Origin: a virus | Reading direction: 5' to 3' (one strand) | IMG/VR virus record: IMGVR_UViG_650716025_000004 | DNA: 64,000 bases | Part shown: in pieces, positions 1 to 64,000 of the stretch | How the letters are laid out: each line of letters begins with the position of its first letter | Position numbering within the stretch: position 1 is the stretch's first letter | Made by a program: the position numbers and the translations under genes | Notes under the pieces: model-generated | Told to the model about the DNA's origin: nothing | Databases searched by the model: none | The model's input: only the letters and a program-made list of their open reading frames with translations

Positions 1-1719
1 GAAGTTTGTGATTTAACTATTGCATATATTAAAGATACAAATATTGTCGTATCTGATTATTTATTATGTCCTGATTTTGCCACTGGAGGATTTATTGTTA
101 GAGATGTTGATAAATTAAATCAAATATACGAAACGGGACAAGGTAGCGTTACTTTACGTGCAAAATATGGAGTGAAAGATAATGAGATTATTGTAACAGA
201 AATACCATATACAACCAATAGAGAATCAATAGTTAAAGATATAAAGACTCTATGCAGAGAAAGTAAAGATAATATTATTAGAAATATTACTAATGTTATT
301 GATAGTACGGATAGAAAAGGGATGTCTATTACAATTAAAATTAAGAAAAACACAAATATAGAATTATTAATGGAAAAATTATATGCAAATACCAAATTAC
401 AAGATTCATACTCGTTAAATATGAATATAGTATGCTTAGACAAGATACCTAGGGTATTAAGTATCAAGAGAATTTTAGATGAATGGTTAAAATTCAGAAG
501 AATGTGTATATCAAGAGTTTCTAATTATGATAAGAAAGATAAAGAACATAAATTACATTTATTAAACGCATTTAAAATTATTCTAACTGATATAGATGCT
601 TTGGTTCACATTACACGAAATGCTATAGATGATGATGACATGATAAAACAATTACAATTATATTTTAAGATAGATCAAGAGCAAGCCGAATATGTGTCAA
701 ATATCAAATTAAAAAAATTAAACAAAAACAATATAATTGAAATTACAGAGCAACAAATTACAGCATTACAACAGGAAATATCTGACTTGAAAAATATTCA
801 AAATGATGAAACTCGTATAAACAATATTATAATTCAACAATTACAAAATATAAGAGACAAATATAAAATACCTAGAAAAACAGAAATTATTAATGTTGAA
901 GATATACCTAGTGTAACACTTGAAGATATAAAGATAGAAGATTTTAATCCTACTCTAGTCCTTACAGAACAACAATACATAAAGAAAAATAGAGTATTTT
1001 CACAATCTCAAAAGTTAAAAGATGATGATAAAATACTACAATTTCATCAATGCAACAACAAAGATGACTTATTGTTATTCACTAATAAAGGTAATGTATT
1101 AATTCGTAAAGTATATGAGTTAGATGAACACAAACCTTCAACATATGGTGACTTCTTACCTAATCTATTAGGTGAACATCTTGAAAATGATGAAGAAGTA
1201 ATTTACATATCAACTACTAAAGATTATAAGGGGTCAGTTGTATCAGTATTTGAAAATGGATATATTGCTAGAACAGATTTACAGACATATAAGCCTAAAC
1301 AAAATAGGCAAATCCCAATGAGTGCATACAATACTGATAGTAAAATAGTATCTATCCAACTAATAACCAATGATACAGATATTCTATTAGTATCACAAGA
1401 GGGTAAATCATTAATTATCAATACATCTCAAATTAGACCTACCAAATCAAGAAATACTCAGGGTGTATCCGGAATGAAAATTGATATTGAAACTAATAAA
1501 ATAATAGCTTCAATTATAGGTGTAACAGTAGACGATAACTTTAATATTGAAACTGAAAAAGGTAAATCTAAGTTTATTATGCTTAATGATGTGGCTCCAA
1601 ATGGTAAAGAATCTATGACTGAATATTTAAAGGGTAATAGAAATACTCAAGGTAATTTCATATATAATACAAGGCAAAAGAATGACAAAGTAATCAAATT
1701 AACAAAACAAGAGAATTAA
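1..1719 (+). CDS. gyrA: Type IIA topoisomerase subunit A (GyrA/ParC family), 5'-truncated by the window edge
   Basis: Frame is open from base 1 (EVCDLTIAY...CPDFATGG...GQGSVTLRAKY). PDFxTGG motif, coiled coil and C-terminal pinwheel-like repeats (RNTQGV). GyrA vs ParC not resolved. Confidence 0.8.
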   Translation, partial: EVCDLTIAYIKDTNIVVSDYLLCPDFATGGFIVRDVDKLNQIYETGQGSVTLRAKYGVKDNEIIVTEIPYTTNRESIVKDIKTLCRESKDNIIRNITNVIDSTDRKGMSITIKIKKNTNIELLMEKLYANTKLQDSYSLNMNIVCLDKIPRVLSIKRILDEWLKFRRMCISRVSNYDKKDKEHKLHLLNAFKIILTDIDALVHITRNAIDDDDMIKQLQLYFKIDQEQAEYVSNIKLKKLNKNNIIEITEQQITALQQEISDLKNIQNDETRINNIIIQQLQNIRDKYKIPRKTEIINVEDIPSVTLEDIKIEDFNPTLVLTEQQYIKKNRVFSQSQKLKDDDKILQFHQCNNKDDLLLFTNKGNVLIRKVYELDEHKPSTYGDFLPNLLGEHLENDEEVIYISTTKDYKGSVVSVFENGYIARTDLQTYKPKQNRQIPMSAYNTDSKIVSIQLITNDTDILLVSQEGKSLIINTSQIRPTKSRNTQGVSGMKIDIETNKIIASIIGVTVDDNFNIETEKGKSKFIMLNDVAPNGKESMTEYLKGNRNTQGNFIYNTRQKNDKVIKLTKQEN

Positions 1720-1831
1720 TAAAATAAAATTAAAATATATGTGATTAATATTAAATTAGTTTTACAAAAAATAAAAAATCCCCTATACAATAAAAATAAT
1801 TATATAGGGGATGAAAGGTGGTTTATAAGTA

Positions 1832-2503
1832 ATGGAAAACATAAATATACACAATAAAAATTTAGAAATAATATGTGATATGGACGATGTATTAGTTAAT
1901 CTATCTGAATTTGTAGTTAATCAATACAACAAAGATTTTGATGATAATATGAATTGGCAAGATAATAAATCTTATTGGTGGGGAGATTGCAAGAAAGCAT
2001 ATAAGTCATATTTTGAACAACAGTTAATTAAAAAAGGAACTTTTATTAATCCTAGACCAACAGAGAATTCAATTAAAACTTTAAATAAATTACATGAGGA
2101 AGGATTTAAGATAATATTTTGCACCTATCCTCAATATGATTCTGATTATTGTATAAAAGAAAAGATACAATGGTTACAACAATATTTTAAATGGTTTAGC
2201 ACTGATGAAAACTTAGTATTTACTCATAACAAAGGATTGTTAGCCAAATCAAATAGAATATTACTTGATGATAATTTAGATCATATATTTTCTTTTATAA
2301 GTAATGGAGGAATAGGCTGTATATTTAATCAAAGTTGGAATGGGGATGTGGGAAACAGGAGATTTATAGGATATAGAATTACTAGGTTTGAAGAATTTTA
2401 TACTGTAGTTCATAATTTAGAAAATGAATTAATGATAAAGAAACATTATGAGACTAATATATTAAAAGAAATTAGTTTTCATAATAAGTATTATGTTAAG
2501 TAA
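1832..2503 (+). CDS. 5'(3')-deoxyribonucleotidase (HAD family)
   Basis: CDMDDVLVN (DxD motif I) and ILLDDN motif; SD gaaaggtgg upstream. Confidence 0.8.
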   Translation: MENINIHNKNLEIICDMDDVLVNLSEFVVNQYNKDFDDNMNWQDNKSYWWGDCKKAYKSYFEQQLIKKGTFINPRPTENSIKTLNKLHEEGFKIIFCTYPQYDSDYCIKEKIQWLQQYFKWFSTDENLVFTHNKGLLAKSNRILLDDNLDHIFSFISNGGIGCIFNQSWNGDVGNRRFIGYRITRFEEFYTVVHNLENELMIKKHYETNILKEISFHNKYYVK

Positions 2504-2623
2504 ATTTAAAATGTAAACTTTACGTTGACATGTGTTATTTAATATTTAATTTAAAAGGAGTGTTGCTTTATCATTGATAACAAAAACCAAAAACAATATA
2601 TATTAACCATAGATAATAAATTA

Positions 2624-3022
2624 TTGCAAGAATATGAGGAGTATTATTTTAAAAAACATCCTAGGGCAAGAAACAAACCATTTAAAAGTCCAATTCATCC
2701 GTCTATAAATGTATGGGCTATTAATAGAATGACCATGAGAAATATGAAAAGTAAATGGAAGGAGTTTGGATTGTGGTTGGTTAATAAACTAGGATATGAG
2801 AATTTACATATAGAGAAATTTCAAATTACAATGAAGAACTATTATGGAAATAGAAGACGTAGAGATAATGACAACCAAAGTCCAAAGTTTCTATTAGATC
2901 CACTAGTTGAAAGTGGTATGCTAGTTGACGATGATTACAAACATCTAAATCCTTTAATTATAATGGGAGACTATGATAAAGAAAATCCTAGAATGGAAAT
3001 TATTGTTGATATATTAGAATAA
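2624..3022 (+). CDS. RusA-like Holliday junction resolvase
   Basis: RRRDNDN...KFLLDPLVESGMLVDDD matches the RusA catalytic Asp pattern. Confidence 0.7.
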   Translation: MQEYEEYYFKKHPRARNKPFKSPIHPSINVWAINRMTMRNMKSKWKEFGLWLVNKLGYENLHIEKFQITMKNYYGNRRRRDNDNQSPKFLLDPLVESGMLVDDDYKHLNPLIIMGDYDKENPRMEIIVDILE

Positions 3023-3091
3023 GTTTGGTATTATACATATATAAGGGACTTTTTATTAACTATTTTATAGACTTAGAGAACTAGACTTATG

Positions 3092-3301
3092 CTAGTTCTC
3101 TTTTTCTATGTATCTGTTTATTAACTCAATTGTAGATAAAATCCCTCTTTTATATCCCTGTATCCAATTATAAGTATACTCATTATGTAGCATATCTTCA
3201 GCATAATTCTCTTTCTCTAAGTTTTGTATCAAATATGTAAGTAGATTTTGCTTATTAATCATATTGTTGCTCAATTTGTTATCACCCCCTATTTGTTTCA
3301 T
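3092..3301 (-). CDS. Hypothetical protein
   Basis: Short ORF in tandem with neighbouring - strand genes. Confidence 0.45.
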   Translation of the reverse strand: MKQIGGDNKLSNNMINKQNLLTYLIQNLEKENYAEDMLHNEYTYNWIQGYKRGILSTIELINRYIEKEN

Positions 3302-3307
3302 TTATGG

Positions 3308-3676
3308 TTATTTAGTAAAGAAGTATTGTGCAATCATAACTCCTATACCAATAATAGTTCCTACAATACCCCAGAATTCCTTTCTATCTGTAAGTTTAAT
3401 ATTGTTATCAGTGTTAATGGTAGATTTAAATGTAGAGGTTAGAGTATCTGTCACCTTAGTCATCATCAATTCAGATGTTTTGCGATTCTCTTTTTGGGTT
3501 TCATACATTAAATTTTTTAATTCTATTTGACCTTTAGAAATTTCATTTAGTTGTAACTCCATTCTAATCTTATTTTCTTCTAATTGACGAATCCTAAGTT
3601 CGTGATCTTTAATTGCACTTTTATTATTTTCGATGTCATCTTGGGTTCTTTGTTGCCATAATTCTTCACTATTCAT
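3308..3676 (-). CDS. XhlA-like coiled-coil protein with C-terminal TM helix
   Basis: DHELRIRQLEE coiled coil plus a C-terminal hydrophobic helix; SD aaggagg. Confidence 0.55.
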   Translation of the reverse strand: MNSEELWQQRTQDDIENNKSAIKDHELRIRQLEENKIRMELQLNEISKGQIELKNLMYETQKENRKTSELMMTKVTDTLTSTFKSTINTDNNIKLTDRKEFWGIVGTIIGIGVMIAQYFFTK

Positions 3677-3736
3677 TATAAAACCTCCTTTCTTTGTTAT
3701 GATTTTTTAATTTGATTTTAATTCTAAATTTGTTTA

Positions 3737-4765
3737 TTAAAGATTAGATAAATCCCCCTTTGTGACTTGCTTAATACCGTCTTTTCCAAAATATTTTCCT
3801 AATTTATCATCTACTTCACTATCGTCATATACCTCTACCATACTGACATTTTCCCAACCTATAATATCTTTAATTACAGATGCAGGAATATTAGATTGGG
3901 ATAAAAATGTACAAAAATTATGTCTTAATGAGTGGAAATAAAAATCCTTATTTAGTAATTTCGTAAATAATTTTGCCCAACTATCTAATGTAGTTATCTG
4001 CATGGGTATCCATTTACCTTTTCTTTTTATTGCAAATAATTCATCGCAGGTTACATCTAGTTCTTTACGTTGTTCCAACCATAAATCTAAATATTGCTGA
4101 AATTTAGAGATCAAAACATATCTATATATCATTTTACCTTTACTTCCTCTTCCTTTAGTTTTAATTTTTTCTGGTGTTTTGTATAAAGAACCGTATTTTA
4201 TATTTTCAGGAATAAAATAAGAAACAGGAAATCTAAGTAATTCTGACTTTCTTGAACCACTAGCCCATGCTAATGCAAGTACGCAAGCCTTTTGATATTG
4301 CTTTTTATCTACTAAATAATCTAATAATTTTTGAATTTCTTCATCTTCAAATATGCTTTTTTCTCTTACAGCTTGTTTTACTGGGGCGGGTATTTTATTA
4401 ACTATATTACGATAATTAGGGTATTCATCGTCAAGCATAGCTTCTATAAAGTTACTCATGCTTGATATAGCTGATCTTAATCTTCTAATTCTGTTAGAAC
4501 TTAAATTCATTTTATTAAGCATATAATTTTGATATTTCATTATGTCTCTCTTAGTAAAATCAATAAAAAATTTATTTTTATTATGCTCTAAAGACCATAT
4601 AAAGCATATTTGTATATCACTTACGTAGTTCCTAATTGTTAACGGACTTTTGTCTGTACTTTGTAAAAATTCCACGAACTCATTTAATAAGTCAACATTG
4701 TCTTCATTTACCATTTTTAATTTTTCTTCTGTAACCATAGGGTTATATACAGTTCCTCTACCCAT
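3737..4765 (-). CDS. Tyrosine recombinase/integrase
   Basis: SGSRKSEL (R), FHSLRH (HxxR), IGWENVSMVEVY (W/Y). Confidence 0.9.
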   Translation of the reverse strand: MGRGTVYNPMVTEEKLKMVNEDNVDLLNEFVEFLQSTDKSPLTIRNYVSDIQICFIWSLEHNKNKFFIDFTKRDIMKYQNYMLNKMNLSSNRIRRLRSAISSMSNFIEAMLDDEYPNYRNIVNKIPAPVKQAVREKSIFEDEEIQKLLDYLVDKKQYQKACVLALAWASGSRKSELLRFPVSYFIPENIKYGSLYKTPEKIKTKGRGSKGKMIYRYVLISKFQQYLDLWLEQRKELDVTCDELFAIKRKGKWIPMQITTLDSWAKLFTKLLNKDFYFHSLRHNFCTFLSQSNIPASVIKDIIGWENVSMVEVYDDSEVDDKLGKYFGKDGIKQVTKGDLSNL

Positions 4766-4798
4766 ATTAAATCACACTCCTTAATATTTTTAGTTATT

Positions 4799-5017
4799 CT
4801 ATTTTAATTTATTGTCATTCTTAAATCTTGGATTGTTTCTTTTCCATTCTTTTAAATCTTGTTCTAGTACAAAATCATTTACAAATACCCAAAATGCTTT
4901 ATGATTTATAGGATGTAACCCTTTGAATAAGAATTTATGCCCTTTAGATTTTAAATAATCTTTTTGATTTTTACTAAAGCATTTATAAACTAATTTGTAT
5001 TGCAATTTAATCACCAT
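4799..5017 (-). CDS. Hypothetical small protein
   Basis: ORF between the two recombinases with SD aaggatgg. Confidence 0.55.
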   Translation of the reverse strand: MVIKLQYKLVYKCFSKNQKDYLKSKGHKFLFKGLHPINHKAFWVFVNDFVLEQDLKEWKRNNPRFKNDNKLK

Positions 5018-5100
5018 CCTCTTATTTTAATTACTTTTTAATTTATTTTCCATATGTTTATTGTTTTTACACAACAAAAAAGAATAGCATTTAAGCTATT

Positions 5101-5919
5101 CTAAAATTGATTTATTACATCTAATAATTGTTTTTTACTTCTTCGAGTATATATATTTGTTGTTAAGATTGAGGCATGACCTGCTAAATCTTTTACTACA
5201 TCTATTGGTATTCCTTTATCAACTAAATTCATGCAAAATAGATGTCTAAATGCATGATTATATACCTTATCCTTTTTTACTTTAGCCTTTCCACCATATT
5301 TTTTCACCATGTTTAAAGCGGTAAATCTACTGATTCCACCTCTTTGACCTGTAAATAATTTATCACTATTATTTACTCTAACAGTCATATAATCTCCCCA
5401 TATTCTCTGGAGTTTTTTAGGAATTAACACTGTTCTATACTTTTTACCTTTTCCAAGTATTCTAATGCTATCTTCATCAATATCTTTTACCAATACTGAA
5501 ATAGCTTCACTAACTCTCATACCTGTATAATATAATGTACATATGAATGCCTTAGCCCTTAAATCATGTGATTTATCAGCTTCTTTTATCATTCTCATAG
5601 CTTCACTATTAGTCAGTATATCATCTAAGAATCCTTGATCTTGAATCTTTATCATTTTAATATTAACATCATTGATATGTATAAAGTCTAAGTATTTTCT
5701 AATAGCTACTATATTTTTATTTACTGTCTTAGGGGATAGCTGTAATCCTTGTAATAAATAGTCTTTAAACTTCCTTAATTCAATTGTATTTACTTCTAAT
5801 TTATTTTTTTGAAAATATTCTATAAATCTTTTAATATCATTTTTATAAGTATAAATAGTTTTTTCACCTTTATCTTCTTGATATAAGTATTCAATAAATT
5901 CATCTAACCTTTTTATCAT
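5101..5919 (-). CDS. XerC/D-like tyrosine recombinase
   Basis: TGMRVSEA, GKGKKYR, HAFRH, AGHASILTTNIY catalytic motifs. Confidence 0.92.
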   Translation of the reverse strand: MIKRLDEFIEYLYQEDKGEKTIYTYKNDIKRFIEYFQKNKLEVNTIELRKFKDYLLQGLQLSPKTVNKNIVAIRKYLDFIHINDVNIKMIKIQDQGFLDDILTNSEAMRMIKEADKSHDLRAKAFICTLYYTGMRVSEAISVLVKDIDEDSIRILGKGKKYRTVLIPKKLQRIWGDYMTVRVNNSDKLFTGQRGGISRFTALNMVKKYGGKAKVKKDKVYNHAFRHLFCMNLVDKGIPIDVVKDLAGHASILTTNIYTRRSKKQLLDVINQF

Positions 5920-5983
5920 AATCTTAAAACTCCTTCAATATACTTAAACCCTTGATATTAGTATATCATAAGCTTGTCTAAAG

Positions 5984-6012
5984 ATTCAACAGAATTGTAT
6001 ATTCTGTTGAAT
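5984..6012. repeat. Perfect inverted repeat upstream of the Xer-like recombinase (candidate core site)
   Basis: attcaacagaat-tgtat-attctgttgaat. Confidence 0.6.
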
Positions 6013-6438
6013 GATTATGGAATTTTAATAATTACAATGCATCAGAAACAATAGATTGAAAAGTGTATTTTAAAAATATTGTTTTATACAATTTTATAAT
6101 TTTAAAAACAAATTCATTCTCATAATCATACTTTAAAATAATTTTAAAATTTAAATTTATAACACAATTGATTTTCTGTTTTTATAAAAACAGTTCTAAT
6201 TTAGCATATTATACAATTTTAAAAAGTCCTATGGAACAGATTATGAAAATCTATTCTGTAGGACTTTAGCGTTTTAAAATTTTATAAGCAACTTAAAAAT
6301 CTATTTCTAATAATTTTTCATCTTATTTCCATAACTCCTAAAGTTAAAAGTTAACCAAAGAATAGTATGAAAAGCATATAAAATTATATTATTTTTTATA
6401 CATAAATTAAAAATCACGTAAAGTGCATTTTACAAAAA

Positions 6439-7683
6439 TCATTTAGTTCTACCAACTGTTGTATTATCACATTTTCTATCTCTAAGTTCATCTATTGGAT
6501 TAGGAGATTCTTCAAATCTATAATCCATTCCCTTTTTATTTATATAATCATCTATAACTACATGACTTGAAACATCATTAATATTTTTATTTACAAGATT
6601 TTGATATTTAAAGAAATCATAATCATTAGGAAGTGTATTTACTTCAGCATAATCTTCTCTTTTAGCTGTTAACCTTACAGTCTTTAATATTTCTCTTAAA
6701 TATTCCTTATTTGGTCCTAAATTGAGTAATTTTGGGAATGTACCATTTGGTATAACTTGTTGCCAATCTTTATTTTCATATTTTTTCAAAAGTTCTGCCG
6801 CTTTATGTAAGTGAGCAACTTCTTGAGTAAAACATTGTTCCCATATTTTCTTTATATTTTCATCTTTTTCATCTTCGTAGCATGAATAATATAAATAACA
6901 TTCTGTATATTCATGCATTAAAAGTTCCTCCAGCCATGTACATCTAGTATCTTTTAAACTTCCATATTGGCTAACATGTTGTTCCTCTACCATTCCAATT
7001 TCTAAATATAGTTTTCTACCTATGTCATTTTTATATAAAGAACTAATATTCATATAATAGTTCATTGTTTGTTGTTCTGCCGCAGTTATAATTCCTATAT
7101 TAAGATTTGTCAATAAATCAGCTTTTTTGGAATCAGTAGATCTTTTCATAGAATCATATGGATGACGATGATGTGATATTGTAGGTCTTCCTGGCATAAT
7201 TTCTGTATAATGTCCTACTAATTTTTCAGCCTTTACACCTTGTTCCATCTCAAGTAAATCTGCATACCTATATAGATGGTCAAAATCTTCGAGTAATGCA
7301 AAATTAAGTGCATTTTTTACATCTAAATCTTTCTCACTTTTTGCAAGAGCACAAGTTAAATCAACTGCAAGTTGTTCATAACTTATAGTTGTTTCTAATA
7401 TAGTTTCATTTAGGGGTCTTAAGTTACTTATCTTTTTTTGTTGTTGCTGTTCTACCCTTCTCATAAGAGCCAATTCACGTCTTATATCATTATTATCACA
7501 ATGACGTGAAAATTGATGTGAGAACCAAGTAGCTTCAAATTCTGTGCCGTTCATTAAAATTATACGAGTTTTGGTATATGGATCCACTTCATTTTTATCA
7601 TATTTTTCAGGATATAGTTTATTCCAATCCTCAATTGTAGATTCTACACAAACCGGTTTTTCTTCAAATGGATTTAAACTCAT
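6439..7683 (-). CDS. Conserved ferritin-like (multi E..H helix) protein
   Basis: Repeated ExxH-type motifs (EDFDH, EEQH, QEVAH). Confidence 0.55.
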   Translation of the reverse strand: MSLNPFEEKPVCVESTIEDWNKLYPEKYDKNEVDPYTKTRIILMNGTEFEATWFSHQFSRHCDNNDIRRELALMRRVEQQQQKKISNLRPLNETILETTISYEQLAVDLTCALAKSEKDLDVKNALNFALLEDFDHLYRYADLLEMEQGVKAEKLVGHYTEIMPGRPTISHHRHPYDSMKRSTDSKKADLLTNLNIGIITAAEQQTMNYYMNISSLYKNDIGRKLYLEIGMVEEQHVSQYGSLKDTRCTWLEELLMHEYTECYLYYSCYEDEKDENIKKIWEQCFTQEVAHLHKAAELLKKYENKDWQQVIPNGTFPKLLNLGPNKEYLREILKTVRLTAKREDYAEVNTLPNDYDFFKYQNLVNKNINDVSSHVVIDDYINKKGMDYRFEESPNPIDELRDRKCDNTTVGRTK

Positions 7684-7991
7684 AAAAGCAACTCCTCTAC
7701 AGATTTAATAAATTTATTAATTAATATTCCTCTAATTAGTTTTTTTATTCAATATTTTGTTTAGATATTAATGCAATTAAATCACCTATAAATATCTTTT
7801 AGTTTTTTTTAGTTTCCCAATTCTAATTAAAGCTTCCTCTGATTTAGCTTTACATAATGATTTTTAATCAAACTGTTATTATATAAAGTATTTCTTTTAT
7901 AGAATATTATTTAATTATACTTTTAAATATTCTTAAAAAGTAATATCTCAATAGACTTTATTCTATAATTTTTATGAAAATAATTCTAAAT

Positions 7992-8160
7992 TTGACAAAA
8001 TAGTAAAAAGGGGTTATAATGAATTTATTACAAATTTGCTAAAACTTTTAATATTGAATCAAAGAATTCCCAATTTTGTTTGTATTATTAATACTTATAT
8101 GAATCAATGGACATAAATGCAAAACCCCCGGTAATAATTTACTAGAGGTTTTGCATTTAT
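7992..8160 (+). ncRNA. Putative small RNA unit 1
   Basis: TTGACA(7992)-17-TATAAT(8015), then ~130 nt, then a hairpin terminator gcaaaacc...ggttttgc+U tract. Confidence 0.5.
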
Positions 8161-8264
8161 TTAGGTTTAGATATCTGTAAAATTTATTATACATAAAACT
8201 TACTATAATTTATAGTTTTGAGAGTGAGTAGCGATTCTTCAACTTTTATAAAATAATACTCAAC

Positions 8265-8432
8265 TTGACATTAAAATACGAAGGGTATATAATCAAATTA
8301 GCATAATTTTGCTAAATTTTTTAATGTTAAATTTAAATGTTTTGAATCTTGTTTGTATTATGAAACTGGTATAAATCTATACATACCACCACAAAACCGC
8401 TAGTATTAGTTACTAGCGGTTTTAATTATATT
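8265..8432 (+). ncRNA. Putative small RNA unit 2 (paralogue of unit 1)
   Basis: TTGACA(8265)-17-TATAAT(8288); shares tttgctaaa and ttgtttgtattat with unit 1; terminator aaaaccgctag...ctagcggtttt. Confidence 0.5.
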
Positions 8433-8500
8433 TAACGACTTAATTCTTTACTATTTTAGATTTGTTATTTTTTATAATACTGGTGTCTTTGTCAGTATTA

Positions 8501-8593
8501 TCAGCTGACAGAAGCTAATAGTCCATATTTTTCTTGAGTTATTATAGCACCATTTTTAATATCATTAATGAATTTATCAGTTTTTTGACTCAT
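8501..8593 (-). pseudogene. N-terminal remnant of a glucosaminidase (FlgJ-like) lysin
   Basis: SD aaggaagtg, then MSQKTDKFINDIKNGAIITQEKYGLLASVS-stop; matches the start of the glucosaminidase domain and ends before AQAILES. Confidence 0.55.
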
Positions 8594-8646
8594 ATATAAC
8601 ACTTCCTTTTATATTATTTTAATATGAATATGATTTAATTAATTTT

Positions 8647-9357
8647 TTAATTTTCTAACTCCTTAACTAATACATCAAACGTACCGTCATTTATAGTTTT
8701 CAAAGCATCTATAGGTCTATATGGTTCTATCTGACATGCTATGCTAACTTTGTTTATATTTATATTTGTATCCATATACATCATCAGCTTAAAATCATTT
8801 AAATTAATATTTTTTAAATTGTTAATATCTCGTACATTATTAAATCCCTTTTCAAGATATAATTGTTTACCAATTACTTGTTGATTTAAATCCACCATTT
8901 CATTATTATTAATACTAAATATATGTTTAGTGTTAATTTGTTGTAATAAAAAATATTTTTCAAAATATAGAGCATCTATTTTAATTTTTTTACTATATTT
9001 TGCATAATAGCCATCACCCGAAGAGTTTATTATTAAATCTTTATACAGCATAGACCACTCATCTAACTTTTCAGCAATAAATATATTAACTTTATCAACT
9101 GCTGAACTACCATATGAAGTTGCTGTTGACATTATTGAGATACTAGACACATCACTCATTTTACCTATATCCAAAATAATCTCATCATGTAATTTAAAAG
9201 CATTTTTTTTAGTAGATATTATTTGATAATTAATATCGTTAGTATTATTACTCAATTTAATTGTTAAATCATTACATTCATCTGTTCCTCTTTCCTTTTT
9301 TGCTAACTGTTGTACTTTTATTTTAATATATCTAAAACATAAGCTCATTTCGATCAC
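8647..9357 (-). CDS. Tail fibre/receptor-binding accessory protein
   Basis: End of tail gene run; overlaps the upstream gene by 4 nt. Confidence 0.5.
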   Translation of the reverse strand: MIEMSLCFRYIKIKVQQLAKKERGTDECNDLTIKLSNNTNDINYQIISTKKNAFKLHDEIILDIGKMSDVSSISIMSTATSYGSSAVDKVNIFIAEKLDEWSMLYKDLIINSSGDGYYAKYSKKIKIDALYFEKYFLLQQINTKHIFSINNNEMVDLNQQVIGKQLYLEKGFNNVRDINNLKNINLNDFKLMMYMDTNININKVSIACQIEPYRPIDALKTINDGTFDVLVKELEN

Positions 9358-10310
9358 TCTCCAAAATATATATCATCTATTATTTTTATTGCATTATTAA
9401 GACTGATACTAAATTGTATACCACTTCCTAAGTCGTCATCTCGTTCCATAATCATATTTTCTTTGGCTATAGTTTTCATTATATCGCCAATATCATCAAA
9501 ACCATATTTCTTAAAATCTTTATCAGTAATATTATTAACAGTAACTTCTGTAATTGGCTTGTACTGTGATCTTGAATTGTTATAAAACTCTGATTTTATC
9601 GTATATAATTGATTGTTTTGTTCAAGCATAAATTGCTTTTTAGCCCATTTATATAAACCACTATATACTCCATATGTAGAATTTAAATTATTATCTATTA
9701 TGTTAAATTTATCATTTAAGTTCGTTTGTTTAACTATTAAATTGTTTTTAGCGTCCCATTGTGATTGCTCAGTACCATAACCACTTGTAAAGCACCCGTA
9801 ACAGTTATATAAATTGATTTTTCCATCAGTACATCTTAAAAATTTTGTTGATTCTTGTGTTTTTGTACAATTATAAAAATTAATTATTGAATTATCTGGT
9901 AAAAATACAGAATGAGCATTATTCGGTATCGAATCAAATACGACGTTATAAAAATTTAAATTACAATATATGTAATTTAAATTTGATTGAGTTAAATCAG
10001 TCTTTATATTATAGATTAAATTAAAGATATTTAATGTAAAACTACTATTACCACCACACGAATTACTAAACCAACCGCTTGTTTGTATTAAGGTTGTTTT
10101 ATCGTCTTTGCCTTTTATTGTAATTGTACAATTTTCTCCCTTAGAAAGAATGGTTTCGTCTACCTCATATGTTCCACTACTTAGAAATATTTCACAGTCT
10201 TTTTTACAGTCAATATTATTTAATAAATCATTCAAAGATTTATAGGGCTTGTTTACGCTTCCATCAGCATCATCATACTCTTTTTTATTTGCATTAATAA
10301 AATATTCCAT
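9354..10310 (-). CDS. Tail fibre/adhesin-like protein (beta-helix-like)
   Basis: DADGSVNKPYKSL...IFLSSGTY is typical of right-handed beta-helix N-termini; position in the tail module. Confidence 0.5.
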   Translation of the reverse strand: MEYFINANKKEYDDADGSVNKPYKSLNDLLNNIDCKKDCEIFLSSGTYEVDETILSKGENCTITIKGKDDKTTLIQTSGWFSNSCGGNSSFTLNIFNLIYNIKTDLTQSNLNYIYCNLNFYNVVFDSIPNNAHSVFLPDNSIINFYNCTKTQESTKFLRCTDGKINLYNCYGCFTSGYGTEQSQWDAKNNLIVKQTNLNDKFNIIDNNLNSTYGVYSGLYKWAKKQFMLEQNNQLYTIKSEFYNNSRSQYKPITEVTVNNITDKDFKKYGFDDIGDIMKTIAKENMIMERDDDLGSGIQFSISLNNAIKIIDDIYFGE

Positions 10311-10323
10311 TGAATCACTTCCT

Positions 10324-10692
10324 TTATTTTTCTTCCCATTTACCTATTTGAAATTTACTTCCTATTTTTTTCTTAACTAAGTCTAATAATTGATATTTTT
10401 CAGTATTATATTTAATTTCTTTTTTATTGTCTTCATCAATATACTCAATCTTATCTGTTATTTCATTAAAATCAATGGTTGTAACAGTTTTATAAATATT
10501 ATTTTTATCTAGTTTTAAATTAACTGATTTACTATTCTTTTTCTCAACTAACGTATTTAAATTGTAAATTCCATTTTCTTTATAAAAAGCTTCTTTTTCA
10601 TTATTATCTTTAGGTTGCCCTAATTCATAAAATGAAGATTTTAAAGAGTAATAATTGTTATTTTGTTTTATTAGATATTTTTTTACACTCAT
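10324..10692 (-). CDS. Tail-fibre-associated small protein
   Basis: KKYLIKQNNNYYS motif shared with C-terminal parts of the neighbouring fibre proteins. Confidence 0.5.
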   Translation of the reverse strand: MSVKKYLIKQNNNYYSLKSSFYELGQPKDNNEKEAFYKENGIYNLNTLVEKKNSKSVNLKLDKNNIYKTVTTIDFNEITDKIEYIDEDNKKEIKYNTEKYQLLDLVKKKIGSKFQIGKWEEK

Positions 10693-10971
10693 ATTTTACC
10701 TCCTTCATTCTTCTATTTACTCTCGTTTACGCTATTTTTCACGTTATAATTTACCATAAATTCAACCTTTTAAACACTTTAATTTATAAAATAAACTCAT
10801 CTAAAATAACTCTTTCTACTTGTTTGCATTTATCACATTTTCTTGTATAAACAAATTTGAAGCTATCATTAACTATGATAACTTCAGTGTTATTTTCATA
10901 TTTCCATTCATGGATACAATTATATATTAATCCTTTTTTAATTATTTTATTATCTTCCATTTCACCACCAC

Positions 10972-12468
10972 CTACATTATAAAAGCGTAAACTTTTAATT
11001 TATTAATTCTATCTTCAGCAATCTCATTGATTGTTACCCTTCCGTACATATCACTAATTTCCATAGCTTGTACCTTGACGTGACCATCTAGATCAGTCTT
11101 CATATTAACTAATACACGGCCATTCAATTGACTTAATGCTATAACTTTTACTTGTCCTTGTATTTGAGTAACAGGTTGTACTTTTATTTGTCCTTTAAAA
11201 CCTACTGGATTAACTTTAGCTCTTCCTGTTAATTCTGATTTTAATATAGTAGTTATCTGACCTTGCATATCATTATAAGTACGATATGTAGGTTTTACAC
11301 AACCATACAATTCATTTTTATAATATATATCTACTTCACCGTTTAATGAATCATCTTTATAATTATAAATTAAAGCCTTACCATCTAATTCTTTATGATC
11401 AGAAATTTTACCAATTGCATCTAAACTGATTTTTTCTAATGGTTTAACAGTAATTCTTCCCATCATGCTATCTTGTTTAGCAATTTTGATACTTCCTCTA
11501 AGTAATTCATTCCTAACAAACATATCACCCTGCAAATCAACCTTATATGTTGGATGATAAACTTTAACACGACCATTTATACCATTATGATAGCTGACAG
11601 AGATATTCCCTTCTAGTTCGTTCATATTGTGAGTGTGGATAATTCCATCTAGTGAGCTATCGCCCGAATGCCTAAATACACCAATTTGACCTTGCAAATC
11701 AGATGTTTCGGTTCTTCTAACTCTCATGTGGCCTTTCATTACAGAATTAGTGCCGTTAAATAAGTCTGCGTCTATGTATTCTACTATCAATTGAGGTTTG
11801 TTTTCACTTTCTCTACTACTAAATTGCTTTACTTGTTTGATGTTTTCGTCATAACTTTTTAATATTAAACCTTTATTATTTATATCTTTGTATAACCATT
11901 TTAAAGCTATGTCAGTTATATCAATATCATATATAGTTTTGTCTTTTTCTAAATTTACTATATCTACTACTTGGGATCTAGAAGGTTGCCCGCCCCATAC
12001 AACATTATATTCTCCCCAATCATTAGTAGGTAATGACACCTCTAAGTTATTGAAACTTTTCATGTCATATGAATATAATCTCAGCTTAATACTACATATA
12101 TGATATATTTTAGGAACTTTTGATAAATCAAATTGAATTAGACTTCTAAATATATTGCCTTTATCATCCATTCCTATTTTAAAACTACTTCTATCTCCAT
12201 AATTTAAAGTCTTATTTTCAGTTGTTACATATGTATCTTTAATACTACTGAATGCAATATGTTCTCTTGTAGGAATATTAGCTTCAAATATTGCTTCCAT
12301 TTTGTTTTTAGGTGTTCTATGAATTCTAACATTACCTTGTAATGTATCGTTTTTATCACTTACATTTACTTTCCCTTGTAATATATCATTGTGTTTATGC
12401 CATGTTACATTAAAGGTAGCTTCCATTTTATTTTTAAATATCTTATTCACAGTTAACACCTCACTCAT
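10972..12468 (-). CDS. Tail protein with DNRLRE-type carbohydrate-binding domain and repeated beta-strand motifs
   Basis: RSLIQFDLS...LRLY...FSSRESENKPQLIVEY, followed by many (L/M)xGx(V/I)xV repeats. Confidence 0.6.
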   Translation of the reverse strand: MSEVLTVNKIFKNKMEATFNVTWHKHNDILQGKVNVSDKNDTLQGNVRIHRTPKNKMEAIFEANIPTREHIAFSSIKDTYVTTENKTLNYGDRSSFKIGMDDKGNIFRSLIQFDLSKVPKIYHICSIKLRLYSYDMKSFNNLEVSLPTNDWGEYNVVWGGQPSRSQVVDIVNLEKDKTIYDIDITDIALKWLYKDINNKGLILKSYDENIKQVKQFSSRESENKPQLIVEYIDADLFNGTNSVMKGHMRVRRTETSDLQGQIGVFRHSGDSSLDGIIHTHNMNELEGNISVSYHNGINGRVKVYHPTYKVDLQGDMFVRNELLRGSIKIAKQDSMMGRITVKPLEKISLDAIGKISDHKELDGKALIYNYKDDSLNGEVDIYYKNELYGCVKPTYRTYNDMQGQITTILKSELTGRAKVNPVGFKGQIKVQPVTQIQGQVKVIALSQLNGRVLVNMKTDLDGHVKVQAMEISDMYGRVTINEIAEDRINKLKVYAFIM

Positions 12469-13612
12469 TTACAGGTGTAGCCTGTGTATCTATTTCAAAA
12501 GTAAAATCGCTATATTCAAATTCTAAACCTAGTTCTACTTGTAAATATAATTTTATTTTCTCTTTGTCTTTTAACAGTTCTTTATGTAATTGTTCATTAT
12601 CATCCATAATATTTTCTAAATTAAATCCATAGTGAATTGTTAATTCTTTAGGAAAATTATTTTTATTAATGCACACAGATAAATCCTTGATATCTTGCCC
12701 ACAGTTATTATAAATATATACATACTTCATATCGCTACGAGTACCTGCCAATATCTTACCAAAATCAAGTTTTTTTAATATATCGCCTATATTGTTAGAA
12801 TAATATTTATTCTTATCATCAATAAACAATAACCCTGTATATTCACCCATAAATGTATATATAAATTGATTAGTCTCGCCCCAATTATCTTGTACATTTA
12901 TGATTATTGTATTTAACTTATTTACTATCATATCAGTAGATTTAATTAATAGGTTATTAGATAATGGCTTTTGAAATGCTGTATATTCTCCATCTATAGG
13001 ATATATTATTCTTCCATTTAGTTTAATTTGATATTTTATCAAATCTCCTTCACTATCGTCTATTTCATAGTGAAGTTTCCCAGCATCTATCGTAGCTATT
13101 ATAGTAGGTTTTTCATTATATAAAATAACTTCTTTTTCTTTAGAAAATTCTTTTTTGTTTTCTGTTATTACTGCAACCTTAACTTTATATGAATTAACAG
13201 ATGTTGTTATCAAATTAATAGGAATAGTTATAGTTTCATTTACATCTATATATGTAAATTTATCTTGGTAATCTTTGATAGTTTGTAGCACCGAACCATC
13301 TGTATTTATAAAGTCAACTTTATATTTGTATCCTAATTTAACCAATCCATTAACCCTTAATTTATCTATGTCTTTTTCTTCATCATCTATATCTTCATCA
13401 AAACTATCCACTCTAATATAATCATCAAAATTAAAATTTATAAAACTTCCATCACCATTTCCTGTAGACTCTTTTTCTGAATAGATATATTCTTTATACC
13501 ATGTATCTGAATCTTCAGTGATAGGTTTATCTATTTTAAAACTAAATTCAAAATCTTTATTTTTATTTACTAATAATCTGCCTTTACCAATATCAATATT
13601 AACTTTTGCCAT
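12461..13612 (-). CDS. Virion tail/baseplate-associated protein
   Basis: Synteny; overlapping translational coupling. Confidence 0.5.
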   Translation of the reverse strand: MAKVNIDIGKGRLLVNKNKDFEFSFKIDKPITEDSDTWYKEYIYSEKESTGNGDGSFINFNFDDYIRVDSFDEDIDDEEKDIDKLRVNGLVKLGYKYKVDFINTDGSVLQTIKDYQDKFTYIDVNETITIPINLITTSVNSYKVKVAVITENKKEFSKEKEVILYNEKPTIIATIDAGKLHYEIDDSEGDLIKYQIKLNGRIIYPIDGEYTAFQKPLSNNLLIKSTDMIVNKLNTIIINVQDNWGETNQFIYTFMGEYTGLLFIDDKNKYYSNNIGDILKKLDFGKILAGTRSDMKYVYIYNNCGQDIKDLSVCINKNNFPKELTIHYGFNLENIMDDNEQLHKELLKDKEKIKLYLQVELGLEFEYSDFTFEIDTQATPVNE

Positions 13613-13626
13613 ATAAATTCACCTCC

Positions 13627-14244
13627 TTAGTTTCTTACTATCCAAGTGAGTTGTCCACCTTTATCCTTTTGCAGAGGTGCGTATATATTATATTGTTTAA
13701 AGTTGTTTACTTTTATCACTATTTCACCATCTAAATCTTTATTTGAAACTAGTCTAATTTGAAAATTAAATGGTTGATCTTGAGAAATATTTAAGATAGG
13801 TTTGAAATAAAATTCTATATCATCTTTTATTACTTTAGTTTTATATCCTAAATTATATCCATATATATTAAAGCTTCCGTGATACCCTGTTTTAGTGTTG
13901 AAGTCTGAGTATACATTTTTAAAATAAATCAAATCATTATATAGTTGAAAGTTATTTGTAAGTGTATATTCTTTATCTTTAGTTTTATATAAAAAGTCAA
14001 TTTTATTACCATTTATATAAAAACTGCCCGTTGGAATATCAAAATAAATTCTTATACCATGTCCAACAGTTCCAAATCTTAATAAGTTATTTCTATTTTC
14101 AATTTCTTTAACACTTATATATTCATTTTTATCAGGATTATATTCAAAAAAAAGAGTACCATTTAGGTACTCTCCTGCAAACATAAAATCCATTTCTCTA
14201 CTAAAAGAATATGGATATATATTATTAAGTTTATTTTCTATCAT
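13627..14244 (-). CDS. Virion tail-associated protein
   Basis: Synteny, SD aggaggt. Confidence 0.5.
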   Translation of the reverse strand: MIENKLNNIYPYSFSREMDFMFAGEYLNGTLFFEYNPDKNEYISVKEIENRNNLLRFGTVGHGIRIYFDIPTGSFYINGNKIDFLYKTKDKEYTLTNNFQLYNDLIYFKNVYSDFNTKTGYHGSFNIYGYNLGYKTKVIKDDIEFYFKPILNISQDQPFNFQIRLVSNKDLDGEIVIKVNNFKQYNIYAPLQKDKGGQLTWIVRN

Positions 14245-14288
14245 TTATTTTTACCTCCTCATTGTATTGAGTTTTGTTTTTAATTAAC

Positions 14289-14903
14289 TTATACATTGTA
14301 ATAAATTCTTACTATAAATTTATTATCTTGAGCATCTGCATGAGCAGGTACTTTCATTTGTAATTTAATTTTCGCATAGTTATTTTTAGATGAATCTGTT
14401 TCGTATTTACCATCATTCATTTTACCACTTATTCCACCTACACTTACACCATTACCAGTTTTGCTACCTAATGCTGTTACTTGAATGTCCTTTTGTGTTA
14501 AAACACCTTTTTGCATTTCTGAACCAATAGGAGTATATTTTAAGTCTTTTTCATTCATCGAGCTTAACACTACGCCTGCTTGTATCCATTGTTCTTGGAC
14601 TAACGGACTTTTCATTTCGCCTGCTATATAATCACTAAAAGTTCCATCTTTAATTGTTATTCTGCAATTAGTCATATCAGGTACATTCTCATAACTATCT
14701 ATACTTCCATCTGGTTTTTTATTATTCCAAATATAAAATGTATGTCTTGTTAGTTCAGGGTTATTATCAGCATCAACAATACCCAAATCCCATAAATTAT
14801 TTGACACTGGTCTTTGTTTCAATTTACCATCACTTGTATCTATATAATCTTCATGCCAACTTACTATTGGTTTTAATTTTGTTGCCATATTATCACACTC
14901 CAC
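14289..14903 (-). CDS. Virion tail-associated protein
   Basis: Synteny; likely start at MATKL (SD ggagtg). Confidence 0.5.
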   Translation of the reverse strand: MECDNMATKLKPIVSWHEDYIDTSDGKLKQRPVSNNLWDLGIVDADNNPELTRHTFYIWNNKKPDGSIDSYENVPDMTNCRITIKDGTFSDYIAGEMKSPLVQEQWIQAGVVLSSMNEKDLKYTPIGSEMQKGVLTQKDIQVTALGSKTGNGVSVGGISGKMNDGKYETDSSKNNYAKIKLQMKVPAHADAQDNKFIVRIYYNV

Positions 14904-14914
14904 TTTAATTATTT

Positions 14915-16282
14915 TTAAATTAATATATCTACATAAACAGATATATTTTCTATTCCATTACCTACGTGCTTAAAATTTAATCTAAAACAGTCATCTTTGT
15001 TTACTTTATTGTTTAAAATAGAACATTTTGAAGATGAATATGCACCATAGTCAAACATAATTTCTTTATTATCTTCACAAATATTAATCCAGTTATCTAG
15101 TCCTTTGTTAAAATCTGTTATTTGTATTTTTTGTACTTGGATAGATGTAAAATCTACACTAGGTTTTTGACATATTGCATTAATATTTGTTATTTGTCCA
15201 TTCATAGGAAACTTAACAAACACGTCTTGAACACCTTGTTTAAATTTATTTAAAGGTAATTCAAAAATTATTGTTTTAGTATGTACATAAGATGGTAAAG
15301 CACTTTTAGCTTCTTCACCTACATAGTTCTTTTGTGCATCGTCTTCTATTCCTTTTAACTTAATAAAGTCATTTTTAGATAATAAGCCGTTTATTTCTTC
15401 AGTGGCAAGAGTTATGCCACCAGTAATATTAGTAATAAACTGCCACTTAACACCATCCCACCTATACCATTCTCCATTTGTTGTGATTACACAATCGCCT
15501 ACTTCTGGATGAGGATAATCTTTTTCTATTTCAGCTAAGGTTTTCACATCCTTACCTGCCAACCATTGTATCTTTGTGTGTAATCTATCGATTTCCAACA
15601 ATTCTAATTCTCTTTTGGCTATTTTAGTTTGCTCATCGCAATTCTTAGTTGCATGAATGCAACCTTGAGTAACTACAATACTTTCATTAGTTGTATCAAT
15701 ACACTTATCTCTAACTTGCTCAGTTTCTTTTTTTACTCTTAAACTATCTTCTGATATTTTCTTACACTCATCAGTTTGTTTTTTACAAATGGCAATATGA
15801 ATGTCCATTTCATCAATTTTTTTCTTTACAAGATTTTTAAGATATTCTATATACTCAGTAATCTCTTGAGTTTTTTCAAATATAAAATCGATAAACTCTT
15901 GTAAATTATCAATTACCCAAGGATTGGGATTGTGCACCCATATACGCTCAGCAGGAAACTGAAGAACTCCTCTGCCTTTGTATTCAATTTTAACAGTCTT
16001 GCCTTCCTCAGTCGGATTGAAATACAGAACTCCATTATCATATTCTACATAGAATTGATTACTTTTAATTTCTCGTGTTTTATAGTAAGTATTTTCATCT
16101 ATCTCAACATAATCTTCAATTCTAACATGATATAATGGGTCTGGTATCTCGTCTAAGTTTAATTTGTTATTGATTATTTTTTCTTGTGTAACTTTTAATA
16201 CATATGGATCACTTGCTTTACCACTTCTAAGTAAATGTCTAATGGTATCAAAATACTTTAACCTAATCAAAGAATTATTCAC
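14915..16282 (-). CDS. Tail fibre/baseplate protein with central coiled coil
   Basis: Beta-rich N-terminus, coiled coil, YRWDGVKW fibre-type motif. Confidence 0.55.
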   Translation of the reverse strand: MNNSLIRLKYFDTIRHLLRSGKASDPYVLKVTQEKIINNKLNLDEIPDPLYHVRIEDYVEIDENTYYKTREIKSNQFYVEYDNGVLYFNPTEEGKTVKIEYKGRGVLQFPAERIWVHNPNPWVIDNLQEFIDFIFEKTQEITEYIEYLKNLVKKKIDEMDIHIAICKKQTDECKKISEDSLRVKKETEQVRDKCIDTTNESIVVTQGCIHATKNCDEQTKIAKRELELLEIDRLHTKIQWLAGKDVKTLAEIEKDYPHPEVGDCVITTNGEWYRWDGVKWQFITNITGGITLATEEINGLLSKNDFIKLKGIEDDAQKNYVGEEAKSALPSYVHTKTIIFELPLNKFKQGVQDVFVKFPMNGQITNINAICQKPSVDFTSIQVQKIQITDFNKGLDNWINICEDNKEIMFDYGAYSSSKCSILNNKVNKDDCFRLNFKHVGNGIENISVYVDILI

Positions 16283-16308
16283 CTCCTTTGATAATATTTT
16301 TAATTAAT

Positions 16309-16494
16309 TTATTTATTGGTTGTTTTATTATCATTAGTCATATCAACACTTTCTATTGGTGAATTGAAACACTCTATTATTTCATTCATTGCTTGTATTT
16401 CTTTCAGCCCTTTTAGTTCAACCCTATCTAAAAATAACATTAAATTGTGTGCTACATTTTCATTAATTTCATACTTTTGCATTTCAAAAAACAT
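16309..16494 (-). CDS. Small phage structural/chaperone protein
   Basis: SD aaggag, tail module. Confidence 0.5.
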   Translation of the reverse strand: MFFEMQKYEINENVAHNLMLFLDRVELKGLKEIQAMNEIIECFNSPIESVDMTNDNKTTNK

Positions 16495-16516
16495 CTCCTT
16501 TTTTATTTTATTAAAA

Positions 16517-16879
16517 TTATTTACTTATGAATAAATTATCACTTCCACTTACAATTTTACCTTCAAGGTCATCGCCTGATACTGAACATCCAACATATGC
16601 AATTCCTTTACCTTTTTCAAACATAATAAAGCTTCCTTGTTTGATTATAGCTGTTGTTTCTAAAGAATCATAATGTCCTGAATGAGGATAGTGCTTATGT
16701 ATCTTTACGATATCCCCTACTCTAGCTATAGGTTTTCCCTTTTCAAATATAATAGAACTACCGCTCACTATTTCACCTGTAAAAGTTCCTGACTCACTCC
16801 TTGTCTTTTTATTTCGCCTATATTCACCATAACAAGTTCCCTCTACCTTATCTCCAACCCTTGCTATTGCTTTACTCAT
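16517..16879 (-). CDS. PAAR-like protein
   Basis: Three ARVGD/AYVG repeats with GxIxxGS spacing (AIARVGD, PIARVGD, GIAYVG). Confidence 0.7.
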   Translation of the reverse strand: MSKAIARVGDKVEGTCYGEYRRNKKTRSESGTFTGEIVSGSSIIFEKGKPIARVGDIVKIHKHYPHSGHYDSLETTAIIKQGSFIMFEKGKGIAYVGCSVSGDDLEGKIVSGSDNLFISK

Positions 16880-16937
16880 AATTAATCACCTCTTTCATAA
16901 GACTCTATTTTTAAAAATAAAAAAACACCTAATATAT

Positions 16938-17636
16938 TTAAATACTAGGAGTTCGTATCGCATCTTCTTCCTCTTTGTCTTGTATATAATTTTCATAATT
17001 ATATATACACTCATTACATTTTTCTAATTTTTCGATATTCAACATTTTACCGAGTCTAATACCTATTTCACTTATTTCATCTTCGCTTATTTCATTTTCT
17101 TTAACTTGTCCAAAAAGACTACTTATATGAACAAAACGAGCATCCTTTAGCATTAAGATTCTATTCCATGGCTGACCGTTTGGTCTTACTACAGGGATAT
17201 AATATAAATGATAAAACTCTTCACTTCGTTTTATAATGGCTTTATATTCTCGTTCTCTTTGTTTATATTCATCTCTTGAAGTACATTGATTTAATATCGG
17301 TTCTTTTAAAGTCTGAATTGGTATAACAAATACATTATCATGATATTGTTTTGAAAATTCTATATCTTCAAAAATTAACACTGGTCTAGATTTAGCTCTA
17401 GATACTACCAAAATATCCTCTTTCGCTTTAGTATGACCATTATTATCTTTAGCGGGTACAAATCCATCATTTTTAAATACCAATTTCCCAGAAGCTTCAT
17501 TTCCTTCCTGTCTGTTATTAAATAATTGTCTTTGTTTTGATGTATCATCAAATTCAAAGAAACCTAATGGATTATGTTCAATAAATTGAAAACCTGTTAA
17601 AACTATAGAATTGTTTTTTAATGAGTTAAAATCCAA
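16938..17636 (-). CDS. PemK/MazF-like toxin (cassette 1)
   Basis: AKSRPVLIFED...VFVIPIQT...ILMLKDARFV, PemK fold pattern; follows a small acidic-tailed ORF. Confidence 0.6.
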   Translation of the reverse strand: MDFNSLKNNSIVLTGFQFIEHNPLGFFEFDDTSKQRQLFNNRQEGNEASGKLVFKNDGFVPAKDNNGHTKAKEDILVVSRAKSRPVLIFEDIEFSKQYHDNVFVIPIQTLKEPILNQCTSRDEYKQREREYKAIIKRSEEFYHLYYIPVVRPNGQPWNRILMLKDARFVHISSLFGQVKENEISEDEISEIGIRLGKMLNIEKLEKCNECIYNYENYIQDKEEEDAIRTPSI

Positions 17637-17657
17637 TATAGTATCCCCCTCTTGATC

Positions 17658-17921
17658 TTACATTTCTTTCAAATCATCTGTGTTGTCAATCATAAAATCT
17701 TCTAAATATGTATCATCATCATAAATTAAATGTTCAGTTGCATCCATTCTTTCTTCTTTAGTAAAGTGATATGCCTGATTTTCTCGTACCTTCTTTTTGT
17801 AATCAAATAAATTAATTACCTTACTCATAATTATCACCCCATTGTTTGTGACTATTTTTTTCCATTTATAATTAACAGATATATTTTTCTTATTAGAACT
17901 TGTCCATTTCTCTATCTTCAT
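17658..17921 (-). CDS. Putative antitoxin with MKIEKWTS leader (cassette 1); second start at 17828
   Basis: SD aaggggtg at 17921, second SD ggggtg+ATG at 17828, acidic C-terminus. Confidence 0.65.
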   Translation of the reverse strand: MKIEKWTSSNKKNISVNYKWKKIVTNNGVIIMSKVINLFDYKKKVRENQAYHFTKEERMDATEHLIYDDDTYLEDFMIDNTDDLKEM

Positions 17922-18125
17922 TTTAACACCCCTTATACCCTATTTCAATTAAAATATGTTATATTAACCTACATTTTACATATAATTATTTTAGTCAATA
18001 TATATACATTAACTAATTTAAAATAAACACACTTATATTTTACCATATTTTGTAATTAGGAGATAAGGGTAATTTACACTTTTAGCTAACAAAAATAACT
18101 ACTTATTTAAAAGTAGTTATTTTAA
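17890..18125 (-). repeat. Shared TA-cassette head module, copy at cassette 1 (most divergent)
   Basis: Retains SD+MKIEKWTS, atattttacca and the terminator repeat. Confidence 0.65.
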
Positions 18126-18190
18126 AATTCTTATATTTATAATATCTATAACTCTAATGGGTTTTTATCATATATGATAACTTAAATATT

Positions 18191-19162
18191 TTATTCTTTG
18201 GGTGTTAACTGTACACTATTTAATCCTTTTATATCCATTATATCATTATCATCTAAATCTATAATAACTTCTTTGACTCCATTATCTCCTAAGATTTCAT
18301 TTACCTTTGTACTTCCGTCAGAACCATGTACCATGAAGTTCCCGCTTCCCTTTGATATACTAGCTTGGTATCTTCCTTTTGTTATATCAGTACCAACTAT
18401 CCAGTATCCAGAATATATATTTGTATTTTGATATGGTATCAAGCTTGATTTTATAGGTGTAAAATTAGCACTCATTCCTTTAAGTTCTATTTTAGAACCT
18501 TCTGGTAATATAGCCTTATACTTTTTTATTTCATAGCCACCAATCTCATTTACTAAAACACTACCATCAGAACCATATACTATGAGATTTCCACTTCCAT
18601 TAAATGTTACATTATAGCTTCCCTTAGCTATATGCTTGCCAACTATATGACTTCCTGCACTTAGCTTTTTACTATTTTCTTTAACGAACTGATCCCATTT
18701 TTTATTTTCTTCAATTTTTTCTGTTTCAGCTCTCTTTTTGTCTTCTAATTCCCACTCCTTAACTTGTATATCTCTTTCCTTGCATAATCGTTCAAAATCA
18801 GATTTTATTGATTGTTTATCTGAACCACCTATATTTTTGTATTTATCTTCTATTTCTGAAAATTTAGTTCTTTGATTTACATCAAAATCTTTATAATGTT
18901 TCTTTAATAATTCTCTATCTTCCATAGTTAAAGTATTCTTGTTTTCTTTTTTTGATTCTGTAGTAATTGTGTTATCTTGATTAGGTGTAGATGACCCAGT
19001 TGGAAGAGCTATCGATATAATTGCTAATATAATAGATCCTATTAGCATCTTTTTATTTTTACTATTATTATCCTTCTTAATAATTCCTTTAATAATTTGA
19101 AATAATGAAAATAAGAACAAACCACATGCTATTATAAATAATATAAGCGTAAAAGTAAGCAT
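18191..19162 (-). CDS. Membrane-anchored protein with duplicated GxxxVGxDIxxGxY domain
   Basis: Two N-terminal TM helices; SAGSHIVGKHIAKGSY and YSGYWIVGTDITKGRY repeats. Confidence 0.7.
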   Translation of the reverse strand: MLTFTLILFIIACGLFLFSLFQIIKGIIKKDNNSKNKKMLIGSIILAIISIALPTGSSTPNQDNTITTESKKENKNTLTMEDRELLKKHYKDFDVNQRTKFSEIEDKYKNIGGSDKQSIKSDFERLCKERDIQVKEWELEDKKRAETEKIEENKKWDQFVKENSKKLSAGSHIVGKHIAKGSYNVTFNGSGNLIVYGSDGSVLVNEIGGYEIKKYKAILPEGSKIELKGMSANFTPIKSSLIPYQNTNIYSGYWIVGTDITKGRYQASISKGSGNFMVHGSDGSTKVNEILGDNGVKEVIIDLDDNDIMDIKGLNSVQLTPKE

Positions 19163-19241
19163 ATTTTTTCCTCCTTAAAATTTTGTCGTAGTTATATATT
19201 ATAATAAGTATAAGTATTAATAAAAAAAATTCCTGAAGATT

Positions 19242-19574
19242 CTAGTTTACAAATTCCGTATTTTTAACTTTCCATTTTTCTAAAGCTATTCCCAACCAAA
19301 AACTATAAATTCCACAAGTAATAATAGTTAATAGAAGCCATTTAATCCAATTTCCAAATAACCCAACAGCTGTTCCCCTAAATATTAACCTCTTACCATT
19401 AATTACTGTATGATTAGTTTTCCATCCAAATACCATACATAATGCCCATGGGTAACATATTCCTACTGTACATACTGTTATTATAAATCCTAATAAAGTC
19501 CATCCTATAAGTTGAAATAATCCACCATCAAAATATGATGCTTCTATTTGTTTATTTGTGTTTAATTCGCTCAT
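19242..19574 (-). CDS. DUF898-like small membrane protein
   Basis: SYFDGG...TVGICYPWA...FxGT..GLFG...IT.GIY.FW pattern. Confidence 0.65.
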   Translation of the reverse strand: MSELNTNKQIEASYFDGGLFQLIGWTLLGFIITVCTVGICYPWALCMVFGWKTNHTVINGKRLIFRGTAVGLFGNWIKWLLLTIITCGIYSFWLGIALEKWKVKNTEFVN

Positions 19575-19821
19575 ATTTTCACCTCCTTACATGGGATATT
19601 GTAACATAATAATACATAATTGTGTATTTTATTCAATATTTAGAATTATTATACTAGTGCAATATATTATAAACTAAACAATTACTGAAAACTAAATTGA
19701 TTCTTATTATTATCATTTATAATCAGCCAAATGAACTCTAGTTGGTTAATTATTTAATTATAGATAACAAAAAGAACTACCTCATTCTAAAGTAGTTCTT
19801 TACATATATTCATATTTAATT

Positions 19822-19938
19822 TTACTCTTCGGTATCTTTAGTATATGTACTTTCACTTCTAGTTCTTTTCCCATATCTATATTCACCATAACAAACCCCC
19901 TCTACCTTATCTCCAACCCTTGCTATTGCTTTACCCAT
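19822..19938 (-). pseudogene. Chimeric remnant: PAAR-gene 5' copy fused to toxin 3' end
   Basis: MGKAIARVGDKVEGVCYGEY (copy of 16879 start) + ESTYTKDTEE (copy of the 49049 ORF end and its terminator). Confidence 0.75.
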
Positions 19939-20054
19939 AATTAATCTCACCTCTTTTATAAAATTCTATTTTTAAACAAATAAAAAACTCTTATAACAAT
20001 TGTTAATTTATAATAATTTAAAATAAAAAAAGAAACTTCTCTAATAAAGTTTCT

Positions 20055-20684
20055 TTAATTAGTAATTTTCTTACTATTTTCATTATAACTTAGTTCAATT
20101 CTATAATTTTCTTTAACATTTATAAAAACCCACTCTGTAATAAAGTCTTCATTATTAAGCAGCTCATCACCAGAATAATTATATAATATGAAATTACTTA
20201 ACACAATATCATAACTATTCTCACCAATTTTCTCAAATCGTCTTAATTTACCTAAATATATTAGTTGTTCTGTACTTAAAAATACTTTAATCCACATACC
20301 AGACTCAAAATCTACAATCTCTGACATTATATCAGTTTTTAAAGATCTACTAATTTTTATTTTTTTAAGAGCCTTACTACTTAATTCACTTTGAATAAAA
20401 ATAGAACATATGTATGATATTACTATAGAAAAAATAAGTGTCAAAATAATGCTTTTGGGAGATGAAACATCTATAACTTTTTTAAATAAGCTTGATATTA
20501 AATATTCAAAATTTATTATTATATAACTAATAACTATACATTTTAATATTAAATTTTTATCTTCTTCCTTTTTTTTATTTACTATAAAATCTTTTATACT
20601 TATAAAAACATAACCTGGTAATATATAAATAATTAATATTGGCAGTATACTAATAAAGTCCTTAATTTTTAAAAAATCAACCAT
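20055..20684 (-). CDS. DUF6338-like membrane protein
   Basis: ILPGYV N-terminal TM helices, soluble C-terminal domain; TAATG coupling to the upstream gene. Confidence 0.55.
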   Translation of the reverse strand: MVDFLKIKDFISILPILIIYILPGYVFISIKDFIVNKKKEEDKNLILKCIVISYIIINFEYLISSLFKKVIDVSSPKSIILTLIFSIVISYICSIFIQSELSSKALKKIKISRSLKTDIMSEIVDFESGMWIKVFLSTEQLIYLGKLRRFEKIGENSYDIVLSNFILYNYSGDELLNNEDFITEWVFINVKENYRIELSYNENSKKITN

Positions 20685-21007
20685 TACTTTTGTCTCGGTG
20701 GTTTCCTAGGAGCAGATGTCAATGTAGGAGGTACACTTTGGCTACCTCTTTCATTAAAATAATCACGATTACTATTATGGGAAATTTCAATATTCCTATC
20801 ATCGCCATTTTGTTTTATATTTGATTTATCATGCAACATTTTTATCACCTCTTCATTATTTATTTTCGACGTATTTTCCTTTTTTCCTCCTAAAACTGAT
20901 TTTTTATTTTGGGAAACTATACATATAATAAAAATAATTATAAAAAAAGTCATCCATGGATGTTGCAAACACCATTCTTTCATATTTAACCTCCAACATT
21001 TATTCAA
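20684..21007 (-). CDS. Small single-TM protein
   Basis: One hydrophobic helix; start may be the later MKEWC. Confidence 0.5.
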   Translation of the reverse strand: MNKCWRLNMKEWCLQHPWMTFFIIIFIICIVSQNKKSVLGGKKENTSKINNEEVIKMLHDKSNIKQNGDDRNIEISHNSNRDYFNERGSQSVPPTLTSAPRKPPRQK

Positions 21008-21212
21008 TATTAATAGGATATACTCATAAGTAATAAAACATTCTTATTCAACCAATTAATCACAAAACTCTTCTATTATTTTAATTTTTTATATTTGAAT
21101 ATAATGATAATATATTTTGATATTAGTCTTTTTTATTCCTGATTACGTGTAATCACTAATCATATTTGTATACATAACAAAAATAACTACTTAATCAAAA
21201 GTAGTTATTTTT

Positions 21213-21695
21213 TTAAGCATGATTAATATTATTGTTTTCCTTCTGATTATCATGAACACATTTATCTATAAATTCAAGATAAAGTTTTCGATCTTCTTTT
21301 GGAAATAGACTATTAACTATTATCCTTACAATACCTACTATCTCTGCAAATATACCTGTTATAAATAATCTTATTGTCCATTCATCATATTTGAATGTTC
21401 CTTTCCCAATATTCCAAACTATTAATATTGTTGAAGCAACTAGCGCTATTAATATAACTGATAAAATTATACTTAAAGTTATTTTTAGTCTTGAATTTGT
21501 TTTTTGTTCATTTGGAAACGAACTTGCTATAAAATTTAATAACATGTCTACACCATTGGATTTTACTCTGTCTGCTTGTCCAATTACATTTAAGCTTCTA
21601 CGATTGCTATTGTTAATGTTTAGTTGGTCAAATAGATTATCATTTTCTTCGATTTCCTTAATATCTATGGTTTCCAAATCTTTTATTCTAGTCAT
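21213..21695 (-). CDS. Two-TM membrane protein coupled to the IrrE peptidase gene
   Basis: Two hydrophobic segments; ATGA overlap with the peptidase stop. Confidence 0.7.
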   Translation of the reverse strand: MTRIKDLETIDIKEIEENDNLFDQLNINNSNRRSLNVIGQADRVKSNGVDMLLNFIASSFPNEQKTNSRLKITLSIILSVILIALVASTILIVWNIGKGTFKYDEWTIRLFITGIFAEIVGIVRIIVNSLFPKEDRKLYLEFIDKCVHDNQKENNNINHA

Positions 21696-22213
21696 GATTT
21701 AATTAACTCCAAGTTTTTTAATCTAGTATACATTGCAGGTTTTGAAACGTTAAAAATATTAGCTAATATAGATATTTTTGTATCTTCAGTCATTCCTATA
21801 GAAGTTGCCTTTTTATATCTATTTCTAATTTCCTTTTCATCCATCAAAATGCATCCAGCAAACTCATCTGCTTCCTTTTCTTCTTTTGCTAAATTATGAT
21901 TATCATCTCTAAATAATAAATCTACCATCTTAGGATTTTTGTTTAAATGCTCTAGAAAATAATGTCCCAATTCATGTGCTATAGTAAATTTCTTTCGTTC
22001 ATTAGTATCTTGAGCATTTACATATATATCTATATCACCATCATTATGACTTATAGCTCCAGAAACTTTTTCTCCATTTGCATTTAAATTATCCACCTCG
22101 TATACATTTATGCTTAATTCATTTGCTATGTCTATAGGATTTACAGAAGGACCTATTATAGCATACCTTTCTTTAATTTCATTAACTATCTTGTGTACTT
22201 TAATCTTATCCAT
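21692..22213 (-). CDS. ImmA/IrrE-family Zn metallopeptidase
   Basis: RKKFTIAHELGHYFLEH (HExxH), EKEADEFAGCILM; start at 22213 with SD gaaggag (track start 22342 lacks an SD). Confidence 0.85.
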   Translation of the reverse strand: MDKIKVHKIVNEIKERYAIIGPSVNPIDIANELSINVYEVDNLNANGEKVSGAISHNDGDIDIYVNAQDTNERKKFTIAHELGHYFLEHLNKNPKMVDLLFRDDNHNLAKEEKEADEFAGCILMDEKEIRNRYKKATSIGMTEDTKISILANIFNVSKPAMYTRLKNLELIKS

Positions 22214-22479
22214 ATTAATTTCTCCTTCATTAATAGCTTGTTTAAAAGATAAATTTCCCCAAATATACAGCCTTCTAAAAGAAGTTACTTGTATAATAAC
22301 ATGGTATTTTTTTATAATTAAGGAAAAATAACTACATACCAAAACTTATTTTTCATATATCTATTACCTTCTACTAGTTATCTTATTTTCCTTCTTTTTT
22401 TTCAAAATTTGTGGATAACTTTTTATAAATTAACAATTTTTTCTTTAATCTGATGATTATAAAATTACTTTTATAAATA

Positions 22480-23220
22480 CTACATCATAGACCAATTATT
22501 TATAAATCTAAATCCATCGTTATAATGTGAAGGATTTAAGTCCTTGTATGTACTAACCTCAAATTCTTTACAAAAGTTTAGCCATAAATTTTTAAAATAC
22601 ACTCTTGATTCTTTTTTGTACTTTGATGAATGAGCACCGCCTAGCATTGTTCCAATTCTATCTTTTGCACAATGTAATAATTTTTGTGCTTGTCTACTAT
22701 TAATAGTCGAACTATCTATTAAAGTATTTAATTGAGTTTTGGTATCTATTAATTCTTTAGTATTTTGTTGAATTTGTCCTTTTAATTCTACTATTTCCCC
22801 TGTTAATCCCATCTCATTAAAGAATTCTTGTTTTTGTTTTTCTGTACCCATAAAAGCTTCATGCAAAACCTTAGCACATTTCAGTTGATAGTTTATTAAT
22901 TTTTTTACTGTTTGTGGATTTTCTTTTTGCATTTTAGGAGTTAAAGTAATTTTTGCTAACCATAGAGTTACAAAGTCCTCATTAACAAATAAAACGGTTT
23001 GTTCTCCTCCGTTAGTAAGGTGTCGCAAATATGTGATACCTTGTTTTAATACTAGATCTTTTTTTTAGTTTTCAACTTGTCTTCTACCTTGCCCTTCTGT
23101 TAATCCAATAGATTGTATAGTCTTTTTAACTCCTAAAAATATCTTGCCATCTTCGGTTCTGACCCCTAAAAGCTTATCTCCTTCAAAGTCAATTAATTTT
23201 GTATCTAAATTCTTATTCAT
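22480..23220 (-). pseudogene. Phage antirepressor (AntA-like N-terminus, ORF6C-like C-terminus) with an in-frame stop at codon 52
   Basis: SD aggaggg + MNKNLDTKLIDFEGDKLLGV...; TAA at 23067-23065, same frame resumes KKDLVLKQG...LWLAKI...YQLKCAKVLHEAF. Confidence 0.75.
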
Positions 23221-23269
23221 ATTTACCCTCCTAAAGTTTTTGTATTAATTTATATATTTTAATTATTTA

Positions 23270-23572
23270 TTAAACTAATTCCCACTTACCAACCTCTAAA
23301 TAATCTTCAATATCCCAACCTTCATACCAAACTAGATACTTTTTAAACTTAACTATTCCCTCTTTAACTCTTAATGTATTAGTATTAAATGTATCATCAA
23401 ATACTTCACTATTATTAAGATGATAGACACTTGCTACTTCATATCCTAAAATCTCATCTTTACATTCTTCTATTACTTCTAAGCTATCTGTATATGTAAT
23501 AATATTATGTAATTTCCCTTTCTTATCCTTATACTTCCCCTGAATTATTAGATAAATTGTGTTGATTTCCAT
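23270..23572 (-). CDS. Hypothetical protein, paralogue of 47380-47682
   Basis: Near-identical 100-aa copy elsewhere in the window; SD aggagg. Confidence 0.75.
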   Translation of the reverse strand: MEINTIYLIIQGKYKDKKGKLHNIITYTDSLEVIEECKDEILGYEVASVYHLNNSEVFDDTFNTNTLRVKEGIVKFKKYLVWYEGWDIEDYLEVGKWELV

Positions 23573-23771
23573 AATTAAAACCTCCTATTTATTTTTGGAT
23601 TTGTTGGTTTCATTTACCTTATAAATATAATTATATACGTTTTTCGTATAAAGTCAATACTATTTTTATATATTTTATACTATTTTCGTATAAGTTTATC
23701 CATAAGTTGAATACTATATACTAACGTAGTATAATTATAGATATAGTATTTATAAGGAGGGTTAACTATAT

Positions 23772-23981
23772 ATGATTAAAATGAAACTTCATATAAAATT
23801 AGCTGAAAATAGACTTACTCAATCTGAGCTATCTAAAATTACAGGCATAAGACAGCCTACAATTTCTGCATATTGTAATGATTCTTTTGTTTCTATTAAA
23901 AAAGACCATCTTAACATTCTATGCAAATTCTTTAATTGTAAAATAAATGACTTAATAGAATATGAAGACAATCTTAAATAA
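23772..23981 (+). CDS. XRE/Cro-type HTH regulator
   Basis: LTQSELSKITGIRQPTISAY...LCKFFNCKINDLIEY. Confidence 0.85.
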   Translation: MIKMKLHIKLAENRLTQSELSKITGIRQPTISAYCNDSFVSIKKDHLNILCKFFNCKINDLIEYEDNLK

Positions 23982-24082
23982 ATCCTTTAGTCTACTGCCT
24001 ATTTTTACGCATAACAAAAAGAACTACCTTACTATGAAATAGTTCTTTATATATATTCATATTTAATTATTAATCTGACACT

Positions 24083-24102
24083 CCCAAGACTAAAGTCTTG
24101 GG
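24083..24102. mobile_element. IS200/IS605-like subterminal hairpin remnant
   Basis: cccaagac-taaa-gtcttggg; no transposase nearby. Confidence 0.4.
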
Positions 24103-24319
24103 TTCTTAGATACATTAACTTCTTTTATACTCTCATTTATTTAAACTACAAATAAATTACAACATATAAATACTAGTTATTTTCTCTAAGACTTTCACTA
24201 ACTATCACTCTAATAAATGATTAACATTAGTATAAGGCTCATGTCTAAACCTATATAGATTTTATATCCCATACTAGATATTAATGATATTGCTTTGTAT
24301 ACGTCAACACCTAAATGAG

Positions 24320-24916
24320 TTAGCTTTCTTTTGCGATTGGTTGTAAATAATTATCTTTTAATATATTAACTAAATCATTGTCTATTATGTCAAATATTAA
24401 TGATAATAATTCTTCATTTTTAGATATTCCTTTTATCATTTTTACTTTTTCCTTAATATTAATATCAATATACTCTAATATATTGTTGATTTCTTGTTTC
24501 ATTTCTTTATTATGTTCATCGTTAAAATATTTTTGTAATTCATAAGTCAAAGCAATTTTATAATCCAGTTTTTTTTCGTCTTGTTCATCAATATGAGCGT
24601 TTATTTTCTTTGAATTTATCTCTATGGCATCTATTTTATTTCCATCAACTGAAATAATCATATCTAAATTTACATATGAATCATGCTTTAAAAATGAAGA
24701 ATATTTGCTCACTTCTAATTTTAAGTAATTTTCAGGTATTTTGTTTGACTTCTTTAAATTTTCTAATGATGTTATAGGTGCTATTAATAAAGTTCTATAT
24801 GGAGTTTCTCTTGAGTGAAGTACAACCGCCATATGTTCTCCAAACAATACCTTGGTTTTATTTTTAGTTTTTGTGGGAAAGCTATAGTAAACTATTTGTC
24901 CTTTTTTAAATCTCAT
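24320..24916 (-). CDS. PemK/MazF-like toxin (cassette 2)
   Basis: KKGQIVYYSFP...GEHMAVVL...LLIAPITS...SYVNLDMIISVD. Confidence 0.8.
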   Translation of the reverse strand: MRFKKGQIVYYSFPTKTKNKTKVLFGEHMAVVLHSRETPYRTLLIAPITSLENLKKSNKIPENYLKLEVSKYSSFLKHDSYVNLDMIISVDGNKIDAIEINSKKINAHIDEQDEKKLDYKIALTYELQKYFNDEHNKEMKQEINNILEYIDINIKEKVKMIKGISKNEELLSLIFDIIDNDLVNILKDNYLQPIAKES

Positions 24917-24941
24917 TATATGTGTCCTTTCTATAAAAGTT

Positions 24942-25247
24942 TTATTTTTGATTTTTACATCTTTTAAGATATTCTTTCAATGTTGCATTATTGATTTGTT
25001 CTACTACATTTTCAAAAAACATTCTTCCTTCTTCATATTCCTCATTAGTAAGCATAGGTTCTTTTATTTTTGCTTGAAGAAATGAATCTGAACGTTTATT
25101 CTTCTCTCTTATCATCATTAATGCATTCATATGTAACCCTCCTAATGAACATTTGTCATTGGAATCACCATTATAGGTATATTTCAATTTATTTTTTATT
25201 CTATAAACTTTCCCTTTAGTATAACCTGTCCAACGCTGTATCTTCAT
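24942..25247 (-). CDS. Putative antitoxin with MKIQRWTG leader (cassette 2); second start at 25130
   Basis: SD aaggggtg+ATG at 25247; SD aggaggg+ATG at 25130. Confidence 0.65.
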   Translation of the reverse strand: MKIQRWTGYTKGKVYRIKNKLKYTYNGDSNDKCSLGGLHMNALMMIREKNKRSDSFLQAKIKEPMLTNEEYEEGRMFFENVVEQINNATLKEYLKRCKNQK

Positions 25248-25460
25248 ATTAACACCCCTTGCCCAACTTTTCAATAAGATTTTGGTAAAATATATGATAT
25301 TGTGTTATATTTTCCTATTTAAATACAACTTACTAAGATTCTAGATCACATTTGTAAATTATTTACATATTTACATATTACCATAAATTGATTGGAGGTC
25401 ATAATGTTATTTTTACGTATAACAAAAATAACTACTTAATTAAAAGTAGTTATTTCCTTT
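25225..25460 (-). repeat. Shared TA-cassette head module, copy at cassette 2
   Basis: Terminator, atggtaa(a)at, tgtaaattatttaca, SD and MKIQRWT; alignable by eye to the other copies. Confidence 0.85.
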
Positions 25461-25499
25461 GTATATTATTAATAAGATTAATTACAATATTATAGTAGT

Positions 25500-25772
25500 T
25501 TAATTTTTATTATCGATTTTATCAATTATTAGTGCGACTGAGCCTATAATAACAAATATAAGTGCAAGTATAAAATAACAATTCGCATAATTAGAATTTA
25601 TAATATAATTATACGCATCTCCTCCAACATAAGCATTCACTGAATCTCTTGAATAGCTACTCGTATTATTGTTATAACAAAACATCTTATAAAAACCAGT
25701 TCCTAAAAAAAGTATACATATAAAATATGATATATATGCTATTATTTTCTCTTTACTTTGTTTATTGTCCAT
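25500..25772 (-). CDS. Small two-TM membrane protein
   Basis: Two TM helices around NAYVGGDAYNYIIN. Confidence 0.7.
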   Translation of the reverse strand: MDNKQSKEKIIAYISYFICILFLGTGFYKMFCYNNNTSSYSRDSVNAYVGGDAYNYIINSNYANCYFILALIFVIIGSVALIIDKIDNKN

Positions 25773-25775
25773 AAC

Positions 25776-26351
25776 CTAATTTCCACCACCTTCTCTAAAA
25801 ACACTTATTATCTTCTCATCTAAATCTTTTAATATTGTTGATGGATAATTACATTTCTTTTCATCTGTAACATTAGATATTTCATCAATTTGTTTTTGCA
25901 TGCTTTCCAATATCTCTTTGAATTCATTACTGTATTTATCCTTTATATCCACTTCCGTTTCAATGTCACATCCGCTTTTTATCATATTAGCTTGATGTAA
26001 AAGAACATCCCTATTAAATTTACTAATTTTATAGCTATATTGAATTGTTTTCACTTCTAAATTCATTAATGAATCAATTAATTTCTTTTCTTCGTCATTT
26101 AAATCCTTATACTTTTTATTAATATCTGTATAAAAATTAGAAATTTTATTATTATCATAATCACTCATAATATTTGATAGTTCAAGTGTAGTATTATAAT
26201 TACAAGTTTTTAATTCAGGATTTAATGTACTTATGTATTTGCATAAATAATTATAGTTTTCTGCACTTTGTTCGTATACTTCTTTTCTTATATTTCCTTT
26301 ACCACACCCTATAAGTATACAAACCAATATCATAAAAACTATAGTAAGCAA
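25776..26351 (-). CDS. Putative lipoprotein
   Basis: Lipobox-like ILIG-C after a hydrophobic signal. Confidence 0.6.
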   Translation of the reverse strand: MLTIVFMILVCILIGCGKGNIRKEVYEQSAENYNYLCKYISTLNPELKTCNYNTTLELSNIMSDYDNNKISNFYTDINKKYKDLNDEEKKLIDSLMNLEVKTIQYSYKISKFNRDVLLHQANMIKSGCDIETEVDIKDKYSNEFKEILESMQKQIDEISNVTDEKKCNYPSTILKDLDEKIISVFREGGGN

Positions 26352-26640
26352 TATATTTTTTTCTTCAAAATTTTATCACCTTTCTGTAATGTAACTCCAT
26401 ATGTTGCAATTAATCTCATAAATTATTATACACTTTTGTATATATTTTTTCAATATTTGTCTGTATTTTACAACTTCAATCATATATCAATTATTTTATA
26501 ACAAATAAAAATTTTAATATAATTAATATTAGAAATCCATTAAAATATTTTTATAAAATTTTAATTGCTTTTTTATTATAATTTGTTCTTGATTACGTGT
26601 AATCACTAATCATATTTTTATACATAATAAAAATAACTAC

Positions 26641-27114
26641 TTAATCAAAAGTAGTTATATCAACATTATTTACTTTTATTTCATTTTTAATTTCTTCTAA
26701 TATTTCTAGACATGTTTTATATAAGAAAAGCTTATGAGGCTCTCTTTTAAATGCTTTAAGATATGGAAGTAATATCCCAACAGAACATGCATTACAAAAT
26801 ATAACTGTTCCCCAAAAGCTTTTAAAATTTGCTACAGCATTTATAATACCGGATGCTAAAATAGATATACTAATCATAGCTATACTCATAACTTCATTTC
26901 TTATCGTACTTTCCATATTAGATATTAATAAATTCACTCTTAATCTTTCTACATTAATATTTATTTTTTTATCTTTTATCTTTTCTATATAATCATTTTT
27001 TATTTTATCTCTTAATCCTTCATAATATTGATATTGTTTATTATTATTTATATGTTCACTAAATTCTTTATAATATATATCAAGATCATATTTTGCTGTT
27101 TTGTGATTTTTCAT
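26641..27114 (-). CDS. Two-TM hypothetical protein
   Basis: Two hydrophobic segments; SD ggtaggaggg; stop lies inside the terminator repeat. Confidence 0.6.
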   Translation of the reverse strand: MKNHKTAKYDLDIYYKEFSEHINNNKQYQYYEGLRDKIKNDYIEKIKDKKININVERLRVNLLISNMESTIRNEVMSIAMISISILASGIINAVANFKSFWGTVIFCNACSVGILLPYLKAFKREPHKLFLYKTCLEILEEIKNEIKVNNVDITTFD

Positions 27115-27221
27115 ATGAATCCCTCCTACCTTTTTATCGATAAGAGATTTTCATTCTTTAACCATCTATAACACAACATATTTATAAAAAAATAAGCTAA
27201 AACAATATTAGCCTATCTCTT

Positions 27222-27620
27222 TTATAAATTGTCAATTATTATCTTAAACTCTACATCTAATTTTTCTATAAACTCCATAAGCAAATTAAATGCTTCTGGC
27301 TTAATTTGACCAATTACCATATAGTCAAGTTTATCTTTATTAAAATAATATAATTGTTCTGCTTTTATATACCCATCCTTACCATTGTCAGGATCAGTAA
27401 CTGTGTCATTGTGTGTTATAGGAAAATTTCCTGCGTATTGTAATTTCTTTTCTTGTTGCTTTTTATTTTTAAAAGATGACATTACATTACAAATAATATT
27501 ATAATCTAAACCCTGTATTTTACCCGATTCATCACTTAAAACAACAAAAGAATGTTGATCTAACTTTTTTTCGTTATCCACATAATTTTTTATTAATATA
27601 ATATCCCCAACTTTACACAT
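27222..27620 (-). CDS. PemK/MazF-like toxin (cassette 3)
   Basis: KVGDIILI...HSFVVLSD...CNVMSS...GYIKAEQLYYF. Confidence 0.65.
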   Translation of the reverse strand: MCKVGDIILIKNYVDNEKKLDQHSFVVLSDESGKIQGLDYNIICNVMSSFKNKKQQEKKLQYAGNFPITHNDTVTDPDNGKDGYIKAEQLYYFNKDKLDYMVIGQIKPEAFNLLMEFIEKLDVEFKIIIDNL

Positions 27621-27638
27621 TTGTTATCCTCACATCTT

Positions 27639-27875
27639 TTATTTATCGTTATAATCTAACAAAACCTTTTTCTTTCCTGATAAAACTTCTTCACTCCAAT
27701 TAATGGGTGCAACATCTTTTAAAGAATCTTGTGTAGAAACTATAGTAGTTTTTTTATTTTGTAAGATATTTAAATTAAATGATTTCAATTTATTCATATT
27801 AACACCCCCATTACTTTTCAACTTGTTCCGATTTATTTTTATATATTTGCAACTTGTCCAACGTTGTATTTTCAT
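27639..27875 (-). CDS. Putative antitoxin with MKIQRWTS leader (cassette 3); second start at 27797
   Basis: SD aaggag+ATG at 27875; SD gggggtg+ATG at 27797. Confidence 0.65.
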   Translation of the reverse strand: MKIQRWTSCKYIKINRNKLKSNGGVNMNKLKSFNLNILQNKKTTIVSTQDSLKDVAPINWSEEVLSGKKKVLLDYNDK

Positions 27876-28085
27876 ATTACCACTCCTTGTCCCGTTTTTC
27901 AATAAAATTTTGGTAAATTATATGATATTATGTTATATTTTTCTATTTGAATACAATTTACTAAGATTCTAGATTGCATTTGTATATTATTTACTTATTC
28001 ATATTTTACCATAAATTGGATATTGGTCACAATGTTATTTTTACGTATAATAAAAATAACTACTTAATCAAAAGTAGTCATTTTT
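27850..28085 (-). repeat. Shared TA-cassette head module, copy at cassette 3
   Basis: Near-identical to 48800-49040. Confidence 0.88.
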
Positions 28086-28087
28086 GT

Positions 28088-28897
28088 CTAACTTGTTAAA
28101 TTGGGGTAATCTAGAAAGTCTAGTAAACTTTCATTTTCTAGTTTATCATTTTCTAACTCACTAATAAACTCCATAGCATCTTTAATCTTAAACAATTTAT
28201 ATGATGATTTTCTTAAAATTTCGTATATTGTCTTAAATTTATCATCTTCTATATCTGTATCATATATAAATATAGTTTTATAATTTTTTTCTTCCATTTC
28301 AGCTGCTGTAAATGCCCAAGCTTTTACGGAAGTTATTATCTTAGATAAATTTTTATTAGCAAATGTAAATATTTTAAATGCATATTCATTAATAAAATAA
28401 TCATAATTAACCGGTTCCGAATATTCACCTTTAGTTTTACCTTTATAAAATTTAATATTATTACTTTTCATAAAATGTTTAAAATAATTTACTTGCTGAG
28501 ATGTATTTGGTCTATCTTTCTTATTATAATCATATCTTAAAAACATTTTTTTTGTTTTTTCTACGAAAGACTTCATGTTATCTGTGTTACTTGTATATAT
28601 TTTAGAAAATCTTAGTTCATTAATAAATGTATCAGTATAATTATAAATATTAAATGATTTTTCCCTTGACCAAAATGTATTCTGTATTTCACATTGCATT
28701 CCTTTTAATAATAGTTTTAGAATATCAATATTTACCTCATCATCAAAACTCTGAACTCTTTGCCATTTAGTCGTAATTTCAAAATTTCTTTCATCTGTTT
28801 TTTCATTATAAAAAAGTATAGCTACATTTATAGATTCATCCGTAATAAAAGATGGATGATAACTTAGTACAGAAAAATATATTTTCAAACTACTCAC
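28088..28897 (-). CDS. DUF3037-like partner of the HipA-like kinase
   Basis: FSVLSYHPS...ESINVAILF N-terminus typical of DUF3037; overlaps the kinase stop. Confidence 0.65.
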   Translation of the reverse strand: MSSLKIYFSVLSYHPSFITDESINVAILFYNEKTDERNFEITTKWQRVQSFDDEVNIDILKLLLKGMQCEIQNTFWSREKSFNIYNYTDTFINELRFSKIYTSNTDNMKSFVEKTKKMFLRYDYNKKDRPNTSQQVNYFKHFMKSNNIKFYKGKTKGEYSEPVNYDYFINEYAFKIFTFANKNLSKIITSVKAWAFTAAEMEEKNYKTIFIYDTDIEDDKFKTIYEILRKSSYKLFKIKDAMEFISELENDKLENESLLDFLDYPNLTS

Positions 28898-29786
28898 CTC
28901 CTGACATAACTATATTCTTAGCTATTTGTTCTATAATATTATTCATATTTTGTAATCTATATAATATATATTCCTTTAACTTTTTCAAATCATTTTTATC
29001 TGTTATCCATACTTGTGGTAAATCTTTTATTATATCTTCTAGTATATCATTATTTAATAAACTTTTGAATATTTCATATGCACTTATTAATTTTTCTTTA
29101 GTTATGATTTGTGCATCTATAAACGGTTTATATATACAATATGTTTCTGTAATTAAAATCTTGTTATCTTTATAATCTTCTTGTTGCATTAATAAATCTA
29201 ATTCTCTTTCATTCCACCTATTTTGTAGATTAAATACATGTGAATGATCTATTATGTACATTTTAGATTCATTCTTGGAGAAATTTAATAATAAATTTCC
29301 GTTGTGTCTATCCTCATTATAAATAAGATAATCAAATAATAAAATTTTATTCATATCTTCTTTATTTTTAATTGCTTTTACTAATTCAGTGTCACATATA
29401 AACTTAGTAACCTTAGATAATCTCTTACTATAAAATCCTATTCCACAAATATCATCATCATACTGTAATTGCGACTTTAACTCTTCACTTAGTTCTGTAT
29501 TTTTTGTTATATTACAAATTCCACCATCAGGAATAGGTAGTTTTAATAGCATTGCTATCTTAAGACATATATATTCATTTATAAGTATCTTATATCCCCA
29601 TCTATTTTTAAATGTTTTAATTATAACATTTTCACCATCTATTATACCTTCAACTGGTTCCGTCGCTCCATATGGTAATTTGCGTAATATCTTATTTACA
29701 TCTCGAATCATATATAATTCTCCCTTATGGAATAATTTATTACAAAAATTTATATCTAATACTCTATTAAAGTTAAATAATTTCAT
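28890..29786 (-). CDS. HipA-like (HipA_2) Ser/Thr kinase
   Basis: GATEP, LINEY, FDYLIYNEDRHNGNLL, YIIDHSHVF. Confidence 0.8.
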   Translation of the reverse strand: MKLFNFNRVLDINFCNKLFHKGELYMIRDVNKILRKLPYGATEPVEGIIDGENVIIKTFKNRWGYKILINEYICLKIAMLLKLPIPDGGICNITKNTELSEELKSQLQYDDDICGIGFYSKRLSKVTKFICDTELVKAIKNKEDMNKILLFDYLIYNEDRHNGNLLLNFSKNESKMYIIDHSHVFNLQNRWNERELDLLMQQEDYKDNKILITETYCIYKPFIDAQIITKEKLISAYEIFKSLLNNDILEDIIKDLPQVWITDKNDLKKLKEYILYRLQNMNNIIEQIAKNIVMSGGE

Positions 29787-30045
29787 AAATATGGCTTAGA
29801 TATTTTTATTAATTGTATAATATTTTCTATAATTAGACAACCTTTTCACCCAATAATTTAATAACCTTTTACTATTTATTAAATAAAATAAGTTGATTTT
29901 ATAAATAAATTATCCAACAGGACCTTATCATTAGTAATTATATAATTCACTGCAAAGTCTATATTTTAAATGAATATATTGTAAATAAGTCCTTAATATG
30001 CTATTATTAATTTACATAATATTACCTATAAGGGGGCATAAAATT

Positions 30046-31032
30046 ATGCTTAAGAAAAAACTCGTATTATCATTAATAACTGCTGGTTGCTTATCATTTA
30101 TACCAACTATAGCAAATGCTCAAGTAAATGGTTATCTAATAAAAGATAAATCTACTAATGTAGTTTATAAATATAATCTAAATGATTTAGAAGATTCTAT
30201 GTTAGGTGATAAAGCATTCCTAAATGAATTCCAAAATAAATGTAAAAATGATGGACTATTCGCATTCTGTGATGATAGCAAGAAAGTAGTTGCTTACGCA
30301 GATGTAATAGAAGACTTCTTACAAAATAAAGATAACTTCAATTTAGAAAAATATATAAAGAATGACAAAACACCTAGTATTAAAGTAGATAAAATTGAAC
30401 AGGTTAAAGTAGATGAAAAAACTGATAACAAACCTGTTATTAAACCAGATACTAAACCCGTTCAAAAGGAAGAAGCTAAGCAAGATACTAATAAAATTAA
30501 TATACAAAAACTAAAACAACAGATTAAAACTCCTGAAGACTTAGAAAAATTCTTGAATGAAGATAGTCGTTTTAATCAATTGAAGACTCCTGTTGGAACT
30601 TTTCGTTTTACTACAGAAGTTCATGTAAATTTTGATAAAGATATTAATTCATATCCATATGATTTTGGAATTTCAACAAGATGGAATGATGAAAAAATTA
30701 GTGTAGTTAATATCGCTAAGCATACGATATGCACTAAACAACAAGCTAGAAATATTGATAAACTTTTACAAGACTATCAAACTAAAATAGCAAATTTATC
30801 TATGAAGTTATTTCCTAATAAAAAAATTAGAGGTCGCTTCGTTAGTGAAAATAAAATAGAAATAAACAAAATTGATACTCATCCTAGCGAAATTGTATTT
30901 GATTATTGGACTAATTATGAAGACGATGGATCTTTTGGATATACACAAACAGATATAAGTAAATTTCATTTTGAAAAATTCGGAAATTCATTCTGGTTCA
31001 GTTATGTACCTTGGGGACTTTACAAAGATTAA
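30046..31032 (+). CDS. Secreted protein (moron)
   Basis: Signal peptide MLKKKLVLSLITAGCLSFIPTIANA; SD agggggc; opposite strand to the late genes. Confidence 0.7.
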   Translation: MLKKKLVLSLITAGCLSFIPTIANAQVNGYLIKDKSTNVVYKYNLNDLEDSMLGDKAFLNEFQNKCKNDGLFAFCDDSKKVVAYADVIEDFLQNKDNFNLEKYIKNDKTPSIKVDKIEQVKVDEKTDNKPVIKPDTKPVQKEEAKQDTNKINIQKLKQQIKTPEDLEKFLNEDSRFNQLKTPVGTFRFTTEVHVNFDKDINSYPYDFGISTRWNDEKISVVNIAKHTICTKQQARNIDKLLQDYQTKIANLSMKLFPNKKIRGRFVSENKIEINKIDTHPSEIVFDYWTNYEDDGSFGYTQTDISKFHFEKFGNSFWFSYVPWGLYKD

Positions 31033-34000
31033 TCAAATAATATTTTACCATCCTTAGTAAATGTAATTTGTCTACCCGACATATGATGTATTTCTAATTG
31101 CCCTCCGCCTGTTTTAATACATGCAAGGGCTTTTAATGCGTCTGTTTGCGTAGTGTCCCAAAAATCTATTTGTGCATTTGAATCATTGTTCACATATATT
31201 TGAACTCTCTTTTTATCATGTGTCTCATTAAATTCACCCATATTTGCATACCATACTTGACAACCGCCTGGAGTTTCTTCTTTACTTACATTTCCAATGA
31301 ACATTTGAGGTCTTCCTCTTTTATCCCCCATTTGAATATAGCTTCCATACTCTCCATTACCACTGTATAATGCTAATCTTGGGTTCTTTACATCTTCACC
31401 AAAAACCATTTGTGAGATTCCTTGTCTTTCCATAGGATTTTTATTTGTATCAGCTGTTAATGTTATACTTGGGTCTCCTTTGGTATTAAATAATTTTACT
31501 ACTCCCGCTGACTGACCTCCATTCTCATTATCTTTTGCTGAAATAAGCACATTTTTTTTGTTATTAGTACCAAATAACTCCATAGTTCCTGCGTCATCGA
31601 ATCTCTTAATTCCCAAAAATACACGTTGTTTTTTTTCTACTTGGTTAAATAATCTAATATGTCCCCCCTCATATCTATCATTTTTTATAGCGCCTAATAA
31701 TACATTAATCGAATCTTTTTCTTGCCCATTTATTCTAATAGTACCACCATTATCATTACCTAATAGTGATATAATTTCATTTTCTTTATTATTATTTATA
31801 ATAATCTTACCACTCTTGTCATTCCCAAGTAGCGAAACTATATTTTTTGTATCCTTATTTTTTATATTTATTATACCAGTATCTTCGTTTTTAAGAATTC
31901 CTAGTTCTAACCTTTCTCTACTATTATCATTTTCAGTGATAAATCCTTTTGATACTTTATCAGCATTAATACCACTGAAAATTTTCATAAATCCACCGCT
32001 ATATTTATTGCTAGGAGGCGATCCAAGAAATACATTGGTGTTTCCATTCCAATCATTAACTAGTAATTTGCCACCCTTTTCCTTGTCCTTATATGCATCC
32101 AATAGAATAACTCTATTCTCTTCAGGCTCTAAGTCCCATTTATTTTTTGCTTTCCATTGTTCCAAATGTCTTGTTACCCTTAATCTACCATCGAGTCGCA
32201 TATCACCATTTTCATCACAGTATATAGCATCTTGTCCATTTTCATTAACTATTTTGATTTTACCATTATCTACAGCCAATCCTTTATCATTTAACTCGGT
32301 GTTTGTATTAATTACATGAAATGACTTAGCGTATATTTCTCCATCCATATCTAGCCACAATAAATCTCTCCAATCAGATACTTTGTCATCTCTCTTTTGT
32401 ATCTTAAATCCAATTTCAGGGTTCATATAAATTCTATTTAATAAGTTTTTTCTTAACAAAGACAAATCCATATTGATAGCTTTCATATGGTTACCATCAA
32501 CTAAGAATGAACTTTCTCCTTTATCATTCATGTTGGTTATTATTAATTTGTTTGAACCTATTACTTTGCCGTATAAAGCAGGAGCACAAATTCCTTGTGG
32601 ATTTATTGCCACTGAACAACTATTCCAACCGTCTTGAGTGAAAGCCAAGGTGTTATTAACGAGTCTTAATTGCTCATTATCATCAAACATATCTTTCATT
32701 TGTATCCCGCGTTCATCAATTTTTATATTTTGATTCCTAGCACTTAATACTCTATTTTTTGAGCTATCTAAGGCATCATTCATAATTTTAGATATTAAGT
32801 CAGTATTTTTACCACTTAAATCCCACTTATGCTTAAACATATCAATAGTATTATTTGCATCATTAGCCATTTTAGCAATATCACTTATATACTTAATATC
32901 ATCATCTAGTTCTTTTTTATTTGATATGGTTAATTGTAAGTCACCTTTATCTATTCCATGTGATATCTTTACTATTTTAGCTTCAACATATAAATCAAAG
33001 TCATCATAATAGATATTAACAATATCACCTATATTAACTTTATCCCAGTCTTTTTGACACTCTACTATGTTAAGGAAATCAACCATTTCTATTTCAAATT
33101 TTATTGAAGGTTTGCTTAATTTCTTTGATGCTTTCAATCCTGCTTCATATAATTCATTGGCATTGTCATAGTTTTTATTTTCCCATACTCCTTCTTTAAC
33201 AAAGTTATCAAGTACATTTAATTGTGTCTTTGTAAAATTATTTTCTTTAGCTAGTTTCTTTCTTAATGTTTCTATATCTTTTTTCCTATTATCAATATCC
33301 GCCTCTACGGATTTTAATTCTTTTTCTTTATCCTTTATTTGTTTATCAACTTCTTCAATTTTCTTGTTATATTCAGTTAAATCAAATGCATGTATATCAG
33401 AAAAATCTATATCTATTCCATCTTCAGTATGTACTCCGTCCCCTGTACTTTCAGAATACTTTACATGATGAGTTTTGTGTTGTATCTCAACATCCTTTAT
33501 ATCTTCCTTCTGAGTTTTTTTCATATTTAAATCTACAATTTGATTGCCAATTTCTATTACTTTTTCTTCAAATGTTTTCAACTCTTGAAGATAATTATAA
33601 AACTTAGGATATTCATTTTTTAATACTTGATCGTACTTATCTAAAGCATCTAGTAAATCATAACTCATGTATTTAGGATTCCTATAGTAACTATAATCTT
33701 CAATATACTCAGTACCTAGTGGATTTACACTTGCAATAGATAAGTTCTTGTTGCCATACACTCTTAATCTTGTAATTACTTCATCGTTAATAGTTTCTTT
33801 CTTAATTTGTTTCAAGTAGTTTTCTTTAGAAATATATAGTCCTTTATTCCTACAAAAGTTATTTATACTATATATATTAAACTTTTGATTTATGGTATCT
33901 ACATCAACTATGCACTGAAATAAATCAGTAATTTTTTTGTATATTATTTCTAACCAAACGCCATTTTTTATATCAAACGTTTTATATTTTCTATGATTCT

Positions 34001-34796
34001 GACCCTTGCTTCTATCTTCACGAACTTCAGGATCAATATAACCTATTGTCCATGATGTTTCTTGTTCAAGTAGATTTAATAGTCCTTCACCTGTTTCAGA
34101 TACGATTTTCATTTCTACATTAATCTTTTTATTGAATACATCTGATACTTCATGTGTAATGTGCAAACCCTCAAATTGCTTATATTCGTCACCTGAATTC
34201 CATACATATTCATTTAACAAATTACCAAAATTATCATATAACTTAATAAATACATTTTTACCTTTTTGAATTTCAAATGTATTACTATAGTTATTCCATG
34301 TGTTACCGTCTAAACTATATTTGATACTGCACACAGTTGTTTCATGTCCATCTTTATATAATTGTCTAGTGCCTTGTAACTTAGGTAAATATCTTTTAGT
34401 TAATAGAAATTCTCTACTATAAGCATGAATATGTTTTGTATTAAATTCACTAGCTATATCACTTACACTATTAATAACAAACATTATTTTATTGTTTACT
34501 TTTAAAAATAGATGATCGTGAGTTTCATCCCAATTATAATTTTTAATTTGTTCATATTGTGAGTTTATGTAAAATGGTAAATCAAATTCTAACTCATCAA
34601 CTGCATTTATATATTGATTAATTATTACATTGTATGCTTCATCTAATATAGCCAATTCTTCACCATTAGGCTTACATAATATTATCTCAAGCCCTTCTCT
34701 TGCATTATCTTTATCTAAATCTATATATCCTAAATTAAGTAACTTGTCGCTTTCTTCTTTTGTTATTAGTTTTCCATCAAAATAAATTTTACTCAA
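31029..34796 (-). CDS. Tail-associated Tal/endopeptidase-like hub protein
   Basis: Follows Dit; ITRLRVYG...NPLGTEYIEDYSY motif, coiled coil, beta-repeat C-terminus. Confidence 0.75.
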   Translation of the reverse strand: MSKIYFDGKLITKEESDKLLNLGYIDLDKDNAREGLEIILCKPNGEELAILDEAYNVIINQYINAVDELEFDLPFYINSQYEQIKNYNWDETHDHLFLKVNNKIMFVINSVSDIASEFNTKHIHAYSREFLLTKRYLPKLQGTRQLYKDGHETTVCSIKYSLDGNTWNNYSNTFEIQKGKNVFIKLYDNFGNLLNEYVWNSGDEYKQFEGLHITHEVSDVFNKKINVEMKIVSETGEGLLNLLEQETSWTIGYIDPEVREDRSKGQNHRKYKTFDIKNGVWLEIIYKKITDLFQCIVDVDTINQKFNIYSINNFCRNKGLYISKENYLKQIKKETINDEVITRLRVYGNKNLSIASVNPLGTEYIEDYSYYRNPKYMSYDLLDALDKYDQVLKNEYPKFYNYLQELKTFEEKVIEIGNQIVDLNMKKTQKEDIKDVEIQHKTHHVKYSESTGDGVHTEDGIDIDFSDIHAFDLTEYNKKIEEVDKQIKDKEKELKSVEADIDNRKKDIETLRKKLAKENNFTKTQLNVLDNFVKEGVWENKNYDNANELYEAGLKASKKLSKPSIKFEIEMVDFLNIVECQKDWDKVNIGDIVNIYYDDFDLYVEAKIVKISHGIDKGDLQLTISNKKELDDDIKYISDIAKMANDANNTIDMFKHKWDLSGKNTDLISKIMNDALDSSKNRVLSARNQNIKIDERGIQMKDMFDDNEQLRLVNNTLAFTQDGWNSCSVAINPQGICAPALYGKVIGSNKLIITNMNDKGESSFLVDGNHMKAINMDLSLLRKNLLNRIYMNPEIGFKIQKRDDKVSDWRDLLWLDMDGEIYAKSFHVINTNTELNDKGLAVDNGKIKIVNENGQDAIYCDENGDMRLDGRLRVTRHLEQWKAKNKWDLEPEENRVILLDAYKDKEKGGKLLVNDWNGNTNVFLGSPPSNKYSGGFMKIFSGINADKVSKGFITENDNSRERLELGILKNEDTGIINIKNKDTKNIVSLLGNDKSGKIIINNNKENEIISLLGNDNGGTIRINGQEKDSINVLLGAIKNDRYEGGHIRLFNQVEKKQRVFLGIKRFDDAGTMELFGTNNKKNVLISAKDNENGGQSAGVVKLFNTKGDPSITLTADTNKNPMERQGISQMVFGEDVKNPRLALYSGNGEYGSYIQMGDKRGRPQMFIGNVSKEETPGGCQVWYANMGEFNETHDKKRVQIYVNNDSNAQIDFWDTTQTDALKALACIKTGGGQLEIHHMSGRQITFTKDGKILFD

Positions 34797-34808
34797 GTTT
34801 CCACCGCC

Positions 34809-35603
34809 TTATATTGTAATTGGATAAGAACATCTGAATATAACATCCACATCCCCTACCACCTTAATTCTATTTATCCCCTTAACTAACTTAAACCAAT
34901 TTTTATTAAAGTTAGACAATCTATATACTTTATTACCTTTGAAATCTTTCTTATCAGACTCTATTTGTTTCATTTGATTATTAATGTATATAGTTTCTCC
35001 TTTGTCTATATTGTTAAAGATAAGTTCTTCACCACCATTAGTTAAATTTACTAGTTTAAAACTTGTATCTTCACTATGTACTTGGATCTCAGGATAATAA
35101 TATTTAGATATATTGCTTAAATTATTGATTTCTATAATATCACTTATGGCTTGTTTATGATTATATTGTTCAATATATGTAGGTGAGAATGGATACGGAG
35201 CATTACATTTCATAGTAACAGTTATATATCCATGAAATAATCCATTATCAAATCTTGAACCGTCATCTATGGGAGTACAATAATATATTACTTCTGGATT
35301 ATCTAATGATAAAAGAGGTGCATAATAATCAGTATATAACCATTCAGCTATCTTCTTTCTTTCTTCAAAAGTCCACTCTAAGTCATCTTCATTTATCTTA
35401 CCTATAGTCATTTTAAAAGTTAAACATTCTTTTTCAAAACCATTAAAGTAAGGTATATCTCTTCCATTAATCTGCTCTTCTTGTATATTTCTTTTAATTC
35501 CAAAGGGGCTTTCTTTCATTCCACTTGTATCCACTGATATACAACTAACTCCCATAGTATCAGAACTTATTCCGTTGTATTCAAATTGTTCCGATAAAAA
35601 CAT
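34809..35603 (-). CDS. Distal tail protein (Dit)
   Basis: FEYNGISSDTMGV...CNAPY...WFKLVKGINRIKV; downstream of the tape measure gene. Confidence 0.75.
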   Translation of the reverse strand: MFLSEQFEYNGISSDTMGVSCISVDTSGMKESPFGIKRNIQEEQINGRDIPYFNGFEKECLTFKMTIGKINEDDLEWTFEERKKIAEWLYTDYYAPLLSLDNPEVIYYCTPIDDGSRFDNGLFHGYITVTMKCNAPYPFSPTYIEQYNHKQAISDIIEINNLSNISKYYYPEIQVHSEDTSFKLVNLTNGGEELIFNNIDKGETIYINNQMKQIESDKKDFKGNKVYRLSNFNKNWFKLVKGINRIKVVGDVDVIFRCSYPITI

Positions 35604-35706
35604 AATTTACACCTCCTTTTTAAATTTAATATATTAATTTTGAAAATTTAAAGTCCATACTTTTATATAACAAAAACTCCCAATATCATTAAATACTAGG
35701 AGCTTA

Positions 35707-36126
35707 CTATTCTTCGTAATATGAATTATCTTCGAGTATTGATGTTAAATCCTCAAAAATAAACTTATCTATTTGAATATTTCTCAATGTACAAGAAGCA
35801 ATACCTAATGTTAATTGTATAGCTTGTTCATTGGTTAAATCTAATTCAATGCCATTTATTCCAAGAAATACCTTAGCTACTGTTAGTCCAACTCTTTTAT
35901 TGCCATCTCTAAAACAATGTCCTTTAATGAAAAAATACATTAACATAGACGCCTTATTAAATATTGTTGGATACTTTTCGTAACCAAATGATGGATATTG
36001 TTGTGACAATATACTTTGTACTTTCCCATCAGTATTATCAAAATGTCCTAATTCCCCGCCAAATTCTTCAATAGTCTGTTGATGTATCAAAAAAATATCT
36101 TCTTTATCTAACGTTTCAATTATCAT
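35707..36126 (-). CDS. Doc/Fic-family toxin (cassette 4)
   Basis: HCFRDGNKR Doc motif. Confidence 0.9.
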   Translation of the reverse strand: MIIETLDKEDIFLIHQQTIEEFGGELGHFDNTDGKVQSILSQQYPSFGYEKYPTIFNKASMLMYFFIKGHCFRDGNKRVGLTVAKVFLGINGIELDLTNEQAIQLTLGIASCTLRNIQIDKFIFEDLTSILEDNSYYEE

Positions 36127-36135
36127 AATAGTTTA

Positions 36136-36375
36136 TTATTTTGCTAATTCTTTCATTGCTCTAGCATATTTTTTATTGCATTTTTTTATAGCTTCTAGGA
36201 CTTTTTTCTTGTTAGATTTTACATATTGGTTTGTATGTTTTCTTTCTACTACCATTTCCATATTCATTTCTCCCTCTGTTAACGAATTAACACCATCGTT
36301 TTGTTTGCATACCTTTTTCAGCTTGTCCAAGCCTATCTTAACGAACTTTGAACTTGTCCAACGTTGTATCTTCAT
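36136..36375 (-). CDS. Putative Doc antitoxin with MKIQRWTS leader (cassette 4); second start near 36261
   Basis: C-terminal KYARAMKELAK resembles Doc-antitoxin tails; two SD+ATG. Confidence 0.7.
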   Translation of the reverse strand: MKIQRWTSSKFVKIGLDKLKKVCKQNDGVNSLTEGEMNMEMVVERKHTNQYVKSNKKKVLEAIKKCNKKYARAMKELAK

Positions 36376-36585
36376 ATTACCACTCCTTGTCCCTATTTTC
36401 AATAAATTTATGGTAAAATATATAATATTGTGTTATATTTTTTACTTAGATATAAATAAGTGATATTCCGGAATGTATTTGTAAATTATTTACATAATTA
36501 TATTTTACCATAAATTGGTTATAAGTAGTAATGATATTATTTTATATAACAAAAACTCCTAATATCATTAAATACTAGGAGTTTT
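36350..36585 (-). repeat. Shared TA-cassette head module, copy at cassette 4
   Basis: Same block order. Confidence 0.88.
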
Positions 36586-37081
36586 ATTCTAAAACTGCAT
36601 ACATTCCTTTACACCCATCTAGTTCCCAAGCTGGTAAAATATTTACATCCTCTGGAAATTCTAAAAATTTAAACTTATCTTTATAAAAGCTAATAGCACT
36701 AGGTACTGAAAATAACATAACATATTTGATTCCTACTTCTTTCTTTAACTCATATATAGATTCTAAAATATAGTTAAGTATTGCTGATCCATACCCTTGT
36801 CTTTCATATCTATAATCTACAGCTAACCTTGAGATCTCTATAGCGGGATAAACTTTATTCATATTGTCAACACGAAATTGCATAGCATTGCATTTTATTG
36901 TATAGTAACCTATTACATCATCTTCACCCACTAAAAGAAAGGTGTTTCCTTCACCCATTCTATCACACGTTATAGCCTCACATTTTAAAAAACTCTCCAT
37001 AGGCTTGTCTTCTATTTTACATTGAAAATCGCCAATGGGTAAAAAATGTTTATCATCTATTCTTTCTATTGTTAATTCCAT
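36584..37081 (-). CDS. GNAT acetyltransferase toxin (cassette 5)
   Basis: PAIEISRLAVDYRYERQGYG acetyl-CoA motif; AISFY..F.F. Confidence 0.85.
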   Translation of the reverse strand: MELTIERIDDKHFLPIGDFQCKIEDKPMESFLKCEAITCDRMGEGNTFLLVGEDDVIGYYTIKCNAMQFRVDNMNKVYPAIEISRLAVDYRYERQGYGSAILNYILESIYELKKEVGIKYVMLFSVPSAISFYKDKFKFLEFPEDVNILPAWELDGCKGMYAVLE

Positions 37082-37083
37082 AT

Positions 37084-37350
37084 TTATTTAACCCTTCTAA
37101 TTATGATTCCCTTCATTTGCTTTTTACGTTCCTCAATAGATTCTTTTGTAATAGTAGGTTTTTTTAATGCTTCTAACATTTGTATTGCTGATTCACCCTT
37201 AATTACTGGAATTGTTGCCATTGATACTGCCATTATTCTCATCCTCCCACTCTCTTTTATATGTCTATATTGATTAATGTGATATACTCTTTTTAACTTG
37301 TTCAAATCTACTTTTATAGATTTTGAACTTATCCACTTCTTTATATTCAT
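37084..37350 (-). CDS. Putative antitoxin with MNIKKWISS leader (cassette 5); second start at 37233
   Basis: SD ggggagtgag at 37350; SD gggagg+ATG at 37233. Confidence 0.65.
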   Translation of the reverse strand: MNIKKWISSKSIKVDLNKLKRVYHINQYRHIKESGRMRIMAVSMATIPVIKGESAIQMLEALKKPTITKESIEERKKQMKGIIIRRVK

Positions 37351-37550
37351 TTTACCATCTCACTCCCCTATTTACAATATTTTAGTAAAATTTTATCCAT
37401 AATATTCTTTATATTATCCATAATTTTATAAAATTTGGTTAAAATATATTATTTACATAATTATATTTTACCATAAATTGGTTATAAGTAGTAATGATAT
37501 TATTTTATATAACAAAAACTCCTAATATGGTTGAATACTAGGAGTTTTGT
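37325..37550 (-). repeat. Shared TA-cassette head module, copy at cassette 5 (divergent)
   Basis: 37450-37550 nearly identical to 36487-36585. Confidence 0.75.
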
Positions 37551-37927
37551 TTGTCTGAAGCAATTCTTTGTTCTGTATATTGTTCTAACACATAATCGTG
37601 GAATAACTTTTCAACTGTATCTAAGTCACTGGGATGCAAATCCCCTTTCTTTCTCTCGAACATATCTATAGGTAAATACATACTTTTAGAAGCTCTAGCT
37701 GTGGATTTCATTTTCAGTTTAGCCTCTTTCCAATAAAATATTCTATAATCAAATTTATCTCTAGGTTCATGTTTAGTCACTTTAATGCTTAACACACCTA
37801 TCTCTTCATCATTTTCTTGTAGCACAATAACAGGACGTGGTTTTAATACAGGTTCATCTTCAAATGGAAATAGGGCATACCAAACCTCTCCTCTTTTCGG
37901 ATGTTTATTTTGTTTCGCTTCTGTCAT
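37538..37927 (-). CDS. PemK/MazF toxin (cassette 6)
   Basis: KRGEVWYALFPFED...KPRPVIVL...VLSIKVT; likely start MTEAK overlapping the antitoxin end. Confidence 0.85.
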   Translation of the reverse strand: MTEAKQNKHPKRGEVWYALFPFEDEPVLKPRPVIVLQENDEEIGVLSIKVTKHEPRDKFDYRIFYWKEAKLKMKSTARASKSMYLPIDMFERKKGDLHPSDLDTVEKLFHDYVLEQYTEQRIASDKQNS

Positions 37928-38132
37928 ATATATCGTCCCATTCATCTTCATCATTCCATTCATCGTCTTGAGAAATAATAGGTCTTCCCTTTGCATCTAT
38001 TTTTATATTTCGCATTAGCATTTCTTTCAATGCAAATTTATTAATTCTTAAGCAATTTTCCATTTTAGCTCCCCCATTTCTTATATAAAATGCCCTTTTA
38101 ATCTGTGAACTTGTCCACTTCTTTATTTTCAT
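37905..38132 (-). CDS. Putative antitoxin with MKIKKWTS leader (cassette 6); second start at 38063
   Basis: Acidic W-containing tail DDEWNDEDEWDD; two SD+ATG. Confidence 0.7.
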   Translation of the reverse strand: MKIKKWTSSQIKRAFYIRNGGAKMENCLRINKFALKEMLMRNIKIDAKGRPIISQDDEWNDEDEWDDIYDRSETK

Positions 38133-38340
38133 ATTACCACTCCTTATCCAACTTTTCAATGAAATTTTGGTAAAATATATGATATTATGTTATATTTTTG
38201 TATTTGTGCATCTAATAATTTTATATTTTTTATGCAAATTATTTACATGTTTATATTTTACCATATATTGGTTATAAGTAGTAATGATATTATTTCATAT
38301 AACAAAAACCCCTAATATCGTTGAATACTAGGAGTTTAAA
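38108..38340 (-). repeat. Shared TA-cassette head module, copy at cassette 6
   Basis: Same block order. Confidence 0.85.
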
Positions 38341-38683
38341 AATGTTGTTTGACAATTCTATTGATAACTTTATCAAAATCCTCATCTGTCATAACACCAA
38401 TCTTTTTATACAATTTATTAGATGGAATCTTGTACAATTTATTGACTTTTACAAATGACATTTTATCAAGCCCAGCTTCTTTCCACTTAACTATAGGTTC
38501 TTTGAACTTATCAAAGTGTCTTGGTGGGTCTTTAGGTTTTGCACTAGTTATTTCAGAAATAGTGTACGAAGTTTCTTTATCAGTTACATTTTTATTAATT
38601 ATTATGATAGGTCTGTTTTTTGCTTTCTCAATTTTATCTTCATAATAAATACGAACTATATAAATATCTTTAATATCTGCCAT
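38336..38683 (-). CDS. PemK/MazF toxin (cassette 7)
   Basis: DIYIVRIYYED...KNRPIIII...EITS...AGLDKMSFVKVNK. Confidence 0.85.
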   Translation of the reverse strand: MADIKDIYIVRIYYEDKIEKAKNRPIIIINKNVTDKETSYTISEITSAKPKDPPRHFDKFKEPIVKWKEAGLDKMSFVKVNKLYKIPSNKLYKKIGVMTDEDFDKVINRIVKQHF

Positions 38684-38693
38684 ATATTAATAC

Positions 38694-38918
38694 CTATTCT
38701 TCATCCTCATACCAATCTTTATGATTAGGATTATTAGAATCTAATTCCACCATATTGTCCTTACCTGTTAACAAGGTAAGTTTAGCACTAATTTTATCTA
38801 GTGCTGATTGGATTTCTGGAGTTTTATGAAATACTACTTCCATATTATCTGCTCCTCTCTTATGTATCTTTAACTTGTACACCTTTTTATTAAAACTTGT
38901 CCAACGTTGTATTTTCAT
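38694..38918 (-). CDS. Putative antitoxin with MKIQRWTS leader (cassette 7); second start at 38843
   Basis: Tail DWYEDEE; SD agaggag+ATG at 38843. Confidence 0.7.
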   Translation of the reverse strand: MKIQRWTSFNKKVYKLKIHKRGADNMEVVFHKTPEIQSALDKISAKLTLLTGKDNMVELDSNNPNHKDWYEDEE

Positions 38919-39070
38919 ATTAACACCCCTACCTTATTTTTCAATAAAAATTCTGGTAAAATATATGGTACTATGATATATTTTTCTACTTAAATATAAT
39001 TCACCAATATTTTAGATTGTAATTGTAAATTATTTATACAATTATATTTTACCATAAATTGGTTAGGGTT
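38895..39070 (-). repeat. Shared TA-cassette head module, copy at cassette 7 (no terminator part)
   Basis: Similarity ends after ttttaccataaattggtt. Confidence 0.8.
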
Positions 39071-39185
39071 TGTAATAATATTACATACATAAAGCAGCGT
39101 GGATACTTAACATAAAATCACAGTTTTATTTACTTATCTTTTTGTAATATTAATTTATACATAATAAAAAGATAGCTATATAAAA

Positions 39186-39278
39186 CTATCTAAACGAACT
39201 AAGTAAAATTGTTATAGATTGTACCAAGCTTATCCAAAACATAATTTTAATCGCCAAAAATTTTACTTTTTTGTACAC
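39186..39278 (-). CDS. Candidate type I toxin peptide (30 aa, not in the ORF track)
   Basis: GTG start, SD gggggaggtg, MYKKVKFLAIKIMFWISLVQSITILLSSFR; anti-SD at 39357-39366; TTGACT-17-TAGTAT promoter about 140 nt upstream. Confidence 0.55.
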   Translation of the reverse strand: MYKKVKFLAIKIMFWISLVQSITILLSSFR

Positions 39279-39486
39279 AAAAACACCTCCCCCTCTTGCA
39301 TGTTAACAATCTTTTAAATTAATAAATTTAATAAATTATTTACCTTTCCGCAAAATGGGAGGTGTTATCTTATTTACCGTAACGGTGTTATTTTATATTT
39401 GTTTAATTTACATTATATTTATATACTACAATAATTTATAATTTAAGTCAATATTTTTATATAAAATAATATAATAAATATTTACA

Positions 39487-42400
39487 TTAGCTAAATGCTC
39501 TATAAATACCTACTTTATTCATTTCTTGTTTCATTCTTGTGATAATGCCGTTTCCTGCATCCTTAATTTGAGGTATAGCACCCTTATCTAAATTTCCTTC
39601 AACATTAATAAGATTATCAATTTTAAATTCAACAGGTTGTCGTTTATCTGCATTAACATTAGGTAAATTAATTTTAGGTAAATTTATCTTAGGTTGTTGT
39701 ATGAATTTAGATATATTAGGTAGATAATCTTTTATATCTAACATAGCTTGTGTTTGGTCTGCATTTAGAACTAATTCTGGTTTTGTGTCAGTACCATCTA
39801 ACCAGTGAAATCCTGTACTTGTATTCAATCCACCATCTTTATGTTTTTTATATTTACCTATTAACTCTTGGGCTTGTTTCCTCAAATCAGCTTCAGCCTT
39901 TGTATCACCATTTCTTTGTGCTTCTAAGAACTTTTCTATTAATGCCTTATATTCTTTAGTTTCGTAGATATTGTCCCACTCATATACGCCTTTTTCTATA
40001 TTACCAAAATGAGTTATTTCAGTAGGTTTTTCTGTATCACCCATGATATAATCTTCATCATATCCTACTGCTTTCTTCCATTTTTTCTTATCTGATAGCG
40101 TATTGAAATGTTGCATTAAGTCTATAGCATTTTTTAAATTGTCACATATTTTTTTCTTAATCGTTTCGCCCATTACACCAAATATCTTTTCACTATCTTC
40201 ACCATATTTAATTAAGAAATCCTTAAGTGTATCAAAGTTATTCTGCATAAGCATTTCTCTTGCTTTAGCGTATAAATTTTCTTTCTTGAGTTTTTCTTTA
40301 TTCGCTCTCTCTAATGCTTTAACTTCCCTATCATATCTTTTTTTAGCTTCTTTGTATTTCTTGTTTTCAGTATCTATCTTATCCTTAATATTCTTCTTTT
40401 TAGAATCTAGCTCATCTTTAAGACTTTTCTTTCTTAAAGTAATATCCCTATCATGTTGAAATTGCTTAATCTCTTCATCTTTCTTCTTGATCTGCTCTAA
40501 TAAACTTTCTCTCTTTGCTTTAGCTTCCAAAGAGGAGTCCATCAATAAAGCATCACGTTGAGATTCTAATTTAGATTTTTCTTTTTGCTTTTTATTTAAA
40601 TCTTTATCATACTTGTCTTTAGATTCTTTATTATCAATTTCTTTAATCTTAGCATTATAATCTTCTTCATAATGCCTTAGCTCATCATTCCATAGTTCTA
40701 TTTTTTTGTTGTGTTCATCTTCAAATATTTCTAGTGCAGTTTTACTACCATCTTTAATAAGTTTTAATTGTTCATCGTTAAGATTTTTTGCTAATAATAA
40801 TTCTTTAGCTTTCTTTTCTTTAGCTAGTTCTAATTCTTTCTCATATTGTTTCTTTAAAGCACCAACTATTTTATCTTGCATATTAGACAACTCATCAAGT
40901 TGAGACTTTCTGATTTCTTCTAACGTTTCTAACGTTTGTTGTAAGTTTTTATTACTTTCATTAATCTTACCTTCGTACTCATCTAATAAGCTATTTAATA
41001 AATTCCATTCTAATGTATTTTCTTGCAGTGCGTTTCTTTGCCTAGTAATCTCGTTTCTAACGCCTATCATTTGAACTAAATAAGATTTTTGTTGTGATAT
41101 TAGTTGACCTGTTAGTTGTGCCTTTTTAATATAGTCTACATTTTCTTTTTCATAAATATTAAAAATATCTAAATTTGCTTGCGCTAAATCTATTTGCTTT
41201 TGCTCTAGTCTTAATTGCTCATCGTAACTAGCTTTTTGAATTTCAACTCTTTCCTTAATAGTAGCATTTATTTCTTGTTCCATTTTTAATTCGTCTTGCG
41301 CCGATTTATTAAAAAGCTCCTTAGTGCTTTCATAGTCTTTTCTCATTTCTTGAAACATTTTAGAACCCTTGTCATATGCTTCTTTCCACTTCTTAGCTTT
41401 GTCACCACCACCGAAATCAATTTCTTTGCCATAATGTTCGTTGTATAGTTTATCCCATTGCACAGAATTCAATTTAGATAAATCTTTTCCTTTCATCCAA
41501 GACCATCTTGTCCAAATTTCTTTTTGAATTGCTTTTGATTTTTCATTAGCCTGACTTTGCGCTGATTGCAATTTTTTTACTTTAATTCGTTGTTGGTCTA
41601 ACTTAGCATTTTCCTCATCTATGATTTGGGCGTAGTTAGATTTTGATTCTATTGATTGTAAATTAGCTATTCTTTGAGTAATATTAGTTATATTTTTATC
41701 CGTTTGTTCTATAGAGTTATTTATTGTTTTAATAATACCATCTATTTCATTCAAGGCTTGTCCTGCAAATTTATATTTAGTATTATCTGTATGATATTTT
41801 GATTTACTACCACCTCGTCCACGTGTAGAATGACCTCCAGAACCAACTTTAGAAAAATCGGCTGATTCCCATTTTGAATTTTTTATCTTGTTTTTAGTAT
41901 CATCAATATCTTTTTCCATTATTTCTAAAGCTTTGATATATCCTTCTAATTGCTTTATATCACCCAATTTTTTCGCAAGGTCTTGTTCGCCTTCTGCTGA
42001 CAAATCACCAGCTTTCCAACTTAAAAACTGACCTTTCATACTTTCATTCATTTTTTGCATAGCCTTTTTCATACCAGTGATACCCATTCCGGCTTGTTTA
42101 ATCCACTGTTGACCTATATTACGAGTTAATATTCCATTTATTTTTTGCTTCGTTAACGCTATAGACTTAAAGTTATCAAGATCAATATTATATGCGCTTG
42201 CTATATTTTTAAATGCTGTTTGATGCTTTGCATAAACTTCTGCACAAAATGTACTATTCATTTCTAGTTTTGCGCCTATAGCATTTAGAGCATTTTGTTT
42301 TTCTTGACTTACGACTCCTTGCAATTTTTTATACAATGTCTTTTCATCATTTAAATAAGGTATTAATTCGCTATGTTTATCTATAATTTCTGCCAAGCTT

Positions 42401-44463
42401 TCAGCAGATAAATGTCTATTTTCTTTTAATTCTTTTAAATATCCCGTATATTCTTTAATAGAACTTACTGAATTTTTATACGCTTTATCTAGTCGTTCTT
42501 GCTGTTCTTTGATGTTTCCGATAGAATTCGATATTGCCGTACCCTCTTTGGCAATTTCACTACCATCAAACATTTTAATCATATTTGTTAAATTAATCTT
42601 ATTTTGACCACTAGCTTTTTTAATTTCATCCTTTAAGATTTTAACAAATAAATCCGAATTTTTCTTTAAATATTCTTTATCTACAGATAAAGGCATGATT
42701 TTAGTTAGCTCGAGAGGACTCATCTTTAAAGTTTTAGCTAATGATAATATAGAATCAAAATACTTTTTTAAATCTTCCTGTTTGGGGTCTTTTAATTGTG
42801 CCACCATTTTAATATTAGAGTAACTGGGGTCGTTCTCTATTTTATCTTTAAATTTCTGAATCTCCACTTGTAACCCAGTAAAGTCCAAATTATTATCCTT
42901 ATCTATGAATTTACTAAAGTCTATTTTTATTTCTGCTAATTTTTTTGTGAAATTATCAATATTTTTTAATGCAAATACAGCGTCTATACTAGGTTTAATT
43001 ACTTTTAATTTTTCCATCATTTGTGCGCCTGTAGTTTTCATTTCACCTAATTGATTTCGATATTCTTCTGTTTTCCTATTCAGTTCTTCTTGCTGTACTT
43101 TTGTTAATCCTATATTACGTTTTATTTGTTGCAATCCTTCTATCGTATGACGGTAATAATATCCATTTTTATCTAAGTTACCACCGCCATTTTTAATCAT
43201 TTCAGCTTGATGTTGAAGTTGTGCATACTTTTTTTTTAATTTAGCATATTCGCCTTGTTGTTCTTTTAATGTATCATTTCCACTATTTACTAACTTTTGA
43301 TTCTCTATTTGATTTTTTTGTTTTAATAATTCAATTAATTCTTTTGTAGATTTAGATTGTAACTCAATTTCCCCAGTTTCAGAATTGATCCCTTTAATTA
43401 ACTCTGGAAATTTATCAACTAACTGTTGTTTAATACTTTTTAATTTTTCTTGTTCTTCAGTAGTTAATTTAGTCTTCTTAGATAAATTATCATACTCCTT
43501 ACCCTCTGTACGAAGATAGGTTATCATATCATTATTGGATTTTATATTTTGTTGTACTGATTTTTGTAACTCTTCATTAGCTTTTTTAGATTCCTTAATT
43601 CCTGTGATTAATTTCATTATACCTTCTAGTGCCAAGGTTATTGCTACAGATAATCCCAACGTCAAAGCCATTTTTAAGCCTTCAACAGCTATTTTAGCCC
43701 CTATAGCTTTTAATTTTAATCCTGCTAACCCCGCTTTTAGCTTATTTAGCGTTCCTTTGAACACTCCTCCACTTGCACTTGCACTAGTAAAAGCCAATTT
43801 TAATTCTTGTAGTGATTTTCCATTTATTAAAATAGAATGAGACAACCCACCTTCTATAGCTTTAATAGAAAATAAACTATTTTTAAATGTCTTGAATTTA
43901 TTGCTTGAGGATAATAGAACGGTTCCTAAACTTACTAATGCTACATTTAATCCTCCAAATTTGTCAACTAAATTAAGTATTCCTGTACCCATATTGACTA
44001 TTGATTTTAAAGCACCGCTATTCATTGAGTTATTAAATACAACTTCCCATTTTGCTTTAAATTTATCTATAGCACCAGACAGAGAATTTAAATAAGTTTC
44101 GTATTGTTTATTTGTTTCACCACTGGCATTCATTACCTCACTATAAATTTGTTGCGATCTTGAAACTCCATTTACATCTTTAGCAAGTCCTTGCATTAAA
44201 GCACTAAAACGAGATATTTGATAAACTCCTAAAGAACTTGATACCATGGCTCTTTCTTTATCATTCATGTCATTCCATTTACTTGCTAATTCTTGAAGTA
44301 TTTCACCAACGGGCTTTAATTGTCCCGCCATTGCACCTGTTTTAACTCCGAATTTCTCAAGAGTGTTGATTGTAGCACTAAAATCTTTATTAACTTCACC
44401 TGTATCTTTTTTTACTTGTTGAAATTTGGCAAAAATTGTTTTTAACGATGTTCCGATTGTTTC
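39487..44463 (-). CDS. Tape measure protein, exon 2
   Basis: Long coiled coil; resumes ETIGTSLKTIFA; C-terminal HKDGG...PELVL. Confidence 0.88.
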   Translation of the reverse strand, partial: ETIGTSLKTIFAKFQQVKKDTGEVNKDFSATINTLEKFGVKTGAMAGQLKPVGEILQELASKWNDMNDKERAMVSSSLGVYQISRFSALMQGLAKDVNGVSRSQQIYSEVMNASGETNKQYETYLNSLSGAIDKFKAKWEVVFNNSMNSGALKSIVNMGTGILNLVDKFGGLNVALVSLGTVLLSSSNKFKTFKNSLFSIKAIEGGLSHSILINGKSLQELKLAFTSASASGGVFKGTLNKLKAGLAGLKLKAIGAKIAVEGLKMALTLGLSVAITLALEGIMKLITGIKESKKANEELQKSVQQNIKSNNDMITYLRTEGKEYDNLSKKTKLTTEEQEKLKSIKQQLVDKFPELIKGINSETGEIELQSKSTKELIELLKQKNQIENQKLVNSGNDTLKEQQGEYAKLKKKYAQLQHQAEMIKNGGGNLDKNGYYYRHTIEGLQQIKRNIGLTKVQQEELNRKTEEYRNQLGEMKTTGAQMMEKLKVIKPSIDAVFALKNIDNFTKKLAEIKIDFSKFIDKDNNLDFTGLQVEIQKFKDKIENDPSYSNIKMVAQLKDPKQEDLKKYFDSILSLAKTLKMSPLELTKIMPLSVDKEYLKKNSDLFVKILKDEIKKASGQNKINLTNMIKMFDGSEIAKEGTAISNSIGNIKEQQERLDKAYKNSVSSIKEYTGYLKELKENRHLSAESLAEIIDKHSELIPYLNDEKTLYKKLQGVVSQEKQNALNAIGAKLEMNSTFCAEVYAKHQTAFKNIASAYNIDLDNFKSIALTKQKINGILTRNIGQQWIKQAGMGITGMKKAMQKMNESMKGQFLSWKAGDLSAEGEQDLAKKLGDIKQLEGYIKALEIMEKDIDDTKNKIKNSKWESADFSKVGSGGHSTRGRGGSKSKYHTDNTKYKFAGQALNEIDGIIKTINNSIEQTDKNITNITQRIANLQSIESKSNYAQIIDEENAKLDQQRIKVKKLQSAQSQANEKSKAIQKEIWTRWSWMKGKDLSKLNSVQWDKLYNEHYGKEIDFGGGDKAKKWKEAYDKGSKMFQEMRKDYESTKELFNKSAQDELKMEQEINATIKERVEIQKASYDEQLRLEQKQIDLAQANLDIFNIYEKENVDYIKKAQLTGQLISQQKSYLVQMIGVRNEITRQRNALQENTLEWNLLNSLLDEYEGKINESNKNLQQTLETLEEIRKSQLDELSNMQDKIVGALKKQYEKELELAKEKKAKELLLAKNLNDEQLKLIKDGSKTALEIFEDEHNKKIELWNDELRHYEEDYNAKIKEIDNKESKDKYDKDLNKKQKEKSKLESQRDALLMDSSLEAKAKRESLLEQIKKKDEEIKQFQHDRDITLRKKSLKDELDSKKKNIKDKIDTENKKYKEAKKRYDREVKALERANKEKLKKENLYAKAREMLMQNNFDTLKDFLIKYGEDSEKIFGVMGETIKKKICDNLKNAIDLMQHFNTLSDKKKWKKAVGYDEDYIMGDTEKPTEITHFGNIEKGVYEWDNIYETKEYKALIEKFLEAQRNGDTKAEADLRKQAQELIGKYKKHKDGGLNTSTGFHWLDGTDTKPELVLNADQTQAMLDIKDYLPNISKFIQQPKINLPKINLPNVNADKRQPVEFKIDNLINVEGNLDKGAIPQIKDAGNGIITRMKQEMNKVGIYRAFS

Positions 44464-44854
44464 CACATAATGTTATCGCAAAGGCTTTTTATCCTCTACA
44501 TCTAGGAGTTTCCTCGCCCCTATTAACTTTCATTAATAGATTTCAGAATGTCAATTCATTCTTAGATCAGCATACCTTTTCACCCTCGTTTAACGTTAGG
44601 TATTTAGCTATTACACTAAACAAAATAGACTATATCTATTTGTGGAGTGGTCTCGTGGATGAATTATACGGTTGGACATTGTCTATTAACCCTCATCATC
44701 TATGCGTTGCCCCTGACTGATATTTCTATCATCAATCATATTACTATGATTTAGTACCTAAGTACGCCTTCGGTTCAGATTATCCCTTTAGGACTCCCTG
44801 CTTAATCCCACTCTTATAATCATTAGGAGTTTCCTCCTAAGACGGCAAAACTTT
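44464..44854 (-). ncRNA. Group I intron (391 nt, no endonuclease ORF)
   Basis: 5' exon ends in U with U.G in P1 (ggu/aaaguuuugcc); P3 gagugg/ccacuc; P7 gcaua/uaugc; terminal G; P10 guuuu/gaaac; splicing restores the frame. Confidence 0.88.
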
Positions 44855-46192
44855 ACCACTTTCTCTTGTTTTCTCTGAAACTATCGCACCCATTGTTGCC
44901 AATTCTTGAAGTGAAATTTTTCCTTCTTTAGCCATTGCACCAGATTTCTGAATTATAGCTCCTACTTCTTGGGCACTTGTACCAGACACGGCTCCTACTT
45001 TTACCAATACATCCGAAAGTTCTTGTGCATCCACTTGTAATGAGTTAATACCTGCCGTCATTAATTCAGTTGATTGGTTTATGTCTCCATTAATAACTTT
45101 ATTAAACTTACTGAAAATCTGCATTCTTTTGTTTGTTTCATCTATAGCTAACCCTTGCCTTGTTAGTTCAACTGTTAATTTAGACATATCTGTTAATGTA
45201 GTAGCTAAATTTACACTCATTTTAGAGTATGACTGCATTAATTTATCTGTTTGCTGTTGTGTCATTCCAGTTATTTCTCGTACTTGAACCATTTGTTGAT
45301 CTAACGATATTAACACTTGTACAGCCTCATAACACTTTTGAACTCCTTTATACATTGACCCCATGGTTACAGCCATAGAAACTGCTTGTTTAATGCTATT
45401 ACCCATTCTTTCAAATGCACTAGCTATATGCTTGTTATTTACTTTTATGGCTTCACTATTTTGGTATATCTTTTGAGTATTTCTGTCTATGGTTACTCCA
45501 TATTCTTTTATCTGATTATTAGTACTTTGAGTTGCTACAGTCATTTTTATCTGTGAATTTCCCGCACTATCTAAAGAACGCTTATAATTTTTAATTGAAG
45601 CATCTGCTCCATATATAGATTGAATTTGTGCTTTTATATAAGTATCATCACTAAACATTCCACTAGAAGCAAATCCTCTTTCTTGTCCTAGTTTTTGTAT
45701 TCTCTTCTGTTCAGCTTGTGCTATTCTTTCTTCAGATTGTATAGCCTTTTGTTCCTTCTCTTTTAATGCTCTAAGCCAAATTTGTTCATACTGTTGGCCA
45801 TTTAATCTATTCATTCTACCTTGTTGCTGAGCTATAGTTTCGTTACTACCAGTTATTATTTGTTCTATTTTCTTTTGCGTATCAGTTATGGTTCTTAATC
45901 TTTCTCGTTCTTGATTATAAATTATTTTTCTAGATGAATCATTAGCCTGTGCAATTCTATTAGATACTTTATCTATTTCTTCAAGGCCATTTGTATTTAA
46001 CTTAATTCCGTTAGATTGTAATTGTCTTTGTAAATTTTTATAATCATTTATAATCTTATCAAAATTAACATTTTCTAATTTAATGTTTAATTTACAATCT
46101 TTTTGTAAGTCATTAATTATTTTGTTCAAATTTTGTTTTGCTTCTTCAAAATTAAACTCTACGCCTAATTGAATACCATATGTTTCAGCCAT
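44855..46192 (-). CDS. Tape measure protein, exon 1
   Basis: TMP core domain (ISLDQQMVQVREITG...); ends KTRESG. Confidence 0.88.
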
Positions 46193-46260
46193 ACTGTCTA
46201 ATCAACTCCTTTTTGTGCAAAATAAAAGAACCCAATGTACATTGAGTCCTTTGGCACGTA

Positions 46261-46728
46261 TTATATAATTTTTATCCCTCTACTTTGCATATATCCTATA
46301 AAGGCGTTTATTGCACTTTTAGTATTTCTTAATTCTATTTCGGTATTTTCAATGAAGTCTTTTGTATAAGGTGCAAATATGTTCTTGTCTTCATTTAACC
46401 ATTGTGCAATATAATTCATTCCTACTTGTTCACCTTTTTGAATTCCTAATTTACTGCTACCCCACCATGATTCATGAGTAAGCTCAGGGTTAAAATAAAC
46501 TTGTGCTATGTACATTCCATTTTCTTCTTTTACATCGCCTATTTCAATGGACTTCAATAACTCATAGGTTCTTTGATAACTATCGCTAGATGGATGTGAA
46601 TATACTTTATCTAATACTTGTTTTTTTAATTCATCCTTAATAATTCTACTAACGTCATCTTTTAACGCCTTTATAGATTGTTTTTTAATCTCTTTTTCTA
46701 ATTGAGATATATCAGCAAAATAAGGCAT
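46261..46728 (-). CDS. HK97 gp10-like tail completion protein
   Basis: YQRTYELLKSI motif; immediately upstream of the tape measure gene. Confidence 0.5.
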   Translation of the reverse strand: MPYFADISQLEKEIKKQSIKALKDDVSRIIKDELKKQVLDKVYSHPSSDSYQRTYELLKSIEIGDVKEENGMYIAQVYFNPELTHESWWGSSKLGIQKGEQVGMNYIAQWLNEDKNIFAPYTKDFIENTEIELRNTKSAINAFIGYMQSRGIKII

Positions 46729-47288
46729 TACTCATCACCTAATTCTAATTCTCTTATTTGTTTTTCTAGCTCCTCTTTCTTTTTTAATTTCAACTGTCTT
46801 TCTTTTTCCTTTTTTAATTCTTCTAATACTCGTTCAGTGTCTACATCTTCGTTGTTTTCTTTTTTTACTTGTTCTATTACTTCTCTTTGTTCTTCTATAT
46901 CCATATTAACTAAATTATCTAGTCCTTCTTTAGATGTCTTTTCTATTAGCTCAGGTATAATTATATTTAATAATTCTTCCTCTACATTTATTACATCTTC
47001 GCTAGGACTCATTAGTATCTCTACAATCTCAGTCTTTTTAAAATTCTCTAAATTAATATTAGTAAACATATTTAGTATTTCTACCCTATCATCTAAAGTA
47101 TAAGATACTTGCCCTTTTTCTAAAGTTTCTTTATTGTTTTCTAAAAATCTAGTTATAAAATTACAAAAGCTTAACATATTGTATTCATTTAATTCATATA
47201 TCTCTACATTACCTACTTGTTTTAACACCTTTACTTTTACTTTTAACTTTCTTTTACCCATAAAATCTTCTTTGTTCAATCTATTCAT
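46728..47288 (-). CDS. Putative tail assembly chaperone
   Basis: Acidic helical protein upstream of TMP; TAATG coupling. Confidence 0.45.
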   Translation of the reverse strand: MNRLNKEDFMGKRKLKVKVKVLKQVGNVEIYELNEYNMLSFCNFITRFLENNKETLEKGQVSYTLDDRVEILNMFTNINLENFKKTEIVEILMSPSEDVINVEEELLNIIIPELIEKTSKEGLDNLVNMDIEEQREVIEQVKKENNEDVDTERVLEELKKEKERQLKLKKKEELEKQIRELELGDE

Positions 47289-47379
47289 CGTTTTAAAAAT
47301 CCTCCTTGATATTGTATTGTTGTTTTATTTATCATATCTTAATCCCCCTAATCAAGCACATTCTTAATATTTCAATCTT

Positions 47380-47682
47380 TTAAACTAATTCCCATTGACC
47401 AATTTCTAAATAATCTTCAATATCCCAACCCTCATACCAAACTAAATACTTCTTATATGTAACTATTCCTTCTTTAACTCTTAATGTACCTGTATTAAAA
47501 GTATCATCAAATATTTCACCACTATTAATATCATAGACGCTTGCTATTTCATATCCCAAAATCTCATCCTTATATTTTTCTATTATTTCTAAACTATCTG
47601 TATATGTAACTACGTTGTGTAATTTACCCTTCTTATCTTTGTATCTCCCCTCAATTATTAGATAAATTGTTTTTACTTCCAT
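47380..47682 (-). CDS. Hypothetical protein, paralogue of 23270-23572
   Basis: Near-identical 100-aa copy. Confidence 0.75.
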   Translation of the reverse strand: MEVKTIYLIIEGRYKDKKGKLHNVVTYTDSLEIIEKYKDEILGYEIASVYDINSGEIFDDTFNTGTLRVKEGIVTYKKYLVWYEGWDIEDYLEIGQWELV

Positions 47683-47871
47683 AATTAAAACCTCCTATTT
47701 ATTTTTTGGATTTGTTGGTTTCATTTACCTTATGAATATACTATATCACCCATTATATATATTGTCAAATATATATATTATATATTTTATATATTGTTTG
47801 TTATATATATTGAATATATTATATAGAGTTGGTATACTATATAATAAGAAATAGTTATATAGGAGGGTATT

Positions 47872-48066
47872 ATGAAAATTACAATAGATACTGTATTAGA
47901 AGAACAATCAAAAACTCGTTATTGGTTAGCTCAGCAAACAGGTATTACATATCCTAGTATAATGAGAATAGCAAATAATAAATCTACATCTATAACTTTT
48001 GACAACCTTCAAAAAATCTGCATAGCTCTAAATTGCACACCAAACGATATACTCCAAATTGACTAA
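47872..48066 (+). CDS. XRE/Cro-type HTH regulator
   Basis: TRYWLAQQTGITYPSIMRIANN...ICIALNCTPNDIL. Confidence 0.85.
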   Translation: MKITIDTVLEEQSKTRYWLAQQTGITYPSIMRIANNKSTSITFDNLQKICIALNCTPNDILQID

Positions 48067-48215
48067 AACTAATAACTCACCATTATATAATCAATCTATT
48101 TCTCCGCATAACAAAAAGAACTACCTTACTATGAAGTAGTTCTTTACACATATTGGTGTTTAATATTAATATGTATTGTATCTCATCAAACAATTTAAAT
48201 AATATGCATCTAATT

Positions 48216-48575
48216 TTATGAATAAAATTCGTTGATTATTTCAATAATTTCATTTTTAGATGGTATACGATTGTCGTCCTTTTTATAATAAACAGTTAAT
48301 AAAAATATTGTTTTTTCATTTTGTATTACATAATAGATGATTCTATATCCATTTGATTGCCCAACACGAGTATCTGTATTTTTAGCTCTTGCTTTAAATG
48401 CATCTTCACCATTTGGTAATTTAATATCATTTATAGTATCTCCCACTAATACCCCTTTTTCTAGTTGTTCTACTACAATATCGACATCATCATCAATATG
48501 TTTGTACTTACGTTTATTAATGTAAAATTTTAAATCACTTATAAATTTGTCTGTAGGAATAACTTCATAACACAT
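48216..48575 (-). CDS. RelE/HigB-like toxin (cassette 8)
   Basis: YEVIPTDKFISDLK...GYRIIYY...IFLLTVYYK. Confidence 0.85.
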   Translation of the reverse strand: MCYEVIPTDKFISDLKFYINKRKYKHIDDDVDIVVEQLEKGVLVGDTINDIKLPNGEDAFKARAKNTDTRVGQSNGYRIIYYVIQNEKTIFLLTVYYKKDDNRIPSKNEIIEIINEFYS

Positions 48576-48588
48576 ATCCTAACCCCTA

Positions 48589-48825
48589 TCAACCTTGTTT
48601 TTCTTTTTTTAGCTCCTCCCGTACCTCTCTCCAACTTTTTTTAGATGAATTACCCTTTCGTATTTCTTGCATTTGTTGCAAGCTTGTCCTAAGAGACTCA
48701 GCAACAGTACAGTATCTTTCAACTACTTCCATACCTAATCCCTCTTTCTCTCTATTTTCTTTATATCTAATCTTTTTTAACTTATACACTTTCTTATTGG
48801 AACTTGTCCAACGCTGTATCTTCAT
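48589..48825 (-). CDS. Putative antitoxin with MKIQRWTS leader (cassette 8); second start at 48732
   Basis: SD aaggag+ATG at 48825; SD gaggg+ATG at 48732. Confidence 0.7.
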   Translation of the reverse strand: MKIQRWTSSNKKVYKLKKIRYKENREKEGLGMEVVERYCTVAESLRTSLQQMQEIRKGNSSKKSWREVREELKKEKQG

Positions 48826-49040
48826 GTTACCACTCCTTGTCCCGTTTTTCAATAAAATTTTGGTAAATTATATGATATTATGTTATATTTTTCTATTTAA
48901 ATACAATTTACTAAGATTCTAGATTATATTTGTATATTATTTCCATATTCATATTTTACCACAAATTGGTTAAAGGTCATAATGTTATTTCTTCGCATAA
49001 CAAAAAGAACTACCTTACTATAAAGTAGTTCTTTACATAT
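48800..49040 (-). repeat. Shared TA-cassette head module, copy at cassette 8
   Basis: Near-identical to 27850-28085. Confidence 0.88.
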
Positions 49041-49048
49041 ATTTATAT

Positions 49049-49501
49049 TTAATTTTGGTCTTCGGTAGCTTTAGTATATGCACTTTCATTTCTAGCACTA
49101 GGCTGATTCAATTCTAGTATTTCATCTATGGAAAATTTAATTATATCTATTTTTCCACCATTTTTTTCATATTCTGTATATGCACTCTGTATGTCTAAAA
49201 GTTGAGACGGCTTAATCCTTCTATGATCTTGTACTAAAAAATCTTCTAGTCTCTTATCATTTTCTAAAATATATAATCCATCTAATTTTACAAAACTTTG
49301 TTTCCAAAACGGTGGCTTATAATATTCAATATTCTTATTAGATTTAAACCCTACCTTATATTGTTTTCCATTTAAACTGGATACATTTAACATTTGTATG
49401 TATTCATCATTTACGCTCATAATTAAAAAAGTTCTAGGATAATTATGCATTCCGCCATCTGCATAATTTAATTCTAACCATAATCCTTGCCCAGTCTTCA
49501 T
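49049..49501 (-). CDS. Putative PanT toxin (PemK-like fold)
   Basis: TAATG-coupled to the Panacea gene; YPRTFLIM...LNVSS...SFVKLDGLY. Confidence 0.6.
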   Translation of the reverse strand: MKTGQGLWLELNYADGGMHNYPRTFLIMSVNDEYIQMLNVSSLNGKQYKVGFKSNKNIEYYKPPFWKQSFVKLDGLYILENDKRLEDFLVQDHRRIKPSQLLDIQSAYTEYEKNGGKIDIIKFSIDEILELNQPSARNESAYTKATEDQN

Positions 49502-50169
49502 TAATAAATAATCAATCCTTGTGTAGAATCCATACACACTGTGTAAGCTATATCATCAGCAGGGAATCTTTCTAATGTTTGACGGATATTACTATCAGTA
49601 ATATTAACTTCATTGGGATCATAATAAAATTTAACGCCATTTATCTCTATACATTCTTCATCACTTACATTGCAATCTTCATAAGCTGATAATATTTCTC
49701 TTATTAAATTTAAATCACATTGATAATTATTAACTATTTCATCAATCGGTATAATACCATCTTGTTTGTCATAGTTACCATTACCTCTTTTTGATTTCTC
49801 GTAATGATCTTTCCAACAGGAATGTTCATGTGTTAATTGTGATAATTCCCTAGCGTCAACTTGTCCAAAAATATTGCTTGTAATATTTAAAACTTCCTCT
49901 TCTTCATCTGCTAGAGTAATTGAGGACTTTCGTGCTGTTTGTATAAAATTATTATAATTGTTATGATATTCTTGTCGTACATTTTCAACTACTACACCGT
50001 GTTTAAATGCAGATAAATTATCATTAAATAAAACTTTATCTCTTTTCACTAAACTGATTAATTGTGCAAAATATAAAAGCTTATTCAACTTCATATTACC
50101 ATTTCTTGTATCGCAGGGTTTATAGCCATTTTTAATAAACCATTTTGCAACGTCAATAGCTTGACACAT
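49501..50169 (-). CDS. Panacea (DUF4065/SocA/GepA) antitoxin
   Basis: AIDVAKWF...MKLNKLLYFAQ...LF...AFKHGVVV...LSQLTH..SCW. Confidence 0.85.
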   Translation of the reverse strand: MCQAIDVAKWFIKNGYKPCDTRNGNMKLNKLLYFAQLISLVKRDKVLFNDNLSAFKHGVVVENVRQEYHNNYNNFIQTARKSSITLADEEEEVLNITSNIFGQVDARELSQLTHEHSCWKDHYEKSKRGNGNYDKQDGIIPIDEIVNNYQCDLNLIREILSAYEDCNVSDEECIEINGVKFYYDPNEVNITDSNIRQTLERFPADDIAYTVCMDSTQGLIIY

Positions 50170-50493
50170 AGTTTAATACCCCCTTAATGTTATTAAATGT
50201 TGTTAATTTTTTAAAACCAGAAATAAATATCTAGTTTTATATATAGAATACGGTACATCTATAATCAAAATAATAATTATTTTAAGTTATAATAATAATA
50301 CCTATTAATAACTTGATTGTCAAATTATTCTTAAACTACACACCAAATGACATACTCCAAATAGACTAACATTAATTTATAATATTAATTAGTGAATATT
50401 TAACAATCAATCTATTTCTTACCATAACAAAAAGAACTACCTCATTACAAAGTAGTTCTTTACATATATTCATATTTAATTATCTATAATTAT

Positions 50494-51030
50494 TTATTCT
50501 TTGTATGTCGTTATATTTACCGCAGCTTCATCAAATGATTCTTTGACGTATTGATATTCCATACACTTTTGTTCCAATAATTTAAAATTGCAACATCTAT
50601 TAGATATCTTTTTATGTTTTCCTGAATTAACTATACTATATAACTTCCTTGCTTTGTCTTTAACTTCTTGTTTACTTTTATTTAGATATTTAAATTGATT
50701 AAATAATAAATTTTTATAACTTTCCTCTTGTTCATTTATATGGAATGGCAATAAATTCTCATCACAAACTGGAATCATATTATTAAGATTAACTACGCCT
50801 AGTTGTCCTTTTTTTATTTTTACACAATCAATTTGTTCATCACTAATATTTTTGTGTTTTTGTTTAGGTGAAGACATAGGAGCAAAATATTTAAAGTCAT
50901 TAACGTGAAATACTATGCCAGTATATTTTCTAATACCTTCATGAATCTTTTTATTTAAAGCTACATTAGTATCAAAGCTTCTTAAATAAGTAATATAATT
51001 ACTATCTATCATATAAATTTTAATCCCCAT
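50494..51030 (-). CDS. Type III TA toxin, ToxN/AbiQ family
   Basis: IYMIDSNYITYLRSFD...RKYTGIV...YFAPMSSPK...LNLNNMIPV; preceded by a repeat array and terminator. Confidence 0.9.
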   Translation of the reverse strand: MGIKIYMIDSNYITYLRSFDTNVALNKKIHEGIRKYTGIVFHVNDFKYFAPMSSPKQKHKNISDEQIDCVKIKKGQLGVVNLNNMIPVCDENLLPFHINEQEESYKNLLFNQFKYLNKSKQEVKDKARKLYSIVNSGKHKKISNRCCNFKLLEQKCMEYQYVKESFDEAAVNITTYKE

Positions 51031-51056
51031 ATTTTACCCTCACCAAATAATAAAAA

Positions 51057-51077
51057 TGGGTAACTAAATGTTACCCA
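51057..51077 (-). terminator. Terminator between the antitoxin RNA array and the toxin gene
   Basis: tgggtaac-taaat-gttaccca followed by a U-rich tract on the - strand. Confidence 0.8.
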
Positions 51078-51082
51078 CATAC

Positions 51083-51210
51083 GACTTTTTTAGCTCCTCG
51101 CTTATACAGTGGAGGTTCACTGACTTTTTAAAACCCCATTTATACGGAAGAGGATCTCCGACTTTTTTAGCTCCTCGCTTATACAGTGGAGGTTCACTGA
51201 CTTTTTAAAC
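51083..51210 (-). ncRNA. Type III antitoxin RNA array (39-38-39 nt + partial)
   Basis: Units A 51083-51121, B 51122-51159, A 51160-51198, partial from 51199; each ends AAAAAGUC on the sense strand. Confidence 0.85.
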
Positions 51211-51518
51211 TCTTATATCTTATAGTTGAATACACATAAGATACATATCATCTCACGTACCTTATGTATAATATTACATATAAAAATACAAAATGTCAAT
51301 AATCTTTTGCTTTAATTTCATATTTATCAAAAGTCATCTGAATATTGCAAATTAAATAACCTATTATTTATTTAATAATCAATCTATTTTTACGTATAAC
51401 AAAAATAACTACTTAATTAAAAGTAGTATTTTTGTTGTTATGTGTTCCTATAATTTTTCTTACTTCAAGATGCTAAATCTTTTATTTAGCATAACTATAT
51501 TTTATTTATTTTTATAAA

Positions 51519-52253
51519 CTATTTAAATATCATTGCTGTAATCATAATTTGTCTATTATTAGGAGATATTTGCATATCACTTATATAATAACTATTATTT
51601 CTAGGAAGCAACACTTCAAGTTGTCCTGGGAAATAGCTAATAGGGTCTATATACCCTCCTTTTGATCCATTAGTTACTTTAAATTTAGTAACAATTGGTC
51701 TTCCTCCAAATTGCGCACTCATTAATGAAGTACTAATATATCCATATTCTGTTCTATCCTTTTTTAAAAATTTCGCTTTAACTTGTTCAAAAACAGTTTT
51801 ATTAATTGTTCCATCTTTATTAAGAATTTTATCTTGAAATTCTGGACCTAAATAAGCAGGGTCATCACCTCTAAAAAGAATAATATTTTGAGGCATCTTC
51901 ATCTTACTAAAAGATTGATCAATTAATTTAACTTTTTGTAATATATCAGCAGGTAATCCATTTTCATTCCCTTGATTTGCTCTTAATGGTCCATTGATCT
52001 TACTTGCATCTCTTGTATAAAATTTTATAGCTTCTTGTTCAGGTTTGCTTAGGCCATATTTTTTATATTGAGCATTTCCCCATTTTTTGGCTTCCTCAAC
52101 ATTGGTAAATTCTGTGAAAGTATCTGCATATGAACCTTTATCAACAGTACAAGCATAACATTTTTGAGGACTTTGAACTATACTCGTTGTTACCGGAGCT
52201 ATTACCCCTGCTGATAAAACTAAACATAAAATTGACTTTCTTATCCCTTTCAT
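51519..52253 (-). CDS. c3: C3 exoenzyme, Rho ADP-ribosyltransferase (C3bot2-type sequence)
   Basis: Recognised sequence MKGIRKSILCLVLSAGVIAPV...; LFRG, YISTSL (STS) and GQLE (QxE) motifs. Confidence 0.97.
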   Translation of the reverse strand: MKGIRKSILCLVLSAGVIAPVTTSIVQSPQKCYACTVDKGSYADTFTEFTNVEEAKKWGNAQYKKYGLSKPEQEAIKFYTRDASKINGPLRANQGNENGLPADILQKVKLIDQSFSKMKMPQNIILFRGDDPAYLGPEFQDKILNKDGTINKTVFEQVKAKFLKKDRTEYGYISTSLMSAQFGGRPIVTKFKVTNGSKGGYIDPISYFPGQLEVLLPRNNSYYISDMQISPNNRQIMITAMIFK

Positions 52254-52590
52254 AAAACCCCTCCTAAACTAAATTTATATATACATTTTACCATATATTA
52301 ACATTTTGTAAATAGCTTATTGCAACTTTTTAAATATATTTATTTCTAATAAAAATTATTTTAATAATTTATTATGAGTACATAATCTATTTTAAAATAC
52401 TTTTAGTAATATATATTTATTAATCTTATATATTTGTTAATATTAAATATTAATGATAGTACAATTATATTTTTTTACAGAATAATACTATATTTTTCTT
52501 TTTATAAATTTTATTTTTCACTATATTTTAGATTATATCTTAATAAATTTTAATAATTGATTTTCTTGAAACCCTTGATATATATAGAAC

Positions 52591-52635
52591 GAACAAACGT
52601 TTAGTATTGACATGTTCCTATATTTATTATATAAT
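52591..52635 (+). promoter_or_regulatory. Consensus sigma-A promoter with adjacent LexA-like box
   Basis: GAAC-AAAC-GTTT (52591-52602), then TTGACA(52607)-17-TATAAT(52630). Confidence 0.55.
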
Positions 52636-52865
52636 TTTCATTGTAAAAGTTATGTCAAATATCGTATCAATTACGACATTTACTGTTGACTATAAACAAC
52701 AACTTTTATCTTAAAATCGAACAAGCTACAGATAGGAAATAAATTATCTTATTATATTTACAATAAATTTTATAATAAAATTTTTATAAAATTCCATAAT
52801 AAAAAAGAAGATCATCAGTGTGCGAGACTGACAATCTTCTAATATTTTTGTTGTTGAATATGTTG

Positions 52866-53321
52866 TTACATTGGTGAGCATTGGATTATTGTAAATACGT
52901 TACATTTACGTCTATTAAATTTATTTAATAGTTCAAACCAGCTCCATTTATTATACTTGAAAATTTCAATAAATAAATTAAACTCTTCAGGTGTAAACAA
53001 CTGTAAAAATTTTTCTTCCATTAACATTTTTAATTTTGTATACTGTTTAGACTTGTACGCTTGTTCTATAGCTTTTACGTTTACATCTCCTCTTAAGTTA
53101 TTTTCTAATAAATAATTTCTTAATTTATATAATGCTATAATTGATTCTCCTAGTGAGCTATCGTCTAGTAAATATTCCTCGAATAAACAATTAGATAATT
53201 CATCTATTACTAAAAATGTTTTCATTGCAAGTGTTCTTTTATTTAAGTATTTATCTACTATTGTATTATTAGTTTTTTGTTTGCTTTTAATTTCTGGAGT
53301 ATTATTTTTTTTATATTCCAT
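52866..53321 (-). CDS. Hypothetical protein
   Basis: ORF followed by a hairpin terminator near 52805-52840. Confidence 0.5.
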   Translation of the reverse strand: MEYKKNNTPEIKSKQKTNNTIVDKYLNKRTLAMKTFLVIDELSNCLFEEYLLDDSSLGESIIALYKLRNYLLENNLRGDVNVKAIEQAYKSKQYTKLKMLMEEKFLQLFTPEEFNLFIEIFKYNKWSWFELLNKFNRRKCNVFTIIQCSPM

Positions 53322-53497
53322 TACATATTCCTTCCCCTCTTTAGCTTTTTAATAAAATAGTTAACCATTAATCCCCCTTTTTTCATATATTTATAATAAT
53401 ATATTATCTACTACACCAACTATTATAATATGCGTAAATACAATATTCAAGTCCATAGCTGGGTATAAATTCTTAATGTTCCATATATCGTACATTT

Positions 53498-54058
53498 TTA
53501 TTCCATATTTTTACACTTGTTTTTGTCAATTTTTTGAATGTAAAATAAGTCATGGATGCTCATATTTAATACATATGCTATCTTAACTATATTCATAAAA
53601 GTAGCTTTTGAAGGATTTCTTATAATATTGTTAAATGTAGTTCTAGGTATCCCTGTTTTTTTACATAATTCAACTTGTGTCATATCCTTTCTTTTCAACG
53701 CATATTTCACATTAGATTCTAATGTATAATTCCTATAAATAAAATCATATTCATTGCTACACTCCACATCATATCTACTATTATACACTTCTCTTACTAT
53801 ATGACTTTTGTCATCTATTTCCTCTAATGTATGTAGTATGTCATTCAAATCATTACATATTTTTATGAATCTATCACTTAAATCTTTTTCTATATTACTA
53901 TTATGTTCTATGTTCTTTTTTATCTCTTTAAAAAATTTTTCACTTCCAAGTTTGTTAATGATCTTTTGTACAACGTCATCTTCAAAATACTCTAATAATA
54001 TATTTATTGCTAGTTGTTTAACATCTTTAGATACTATCATCTTATCATTTGCTGTCAT
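53498..54058 (-). CDS. Protein with C-terminal XRE HTH
   Basis: MTQVELCKKTGIPRTTFNNI...KIAYVLNMSIHDLF. Confidence 0.75.
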   Translation of the reverse strand: MTANDKMIVSKDVKQLAINILLEYFEDDVVQKIINKLGSEKFFKEIKKNIEHNSNIEKDLSDRFIKICNDLNDILHTLEEIDDKSHIVREVYNSRYDVECSNEYDFIYRNYTLESNVKYALKRKDMTQVELCKKTGIPRTTFNNIIRNPSKATFMNIVKIAYVLNMSIHDLFYIQKIDKNKCKNME

Positions 54059-54080
54059 TCATATATCCTCACATTATTAT

Positions 54081-54617
54081 TTAATATGCTTTTTCAATAC
54101 ATTTTTTTATCATATTCTTAGCATTTTGTTTATTAAAATTACCCTGTTCATCATTACATGAACCTTCATTCTTTAATATTTCATTTACCCATTTATAATT
54201 TATAATATCTTCAATTGAATCTACCAATGTAGATGTTATTCCAACTTTTAAATGTTTATGGATATTTTTATTTTGATGATCTTCTTTACATTCTATAAAA
54301 TAATCATATATATATTCTTTTAAAAATTTTTCGAACTCATCTATATTTTTCATTGATTGTGAACTATTAGTTTCATCTAAATATAATATATATTTTGCAA
54401 ATTGAATTTCATATCTTCCTTTAACTTCTCTACGCCAAAAGTCTATTATTTTTAAGATATATATAAATCTTATTTTATATTTTTTCTTTTCTGTAAGTTT
54501 TCTTTCAATTTGATATTTTATAAGCCCACCAATCCCCTTGTTTTCTCCATTTCTATTAGCATTTATATATCCATTTATTCTACCCCTGTCCATATGATTA
54601 TTCCCCTTCTTGTACAC
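54081..54617 (-). CDS. Hypothetical protein
   Basis: Open 178-aa frame; start uncertain. Confidence 0.5.
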   Translation of the reverse strand: MYKKGNNHMDRGRINGYINANRNGENKGIGGLIKYQIERKLTEKKKYKIRFIYILKIIDFWRREVKGRYEIQFAKYILYLDETNSSQSMKNIDEFEKFLKEYIYDYFIECKEDHQNKNIHKHLKVGITSTLVDSIEDIINYKWVNEILKNEGSCNDEQGNFNKQNAKNMIKKCIEKAY

Positions 54618-55066
54618 TGTTTTATGGTAAACACTTTACCATCGGTAGTTAAATATGTCAATTTATTTTCTAACTATTTGTAAATATGTAATACATTTCG
54701 TATATTGAATTTATTATTCATATATATAAATATAATTGCAATATAATTAATTTCATATAACATATTATTTTATTATCATAAACATTTTAAATTTTATTTA
54801 AAATTAATGTTATTTTTGTTGCAATAATTATCTAAAATGGTATAATATAATTAATCGTATCATACATTAGTACTGTATGTTTTAAAAGAACATTGATAGA
54901 CTACGACTCTGGTTATCAATGTTCTTTTAATTTTGTATATTTCTATATCTTTAATTGTCATTTATTAAATATTCTAAATTATCTTTATCCAAATATTTTT
55001 AATAAAAACACATTACAATATTTAATATAAAGATAGGACAAACTAATTAGCTTGTCCTAAAATAAA

Positions 55067-55453
55067 TTATTCTGTTGCTTCTTCTTTAGCTATAACTATT
55101 GGGGTTTTAAATTCTTTAATTACGTTGTCATTAACCTTACTCCATACTTGTTTGTTAATAACATCAAGTTCTTCATCTGTTAAACTTGGAAAATGTGATT
55201 TTAATATTCTATCCATTTCATTCTTTTTAGCTTCACCAGACTTTATTAGATCCTTGAAATTATGCTCTAATAAAGTGTATACTCCTTCAGCCATATACAT
55301 TGCATTATTATACACTTCAGCTTTTCCTTGTTGAATTGCTAAAGCCTTCTTTTTCTTTATAAATGATTGTATTTGTAATGTTAATTGACCTACTAACATT
55401 ATTACTATAGCAAATATACATTTTATAATCTCATTTAATAATTGTTCTTTCAT
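55067..55453 (-). CDS. Holin-like protein
   Basis: N-terminal TM helix; directly downstream of the endolysin. Confidence 0.65.
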   Translation of the reverse strand: MKEQLLNEIIKCIFAIVIMLVGQLTLQIQSFIKKKKALAIQQGKAEVYNNAMYMAEGVYTLLEHNFKDLIKSGEAKKNEMDRILKSHFPSLTDEELDVINKQVWSKVNDNVIKEFKTPIVIAKEEATE

Positions 55454-55499
55454 ATAAACTTCCTCCTTTTATATGTATGGATTTTAATTGATTTACCTA

Positions 55500-56414
55500 T
55501 TATCTTGGAGATGTAGCTTTTTTAGGTATCCATGCTTTTACACCATTAATATCTAATAGATAAAATTCTAACTTTTCATCTATTGCAGTAATAAATTGAT
55601 CTTTATAAAAATACTTGGATATATTCACAAACCCATCTCTAATTTGTATTGCGGGAGAATCATAAATCATTTTTAAAGGTAGTGGCTTAAATCTTCTATC
55701 CTCTAAATTACTAAGGATTTTATTCCAAGTACTCTGGCCAACTATTCCATCCGCACTTAATTCGTTATTTCTTTGAAATGAAATAACTGCATTTTTAGTC
55801 TCTTGACCAAATATACCATCTGCATTTCCACAAGTATATCCTAATTTATTTAAATTAGCTTGTAATTGTTTTACTTTATCTTCTTTACTTCCTATCTTTA
55901 GCAAACCAGAAGAACTATTAACCGATGCATTAGATATTTGACTTTTGAAATCATTCCATAAACTAGGCGAATCCAACATTTTTCTAGGGCAATACTTTTT
56001 ACAAGCATCGTAGTGTTTAACTACTCTACTAGCAGGTATTTTAGTAGTAGATATTAAATATTTAGTTAACTCAATTGCATTTTGTCTTGCTTTAGAGTAA
56101 TTACTGTCTTCATTGACACATATTTCAATGCCAATAGAATTTTTATTCCCTATTCCACCAATTGGAGGAGTTCCATATTTAACACCTACGTGACTAGCTA
56201 CAGTCCAATGTTCGTGTACTTGTACTATATTACTTTCATCTACATAATAATGTGCTGAACAAGATAAATTTCCATTTGCTAATGCTCTCGCATGGCATAA
56301 AGCGTTAGCCCCTTTATCTTCATTGTCGGTTTCGTGTATAACTATCCATGTTGGATAATTAACACCACCTTGAGCACCATTACTAGTTATTTTTCTAATA
56401 ATATTAACATCCAT
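55500..56414 (-). CDS. Endolysin: N-acetylmuramoyl-L-alanine amidase (Amidase_2) + PG_binding_1
   Basis: IVIHETDN, SAHYYVD, IGIEIC, HYDACKKYCP; VKQLQ..L..LGY..G.ADGIFG.ET..AV..FQ. Confidence 0.92.
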   Translation of the reverse strand: MDVNIIRKITSNGAQGGVNYPTWIVIHETDNEDKGANALCHARALANGNLSCSAHYYVDESNIVQVHEHWTVASHVGVKYGTPPIGGIGNKNSIGIEICVNEDSNYSKARQNAIELTKYLISTTKIPASRVVKHYDACKKYCPRKMLDSPSLWNDFKSQISNASVNSSSGLLKIGSKEDKVKQLQANLNKLGYTCGNADGIFGQETKNAVISFQRNNELSADGIVGQSTWNKILSNLEDRRFKPLPLKMIYDSPAIQIRDGFVNISKYFYKDQFITAIDEKLEFYLLDINGVKAWIPKKATSPR

Positions 56415-56477
56415 GACAGCGCATCTCCTTTCTTCAAACTCTAAAATTAAAAAATAAGGGAGAACCTTTTAGCTCTC

Positions 56478-56717
56478 CTAGTTAATTTCAACTATTTCTA
56501 TATTTCCATTATTTTTGATGTATTTTATAGTAACATTATCTTTTAATTCCTTGTCTAACAGCTTAAAAGAAAAACCTTCTATTTGTATACAATTACCTTT
56601 GATATTCTTACTATTAAAGATAATTGTATTTATATTTTTCTTTTTTTTACTATTTATTTTCTTACCGTCTATACTTTTTTCTATTGTGTTATCCTTGTTT
56701 TCTACTACAGTATCCAT
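56478..56717 (-). CDS. Hypothetical small protein
   Basis: ORF after the tail tube gene. Confidence 0.5.
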   Translation of the reverse strand: MDTVVENKDNTIEKSIDGKKINSKKKKNINTIIFNSKNIKGNCIQIEGFSFKLLDKELKDNVTIKYIKNNGNIEIVEIN

Positions 56718-56734
56718 AATCTTATCAACACCTT

Positions 56735-57526
56735 TTATTCTTCGTCCATTTCTATGTCAAACACAACCATGTCTTTACCATTTGAAGGTTTTAAACACTC
56801 AAAATCAAATTTAAATGTTGAAGGATCTCCATCACCTTTCATATTTACACTAAATTTTCCTTCTAATTTAGCCTTTGGTATTGTGATGTGACAAGGTCTA
56901 TCAATTCCGTCCTCTGTTCTGAACAACGTATCTGCTTCCAATGCAAATGTTTTAGGAAAATCATCACTTGTAATAGTCAAAGTAGTGACATTTGCTTCTG
57001 ACATGTAATAATAATCTATAAGTATAGTTTTCCCTACTAAATCTTCATGAACAATAACTGTTTTATTATCACTCTTATCTATATCATATTCTTCAGATGT
57101 GGGACTTCCACTTGATTTTGCCTTTGTTAGTTCTTTTGATGGAATAGTACCGCTAATATCAGATAGTGCAACATAAAATATATGTTTCTTATCTACACTA
57201 GGTTCATGAGATAATATTACTTTTTTATTCTCATCCACCTCAAATTTCTCTTTTTTATGTATAACTTTCTTTTCTCTGCTTATCTTACTTCCTGAAAGAA
57301 CAGCAAAAGATTCTGGAGATAATAAAGCATCTTCATTCTTGAATTTTACGTCCTTCTTTCCGCTCCATCCTATGAGCTTAGGCATACCCTGTCCACCGAC
57401 CGCATACACCGTATTAGACCCTACTTCTATATTATTCATTTTTAATGTTTCTAAATATATTTTAGGTTTTTTATTTGCAATATCTTTTATAACAACATTG
57501 CATACTTCTCTTGAACCAAATCTCAT
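56735..57526 (-). CDS. Major tail (tube) protein, probable
   Basis: MRFGSREVCNV...GG.G..KLIGW...; synteny. Confidence 0.65.
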   Translation of the reverse strand: MRFGSREVCNVVIKDIANKKPKIYLETLKMNNIEVGSNTVYAVGGQGMPKLIGWSGKKDVKFKNEDALLSPESFAVLSGSKISREKKVIHKKEKFEVDENKKVILSHEPSVDKKHIFYVALSDISGTIPSKELTKAKSSGSPTSEEYDIDKSDNKTVIVHEDLVGKTILIDYYYMSEANVTTLTITSDDFPKTFALEADTLFRTEDGIDRPCHITIPKAKLEGKFSVNMKGDGDPSTFKFDFECLKPSNGKDMVVFDIEMDEE

Positions 57527-57541
57527 AAAATTTCCTCCTGT

Positions 57542-58282
57542 TTAATTTATTTTTTTTATAAATGTAGGATTTTCTCCTTCCATTTTTGCACCATGTAATA
57601 ATGCTTGTATATTTACATCGTATTGCTCTAATATTTGAATTCTTTGAAATTGATCGTTAAATTGAAACATGTTATAATCCCATACATCTAATAGGTTAGT
57701 ATTATTATTGTAAGAACAATAAATTGAAACCAAATCAAATAATGTTAAATTTAAGTTCTCTTTTGCTTTATTTAACTTTTCCTTACCCTTCTTCAGCTTT
57801 TCTAAAATTTCTCTGCCTTTTTTACTTTTAACATTGTAGCCATCTTCTTTTTTTTGTTCTATAGAATTTTGCACTTTAATTATTGTTTGTATACTTTTAA
57901 ATATGTCATTTGTAATGATATTTTCTTTCAGAATTTTATTAACATATATTTTATTATCAAAAAAGTGCATTTTACTTCTTAAAAATAATGATAAGGCATT
58001 TAAAAACATAATTTTAAAATTTGCATCTTGGATACAACTATTAATTATAAAATCTAATGTAGTAATATTAGCTAAAGATTGATAGTTATATTCAATATCC
58101 TTTAAATCTATGCATATGTAGTTCAAAGATTTATTATAAATATCATATCCTAATGTAGTAATTTCTTTAAGCGTTAGAGGGTATATAGTTATTGATTTAG
58201 TTATACTTATAGGTATATTAGCCAGTGTTTTTAGCTTGATGTCATCAACGTCTACTTCAACTAAATTAGCATTTTTATTCAT
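57542..58282 (-). CDS. Tail morphogenesis protein
   Basis: Synteny in the morphogenesis operon. Confidence 0.5.
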   Translation of the reverse strand: MNKNANLVEVDVDDIKLKTLANIPISITKSITIYPLTLKEITTLGYDIYNKSLNYICIDLKDIEYNYQSLANITTLDFIINSCIQDANFKIMFLNALSLFLRSKMHFFDNKIYVNKILKENIITNDIFKSIQTIIKVQNSIEQKKEDGYNVKSKKGREILEKLKKGKEKLNKAKENLNLTLFDLVSIYCSYNNNTNLLDVWDYNMFQFNDQFQRIQILEQYDVNIQALLHGAKMEGENPTFIKKIN

Positions 58283-58284
58283 AG

Positions 58285-58812
58285 CTATCTGAAATCCTTT
58301 ATGAAATATCTTAAACTATATCCAACCATATCATTAGTCATAATTATATTCCAACTTAGCTTATTTAGATCTCCTACTCCTAAACCATGCGCTCCTGTCA
58401 AAGTCTTTTGTATCTCATACTTAATTTCTAAATCCCTTCTGCCTTTATTAATAAGAAGAATATCCTTGTCGTTACTAACTAATATATCTATTTGTAAGGT
58501 AGAGTCTTGGAATACCCCTCCTTGTTCTCTACCATCAATCCAATTTACATAAATACGGCTTCCTTTAACCGTAGTTGTATTTATATCTTTTGGATAAGGA
58601 AATATATATTCATTAATAATAGGATTTTTCTTACTTATTTCAATACCTTCAGCCTTAAACGGTTGATTATTAGGGATAGTTAACAATTTTAATAAATTTT
58701 GATTATCCATTAATGTATAAACTACATCAAAAAGATATTTGTTTAAAGTACAACTATCTTTTAACTCTAATCCATGTTTAAATTCACTATCTTTATAAGT
58801 TGTAATTGGCAT
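58285..58812 (-). CDS. Tail terminator/completion protein, probable
   Basis: Synteny; typical size and beta pattern. Confidence 0.45.
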   Translation of the reverse strand: MPITTYKDSEFKHGLELKDSCTLNKYLFDVVYTLMDNQNLLKLLTIPNNQPFKAEGIEISKKNPIINEYIFPYPKDINTTTVKGSRIYVNWIDGREQGGVFQDSTLQIDILVSNDKDILLINKGRRDLEIKYEIQKTLTGAHGLGVGDLNKLSWNIIMTNDMVGYSLRYFIKDFR

Positions 58813-58827
58813 TTAATCAACTCCATT

Positions 58828-59712
58828 CTATTCAGCTAATAAAGGTTCGGTATAGAATTCTAATAGTCCCATTGAACTTGTATCTGAGCTAGATATTAAA
58901 GTCTTCATTAATGTCATCATTTTAGCTTCATCTACAGGCAAACTTTTATATATATAAAAATCTTTTAAATTATCATATACAGTTAGTAAAAATTCACCTT
59001 CAACTACTTTTACAGAATCTTTTAATCTATAGATTACATCAAAGTATTGAAATCTTTTCTTAATCTCTTCTAATGTAAGACTTAAAGGTTTTGTAACTAT
59101 CTTTTTAACAGTTTTAATTATGGTTTTAGTTTTCACCTCCCCTTCTGGACTAATAACAGTTGCAGATAATTGACTTACAGTAGGTGCTTCAACACTTCTT
59201 GATTTTGCTACTATTTCAGTATGCTCATTATCTTTTGAAGTATCATGTTCAGCAGTTACTCCTTTACCTGAGTCTTCTTTTGCCTTATTTTTTTCATCTT
59301 CAGTCTGAGTGCCTGCCTCTTTGCTCTCTACCTTACTGTCATTTTTAACAGCAGGTTGCAATTCAGTCATTGGAATACTATTATCAGGAACTTCTTCTTT
59401 CACTTGTTCCTCAACTTCAACTTTCTCAGTTTTAGCAATTACTAAATAAATAGTATTACTAGCATCAACGGCAAATTTACCTATGCTGGCCTCACTATCT
59501 ATTTCAGCCATAGGTATTTCTTCAAGTTGTTTACCGTCGTTATCAAATATTTCTACAAAATGATTAACAATACTTGAATTAGGCTCACAAATTGATGGTA
59601 ATGGTTTTAATTTTGCTACTGCTACATTTGTATAAGTTACAGTATCTAAACTTAGAATATCATCCTTAGTAATATGCCATCTTTTCTTTTTTCCGTCTAT
59701 CATGTACAACAC
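58828..59712 (-). CDS. Virion-associated protein with low-complexity acidic insert
   Basis: Synteny; E/K/T-rich central region. Confidence 0.45.
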   Translation of the reverse strand: MLYMIDGKKKRWHITKDDILSLDTVTYTNVAVAKLKPLPSICEPNSSIVNHFVEIFDNDGKQLEEIPMAEIDSEASIGKFAVDASNTIYLVIAKTEKVEVEEQVKEEVPDNSIPMTELQPAVKNDSKVESKEAGTQTEDEKNKAKEDSGKGVTAEHDTSKDNEHTEIVAKSRSVEAPTVSQLSATVISPEGEVKTKTIIKTVKKIVTKPLSLTLEEIKKRFQYFDVIYRLKDSVKVVEGEFLLTVYDNLKDFYIYKSLPVDEAKMMTLMKTLISSSDTSSMGLLEFYTEPLLAE

Positions 59713-59753
59713 CTTCCATTTGTTTTATTTTTTTAATTTGTTCTATATTTATT

Positions 59754-60968
59754 TTAATTATAATCTGATATCCAAGCAGACATAATCTCAATCTTTTTAA
59801 TTTCTTCATTGTCTATTCTATTTTTACAATGTAACAATACTATTCCTTCATCTTGATTACGGTTTGCTTCTATAGTACAAGTACAGTTTTCTTTATCAAC
59901 TTTTATAATCTTAGCTAATTTAGTTTTTTTACCATTCTCATCAGTTAAAGTGAATTCACATACATCATTATATGGTTCTCCATTATCTACAAATGTAACT
60001 TTATATGTAGCTTTTCTACCCCATGCTAATATTGATTTACCTTGGATTTGAGTTGTAAAATTATTAGTTTGATTCTCTAATATATGAACATCTACCGTCT
60101 TTTGAATTCCTTTATATTCAATTGTAAGCTGACAAGTTCCATATTTTAGCCCTACTATTTTATCATCTTCAATTTTAGCTATTTCTTCATTTGAAATAGT
60201 GTATTTTAATGTAGGATCATCAACTTTTTTATCATTTTTGAAGCATTGAATATCAAGAGTTGCAGTTGTCCCCAAAGTTGATAAAAGTGGGGTTTTATTT
60301 AGTATTTTAAAATCATAATGGTTTTGATATTTATAATAATCTGCTATACCTAATTCAAGATTATCAGTATTATTATTAAACTCATCTTGTTCACACATTA
60401 TTTTTAACAACCCTTTATCATCTTCATTAATAAAAGTAACTTTCCAACAATGTCTATTAATTATTAATCTCATATCTTCATATATAGTTTGAGTCACTTC
60501 ATTAAGAGGCAATATAATACTTTCTTTAGAATTACCCCATTGTTTATATTTATCCTCTGTAACACCTGTAGTATACAACTGTTCATTGTTTATCAATGCT
60601 ACATGTGTTTGAATTTGACCATCTTTAGATATCCATTTTAATAAGTGATTAAATTTTCTCATTTTAGAAGTATTGTAAAATGGATTATCTTTATCTATAT
60701 CGGAAATAACAATATAATCTTCATTCATATAATTAATCATATGTCCTCTACTAATTTCAATATCCTTAGATGAAATTACATATCTTTCTTCCTTAAATTC
60801 ACTAGTAGGATTACTATGGTTTCTTACTATAACATTTTGTTTATTTCCTTCAATTAATACATTTGTGCCTTCGGACTTTAATTGTTGTTTAAATAATTTG
60901 TACGCGCTCCATTTTACTTTATCAACCGTGGAAGAACGATAATTACTATAATCTTTCATATATATCAT
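59754..60968 (-). CDS. Head closure/connector protein with Ig-like C-terminus
   Basis: Synteny; C-terminal Ig-like strands (YTISNEEIAKI...GTCQLTI). Confidence 0.55.
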   Translation of the reverse strand: MIYMKDYSNYRSSTVDKVKWSAYKLFKQQLKSEGTNVLIEGNKQNVIVRNHSNPTSEFKEERYVISSKDIEISRGHMINYMNEDYIVISDIDKDNPFYNTSKMRKFNHLLKWISKDGQIQTHVALINNEQLYTTGVTEDKYKQWGNSKESIILPLNEVTQTIYEDMRLIINRHCWKVTFINEDDKGLLKIMCEQDEFNNNTDNLELGIADYYKYQNHYDFKILNKTPLLSTLGTTATLDIQCFKNDKKVDDPTLKYTISNEEIAKIEDDKIVGLKYGTCQLTIEYKGIQKTVDVHILENQTNNFTTQIQGKSILAWGRKATYKVTFVDNGEPYNDVCEFTLTDENGKKTKLAKIIKVDKENCTCTIEANRNQDEGIVLLHCKNRIDNEEIKKIEIMSAWISDYN

Positions 60969-60973
60969 ACTCC

Positions 60974-61390
60974 CTAGTTATAATCAAAATTTTCCATATT
61001 GTTTAGCAATTCATTTATTTTATTTCTAGTCCTTGCCAAAGTTGATTCTCTTCCTTGTAATTGTTCTCTGTAGAATTTCTGACCAACTTCTTTTTGAAAT
61101 GGTTGCCATAGTTCTTCAAATTCAATTAGTTCATTTTCTAAATATGAATATCTTAAACAATAAGCTAATAATAATAATTGTGTATTATCTAAAGAAATAT
61201 TCACTTGTTCTTTTTCATCATCATATTTTAAAGTAGTATCAGATTCATCAATTGAAGTGTTGTAATGTATAATTGCATTATGTATCAGTTGATACTTACC
61301 TTCATTTGACTTTGGTAAATTATCCGTATCTATACCACAATTGTCAAGAAAACAAGTGAATATTTCATCATAAGAAGTATATGAGGTCAC
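60974..61390 (-). CDS. Head-tail adaptor, probable
   Basis: Small helical protein after the capsid genes. Confidence 0.5.
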   Translation of the reverse strand: MTSYTSYDEIFTCFLDNCGIDTDNLPKSNEGKYQLIHNAIIHYNTSIDESDTTLKYDDEKEQVNISLDNTQLLLLAYCLRYSYLENELIEFEELWQPFQKEVGQKFYREQLQGRESTLARTRNKINELLNNMENFDYN

Positions 61391-61408
61391 TTAAATCACC
61401 TCACTTTA

Positions 61409-61936
61409 TTATTTTTCATACATTTCTTTTAAATTGTTGTCAAAGAATAAATCAGAATTTTCATATTCTAATCCTGCCCATTCACAAATTACTTTTCTTT
61501 TAGCACTAGAATCTATTCCTTCATCAACTGCAACAGAAACAATATATTTTTTAACATCTTCTGCAATTATTTCTGATTTACCTTCTGTTAATTCATTTAA
61601 TGCTTTTTTCAAAACTAAATGATTACCAGTAGTAAATAAATCAATAACTTCTTTTCTAGTCATAATCGAATTTTCTGCTTGTTCGATCTCAGGAATGTTT
61701 TCCTTAACTAATTTAATATCTTCATCTTGTGTTTCCTTTATTATTAAAGCTCCTGTTTGAAATACTACTGTTTCATTTTGTAAATAATCAAACACATCAA
61801 ATGGTACAGGTCTTTCATTTAATACAGTACCTTTTGTACCTTGCCATGTATATGTAGTAGTAGTTCCATCATGTGGATAATTTACTATAAAAGGTGTTCC
61901 TTGTTTTCTTATTAATATAACTTTTTTATCTTCCAT
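61409..61936 (-). CDS. Phage head-region protein
   Basis: Synteny, SD aaggaag. Confidence 0.55.
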   Translation of the reverse strand: MEDKKVILIRKQGTPFIVNYPHDGTTTTYTWQGTKGTVLNERPVPFDVFDYLQNETVVFQTGALIIKETQDEDIKLVKENIPEIEQAENSIMTRKEVIDLFTTGNHLVLKKALNELTEGKSEIIAEDVKKYIVSVAVDEGIDSSAKRKVICEWAGLEYENSDLFFDNNLKEMYEK

Positions 61937-62018
61937 TAATATCTTCCTTTCTTTTTAAATAATTTTAATTAAATTTTAAAGAAGGGACATTAATCCCTTC
62001 TTAGTTGTTTTAAATGAA

Positions 62019-63071
62019 TTATAGTTTTATTGCTTTATCACATATATATCCCATTGCTTGTCCTGTAAGTAAAGTTACATCTAATCTGTAGTCAATTTTC
62101 ATATATACAGTTTCATTTTCAATTGATGGCATATCTTGTGCAGTTCTTAATCCACCAAATTCAGTGATTTTAAATGGTGATTTCTTACCACCTGCCAACA
62201 TCACTCCTTCATTCACAGGTAAATCTACTTTGGAATTTTTATCATCTATAAATGGATTATCTGTAGGTATACAAGTAGTTCTTGACACTTTATCTATATT
62301 TATATCTCTTAATAATGAATTCTTTAATTCATCTGATAAAAATATATTTTTAATTCCACCAACTTCGGCAGAACCTTGTGCCAAAGCTAAAGCATCTATC
62401 AAATTAATATCAGCTATTAGAACAGGTGTTACTCTACCATATCTTAAAAGATTATTTTCTATAGTTCTAAAATCTGTTAGTTTGATATTTGATCCATCCC
62501 AAACTTGTTTCGCTGGAATTTTAACAGCTTTGACAGCTTTTCTAGTAGCTTCCATTATCTTTTTGAATAAATATTTTACTTTGTATTCTTGAACATAATT
62601 AACCGCATTTCTAAATTCATTGACAGGATCAGAAATCATTCTATCTATATTATAGTAAACACCAAATTGATGGTTTTCTGGTCTCGCAGATATCTCTTGC
62701 ATATAAGGTGAAATTCTTACAAAGTCTACTCCTGAAGCAGTAGCACTTAAAGCCATAGAAATTCTTGCTTGTTTTTCTAATACATATTTTTTTGTATCAT
62801 ATCTACCTACTTTTGAATAATCAGATACTGCATCTAATATAGGTTTAATTTGTGCTTCGGCTTGTTTATCAGCGACCTCTACTATTAAAGCATTGAAACT
62901 TCTTAACTCTTCCATATTTCTTACTTCACCATTTGAAGTAAATACTTTACTACATAAAGCTTTTATAGCTTCTTCATCTGATAATATAGTTTTACCTGTT
63001 TCATCCTTCTTTTCTATCATTTTATTGTTATAAACTCTTGTTGCTAATTCCTTCATTTTATTAAAATCCAT
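62019..63071 (-). CDS. Major capsid protein, probable
   Basis: 350 aa; follows scaffold and decoration genes; strong SD aggagg. Confidence 0.7.
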   Translation of the reverse strand: MDFNKMKELATRVYNNKMIEKKDETGKTILSDEEAIKALCSKVFTSNGEVRNMEELRSFNALIVEVADKQAEAQIKPILDAVSDYSKVGRYDTKKYVLEKQARISMALSATASGVDFVRISPYMQEISARPENHQFGVYYNIDRMISDPVNEFRNAVNYVQEYKVKYLFKKIMEATRKAVKAVKIPAKQVWDGSNIKLTDFRTIENNLLRYGRVTPVLIADINLIDALALAQGSAEVGGIKNIFLSDELKNSLLRDINIDKVSRTTCIPTDNPFIDDKNSKVDLPVNEGVMLAGGKKSPFKITEFGGLRTAQDMPSIENETVYMKIDYRLDVTLLTGQAMGYICDKAIKL

Positions 63072-63127
63072 ATGTATAAATCCTCCTTAGATTCATGTTT
63101 ATATTAATTGTTTGATTTAATTTCATA

Positions 63128-63673
63128 TTATTTGCATTCTAACCTTACTGTTTGTTTATCAAAAGCAAATCCAAAATCAGTATTTACACCTACCACTGCA
63201 AATTTATTAACTGCATTAGCATAATCAGCGTGTGCAGATTTTGAATCTGAAATTATGTATTTTTTCTTTGTAGAATCAAAGTGCGCCACCATTCCTTCTT
63301 TGGCTTCCTTTGTTCCTGCGTTTAATTCTATTGCAGATGTTTCAAATCTAACTCCTGTTTCAAGTCTTGTGAGTCTTACCATTTCATCTTTTTCATTGAA
63401 AAAATCTGCATAAGTTTCTCCCTCCATAAGTTGTTCTTCCTCAACTGTTGTTAATAGAAACCCTTGATTCTTTACATCTGATAGTGGTTTACAAGTTAAA
63501 TTACCATTCTCATCATAATCTCCTAATTCAACCAATGTAAAATTATCAACTTCATCTTTTTCTCCACAAACTAATTTTGCACCATTAACTACATGTTTTG
63601 ACCATATAGTATTTAAATTTCCCACTTCGTGATTTCCTCTTGAATACATTGCTTTGTATAATCTTGTTGCCAT
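63128..63673 (-). CDS. Capsid decoration/cement protein, probable
   Basis: Between scaffold and capsid genes; SD aggagg. Confidence 0.55.
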   Translation of the reverse strand: MATRLYKAMYSRGNHEVGNLNTIWSKHVVNGAKLVCGEKDEVDNFTLVELGDYDENGNLTCKPLSDVKNQGFLLTTVEEEQLMEGETYADFFNEKDEMVRLTRLETGVRFETSAIELNAGTKEAKEGMVAHFDSTKKKYIISDSKSAHADYANAVNKFAVVGVNTDFGFAFDKQTVRLECK

Positions 63674-63718
63674 AGTATTGCCTCCTTTTAATTACCATTT
63701 AATTTTAATTTATTTATA

Positions 63719-64000
63719 CTATTTTTTAAATCCATAAAATTCTTCAAACTCATCTACACTTTTATTTAAATTTTCATTGTTTGTACATGGCTCATTTATG
63801 GAGTTTATGCTTAACTTAGGTTCTGCTGTTACTTTATCATCTGATTGTATTGGTAAAATTTTTGATACAATCATATTATTTAAAGAGAATTTAGCTTTTT
63901 CAGCTTCATCTTCTTTAGAATTTATTGATTGTTTAATTAAGTTTTGGACATCTTCTTTTTCAAAATCTTCTAAAGCATCTACACTTTCAAATTTCTCTTT
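63719..64000 (-). CDS. Scaffold/prohead-protease protein C-terminus (partial)
   Basis: Open acidic frame from the window end: KEKFESVD...DEFEEFYGFKK-stop. Confidence 0.55.
   Translation of the reverse strand, partial: KEKFESVDALEDFEKEDVQNLIKQSINSKEDEAEKAKFSLNNMIVSKILPIQSDDKVTAEPKLSINSINEPCTNNENLNKSVDEFEEFYGFKK

Follow-up and report, generated by a model that had tools for sequence, protein, structure and literature searches.

A repeated upstream region and in-frame leader peptide shared by unrelated putative antitoxin genes of a c-st-like Clostridium phage

Eight cassettes on the minus strand

The window, by which I mean the whole stretch of 64,000 nucleotides that was analysed, is part of a c-st-like phage, a large plasmid-prophage of Clostridium botulinum group III. 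Its minus strand carries eight cassettes, each consisting of a 5' module, a long antitoxin frame and a toxin or presumed toxin gene. The long frame begins at ATG1, which is preceded by a ribosome-binding site (SD1), and contains a second in-frame start, ATG2, with a site of its own (SD2); the codons before ATG2 are here called the leader, and the remainder the antitoxin body.

16938-17636, minus: cassette 1, presumed toxin gene, 232 aa; no HMM match to any family
17658-17921, minus: cassette 1, long antitoxin frame, 87 aa; 31-codon leader, ATG1 17921, ATG2 17828, offset 93 nt; 56-aa body
17922-18060, minus: cassette 1, 5' module; P1 (TATGGTAAAAT) 126 nt before ATG1, AT-rich UTR, SD1
within 17922-18060, minus: cassette 1, P2-like element TTGAAA-17-TAAAAT, overlapping ATG1
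24320-24916, minus: cassette 2, PemK/MazF-family toxin gene; Pfam 27.7 bits, cut-off 23.1
24942-25247, minus: cassette 2, long antitoxin frame, 101 aa; 39-codon leader, ATG1 25247, ATG2 25130, offset 117 nt
25248-25391, minus: cassette 2, 5' module; P1, palindrome TGTAAATAATTTACA, UTR, P2-like element, SD1
27222-27620, minus: cassette 3, PemK-like toxin gene; Pfam 18.6 bits, below cut-off
27639-27875, minus: cassette 3, long antitoxin frame, 78 aa; 26-codon leader, ATG1 27875, ATG2 27797, offset 78 nt
27876-28019, minus: cassette 3, 5' module, from repeat comparison
35707-36126, minus: cassette 4, Fic/Doc toxin gene; Pfam 61 bits
36136-36375, minus: cassette 4, long antitoxin frame, 79 aa; 38-codon leader, ATG1 36375, ATG2 36261, offset 114 nt
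36376-36518, minus: cassette 4, 5' module, from repeat comparison
36584-37081, minus: cassette 5, GNAT acetyltransferase toxin gene, from Pfam
37084-37350, minus: cassette 5, long antitoxin frame, 88 aa; 39-codon leader, ATG1 37350, ATG2 37233, offset 117 nt
37351-37481, minus: cassette 5, 5' module; -35 of the P2-like element is TTGTAA
37538-37996, minus: cassette 6, PemK/MazF toxin gene; Pfam 24.9 bits, listed frame overlaps the antitoxin
37905-38132, minus: cassette 6, long antitoxin frame, 75 aa; 23-codon leader, ATG1 38132, ATG2 38063, offset 69 nt
38133-38271, minus: cassette 6, 5' module, from repeat comparison
38336-38683, minus: cassette 7, PemK/MazF toxin gene; Pfam 38 bits
38694-38918, minus: cassette 7, long antitoxin frame, 74 aa; 25-codon leader, ATG1 38918, ATG2 38843, offset 75 nt
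38919-39062, minus: cassette 7, 5' module, from repeat comparison
48216-48575, minus: cassette 8, ParE/RelE-superfamily toxin gene; Pfam 18.2 bits, below cut-off 23
48589-48825, minus: cassette 8, long antitoxin frame, 78 aa; 31-codon leader, ATG1 48825, ATG2 48732, offset 93 nt
48826-48969, minus: cassette 8, 5' module, from repeat comparison

The layout is that of type II toxin-antitoxin loci, with a small gene tightly upstream of a recognised toxin domain, the exception being the matchless 16938-17636. A preliminary description had listed five PemK/MazF toxins, one Doc, one GNAT and one RelE. The Doc and GNAT partners are borne out by Pfam (Fic/Doc at 35707, GNAT at 36584), and four PemK toxins are found by HMM, the one at 27222 below the cut-off (its c-st orthologue CST144 is annotated as PemK/MazF). 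The fifth is PemK-like by eye only, from an RPVL...VIPI pattern in the 232-aa product, and the RelE partner is a match to the ParE/RelE superfamily, but one below the cut-off; the orthologue of this toxin in L071 gives the same weak ParE match. The toxin of cassette 6 probably starts later than listed, because its Pfam match begins at residue 34.

The eight antitoxin bodies, of 41-62 aa, are mutually unrelated as had been stated (no BLASTP pair below E=0.1) and lack a DNA-binding Pfam domain; such a domain is found neither in the eight long frames (E<=1) nor in the leaders (E<=10). Each cassette is flanked by promoter-like and terminator-like sites, and four of them sit between the tape measure gene and the genes of the distal tail, where the gap in c-st holds other DNA. 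In having their own promoter-like and terminator-like sites, between conserved phage genes, and in being absent at the c-st site, the cassettes resemble phage morons, self-contained promoter-gene-terminator units between phage structural genes.

The leader frame and the inner start

All eight ATG1s follow a G-rich SD and encode M-K/N-I-x-K/R-W-T/I-S/G, confirming the common motif reported earlier, and in all eight the frame runs into ATG2, which is located 5-10 nt 3' of a second G-rich SD. The phage's own genome contains exactly eight leader copies, every one inside the window, but relatives contribute at least eight further cassette types, giving 16 distinct junctions in several phage lineages, and the two in-frame starts, each with an SD at that spacing, are present in 16/16. 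The leaders measure 23-40 codons and have the form MKIxRWTSS ... [VI]Y[KR][LI]K ... G. Whether the motif always precedes antitoxins had been raised as a check, and all leader frames do lie upstream of PemK, Doc, GNAT, ParE/RelE or HicA-like partner genes or form a fusion with a Phd-like antitoxin; the relatives' cassettes give GNAT, ParE and Phd-like Pfam matches.

The retention of frame, which had been put forward as exceeding chance, stands. In the eight window leaders the leader frame has no stop codons, against 35 and 27 in the other two frames, and over the 16 junctions the counts are 0, 72 and 54. In none of 20,000 composition-preserving shuffles did all eight stay open at once, and the product of the per-copy open-frame probabilities is about 6e-10. 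Stops or frameshifts in homologous leaders, sought as counter-evidence, did not appear: all 16 lengths are multiples of three, an in-frame 3-nt indel separates two leader versions borne by one antitoxin body, and one relative carries an in-frame insertion of 48 nt immediately 3' of ATG1. These patterns support selection on the upstream frame to stay open and in frame with the antitoxin. A translationally coupled leader cistron is ruled out, as no stop is found near ATG2 in 16/16 and the frame enters the antitoxin.

The antitoxin's own SD, mostly GGGGG, is embedded in the leader frame, where the G-rich stretch encodes a glycine conserved in every leader. This glycine codon is GGG in 13 of 16 cassettes, compared with 7.7% of glycine codons in the long genes of the phage; the codon usage shows SD2 to be maintained at the nucleotide level, and because so rare a codon is kept, the short start is probably functional. 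Since the ATG1 frame runs into each antitoxin, every antitoxin is probably made both as a tagged long form and as a native short form.

The earlier argument for conservation at the protein level survives in part. Position 5 is always R or K, through five codons (CGT, AAG, AAA, AGA, AGG); serine 9 is written with both TCN and AGT; and in the second motif, [VI]Y[KR][LI]K, the residue type is constant while the codons vary (TAT/TAC for Y, AAG/AAA/AGA for K/R, seven codons for the aliphatic residue). Such codon usage suggests that the protein itself is under selection. However, ATA is present in 18/18 leader sequences and ACA in 16/18, which, with the rare CGT, reflects nucleotide-level constraint or recent exchange between copies and weakens the argument within the window, where much of the identity among the eight copies is DNA-repeat homology and mosaic exchange.

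The leaders carry a net charge of +4 to +9, and the make-up of what had been called a basic linker is about what translated A-rich sequence gives, on a rough estimate from base composition. No leader has a Pfam match (E<=10) or a match to a solved structure, and no RHH, HTH or AbrB match lies in the shared leader. The leader may resemble an 'IKRWGNS'-like MazE-type sequence, but as a SpoVT/AbrB (MazE-type) N-terminal domain it has no PF04014 match, and hhalign gives a probability of 0.1% for 16 leaders against clostridial AbrB/SpoVT N-domains, the one set compared. The AF2 model of the cassette 5 long form is not compact (pTM 0.29), with a long helix predicted at residues 10-33.

The upstream module and its exchange

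The likeness between copies does not start at the ATG, as the preliminary description implied, but reaches 130-200 nt 5' of ATG1 into non-coding DNA; the whole repeat spans about 130-230 nt, with the leader at its 3' end. The elements come in the order: the intrinsic terminator of the preceding unit, P1, an AT-rich UTR, a P2-like element, a strong SD and ATG1. P1, an extended -10 promoter-like site 101-138 nt upstream of ATG1, is found in 16/17 modules, and so is P2, a promoter-like TTGnAn-17-TGnTAAnAT whose -10 overlaps ATG1. Of the window's 57 further TAnnATG start contexts, none pairs the TG with a -35 of at least 4/6; however, TGnTAAnATG is a common ribosome-site context in this phage too, so the -10 reading of P2 depends mainly on TTGnAn at fixed spacing. 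Both are consensus matches in very AT-rich DNA and are best called promoter-like, but owing to the overlap of P2 with the start codon some transcripts may lack ATG1. P2 is retained in lineages where the rest of the upstream DNA has diverged. The palindrome, which is module-specific and lies at P1 in the AT-rich untranslated stretch of window modules, and the GGACAAG direct repeats are not kept in diverged lineages that retain the leader peptide. A known structured RNA leader (riboswitch, T-box, attenuator) was considered and rejected: the window has no Rfam match, and the RNAalifold consensus is -3 kcal/mol, with no compensatory pairs.

Antitoxin bodies and leaders are combined differently in related phages. 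In relatives, the body of cassette 1 is preceded by another leader version, which has one codon more; the cassette 3 orthologue in c-st and the D phage has another leader version of equal length, and the 5' module of cassette 3 has, 3' of the D phage's C3 exoenzyme gene, a copy with 75% identity; the body orthologous to cassette 8 in another phage lineage has a 24-codon leader. Where two phages were compared, homology breaks off at two points, some 49 nt inside the leader and at the terminator. The exchange of cassettes looks like homologous recombination within the promoter/leader and terminator repeats. The cassette 7 body has a leaderless homologue of 51 aa on Bacillus subtilis plasmids, which begins at the ATG2 position and has an in-frame stop upstream, and for the body of cassette 5 (the GNAT antitoxin) other genomes encode both leader-bearing and leaderless homologues, the latter including P0006 and P0011. 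Because leaderless homologues of these two bodies exist, the leader looks grafted. The suggestion of a universal tag grafted onto antitoxins is therefore upheld as to grafting, but what looks grafted is the end of a DNA module and not an isolated tag.

What the module may do

The explanation I lean towards, if only slightly, is that of a portable control module at the 5' end, fused in frame with many type II antitoxins and providing double initiation. Many different antitoxin genes in c-st-like and related large clostridial phages would have acquired it. P1 transcripts, or read-through from upstream, would include ATG1 and give the N-terminally extended as well as the native antitoxin; P2 transcripts would begin 3' of ATG1 and give the native form only. 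With two starts and a choice between P1 and P2, the module would be a plug-in expression unit, whose double initiation would ensure surplus antitoxin whichever toxin-antitoxin pair is captured. The toxin itself would police the reading frame, as less antitoxin would be made, and toxin set free, if the leader acquired a stop or frameshift. As the leader keeps its residues while their codons change, I think that the peptide also gives the long form some shared property, either a stability handle or a nucleic-acid-binding handle. Against the explanation, beside the AT-rich setting of P1 and P2, the common TGnTAAnATG context, the invariant codons and the leader's want of a Pfam or structure match and of a compact model, stand two further observations: double initiation alone would tolerate a leader that stops near ATG2, which none of the 16 does, and the lysine-rich composition is near the default of A-rich sequence.

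Residues kept through codon changes where the flanking DNA has diverged, on antitoxins that serve at least five families of toxin, could also mean that the leader is a specific shared tag, the main idea of the preliminary description: a degron, a protease site or a binding site for one phage or host factor, by which one signal could destabilise or control all antitoxins; the leaderless homologues show that it is dispensable for the antitoxin fold. However, no degron, domain or structure that is known resembles the leader, the analysis found no partner protein, and the kept inner start would yield an untagged pool escaping control, which makes this reading rather unlikely. Alternatively, the leader could be a short arm for binding nucleic acid, through which the long antitoxin, either free or complexed with its toxin, would contact the shared module DNA or the mRNA that encodes it. 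A single repeat transmits the peptide together with its control region, the bodies have no DNA-binding domain of their own, and the positive charge, the palindrome at P1 and the modelled helix would all fit; if so, arm and operator would travel as one DNA unit and bring autoregulation to minimal antitoxins. I hold this unlikely, as diverged lineages without the palindrome and GGACAAG repeats retain the peptide, the charge may simply follow from A-rich sequence, and neither known DNA- or RNA-binding motifs nor the clostridial AbrB/SpoVT domains are matched.

It is also doubtful that only the long protein matters, the inner SD and ATG being a vestige of a captured operon or merely a glycine hinge: gene callers and databases do record long forms (e.g. 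CST141) and the glycine is universal, but the preference for GGG and the SD-like spacing of ATG2 in 16/16 indicate selection for a ribosome site, and the conserved P2-like element would give transcripts without ATG1. That the leader is untranslated, as the coding-like end of a repeated promoter/5'-UTR element, is very improbable in spite of the similar identity upstream, the -10 over ATG1 and the codons invariant at the nucleotide level, given the stop counts over 16 junctions, the in-frame lengths and indels and the strong, correctly spaced SD before ATG1.

I found no published description, in the literature searched, of an in-frame leader shared by unrelated antitoxins. The lambda S gene (S107 antiholin, S105 holin) likewise has two nearby in-frame starts, each with its own ribosome site, and a longer product with a positively charged N-terminal extension. 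That extension comprises two residues on one gene, whereas here a conserved leader of 23-40 residues, with its own promoter region, is common to at least 16 unrelated genes, and promoter choice possibly decides which start is available. In 'bicistronic design' leaders, where a short upstream frame with strong initiation contains the SD of the cargo, the strong first start, the second SD in coding sequence and the portable, cargo-independent initiation are the same, but those leaders stop at or beside the cargo start, and here the frame never stops and a fusion results. As in modular type II antitoxins, a small gene lies directly 5' of PemK, Doc, GNAT or ParE/RelE toxin genes and has an N-terminal part common across toxin families and a specific C-terminal part; however, the leader does not constitute a folded DNA-binding domain, between it and the body lie a full ribosome site and start codon, and homologues of the same bodies elsewhere lack it. 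As with the toxin-antitoxin cassettes of chromosomal integrons, the units stand in head-to-tail arrays with repeated boundaries, and their content differs between related phages; no attC-like site or integron integrase was noticed, however, and the boundaries are promoter/leader on one side and ordinary terminator hairpins on the other. Panacea (DUF4065), a hyperpromiscuous antitoxin domain (PMC8832971), similarly occurs with many toxin families that are unrelated to one another, frequently in phages, but itself neutralises, whereas here a short leader precedes unrelated neutralising bodies; none of the eight long frames has a DUF4065 Pfam match. In-frame N-terminal proteoforms in bacteria have been surveyed (PMC11005335).

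Beyond the portable control module, a bolder and less probable view is that the leader is a transferable master-control tag, recognised by one phage or host factor, or added and removed by a P1-versus-P2 switch. If true, it would let the plasmid-prophage silence or release at least eight different toxins together, for instance so that they stay quiet while it grows lytically itself and are armed while it is carried, and a newly captured toxin-antitoxin pair would join the shared control merely by recombining behind the module.

Leader frames in the window

The window is one contig region within a 3.2-Mb genome, has a GC content of about 26% and carries almost all of its genes on the minus strand. 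Its large genes encode phage tail proteins (tape measure, SPbeta YomG- and YomH-like proteins, DUF6558), and over the tape measure region the window shares 86% identity with Clostridium phage c-st of C. botulinum group III, which is the type C neurotoxin-converting phage. The preliminary description placed eight unrelated putative antitoxins behind a shared leader, an MKIxRWTS-type frame that runs from an upstream start (ATG1) into the antitoxin's own start (ATG2), and all eight upstream and all eight second ATGs were found where it had put them. The offsets between them (93, 117, 78, 114, 117, 69, 75 and 93 nt) are each divisible by three, in agreement with the common frame claimed, and a G-rich Shine-Dalgarno sequence (SD1 and SD2, respectively), as also described, is present at every one of both sets of starts. 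The proposed avoidance of stops is evident as well, with no stop in the reading frame of the eight leader stretches against 35 and 27 in the other two frames; after linker shuffling, the chance of staying open is 3-20% per copy, with a product of ~6e-10 for the eight window copies. The genome holds exactly eight leader copies, those in the window. No pairwise similarity was observed among the eight antitoxin bodies (the parts from ATG2), which were thus rightly called unrelated. For the partner genes, the description of five PemK/MazF, one Doc, one GNAT and one RelE toxin stands in part: Fic/Doc and GNAT were recovered, three PemK/MazF proteins score above the Pfam cut-off and one below, and the ParE/RelE match is weak, whereas the supposed fifth PemK is a 232-aa protein with no family hit. 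This product is the presumed toxin of cassette 1.

Two other loci in the window carry the following genes.

28088-29786: HipA-like kinase gene (PF20613), then a DUF3037 gene; possibly another toxin-antitoxin or defence pair, lacking the leader module
21692-22342: IrrE/ImmA-type metalloprotease gene (Peptidase_M78) in the accessory region; its product is a conceivable candidate protease for phage regulators or tagged proteins

Relatives, translation and the second start

Further leader frames were collected by pattern scans of viral contigs and by searching exhaustively with a profile of one long form (leader plus antitoxin body), after which the encoding contigs were fetched.

Leader-bearing frames in relatives
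c-st: CST141
L028: new cassette
L065, a 27-kb phage contig: two frames, beside a tape measure gene
L066, L067 and L074, DNA of further relatives: leader-bearing frames
L071-L073, 160-178-kb viral contigs of a separate lineage: two frames

These frames either have GNAT, ParE/RelE or PemK toxins as partners or carry the leader in fusion with a Phd-like antitoxin. L071 had no megablast match among GenBank phages, and only 1-5% of the searched stretch of L065 was matched there, even by the more sensitive blastn. Genome and metagenome collections held no copies of a strict DNA pattern, while a looser one gave only chance matches there and one extra phage lineage in the viral collection; word-based homologue searches with two long forms matched only the query proteins themselves. 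In total, 16 distinct cassette types were obtained, all 16 in frame with no stops in the leader, against 72 and 54 stops out of frame, and all 16 with an internal G-rich Shine-Dalgarno sequence and ATG, though, with few members and some relatedness among them through recombination, this count of 16 junctions somewhat overstates their independence.

The leader is very probably translated, as argued by these frame statistics together with three further observations. Two leader versions, one codon different in length, are found on one and the same antitoxin body. A 48-nt insertion directly after ATG1 (L074:761-810), which holds the inverted repeat ATGACA...TGTCAT, is in frame and free of stops. 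Finally, residues are kept through codon changes: position 5 is always R or K, by way of CGT, AAG, AAA, AGA and AGG, serine 9 is encoded by both TCN and AGT, and in a second motif, [VI]-Y-[KR]-[LI]-K, the codons vary (TAT/TAC, AAG/AAA/AGA and seven at the aliphatic site). The conservation had been described as acting on the protein, which these changes bear out; however, the nucleotides are constrained too, since ATA is used in 18 of 18 sequences and ACA in 16 of 18 (55% and 44%, respectively, in the phage's usual usage), and the rare CGT (9%) is the commonest arginine codon in the leaders. Such constraint fits a stretch that is both coding and within a promoter-proximal element, and exchange between copies contributes as well, as the leader versions are mosaic. 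A slippery heptamer for frameshifting in the A-rich linker was dismissed, the motif being present in only some copies. RNA runs gave nothing on the window stretch beyond two short contigs from a mixed library.

The second start is probably real as well. For the glycine before ATG2, 13 of the 16 cassettes use the codon GGG, compared to 7.7% in the phage's long genes, an excess that points to selection for the ribosome site rather than for the amino acid. Bacillus subtilis plasmids of 136-155 kb encode a 51-aa homologue of the cassette 7 body; this homologue starts at the ATG2 position with its own Shine-Dalgarno sequence and has an in-frame stop upstream, and the body of the GNAT antitoxin has leaderless protein relatives (P0006 and P0011). 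These leaderless homologues indicate that the short form, the body from ATG2 alone, is the ancestral, complete antitoxin, and the leader an addition.

L064:1334-1845 (B. subtilis plasmid NZ_CP061871, with 8 similar plasmids of 136-155 kb): pair of a minimal 51-aa antitoxin and a PemK toxin, the latter 48% identical to the product of window 38336-38683, driven from a predicted TATGGTAAAAT-type extended -10 promoter and without leader; these plasmids may be SPbeta-like plasmid-prophages
L075:5668-6288 (another SPbeta-like phage contig): P0008, more distantly homologous to the body of the GNAT antitoxin, with a different basic N-terminal extension (MRVKRIKTKPKRY..KLKR); neither the tryptophan nor the module is present, and the extension may represent a leader version that has diverged or arisen by convergence

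The putative control module and cassette exchange

By repeat finding and alignment, similarity among the copies reaches 130-200 nt upstream of ATG1 at a level equal to that of the leader, and the leader forms the end of a longer repeat in the DNA, the module. Its parts lie in the following order on the coding strand, 5' to 3', the promoters P1 and P2 being called as consensus matches within AT-rich DNA.

Intrinsic terminator of the preceding gene, of two conserved families
P1, predicted extended -10 promoter CCAATTTATGGTAAAATAT, ~30 nt after that terminator
Palindrome TGTAAATAATTTACA, within the window essentially confined to leader modules
AT-rich sequence of ~100 nt
P2, TTGAAA-17 nt-TGnTAAnAT, whose final two bases are the AT of ATG1
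ATG1

At the 57 other TAnnATG start contexts of the window, a good -35 never goes together with the TG, which argues that P2 is not generic to ribosome sites here. An extended -10-like sequence, TGGTAAAATAT (+ strand; window 36403, 38160 and 38946), lies just upstream of P2 on the opposite strand in most window copies and could produce RNA antisense to the P1 leader region. As general features, a conserved antisense promoter and GGACAAG direct repeats were both rejected, being absent from the diverged lineages. No Rfam family matched in a scan of the whole window, and a consensus fold of six module-plus-leader sequences gave neither meaningful structure nor covariation.

Near-identical intrinsic terminators of two or three families end many accessory cassettes, some without leader module, and look bidirectional (A-run before the hairpin, T-run after).

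Terminator family sites in the window, one group per line
16951, 35702, 36581, 37544, 38334
18118, 21206, 25451, 26656, 28079, 51428
19797, 24044, 48141, 49030, 50457

Compared with a related phage, one cassette is swapped from ~49 nt inside the leader up to the terminator, and the gap between tape measure and distal tail genes holds unrelated DNA in c-st. These patterns indicate that cassettes are exchanged by way of the repeated 5' module and the terminators, which serve as homology arms.

In c-st and the D-1873 phage, the repeat is likewise present, immediately downstream of the gene for the C3 exoenzyme.

L001:3001-5400 (c-st 135970-138360): c-st copy downstream of the C3 exoenzyme gene, split by ISCbt4-a between the P2-like -35 and -10, with leader frame, antitoxin and PemK gene behind it intact
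L002:1545-1788 and window 27800-28090: module copy directly after the C3 exoenzyme gene, in both C and D phages; an old GenBank record labels part of the leader 'terminator'

The mobile 21.5-kb C3 element is reportedly bounded by AAGGAG, the sequence of SD1 in the leader module, and could have originated by recombination between module copies.

Possible functions and significance

Comparison at the sequence level establishes the architecture and its conservation. Transcripts from P1, or read-through transcripts, would include ATG1 and yield both long and short antitoxin, while those from P2 would start within codons 2-4 and give rise to short antitoxin alone. On this reading, the module would be a plug-in double-initiation expression unit that secures an antitoxin excess for any captured pair. 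Losing the long form would lower the antitoxin supply and free the toxin, which I propose as the reason for the total lack of stops.

The codon-level evidence suggests that the leader peptide itself also matters, and it could serve as a stability handle, as an arm for binding nucleic acid or as the target site of a common regulator. Its lysine-rich composition is by itself no evidence, as A-rich sequence would encode nearly the same. An AF2 model of the cassette 5 long form (11-sequence alignment; pLDDT 72.6, pTM 0.29) shows helices and no compact fold, with a long helix at residues 10-33 (moderate confidence). Searches of the long frames against Pfam, PHROGs, NCBIfam and PADLOC were uninformative except for a match of PHROG 28524 (unknown function) to residues 1-35 of cassette 8, a stretch that includes the leader. 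A leader profile had no matches among solved structures at E<=10, and ESM Atlas gave one long form no usable neighbours, its own model having a pLDDT of 0.37. A likeness of the leader to the MazE/ChpBI N-terminus was not supported by the tests run.

Among known designs, those closest to this one are the lambda S dual start, modular type II antitoxins, the Panacea domain, translationally coupled leader cistrons and phage morons. None of these five joins a translated leader and a promoter module, both shared across unrelated antitoxins, with native starts that are still in place. The preliminary description knew of no system of this design, and none was found in the open literature or the group III genome paper.

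Toxin-antitoxin pairs are commonly viewed as autonomous two-gene units. Here, one mobile element has a common promoter region and translated leader in front of many unrelated pairs, with the native antitoxin starts kept. If both starts are used, this would be a natural plug-in system for the expression and co-ordination of captured pairs, and would clearly exemplify, in bacteria, N-terminal proteoforms that probably serve regulation. Recombination that reshuffles accessory genes in these phages probably also takes place at the repeated modules, and the module gives a testable handle on how a plasmid-prophage manages a large toxin arsenal and recruits new toxin-antitoxin pairs.

Follow-up and report, generated by a model that had tools for sequence, protein, structure and literature searches.

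A common regulatory head on eight putative toxin-antitoxin operons of a C. botulinum group III phage-plasmid, with probable cassette turnover by recombination between heads

The window analyzed here, a stretch of 64,000 nucleotides (IMG/VR record IMGVR_UViG_650716025_000004), comes from a C. botulinum group III phage-plasmid of the c-st-like (SPbeta-type) kind. It carries eight putative type II toxin-antitoxin (TA) operons, c1 to c8, each starting with a copy of the same regulatory head. We consider it probable, at about 0.7, that these operons are independent "morons" sharing this head and that their turnover proceeds by homologous recombination or gene conversion between heads. The TA operons would have been inserted as separate transcription units. 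Because blocks of 60-270 nt are repeated in direct orientation, recombination and gene conversion from head to head could then delete, duplicate, replace or re-head cassettes, leading to the cassette differences observed between related phages. A whole-genome search confined full-length heads to this stretch of the phage-plasmid contig, and full-text literature searches returned no description of the head or of the array.

Heads, terminator elements and cargo

A repeat search and an nhmmer profile revealed eight full heads of ~265 nt (E 3.9e-39 to 4.1e-67), each in minus-strand orientation. This agrees with a preliminary description of this DNA that had placed eight copies of one block at these positions and on this strand. 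In the alignment, the terminator hairpin comes first and is followed by TGGTAAAAT, a palindrome, the AT-rich block, an inverted TTTTACCA and lastly the SD and the leader. The order described earlier thus holds overall, except that c1 lacks the inverted site and that several copies have a degenerate palindrome. The AT-rich region spans ~100 nt and usually contains an inverted copy of the -10 motif; of all parts, the middle block shows the lowest conservation, and c1, c5 and the outgroups have another sequence in its place.

Head c1 (17871-18124, E 3.9e-39), with its divergent middle block, still displays the terminator, the TGGTAAAAT of P1, a TTGAAA-17-TAAAAT site and the leader start. Head c2 (25200-25466) gave the best score, E 4.1e-67, and head c4 (36318-36589) harbors the perfect 13-mer TATGGTAAAATAT on both strands, at 36500-36512 (minus) and 36409-36421 (plus). 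Head c5 (37293-37557) is a chimera, similar to the head of cassette X in its 5' part and to the GNAT head of the five-cassette relative in its 3' part. It is followed by head c6 (38073-38339) and by head c7 (38859-39137), the first of the array, in which the terminator part is degenerate. Heads c3 (27818-28091) and c8 (48771-49036, E 2.3e-66) lie 21 kb apart and share 90% identity across 233 nt, so that they are better called similar than, as had been proposed, nearly identical.

Two promoter-like sites were recognized in the heads. P1, a predicted extended -10 element (TATGGTAAAAT), is invariant among them and would be followed by a 5' UTR of ~110-120 nt; its 13-mer, allowing at most one mismatch, occurs 14 times for 1.3 expected. 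This 13-mer is also found upstream of the C3 gene, ~30 nt before its start. P3 (TTGAAA-17-TGGTAATAT) overlaps the SD and ATG of the leader through its -10 part (TG-n-TAAnAT), and the upstream TG is present in all four array heads. Distant phages keep P1, P3 and the leader and have lost the middle block and the terminator.

The 5' part of the head, a hairpin followed by a T-run, has the canonical form of an intrinsic terminator and closes the preceding unit. Ten terminator-like sites were observed in the array against 0.6 expected, and compensatory changes affect 4 of the 11 stem pairs. Nine stand-alone copies of this part were detected by nhmmer with a terminator-only profile: one closes the array (35663-35705, minus strand) and the others lie at 16921-16953, 19762-19806, 21173-21214, 24008-24052, 26623-26657, 48106-48146, 50420-50466 and 51392-51435. 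A pair formed by a Panacea-domain antitoxin and its partner (49049-50412, minus strand; Pfam SocA_Panacea, E 1.6e-15) is headless and flanked by direct terminator elements.

Each of the eight heads is followed by a small antitoxin ORF and then by a toxin or partner gene, the layout of type II TA operons. Four partners are PemK/MazF-like, one is Doc, one GNAT, one weakly RelE/ParE-like, and one has no assigned family. Five toxins score above the Pfam/NCBIfam cut-offs (three PemK, one Fic/Doc and one GNAT), while the c3 (PemK) and c8 (ParE/HigB) matches fall below them. The toxin-specific antitoxin bodies are unrelated to one another, and Pfam, NCBIfam and PDB profile searches yielded no antitoxin domain apart from a weak RelB-like match for c8 (E 0.0024).

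All cassettes are encoded on the minus strand. Cassette c1 (16938-17921) consists of an antitoxin (17658-17921, leader MKIEKWTSS) and a 232-aa partner (16938-17636) with no match in Pfam, NCBIfam or PADLOC. In c2 (24320-25247), the antitoxin (24942-25247) is followed by a 198-aa PemK/MazF-like toxin (24320-24916; PF02452, E 3.3e-6). Cassette c3 (27222-27875) pairs an antitoxin (27639-27875) with a 132-aa PemK/MazF-like toxin (27222-27620), whose c-st orthologue is annotated as PemK/MazF, and c8 (48216-48825) pairs an antitoxin (48589-48825) with a 119-aa RelE/ParE/HigB-like toxin (48216-48575). The contrast of MazF with RelE formerly drawn between these last two cassettes rests on weak matches on both sides (Pfam E 0.0022 for c3; Pfam E 0.0039 and PDB E 0.014 for c8).

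The four-cassette array, c4 to c7, is located between the tape-measure and distal-tail genes. It contains c4 (35707-36375), with an antitoxin (36136-36375) and a Doc/Fic toxin (35707-36126; Pfam Fic, E 2e-16; TIGR01550, 54.6 bits, above cut-off); c5 (36584-37350), with an antitoxin (37084-37350) and a GNAT acetyltransferase toxin (36584-37081; Pfam Acetyltransf_7/_1); c6 (37538-38132), with an antitoxin (37905-38132) and a PemK/MazF-like toxin (ORF 37538-37996, Pfam E 2.4e-5; 129 aa according to gene calls in relatives); and c7 (38336-38918), with an antitoxin (38694-38918) and a 115-aa PemK/MazF toxin (38336-38683, Pfam E 2.1e-9). A position between essential virion genes, attributed earlier to all cassettes, applies to this array; the other four occupy an accessory-gene-rich region amid tail and baseplate genes.

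Cassette turnover in related phages

Cassette presence and absence at fixed sites was observed in seven relatives. The tape-measure/tail array contains 5, 4, 3, 2 or 0 cassettes, always in collinear order. As in phage morons, every cassette comes with its own predicted promoter and terminator and is missing at the same site in relatives. The alignment bears out the expectation that units are lost, gained, replaced and copied among these phage-plasmids, with junctions that fall within the module or the terminator part of it, while the anticipated reordering was not observed. Terminator elements likewise hold the junctions at which a 9.9-kb block and the Panacea pair are present or absent; in relative L001 the pair is precisely missing, with a junction overlap of 69 nt.

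Crossovers were located in different places: in the loop or 3' stem of the hairpin, in the 3' half of the head, in the vicinity of the P3 -35 and within the leader. The heads and terminators, which cover 7.9% of the sequence, contain 16 of the 70 homology-block ends. Identity tracts at some crossovers measure 8-19 nt only, which is short for RecA-type recombination. Some deletions rely on unrelated microhomology, as do some indels, others of which use a repeated stretch of 111 nt from the PAAR gene start; several indels of the region leave the heads aside altogether.

Block typing showed that the heads are mosaics of exchangeable blocks, with a nearest relative that shifts along their length. 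Together with the dispersed crossovers, this favors homologous recombination between modules, one of the mechanisms put forward in the preliminary description. It also argues against plain paralogy, by which a single ancestral TA operon was duplicated and its toxins replaced long ago, the heads being alike by descent with no ongoing exchange. Such a history would explain why heads align end to end and why distant SPbeta-like phages have this type of leader, a sign that the architecture is old. We nevertheless judge it quite unlikely: near-identical cargo is found under different heads or leaders (one and the same c1 cargo under two heads, and the c3 body with several leaders), heads c3 and c8 resemble each other in spite of unrelated antitoxin bodies and toxins, and relatives contain chimeric junction heads.

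The label of integron-like system, in which a dedicated site-specific recombinase such as one of the two tyrosine recombinases at 3737-5919 would move cassettes at an attC-like hairpin, appears very improbable. One-orientation arrays, a conserved hairpin bounding each cassette, three terminator-element junctions falling between loop and T-run, and tyrosine recombinases ~12 kb from c1, the nearest cassette, all speak for it. However, the two recombinases reach 28 and 88.6 bits on the integron-integrase model TIGR02249, for a cut-off of 265, and the score on PRK15417 is 55.5 against 435; the XerC, XerD and XerA models score higher, and from their sequences both enzymes look like generic Xer-like recombinases, which leaves the role suggested for them without support. 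No attI or Pc-like platform was found beside their genes. At the cassette boundaries, the attC core GTTRRRY is absent: the element reads GTTATAT or GTTATGC, and the hairpin is followed by TTTTTGTTAT(A/G), with no purine triplet after GTT. Moreover, the hairpin and T-run form a canonical terminator with compensatory changes, every cassette has its P1 and P3 promoter-like sites, the remaining crossovers are distributed over the 3' half of the head, the P3 -35 region and the leader, and the three junctions in question coincide with the sole identity tract available there.

The translated leader and possible regulation by the head

The head ends within coding sequence, in a basic leader of ~20 aa (MKIQRWTSS..K.YKLKK) that is in frame with each antitoxin body. 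An internal G-rich SD and ATG are kept in the antitoxin body of every cargo type, and homologues of the c8 body that stand alone and measure 46-57 aa start at the internal Met; these relatives were retrieved by an exhaustive HMMER search, a word-based search having returned c8 itself only. Transcripts from P1 may yield a long antitoxin, and those from P3 the short antitoxin only. Four public RNA runs under the same species label contained no reads from the array and so do not bear on these predicted transcripts.

The leader could instead be an incidental open frame, the conserved ATG region being just the P3 promoter or a ribosome-binding site and the short antitoxin the only real product. At the leader ATG, TG-n-TAAnAT is indeed better conserved than the SD, with a perfect TGGTATAAT in relative L016; some gene callers begin at the internal ATG (P0019 and P0020), and the stand-alone body homologues are short. 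This explanation has a low probability in our view, since the leader frame is free of stops over 683 codons, against 94 and 75 stops in the other two frames. In addition, the W is invariant, basic residues are maintained through whole-codon changes (R/K and Q/K/E replacements), indels are multiples of three, and the distant relatives L017-19 retain an in-frame basic leader despite a different promoter layout.

Control of antitoxin and toxin expression mainly at the RNA level, by a structured 5' leader or by a cis-antisense sRNA started from the inverted TGGTAAAAT, as in type I or III-like systems, is likewise improbable. The opposite-strand 13-mer is present in four heads, perfectly in c4, the predicted 5' UTR after P1 is long, and the A-tract, hairpin and T-run could stop transcription both ways, so that an antisense small RNA would end at this bidirectional terminator. 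On the other hand, no Rfam match up to E 1 was found between 17 and 52 kb, and the folding of six sense leaders and of three antisense stretches, with z-scores of -1.9 to +1.3, does not support a riboswitch or structured RNA. The part involved is also the variable middle block, and the inverted site is missing from c1 and from relative L011.

Regarding the function of the leader, no Pfam or PDB match to known DNA-binding domains was obtained even at E 10, and an ESM Atlas search returned no usable match. The AlphaFold2 model of the c3 antitoxin (17-row alignment) had a mean pLDDT of 53 and displayed no strand or domain. The leader may resemble an RHH (Arc) or AbrB/MazE-type DNA-binding N-terminus, with a basic strand, a helix ending in LDKLK and then NGG. 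No covariation of the leader variants (QR or KK) with operator-like motifs was evident among the few independent heads.

Within the moron reading, the common basic leader and motifs could provide a common (auto)regulation of all cassettes in the lysogen, and the cassettes may serve plasmid-prophage maintenance, anti-phage defence or both. A further and tentative proposal, which we hold to be rather doubtful, is that the head constitutes a portable autoregulatory unit, in which the basic, DNA-reading N-terminal hairpin of a repressor comes together with two promoters and operator motifs. Any neutralizing peptide placed in frame behind it would become a regulated antitoxin, with a long DNA-binding isoform from P1 and, from P3, a short one that only neutralizes. 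As all heads have the motifs and leader in common, the prophage would then possess a single cross-regulated network of at least eight TA systems, switched by one signal.

Implications and comparison with known systems

If turnover between heads is confirmed, this region offers a testable case of a large prophage building and reshuffling TA and defence genes in a tail-gene operon, by means of ordinary recombination and of a "plug" that can be reused, made up of terminator, promoters and the start of the protein, which would make a dedicated cassette machinery unnecessary. Cassette turnover would partly account for the differences in phage-plasmids between group III C. botulinum strains, which should be useful for annotation and typing. 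One translated leader common to the antitoxins of MazF, Doc, GNAT, RelE-like and PIN toxins also raises the question of whether the TA systems of one replicon are co-regulated through a common N-terminal handle and operator. At present, the starts of many such antitoxins are called inconsistently.

Phage morons, a concept of Hendrix and colleagues, are independent promoter-gene-terminator units between late genes. The present cassettes are similar in their predicted promoters and terminators, their location among tail genes and their presence or absence at the same site. They differ in that at least 12 different cargos stand under one homologous head, which reaches into coding sequence, and in that the repeated heads themselves would drive turnover. 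Integron cassettes, including the TA cassettes of chromosomal super-integrons, form one-orientation arrays with hairpin-forming ends and are gained or lost whole. The TA cargo, the one-orientation arrays of small cassettes, the hairpin ends and the gain and loss of whole cassettes are shared, whereas IntI, attI, Pc and the attC core are lacking here, promoters are carried by the cassettes, crossovers are dispersed, and cassettes also occur singly at several loci.

In lambdoid phages, conserved boundary or linker sequences promote homologous module exchange. Short conserved intergenic sequences are likewise the places of module exchange here, but the boundary is a functional terminator-promoters-leader unit, as judged from its predicted parts, and is repeated 8-17 times per genome. 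CDI/Rhs orphan toxin/immunity arrays possess a constant 5' coding region that lets homologous recombination swap cargo, and a constant 5' coding part would permit the same in the phage-plasmids; here, in contrast, each cassette is a complete operon, predicted to be separately expressed, and the constant part belongs to the antitoxin rather than the toxin. Finally, Panacea (SocA/DUF4065) is a hyperpromiscuous antitoxin domain, one part being combined with many unrelated toxins (PMC8832971). The cassettes similarly associate one common antitoxin part with unrelated toxins, and the region also contains a Panacea pair (49049-50169), but their common part is a ~20-aa leader with its promoter region and not the neutralizing domain.

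Head copies and their cargo

A repeat search found nested direct-repeat families of 77-233 nt between 17 and 50 kb. A profile built from the aligned copies recovered eight full copies of the head, the shared block of about 265 nt that precedes each toxin-antitoxin (TA) cassette, all on the minus strand with E values of 3.9e-39 to 4.1e-67: c1 (18124-17871), c2 (25466-25200), c3 (28091-27818), c4 (36589-36318), c5 (37557-37293), c6 (38339-38073), c7 (39137-38859) and c8 (49036-48771). The copies that the preliminary description had picked out, c3 and c8, are 90% identical over 233 nt, and its observation of a module repeated eight times therefore holds. Searching the whole assembly confined full copies to this stretch of contig C2, the phage-plasmid; outside it, just the first ~60 nt of the head recur. 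The window is part of a C. botulinum group III phage-plasmid of the c-st-like kind, with CP063960 p1, CP063966 p1 and phage c-st as relatives.

Behind every head lies a small ORF of 74-101 aa, the antitoxin, followed by a second ORF. The latter is PemK/MazF-like in c2, c3, c6 and c7 (under the Pfam cut-off in c3), Fic/Doc in c4 (Pfam E 2e-16, TIGR01550 above cut-off) and a GNAT acetyltransferase in c5. It is weakly ParE/RelE/HigB-like in c8 (Pfam E 0.0039; PDB HigB-2 E 0.014), and the 232-aa partner in c1 had no match in the family searches.

The surroundings are rich in further TA and defence genes, among them ToxN/AbiQ, a Panacea-domain pair and a HipA_2/DUF3037 pair. The last (28088-29786, minus) comprises a HipA_2-like kinase of 298 aa and a DUF3037 protein of 269 aa, matching components A and B of PDC-M66, a candidate defence system in PADLOC; at this site other relatives instead carry an Ig-like gene and a PIN TA cassette. 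The Panacea (SocA) antitoxin and its 162-aa partner (49049-50169, minus) adjoin the ToxN/AbiQ type III toxin (50494-51030, minus). Two paralogous pairs lying 24 kb apart each combine a small Cro/C1-type HTH gene (23772-23981 and 47872-48066, plus) with a divergent 100-aa ORF (23270-23572 and 47380-47682, minus) in a 300-nt repeat that is 85% identical. One adjoins c2 and the other c8, and these pairs may be local regulators.

DNA anatomy and the in-frame leader

The anatomy was drawn from 22 distinct head copies, taken from the window and from ten related loci. Read in sense orientation, the head opens with a predicted terminator: an A-tract, then a hairpin, then the run TTTTTGTTAT. A consensus scan counted 10 terminator-like sites in the array versus 0.6 expected, and across 16 copies 4 of the 11 stem pairs carry compensatory changes that keep the pairing. 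This element also stands alone, without the remaining head, in nine further copies between 16.9 and 51.4 kb. The extended -10 promoter-like site P1, TATGGTAAAATAT, follows and is unchanged in every copy. After it come a short palindrome, which several copies have in degenerate form, roughly 70 nt of AT-rich sequence of which at least four unrelated versions exist, and an inverted copy of the motif that c1 lacks. The head ends in P3, a second promoter-like site (TTGAAA, 17 nt, TG-n-TAAnAT, then G), which a scan reported, upstream TG included, in each of the four array heads. The P3 -10 overlaps the ATG of the leader, the basic N-terminus shared by the antitoxins, and a G-rich SD precedes this ATG. 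Rfam returned no match to the head, and folding of either strand was no better than that of shuffled controls (z -1.9 to +1.3), so that the head looks like a regulatory sequence acting at the DNA level rather than a structured RNA.

With at most one mismatch, TATGGTAAAATAT has 14 matches in the window versus 1.3 expected, including seven at P1, four inverted within heads and one upstream of the C3 ADP-ribosyltransferase gene. The latter, a 13-mer with one mismatch (52283-52295, minus), lies about 30 nt before the ATG of the C3 mono-ADP-ribosyltransferase ORF (51519-52253), and the position of this predicted site is as expected for a genuine promoter. On its 3' side the gene is followed by the same terminator element as the TA heads (51392-51435). 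Since a head-type 13-mer lies upstream and a head-type terminator element downstream, the C3 gene resembles a moron of the same transcriptional class as the TA cassettes. Another copy of the promoter 13-mer (31040-31052, minus) falls in the final codons of the tail-spike gene and points antisense into the plus-strand ORF 29998-31032.

All the small ORFs start with M-K/N-I-Q/K-R/K-W-T-S-S and continue into a basic stretch ending in a YKLKK-like motif; beyond about 20-26 residues they are mutually unrelated. Several lines of evidence suggest that the leader is translated and fused in frame to the antitoxin. Across 22 copies and 12 cargo types (a cargo being the antitoxin body and toxin behind a head), the frame that links the leader ATG with the antitoxin body has no stop in 683 codons, compared with 94 and 75 in the other two frames; R/K and Q/K/E replacements each take two or three base changes, the tryptophan is invariant, and length differences come in multiples of three.

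Every cargo type also carries an in-frame ATG at codon 23-39, with a G-rich SD 5-10 nt before it. An exhaustive HMMER search found stand-alone homologues of the c8 antitoxin of 46-57 aa, which start 4-5 residues before a conserved RYC...ESL...SLKEM core. Their start coincides exactly with the internal methionine of c8, which shows the corresponding ATG to be a family-typical start. On our reading, each cargo would have arrived with a short toxin-neutralising peptide gene bearing its own start, to which the head would supply an in-frame basic extension. A transcript from P1 could yield the long antitoxin; one from P3 could encode the short form only, because the P3 -10 overlaps the leader ATG.

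No fold emerged for the leader: profile searches against Pfam and PDB were empty even at E 10, an Atlas search gave no lead, and an AlphaFold2 model reached a pLDDT of 53. The leader's pattern of a basic strand, a turn and a second basic/hydrophobic segment ending in LDKLK, then NGG, may resemble the N-termini of MazE/AbrB or RHH repressors. DNA binding by the leader is our leading hypothesis, the alternative being a shared degradation or processing tag. The wider reading, in which the head is a portable autoregulatory unit that yields long and short antitoxin isoforms and ties the cassettes into a cross-regulated TA network, is tentative; we give it a probability of roughly one in five.

Cassette turnover in related phages

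Neighbourhoods were gathered by identity lookup of the tail protein encoded at 34809-35603, which gave seven distinct ones, and arrays were compared over the interval from the large gene of the tape-measure region to this tail gene. The related locus L006 carries MazF115 - MazF129 - X - GNAT - Doc, X being a pair of 89 aa and 185 aa. The window shares MazF115 - MazF129 - GNAT - Doc with L004, L008 and L010. CP063960 p1 (L005) has an IS701 within a head, then X - GNAT - Doc; L009 has MazF115 - X; L007/CP063966 and c-st have none. Order is collinear in all compared loci.

Many of the junctions lie within heads or terminators. Where X was lost, the window's GNAT head (c5) is chimeric, its partner switching between the hairpin loop and the P1 region; the loss of MazF129 in L009 switches within 70 nt of identity in the head's 3' half, and the CP063960 p1 junction near the P3 -35. 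L009 also lacks a 9.9-kb block (window 18124-28047, with c2, c3 and about ten other genes), with a 37-nt overlap in the terminator element. The Panacea pair segment (49049-50412), flanked by direct terminator elements, is precisely absent from CP063960 p1, with a 69-nt overlap in the same element. Among five relatives, 16 of 70 long homology-block ends, which are not independent events, fall within heads and terminators (7.9% of the region).

Heads and cargos are also recombined with one another. The c1 cargo has its own divergent head in the window and a c8-type head in CP063966 and L007, and CP063966 holds a second, decayed c1 cassette copy at another locus. Among database proteins, the c3 antitoxin body is paired with at least four different leaders. 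With five sub-blocks typed at 92% identity, nearest relatives shift along the length of the head.

Other changes are not mediated by the heads. Direct repeats of 111 nt from the start of the PAAR gene (16814-16924 and 19877-19987) bracket a 2.95-kb segment (16925-19876) with c1 and ORFs of 323 aa and 110 aa that is absent from CP063960 p1 and c-st; this indel between PAAR repeats is not head-mediated. The empty site of L007 arose by two deletions at microhomologies of 9 and 7 nt, which left a Doc-antitoxin remnant. In cassette-free relatives this remnant retains 41 codons (L007 9590-9900 versus window 35720-39486), the Doc toxin gene having been removed precisely. The upstream cassettes were removed there by a join, at 9 nt of microhomology, to the gene for a small hydrophobic peptide (window ~39186-39450), which the preliminary description called type I toxin-like. 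Two insertions lie within heads of relatives: the IS701 of CP063960 p1 (L005 5689-7051) sits at the palindrome directly after P1, with an apparent target duplication TTGTATA, and an IS607-like/TnpB element in c-st (L003 38046-40018) lies between P3 and the leader ATG of a MazF cassette.

The expectation that cassettes are gained, lost or reordered with breakpoints in the module was thus borne out for content and for many junctions; reordering was never seen, and some indels are independent of the heads. Crossover points are scattered, each matching the locally available identity tract. Because crossovers are dispersed, heads are mosaic and chimeric junction heads exist, turnover is best explained by homologous recombination and gene conversion among heads and terminators repeated in direct orientation, possibly assisted by phage recombination functions. 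Recombination between modules had been proposed earlier, next to an integron-like system or a role for the two tyrosine recombinases, and it is the proposal that these junctions favor. The overall interpretation is partly supported, in that the cassette behavior is real. Movement by an integron-like system is nonetheless highly improbable: the recombinases (3737-4765 and 5101-5919) are generic Xer-like proteins scoring 28 and 88.6 bits on the integron-integrase model against a cut-off of 265, and the cassette boundary element has no attC core and appears to behave as a terminator. With crossovers so dispersed, neither these recombinases nor any other site-specific recombination system is a likely agent.

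Distribution and relation to known systems

Leader-bearing antitoxins are nearly limited to C. botulinum group III and C. haemolyticum, with one Clostridium sp. prophage also bearing them. Distant members of the c8-body family with head-like leaders occur among the tail genes of metagenomic SPbeta-like phages encoding YomU, YomN and a tape-measure protein, and in one case also a YonO-like RdRP-domain protein. Among the distant loci, the head is complete in L015. In L016, TGGTAAAAT lies at -134 and the ATG is immediately preceded by a perfect TGGTATAAT. Two extended -10 sites in tandem, together with a basic leader in frame, are present in L017-19. The outgroup L011 lacks the terminator and the middle block and retains P1, P3 and the leader. 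Since these loci retain them, the features conserved over distance are the two predicted promoters and the leader. In L016, a metagenomic phage that carries a head-like TA cassette, positions 1-449 encode a protein with an RdRP domain (PF05183), a family to which the YonO RNA polymerase of SPbeta belongs; the lineage of this phage is therefore probably SPbeta-like.

As morons, or as a prophage defence-TA hotspot with turnover at conserved boundaries, the cassettes are of a known kind. What appears to be new is a homologous head that reaches into coding sequence and is common to at least 12 TA cargos: four MazF types, Doc, two GNAT types, the RelE-like protein, PIN, the 232-aa protein, c1' (in CP063966, decayed, its toxin cut to 106 aa) and X. 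The predicted two-promoter, two-start layout is apparently new as well; full-text literature searches turned up no description of either. The Panacea antitoxin domain (PMC8832971) comes closest as a concept; its shared part is the neutralising domain, whereas here it is the head reaching into the coding sequence.
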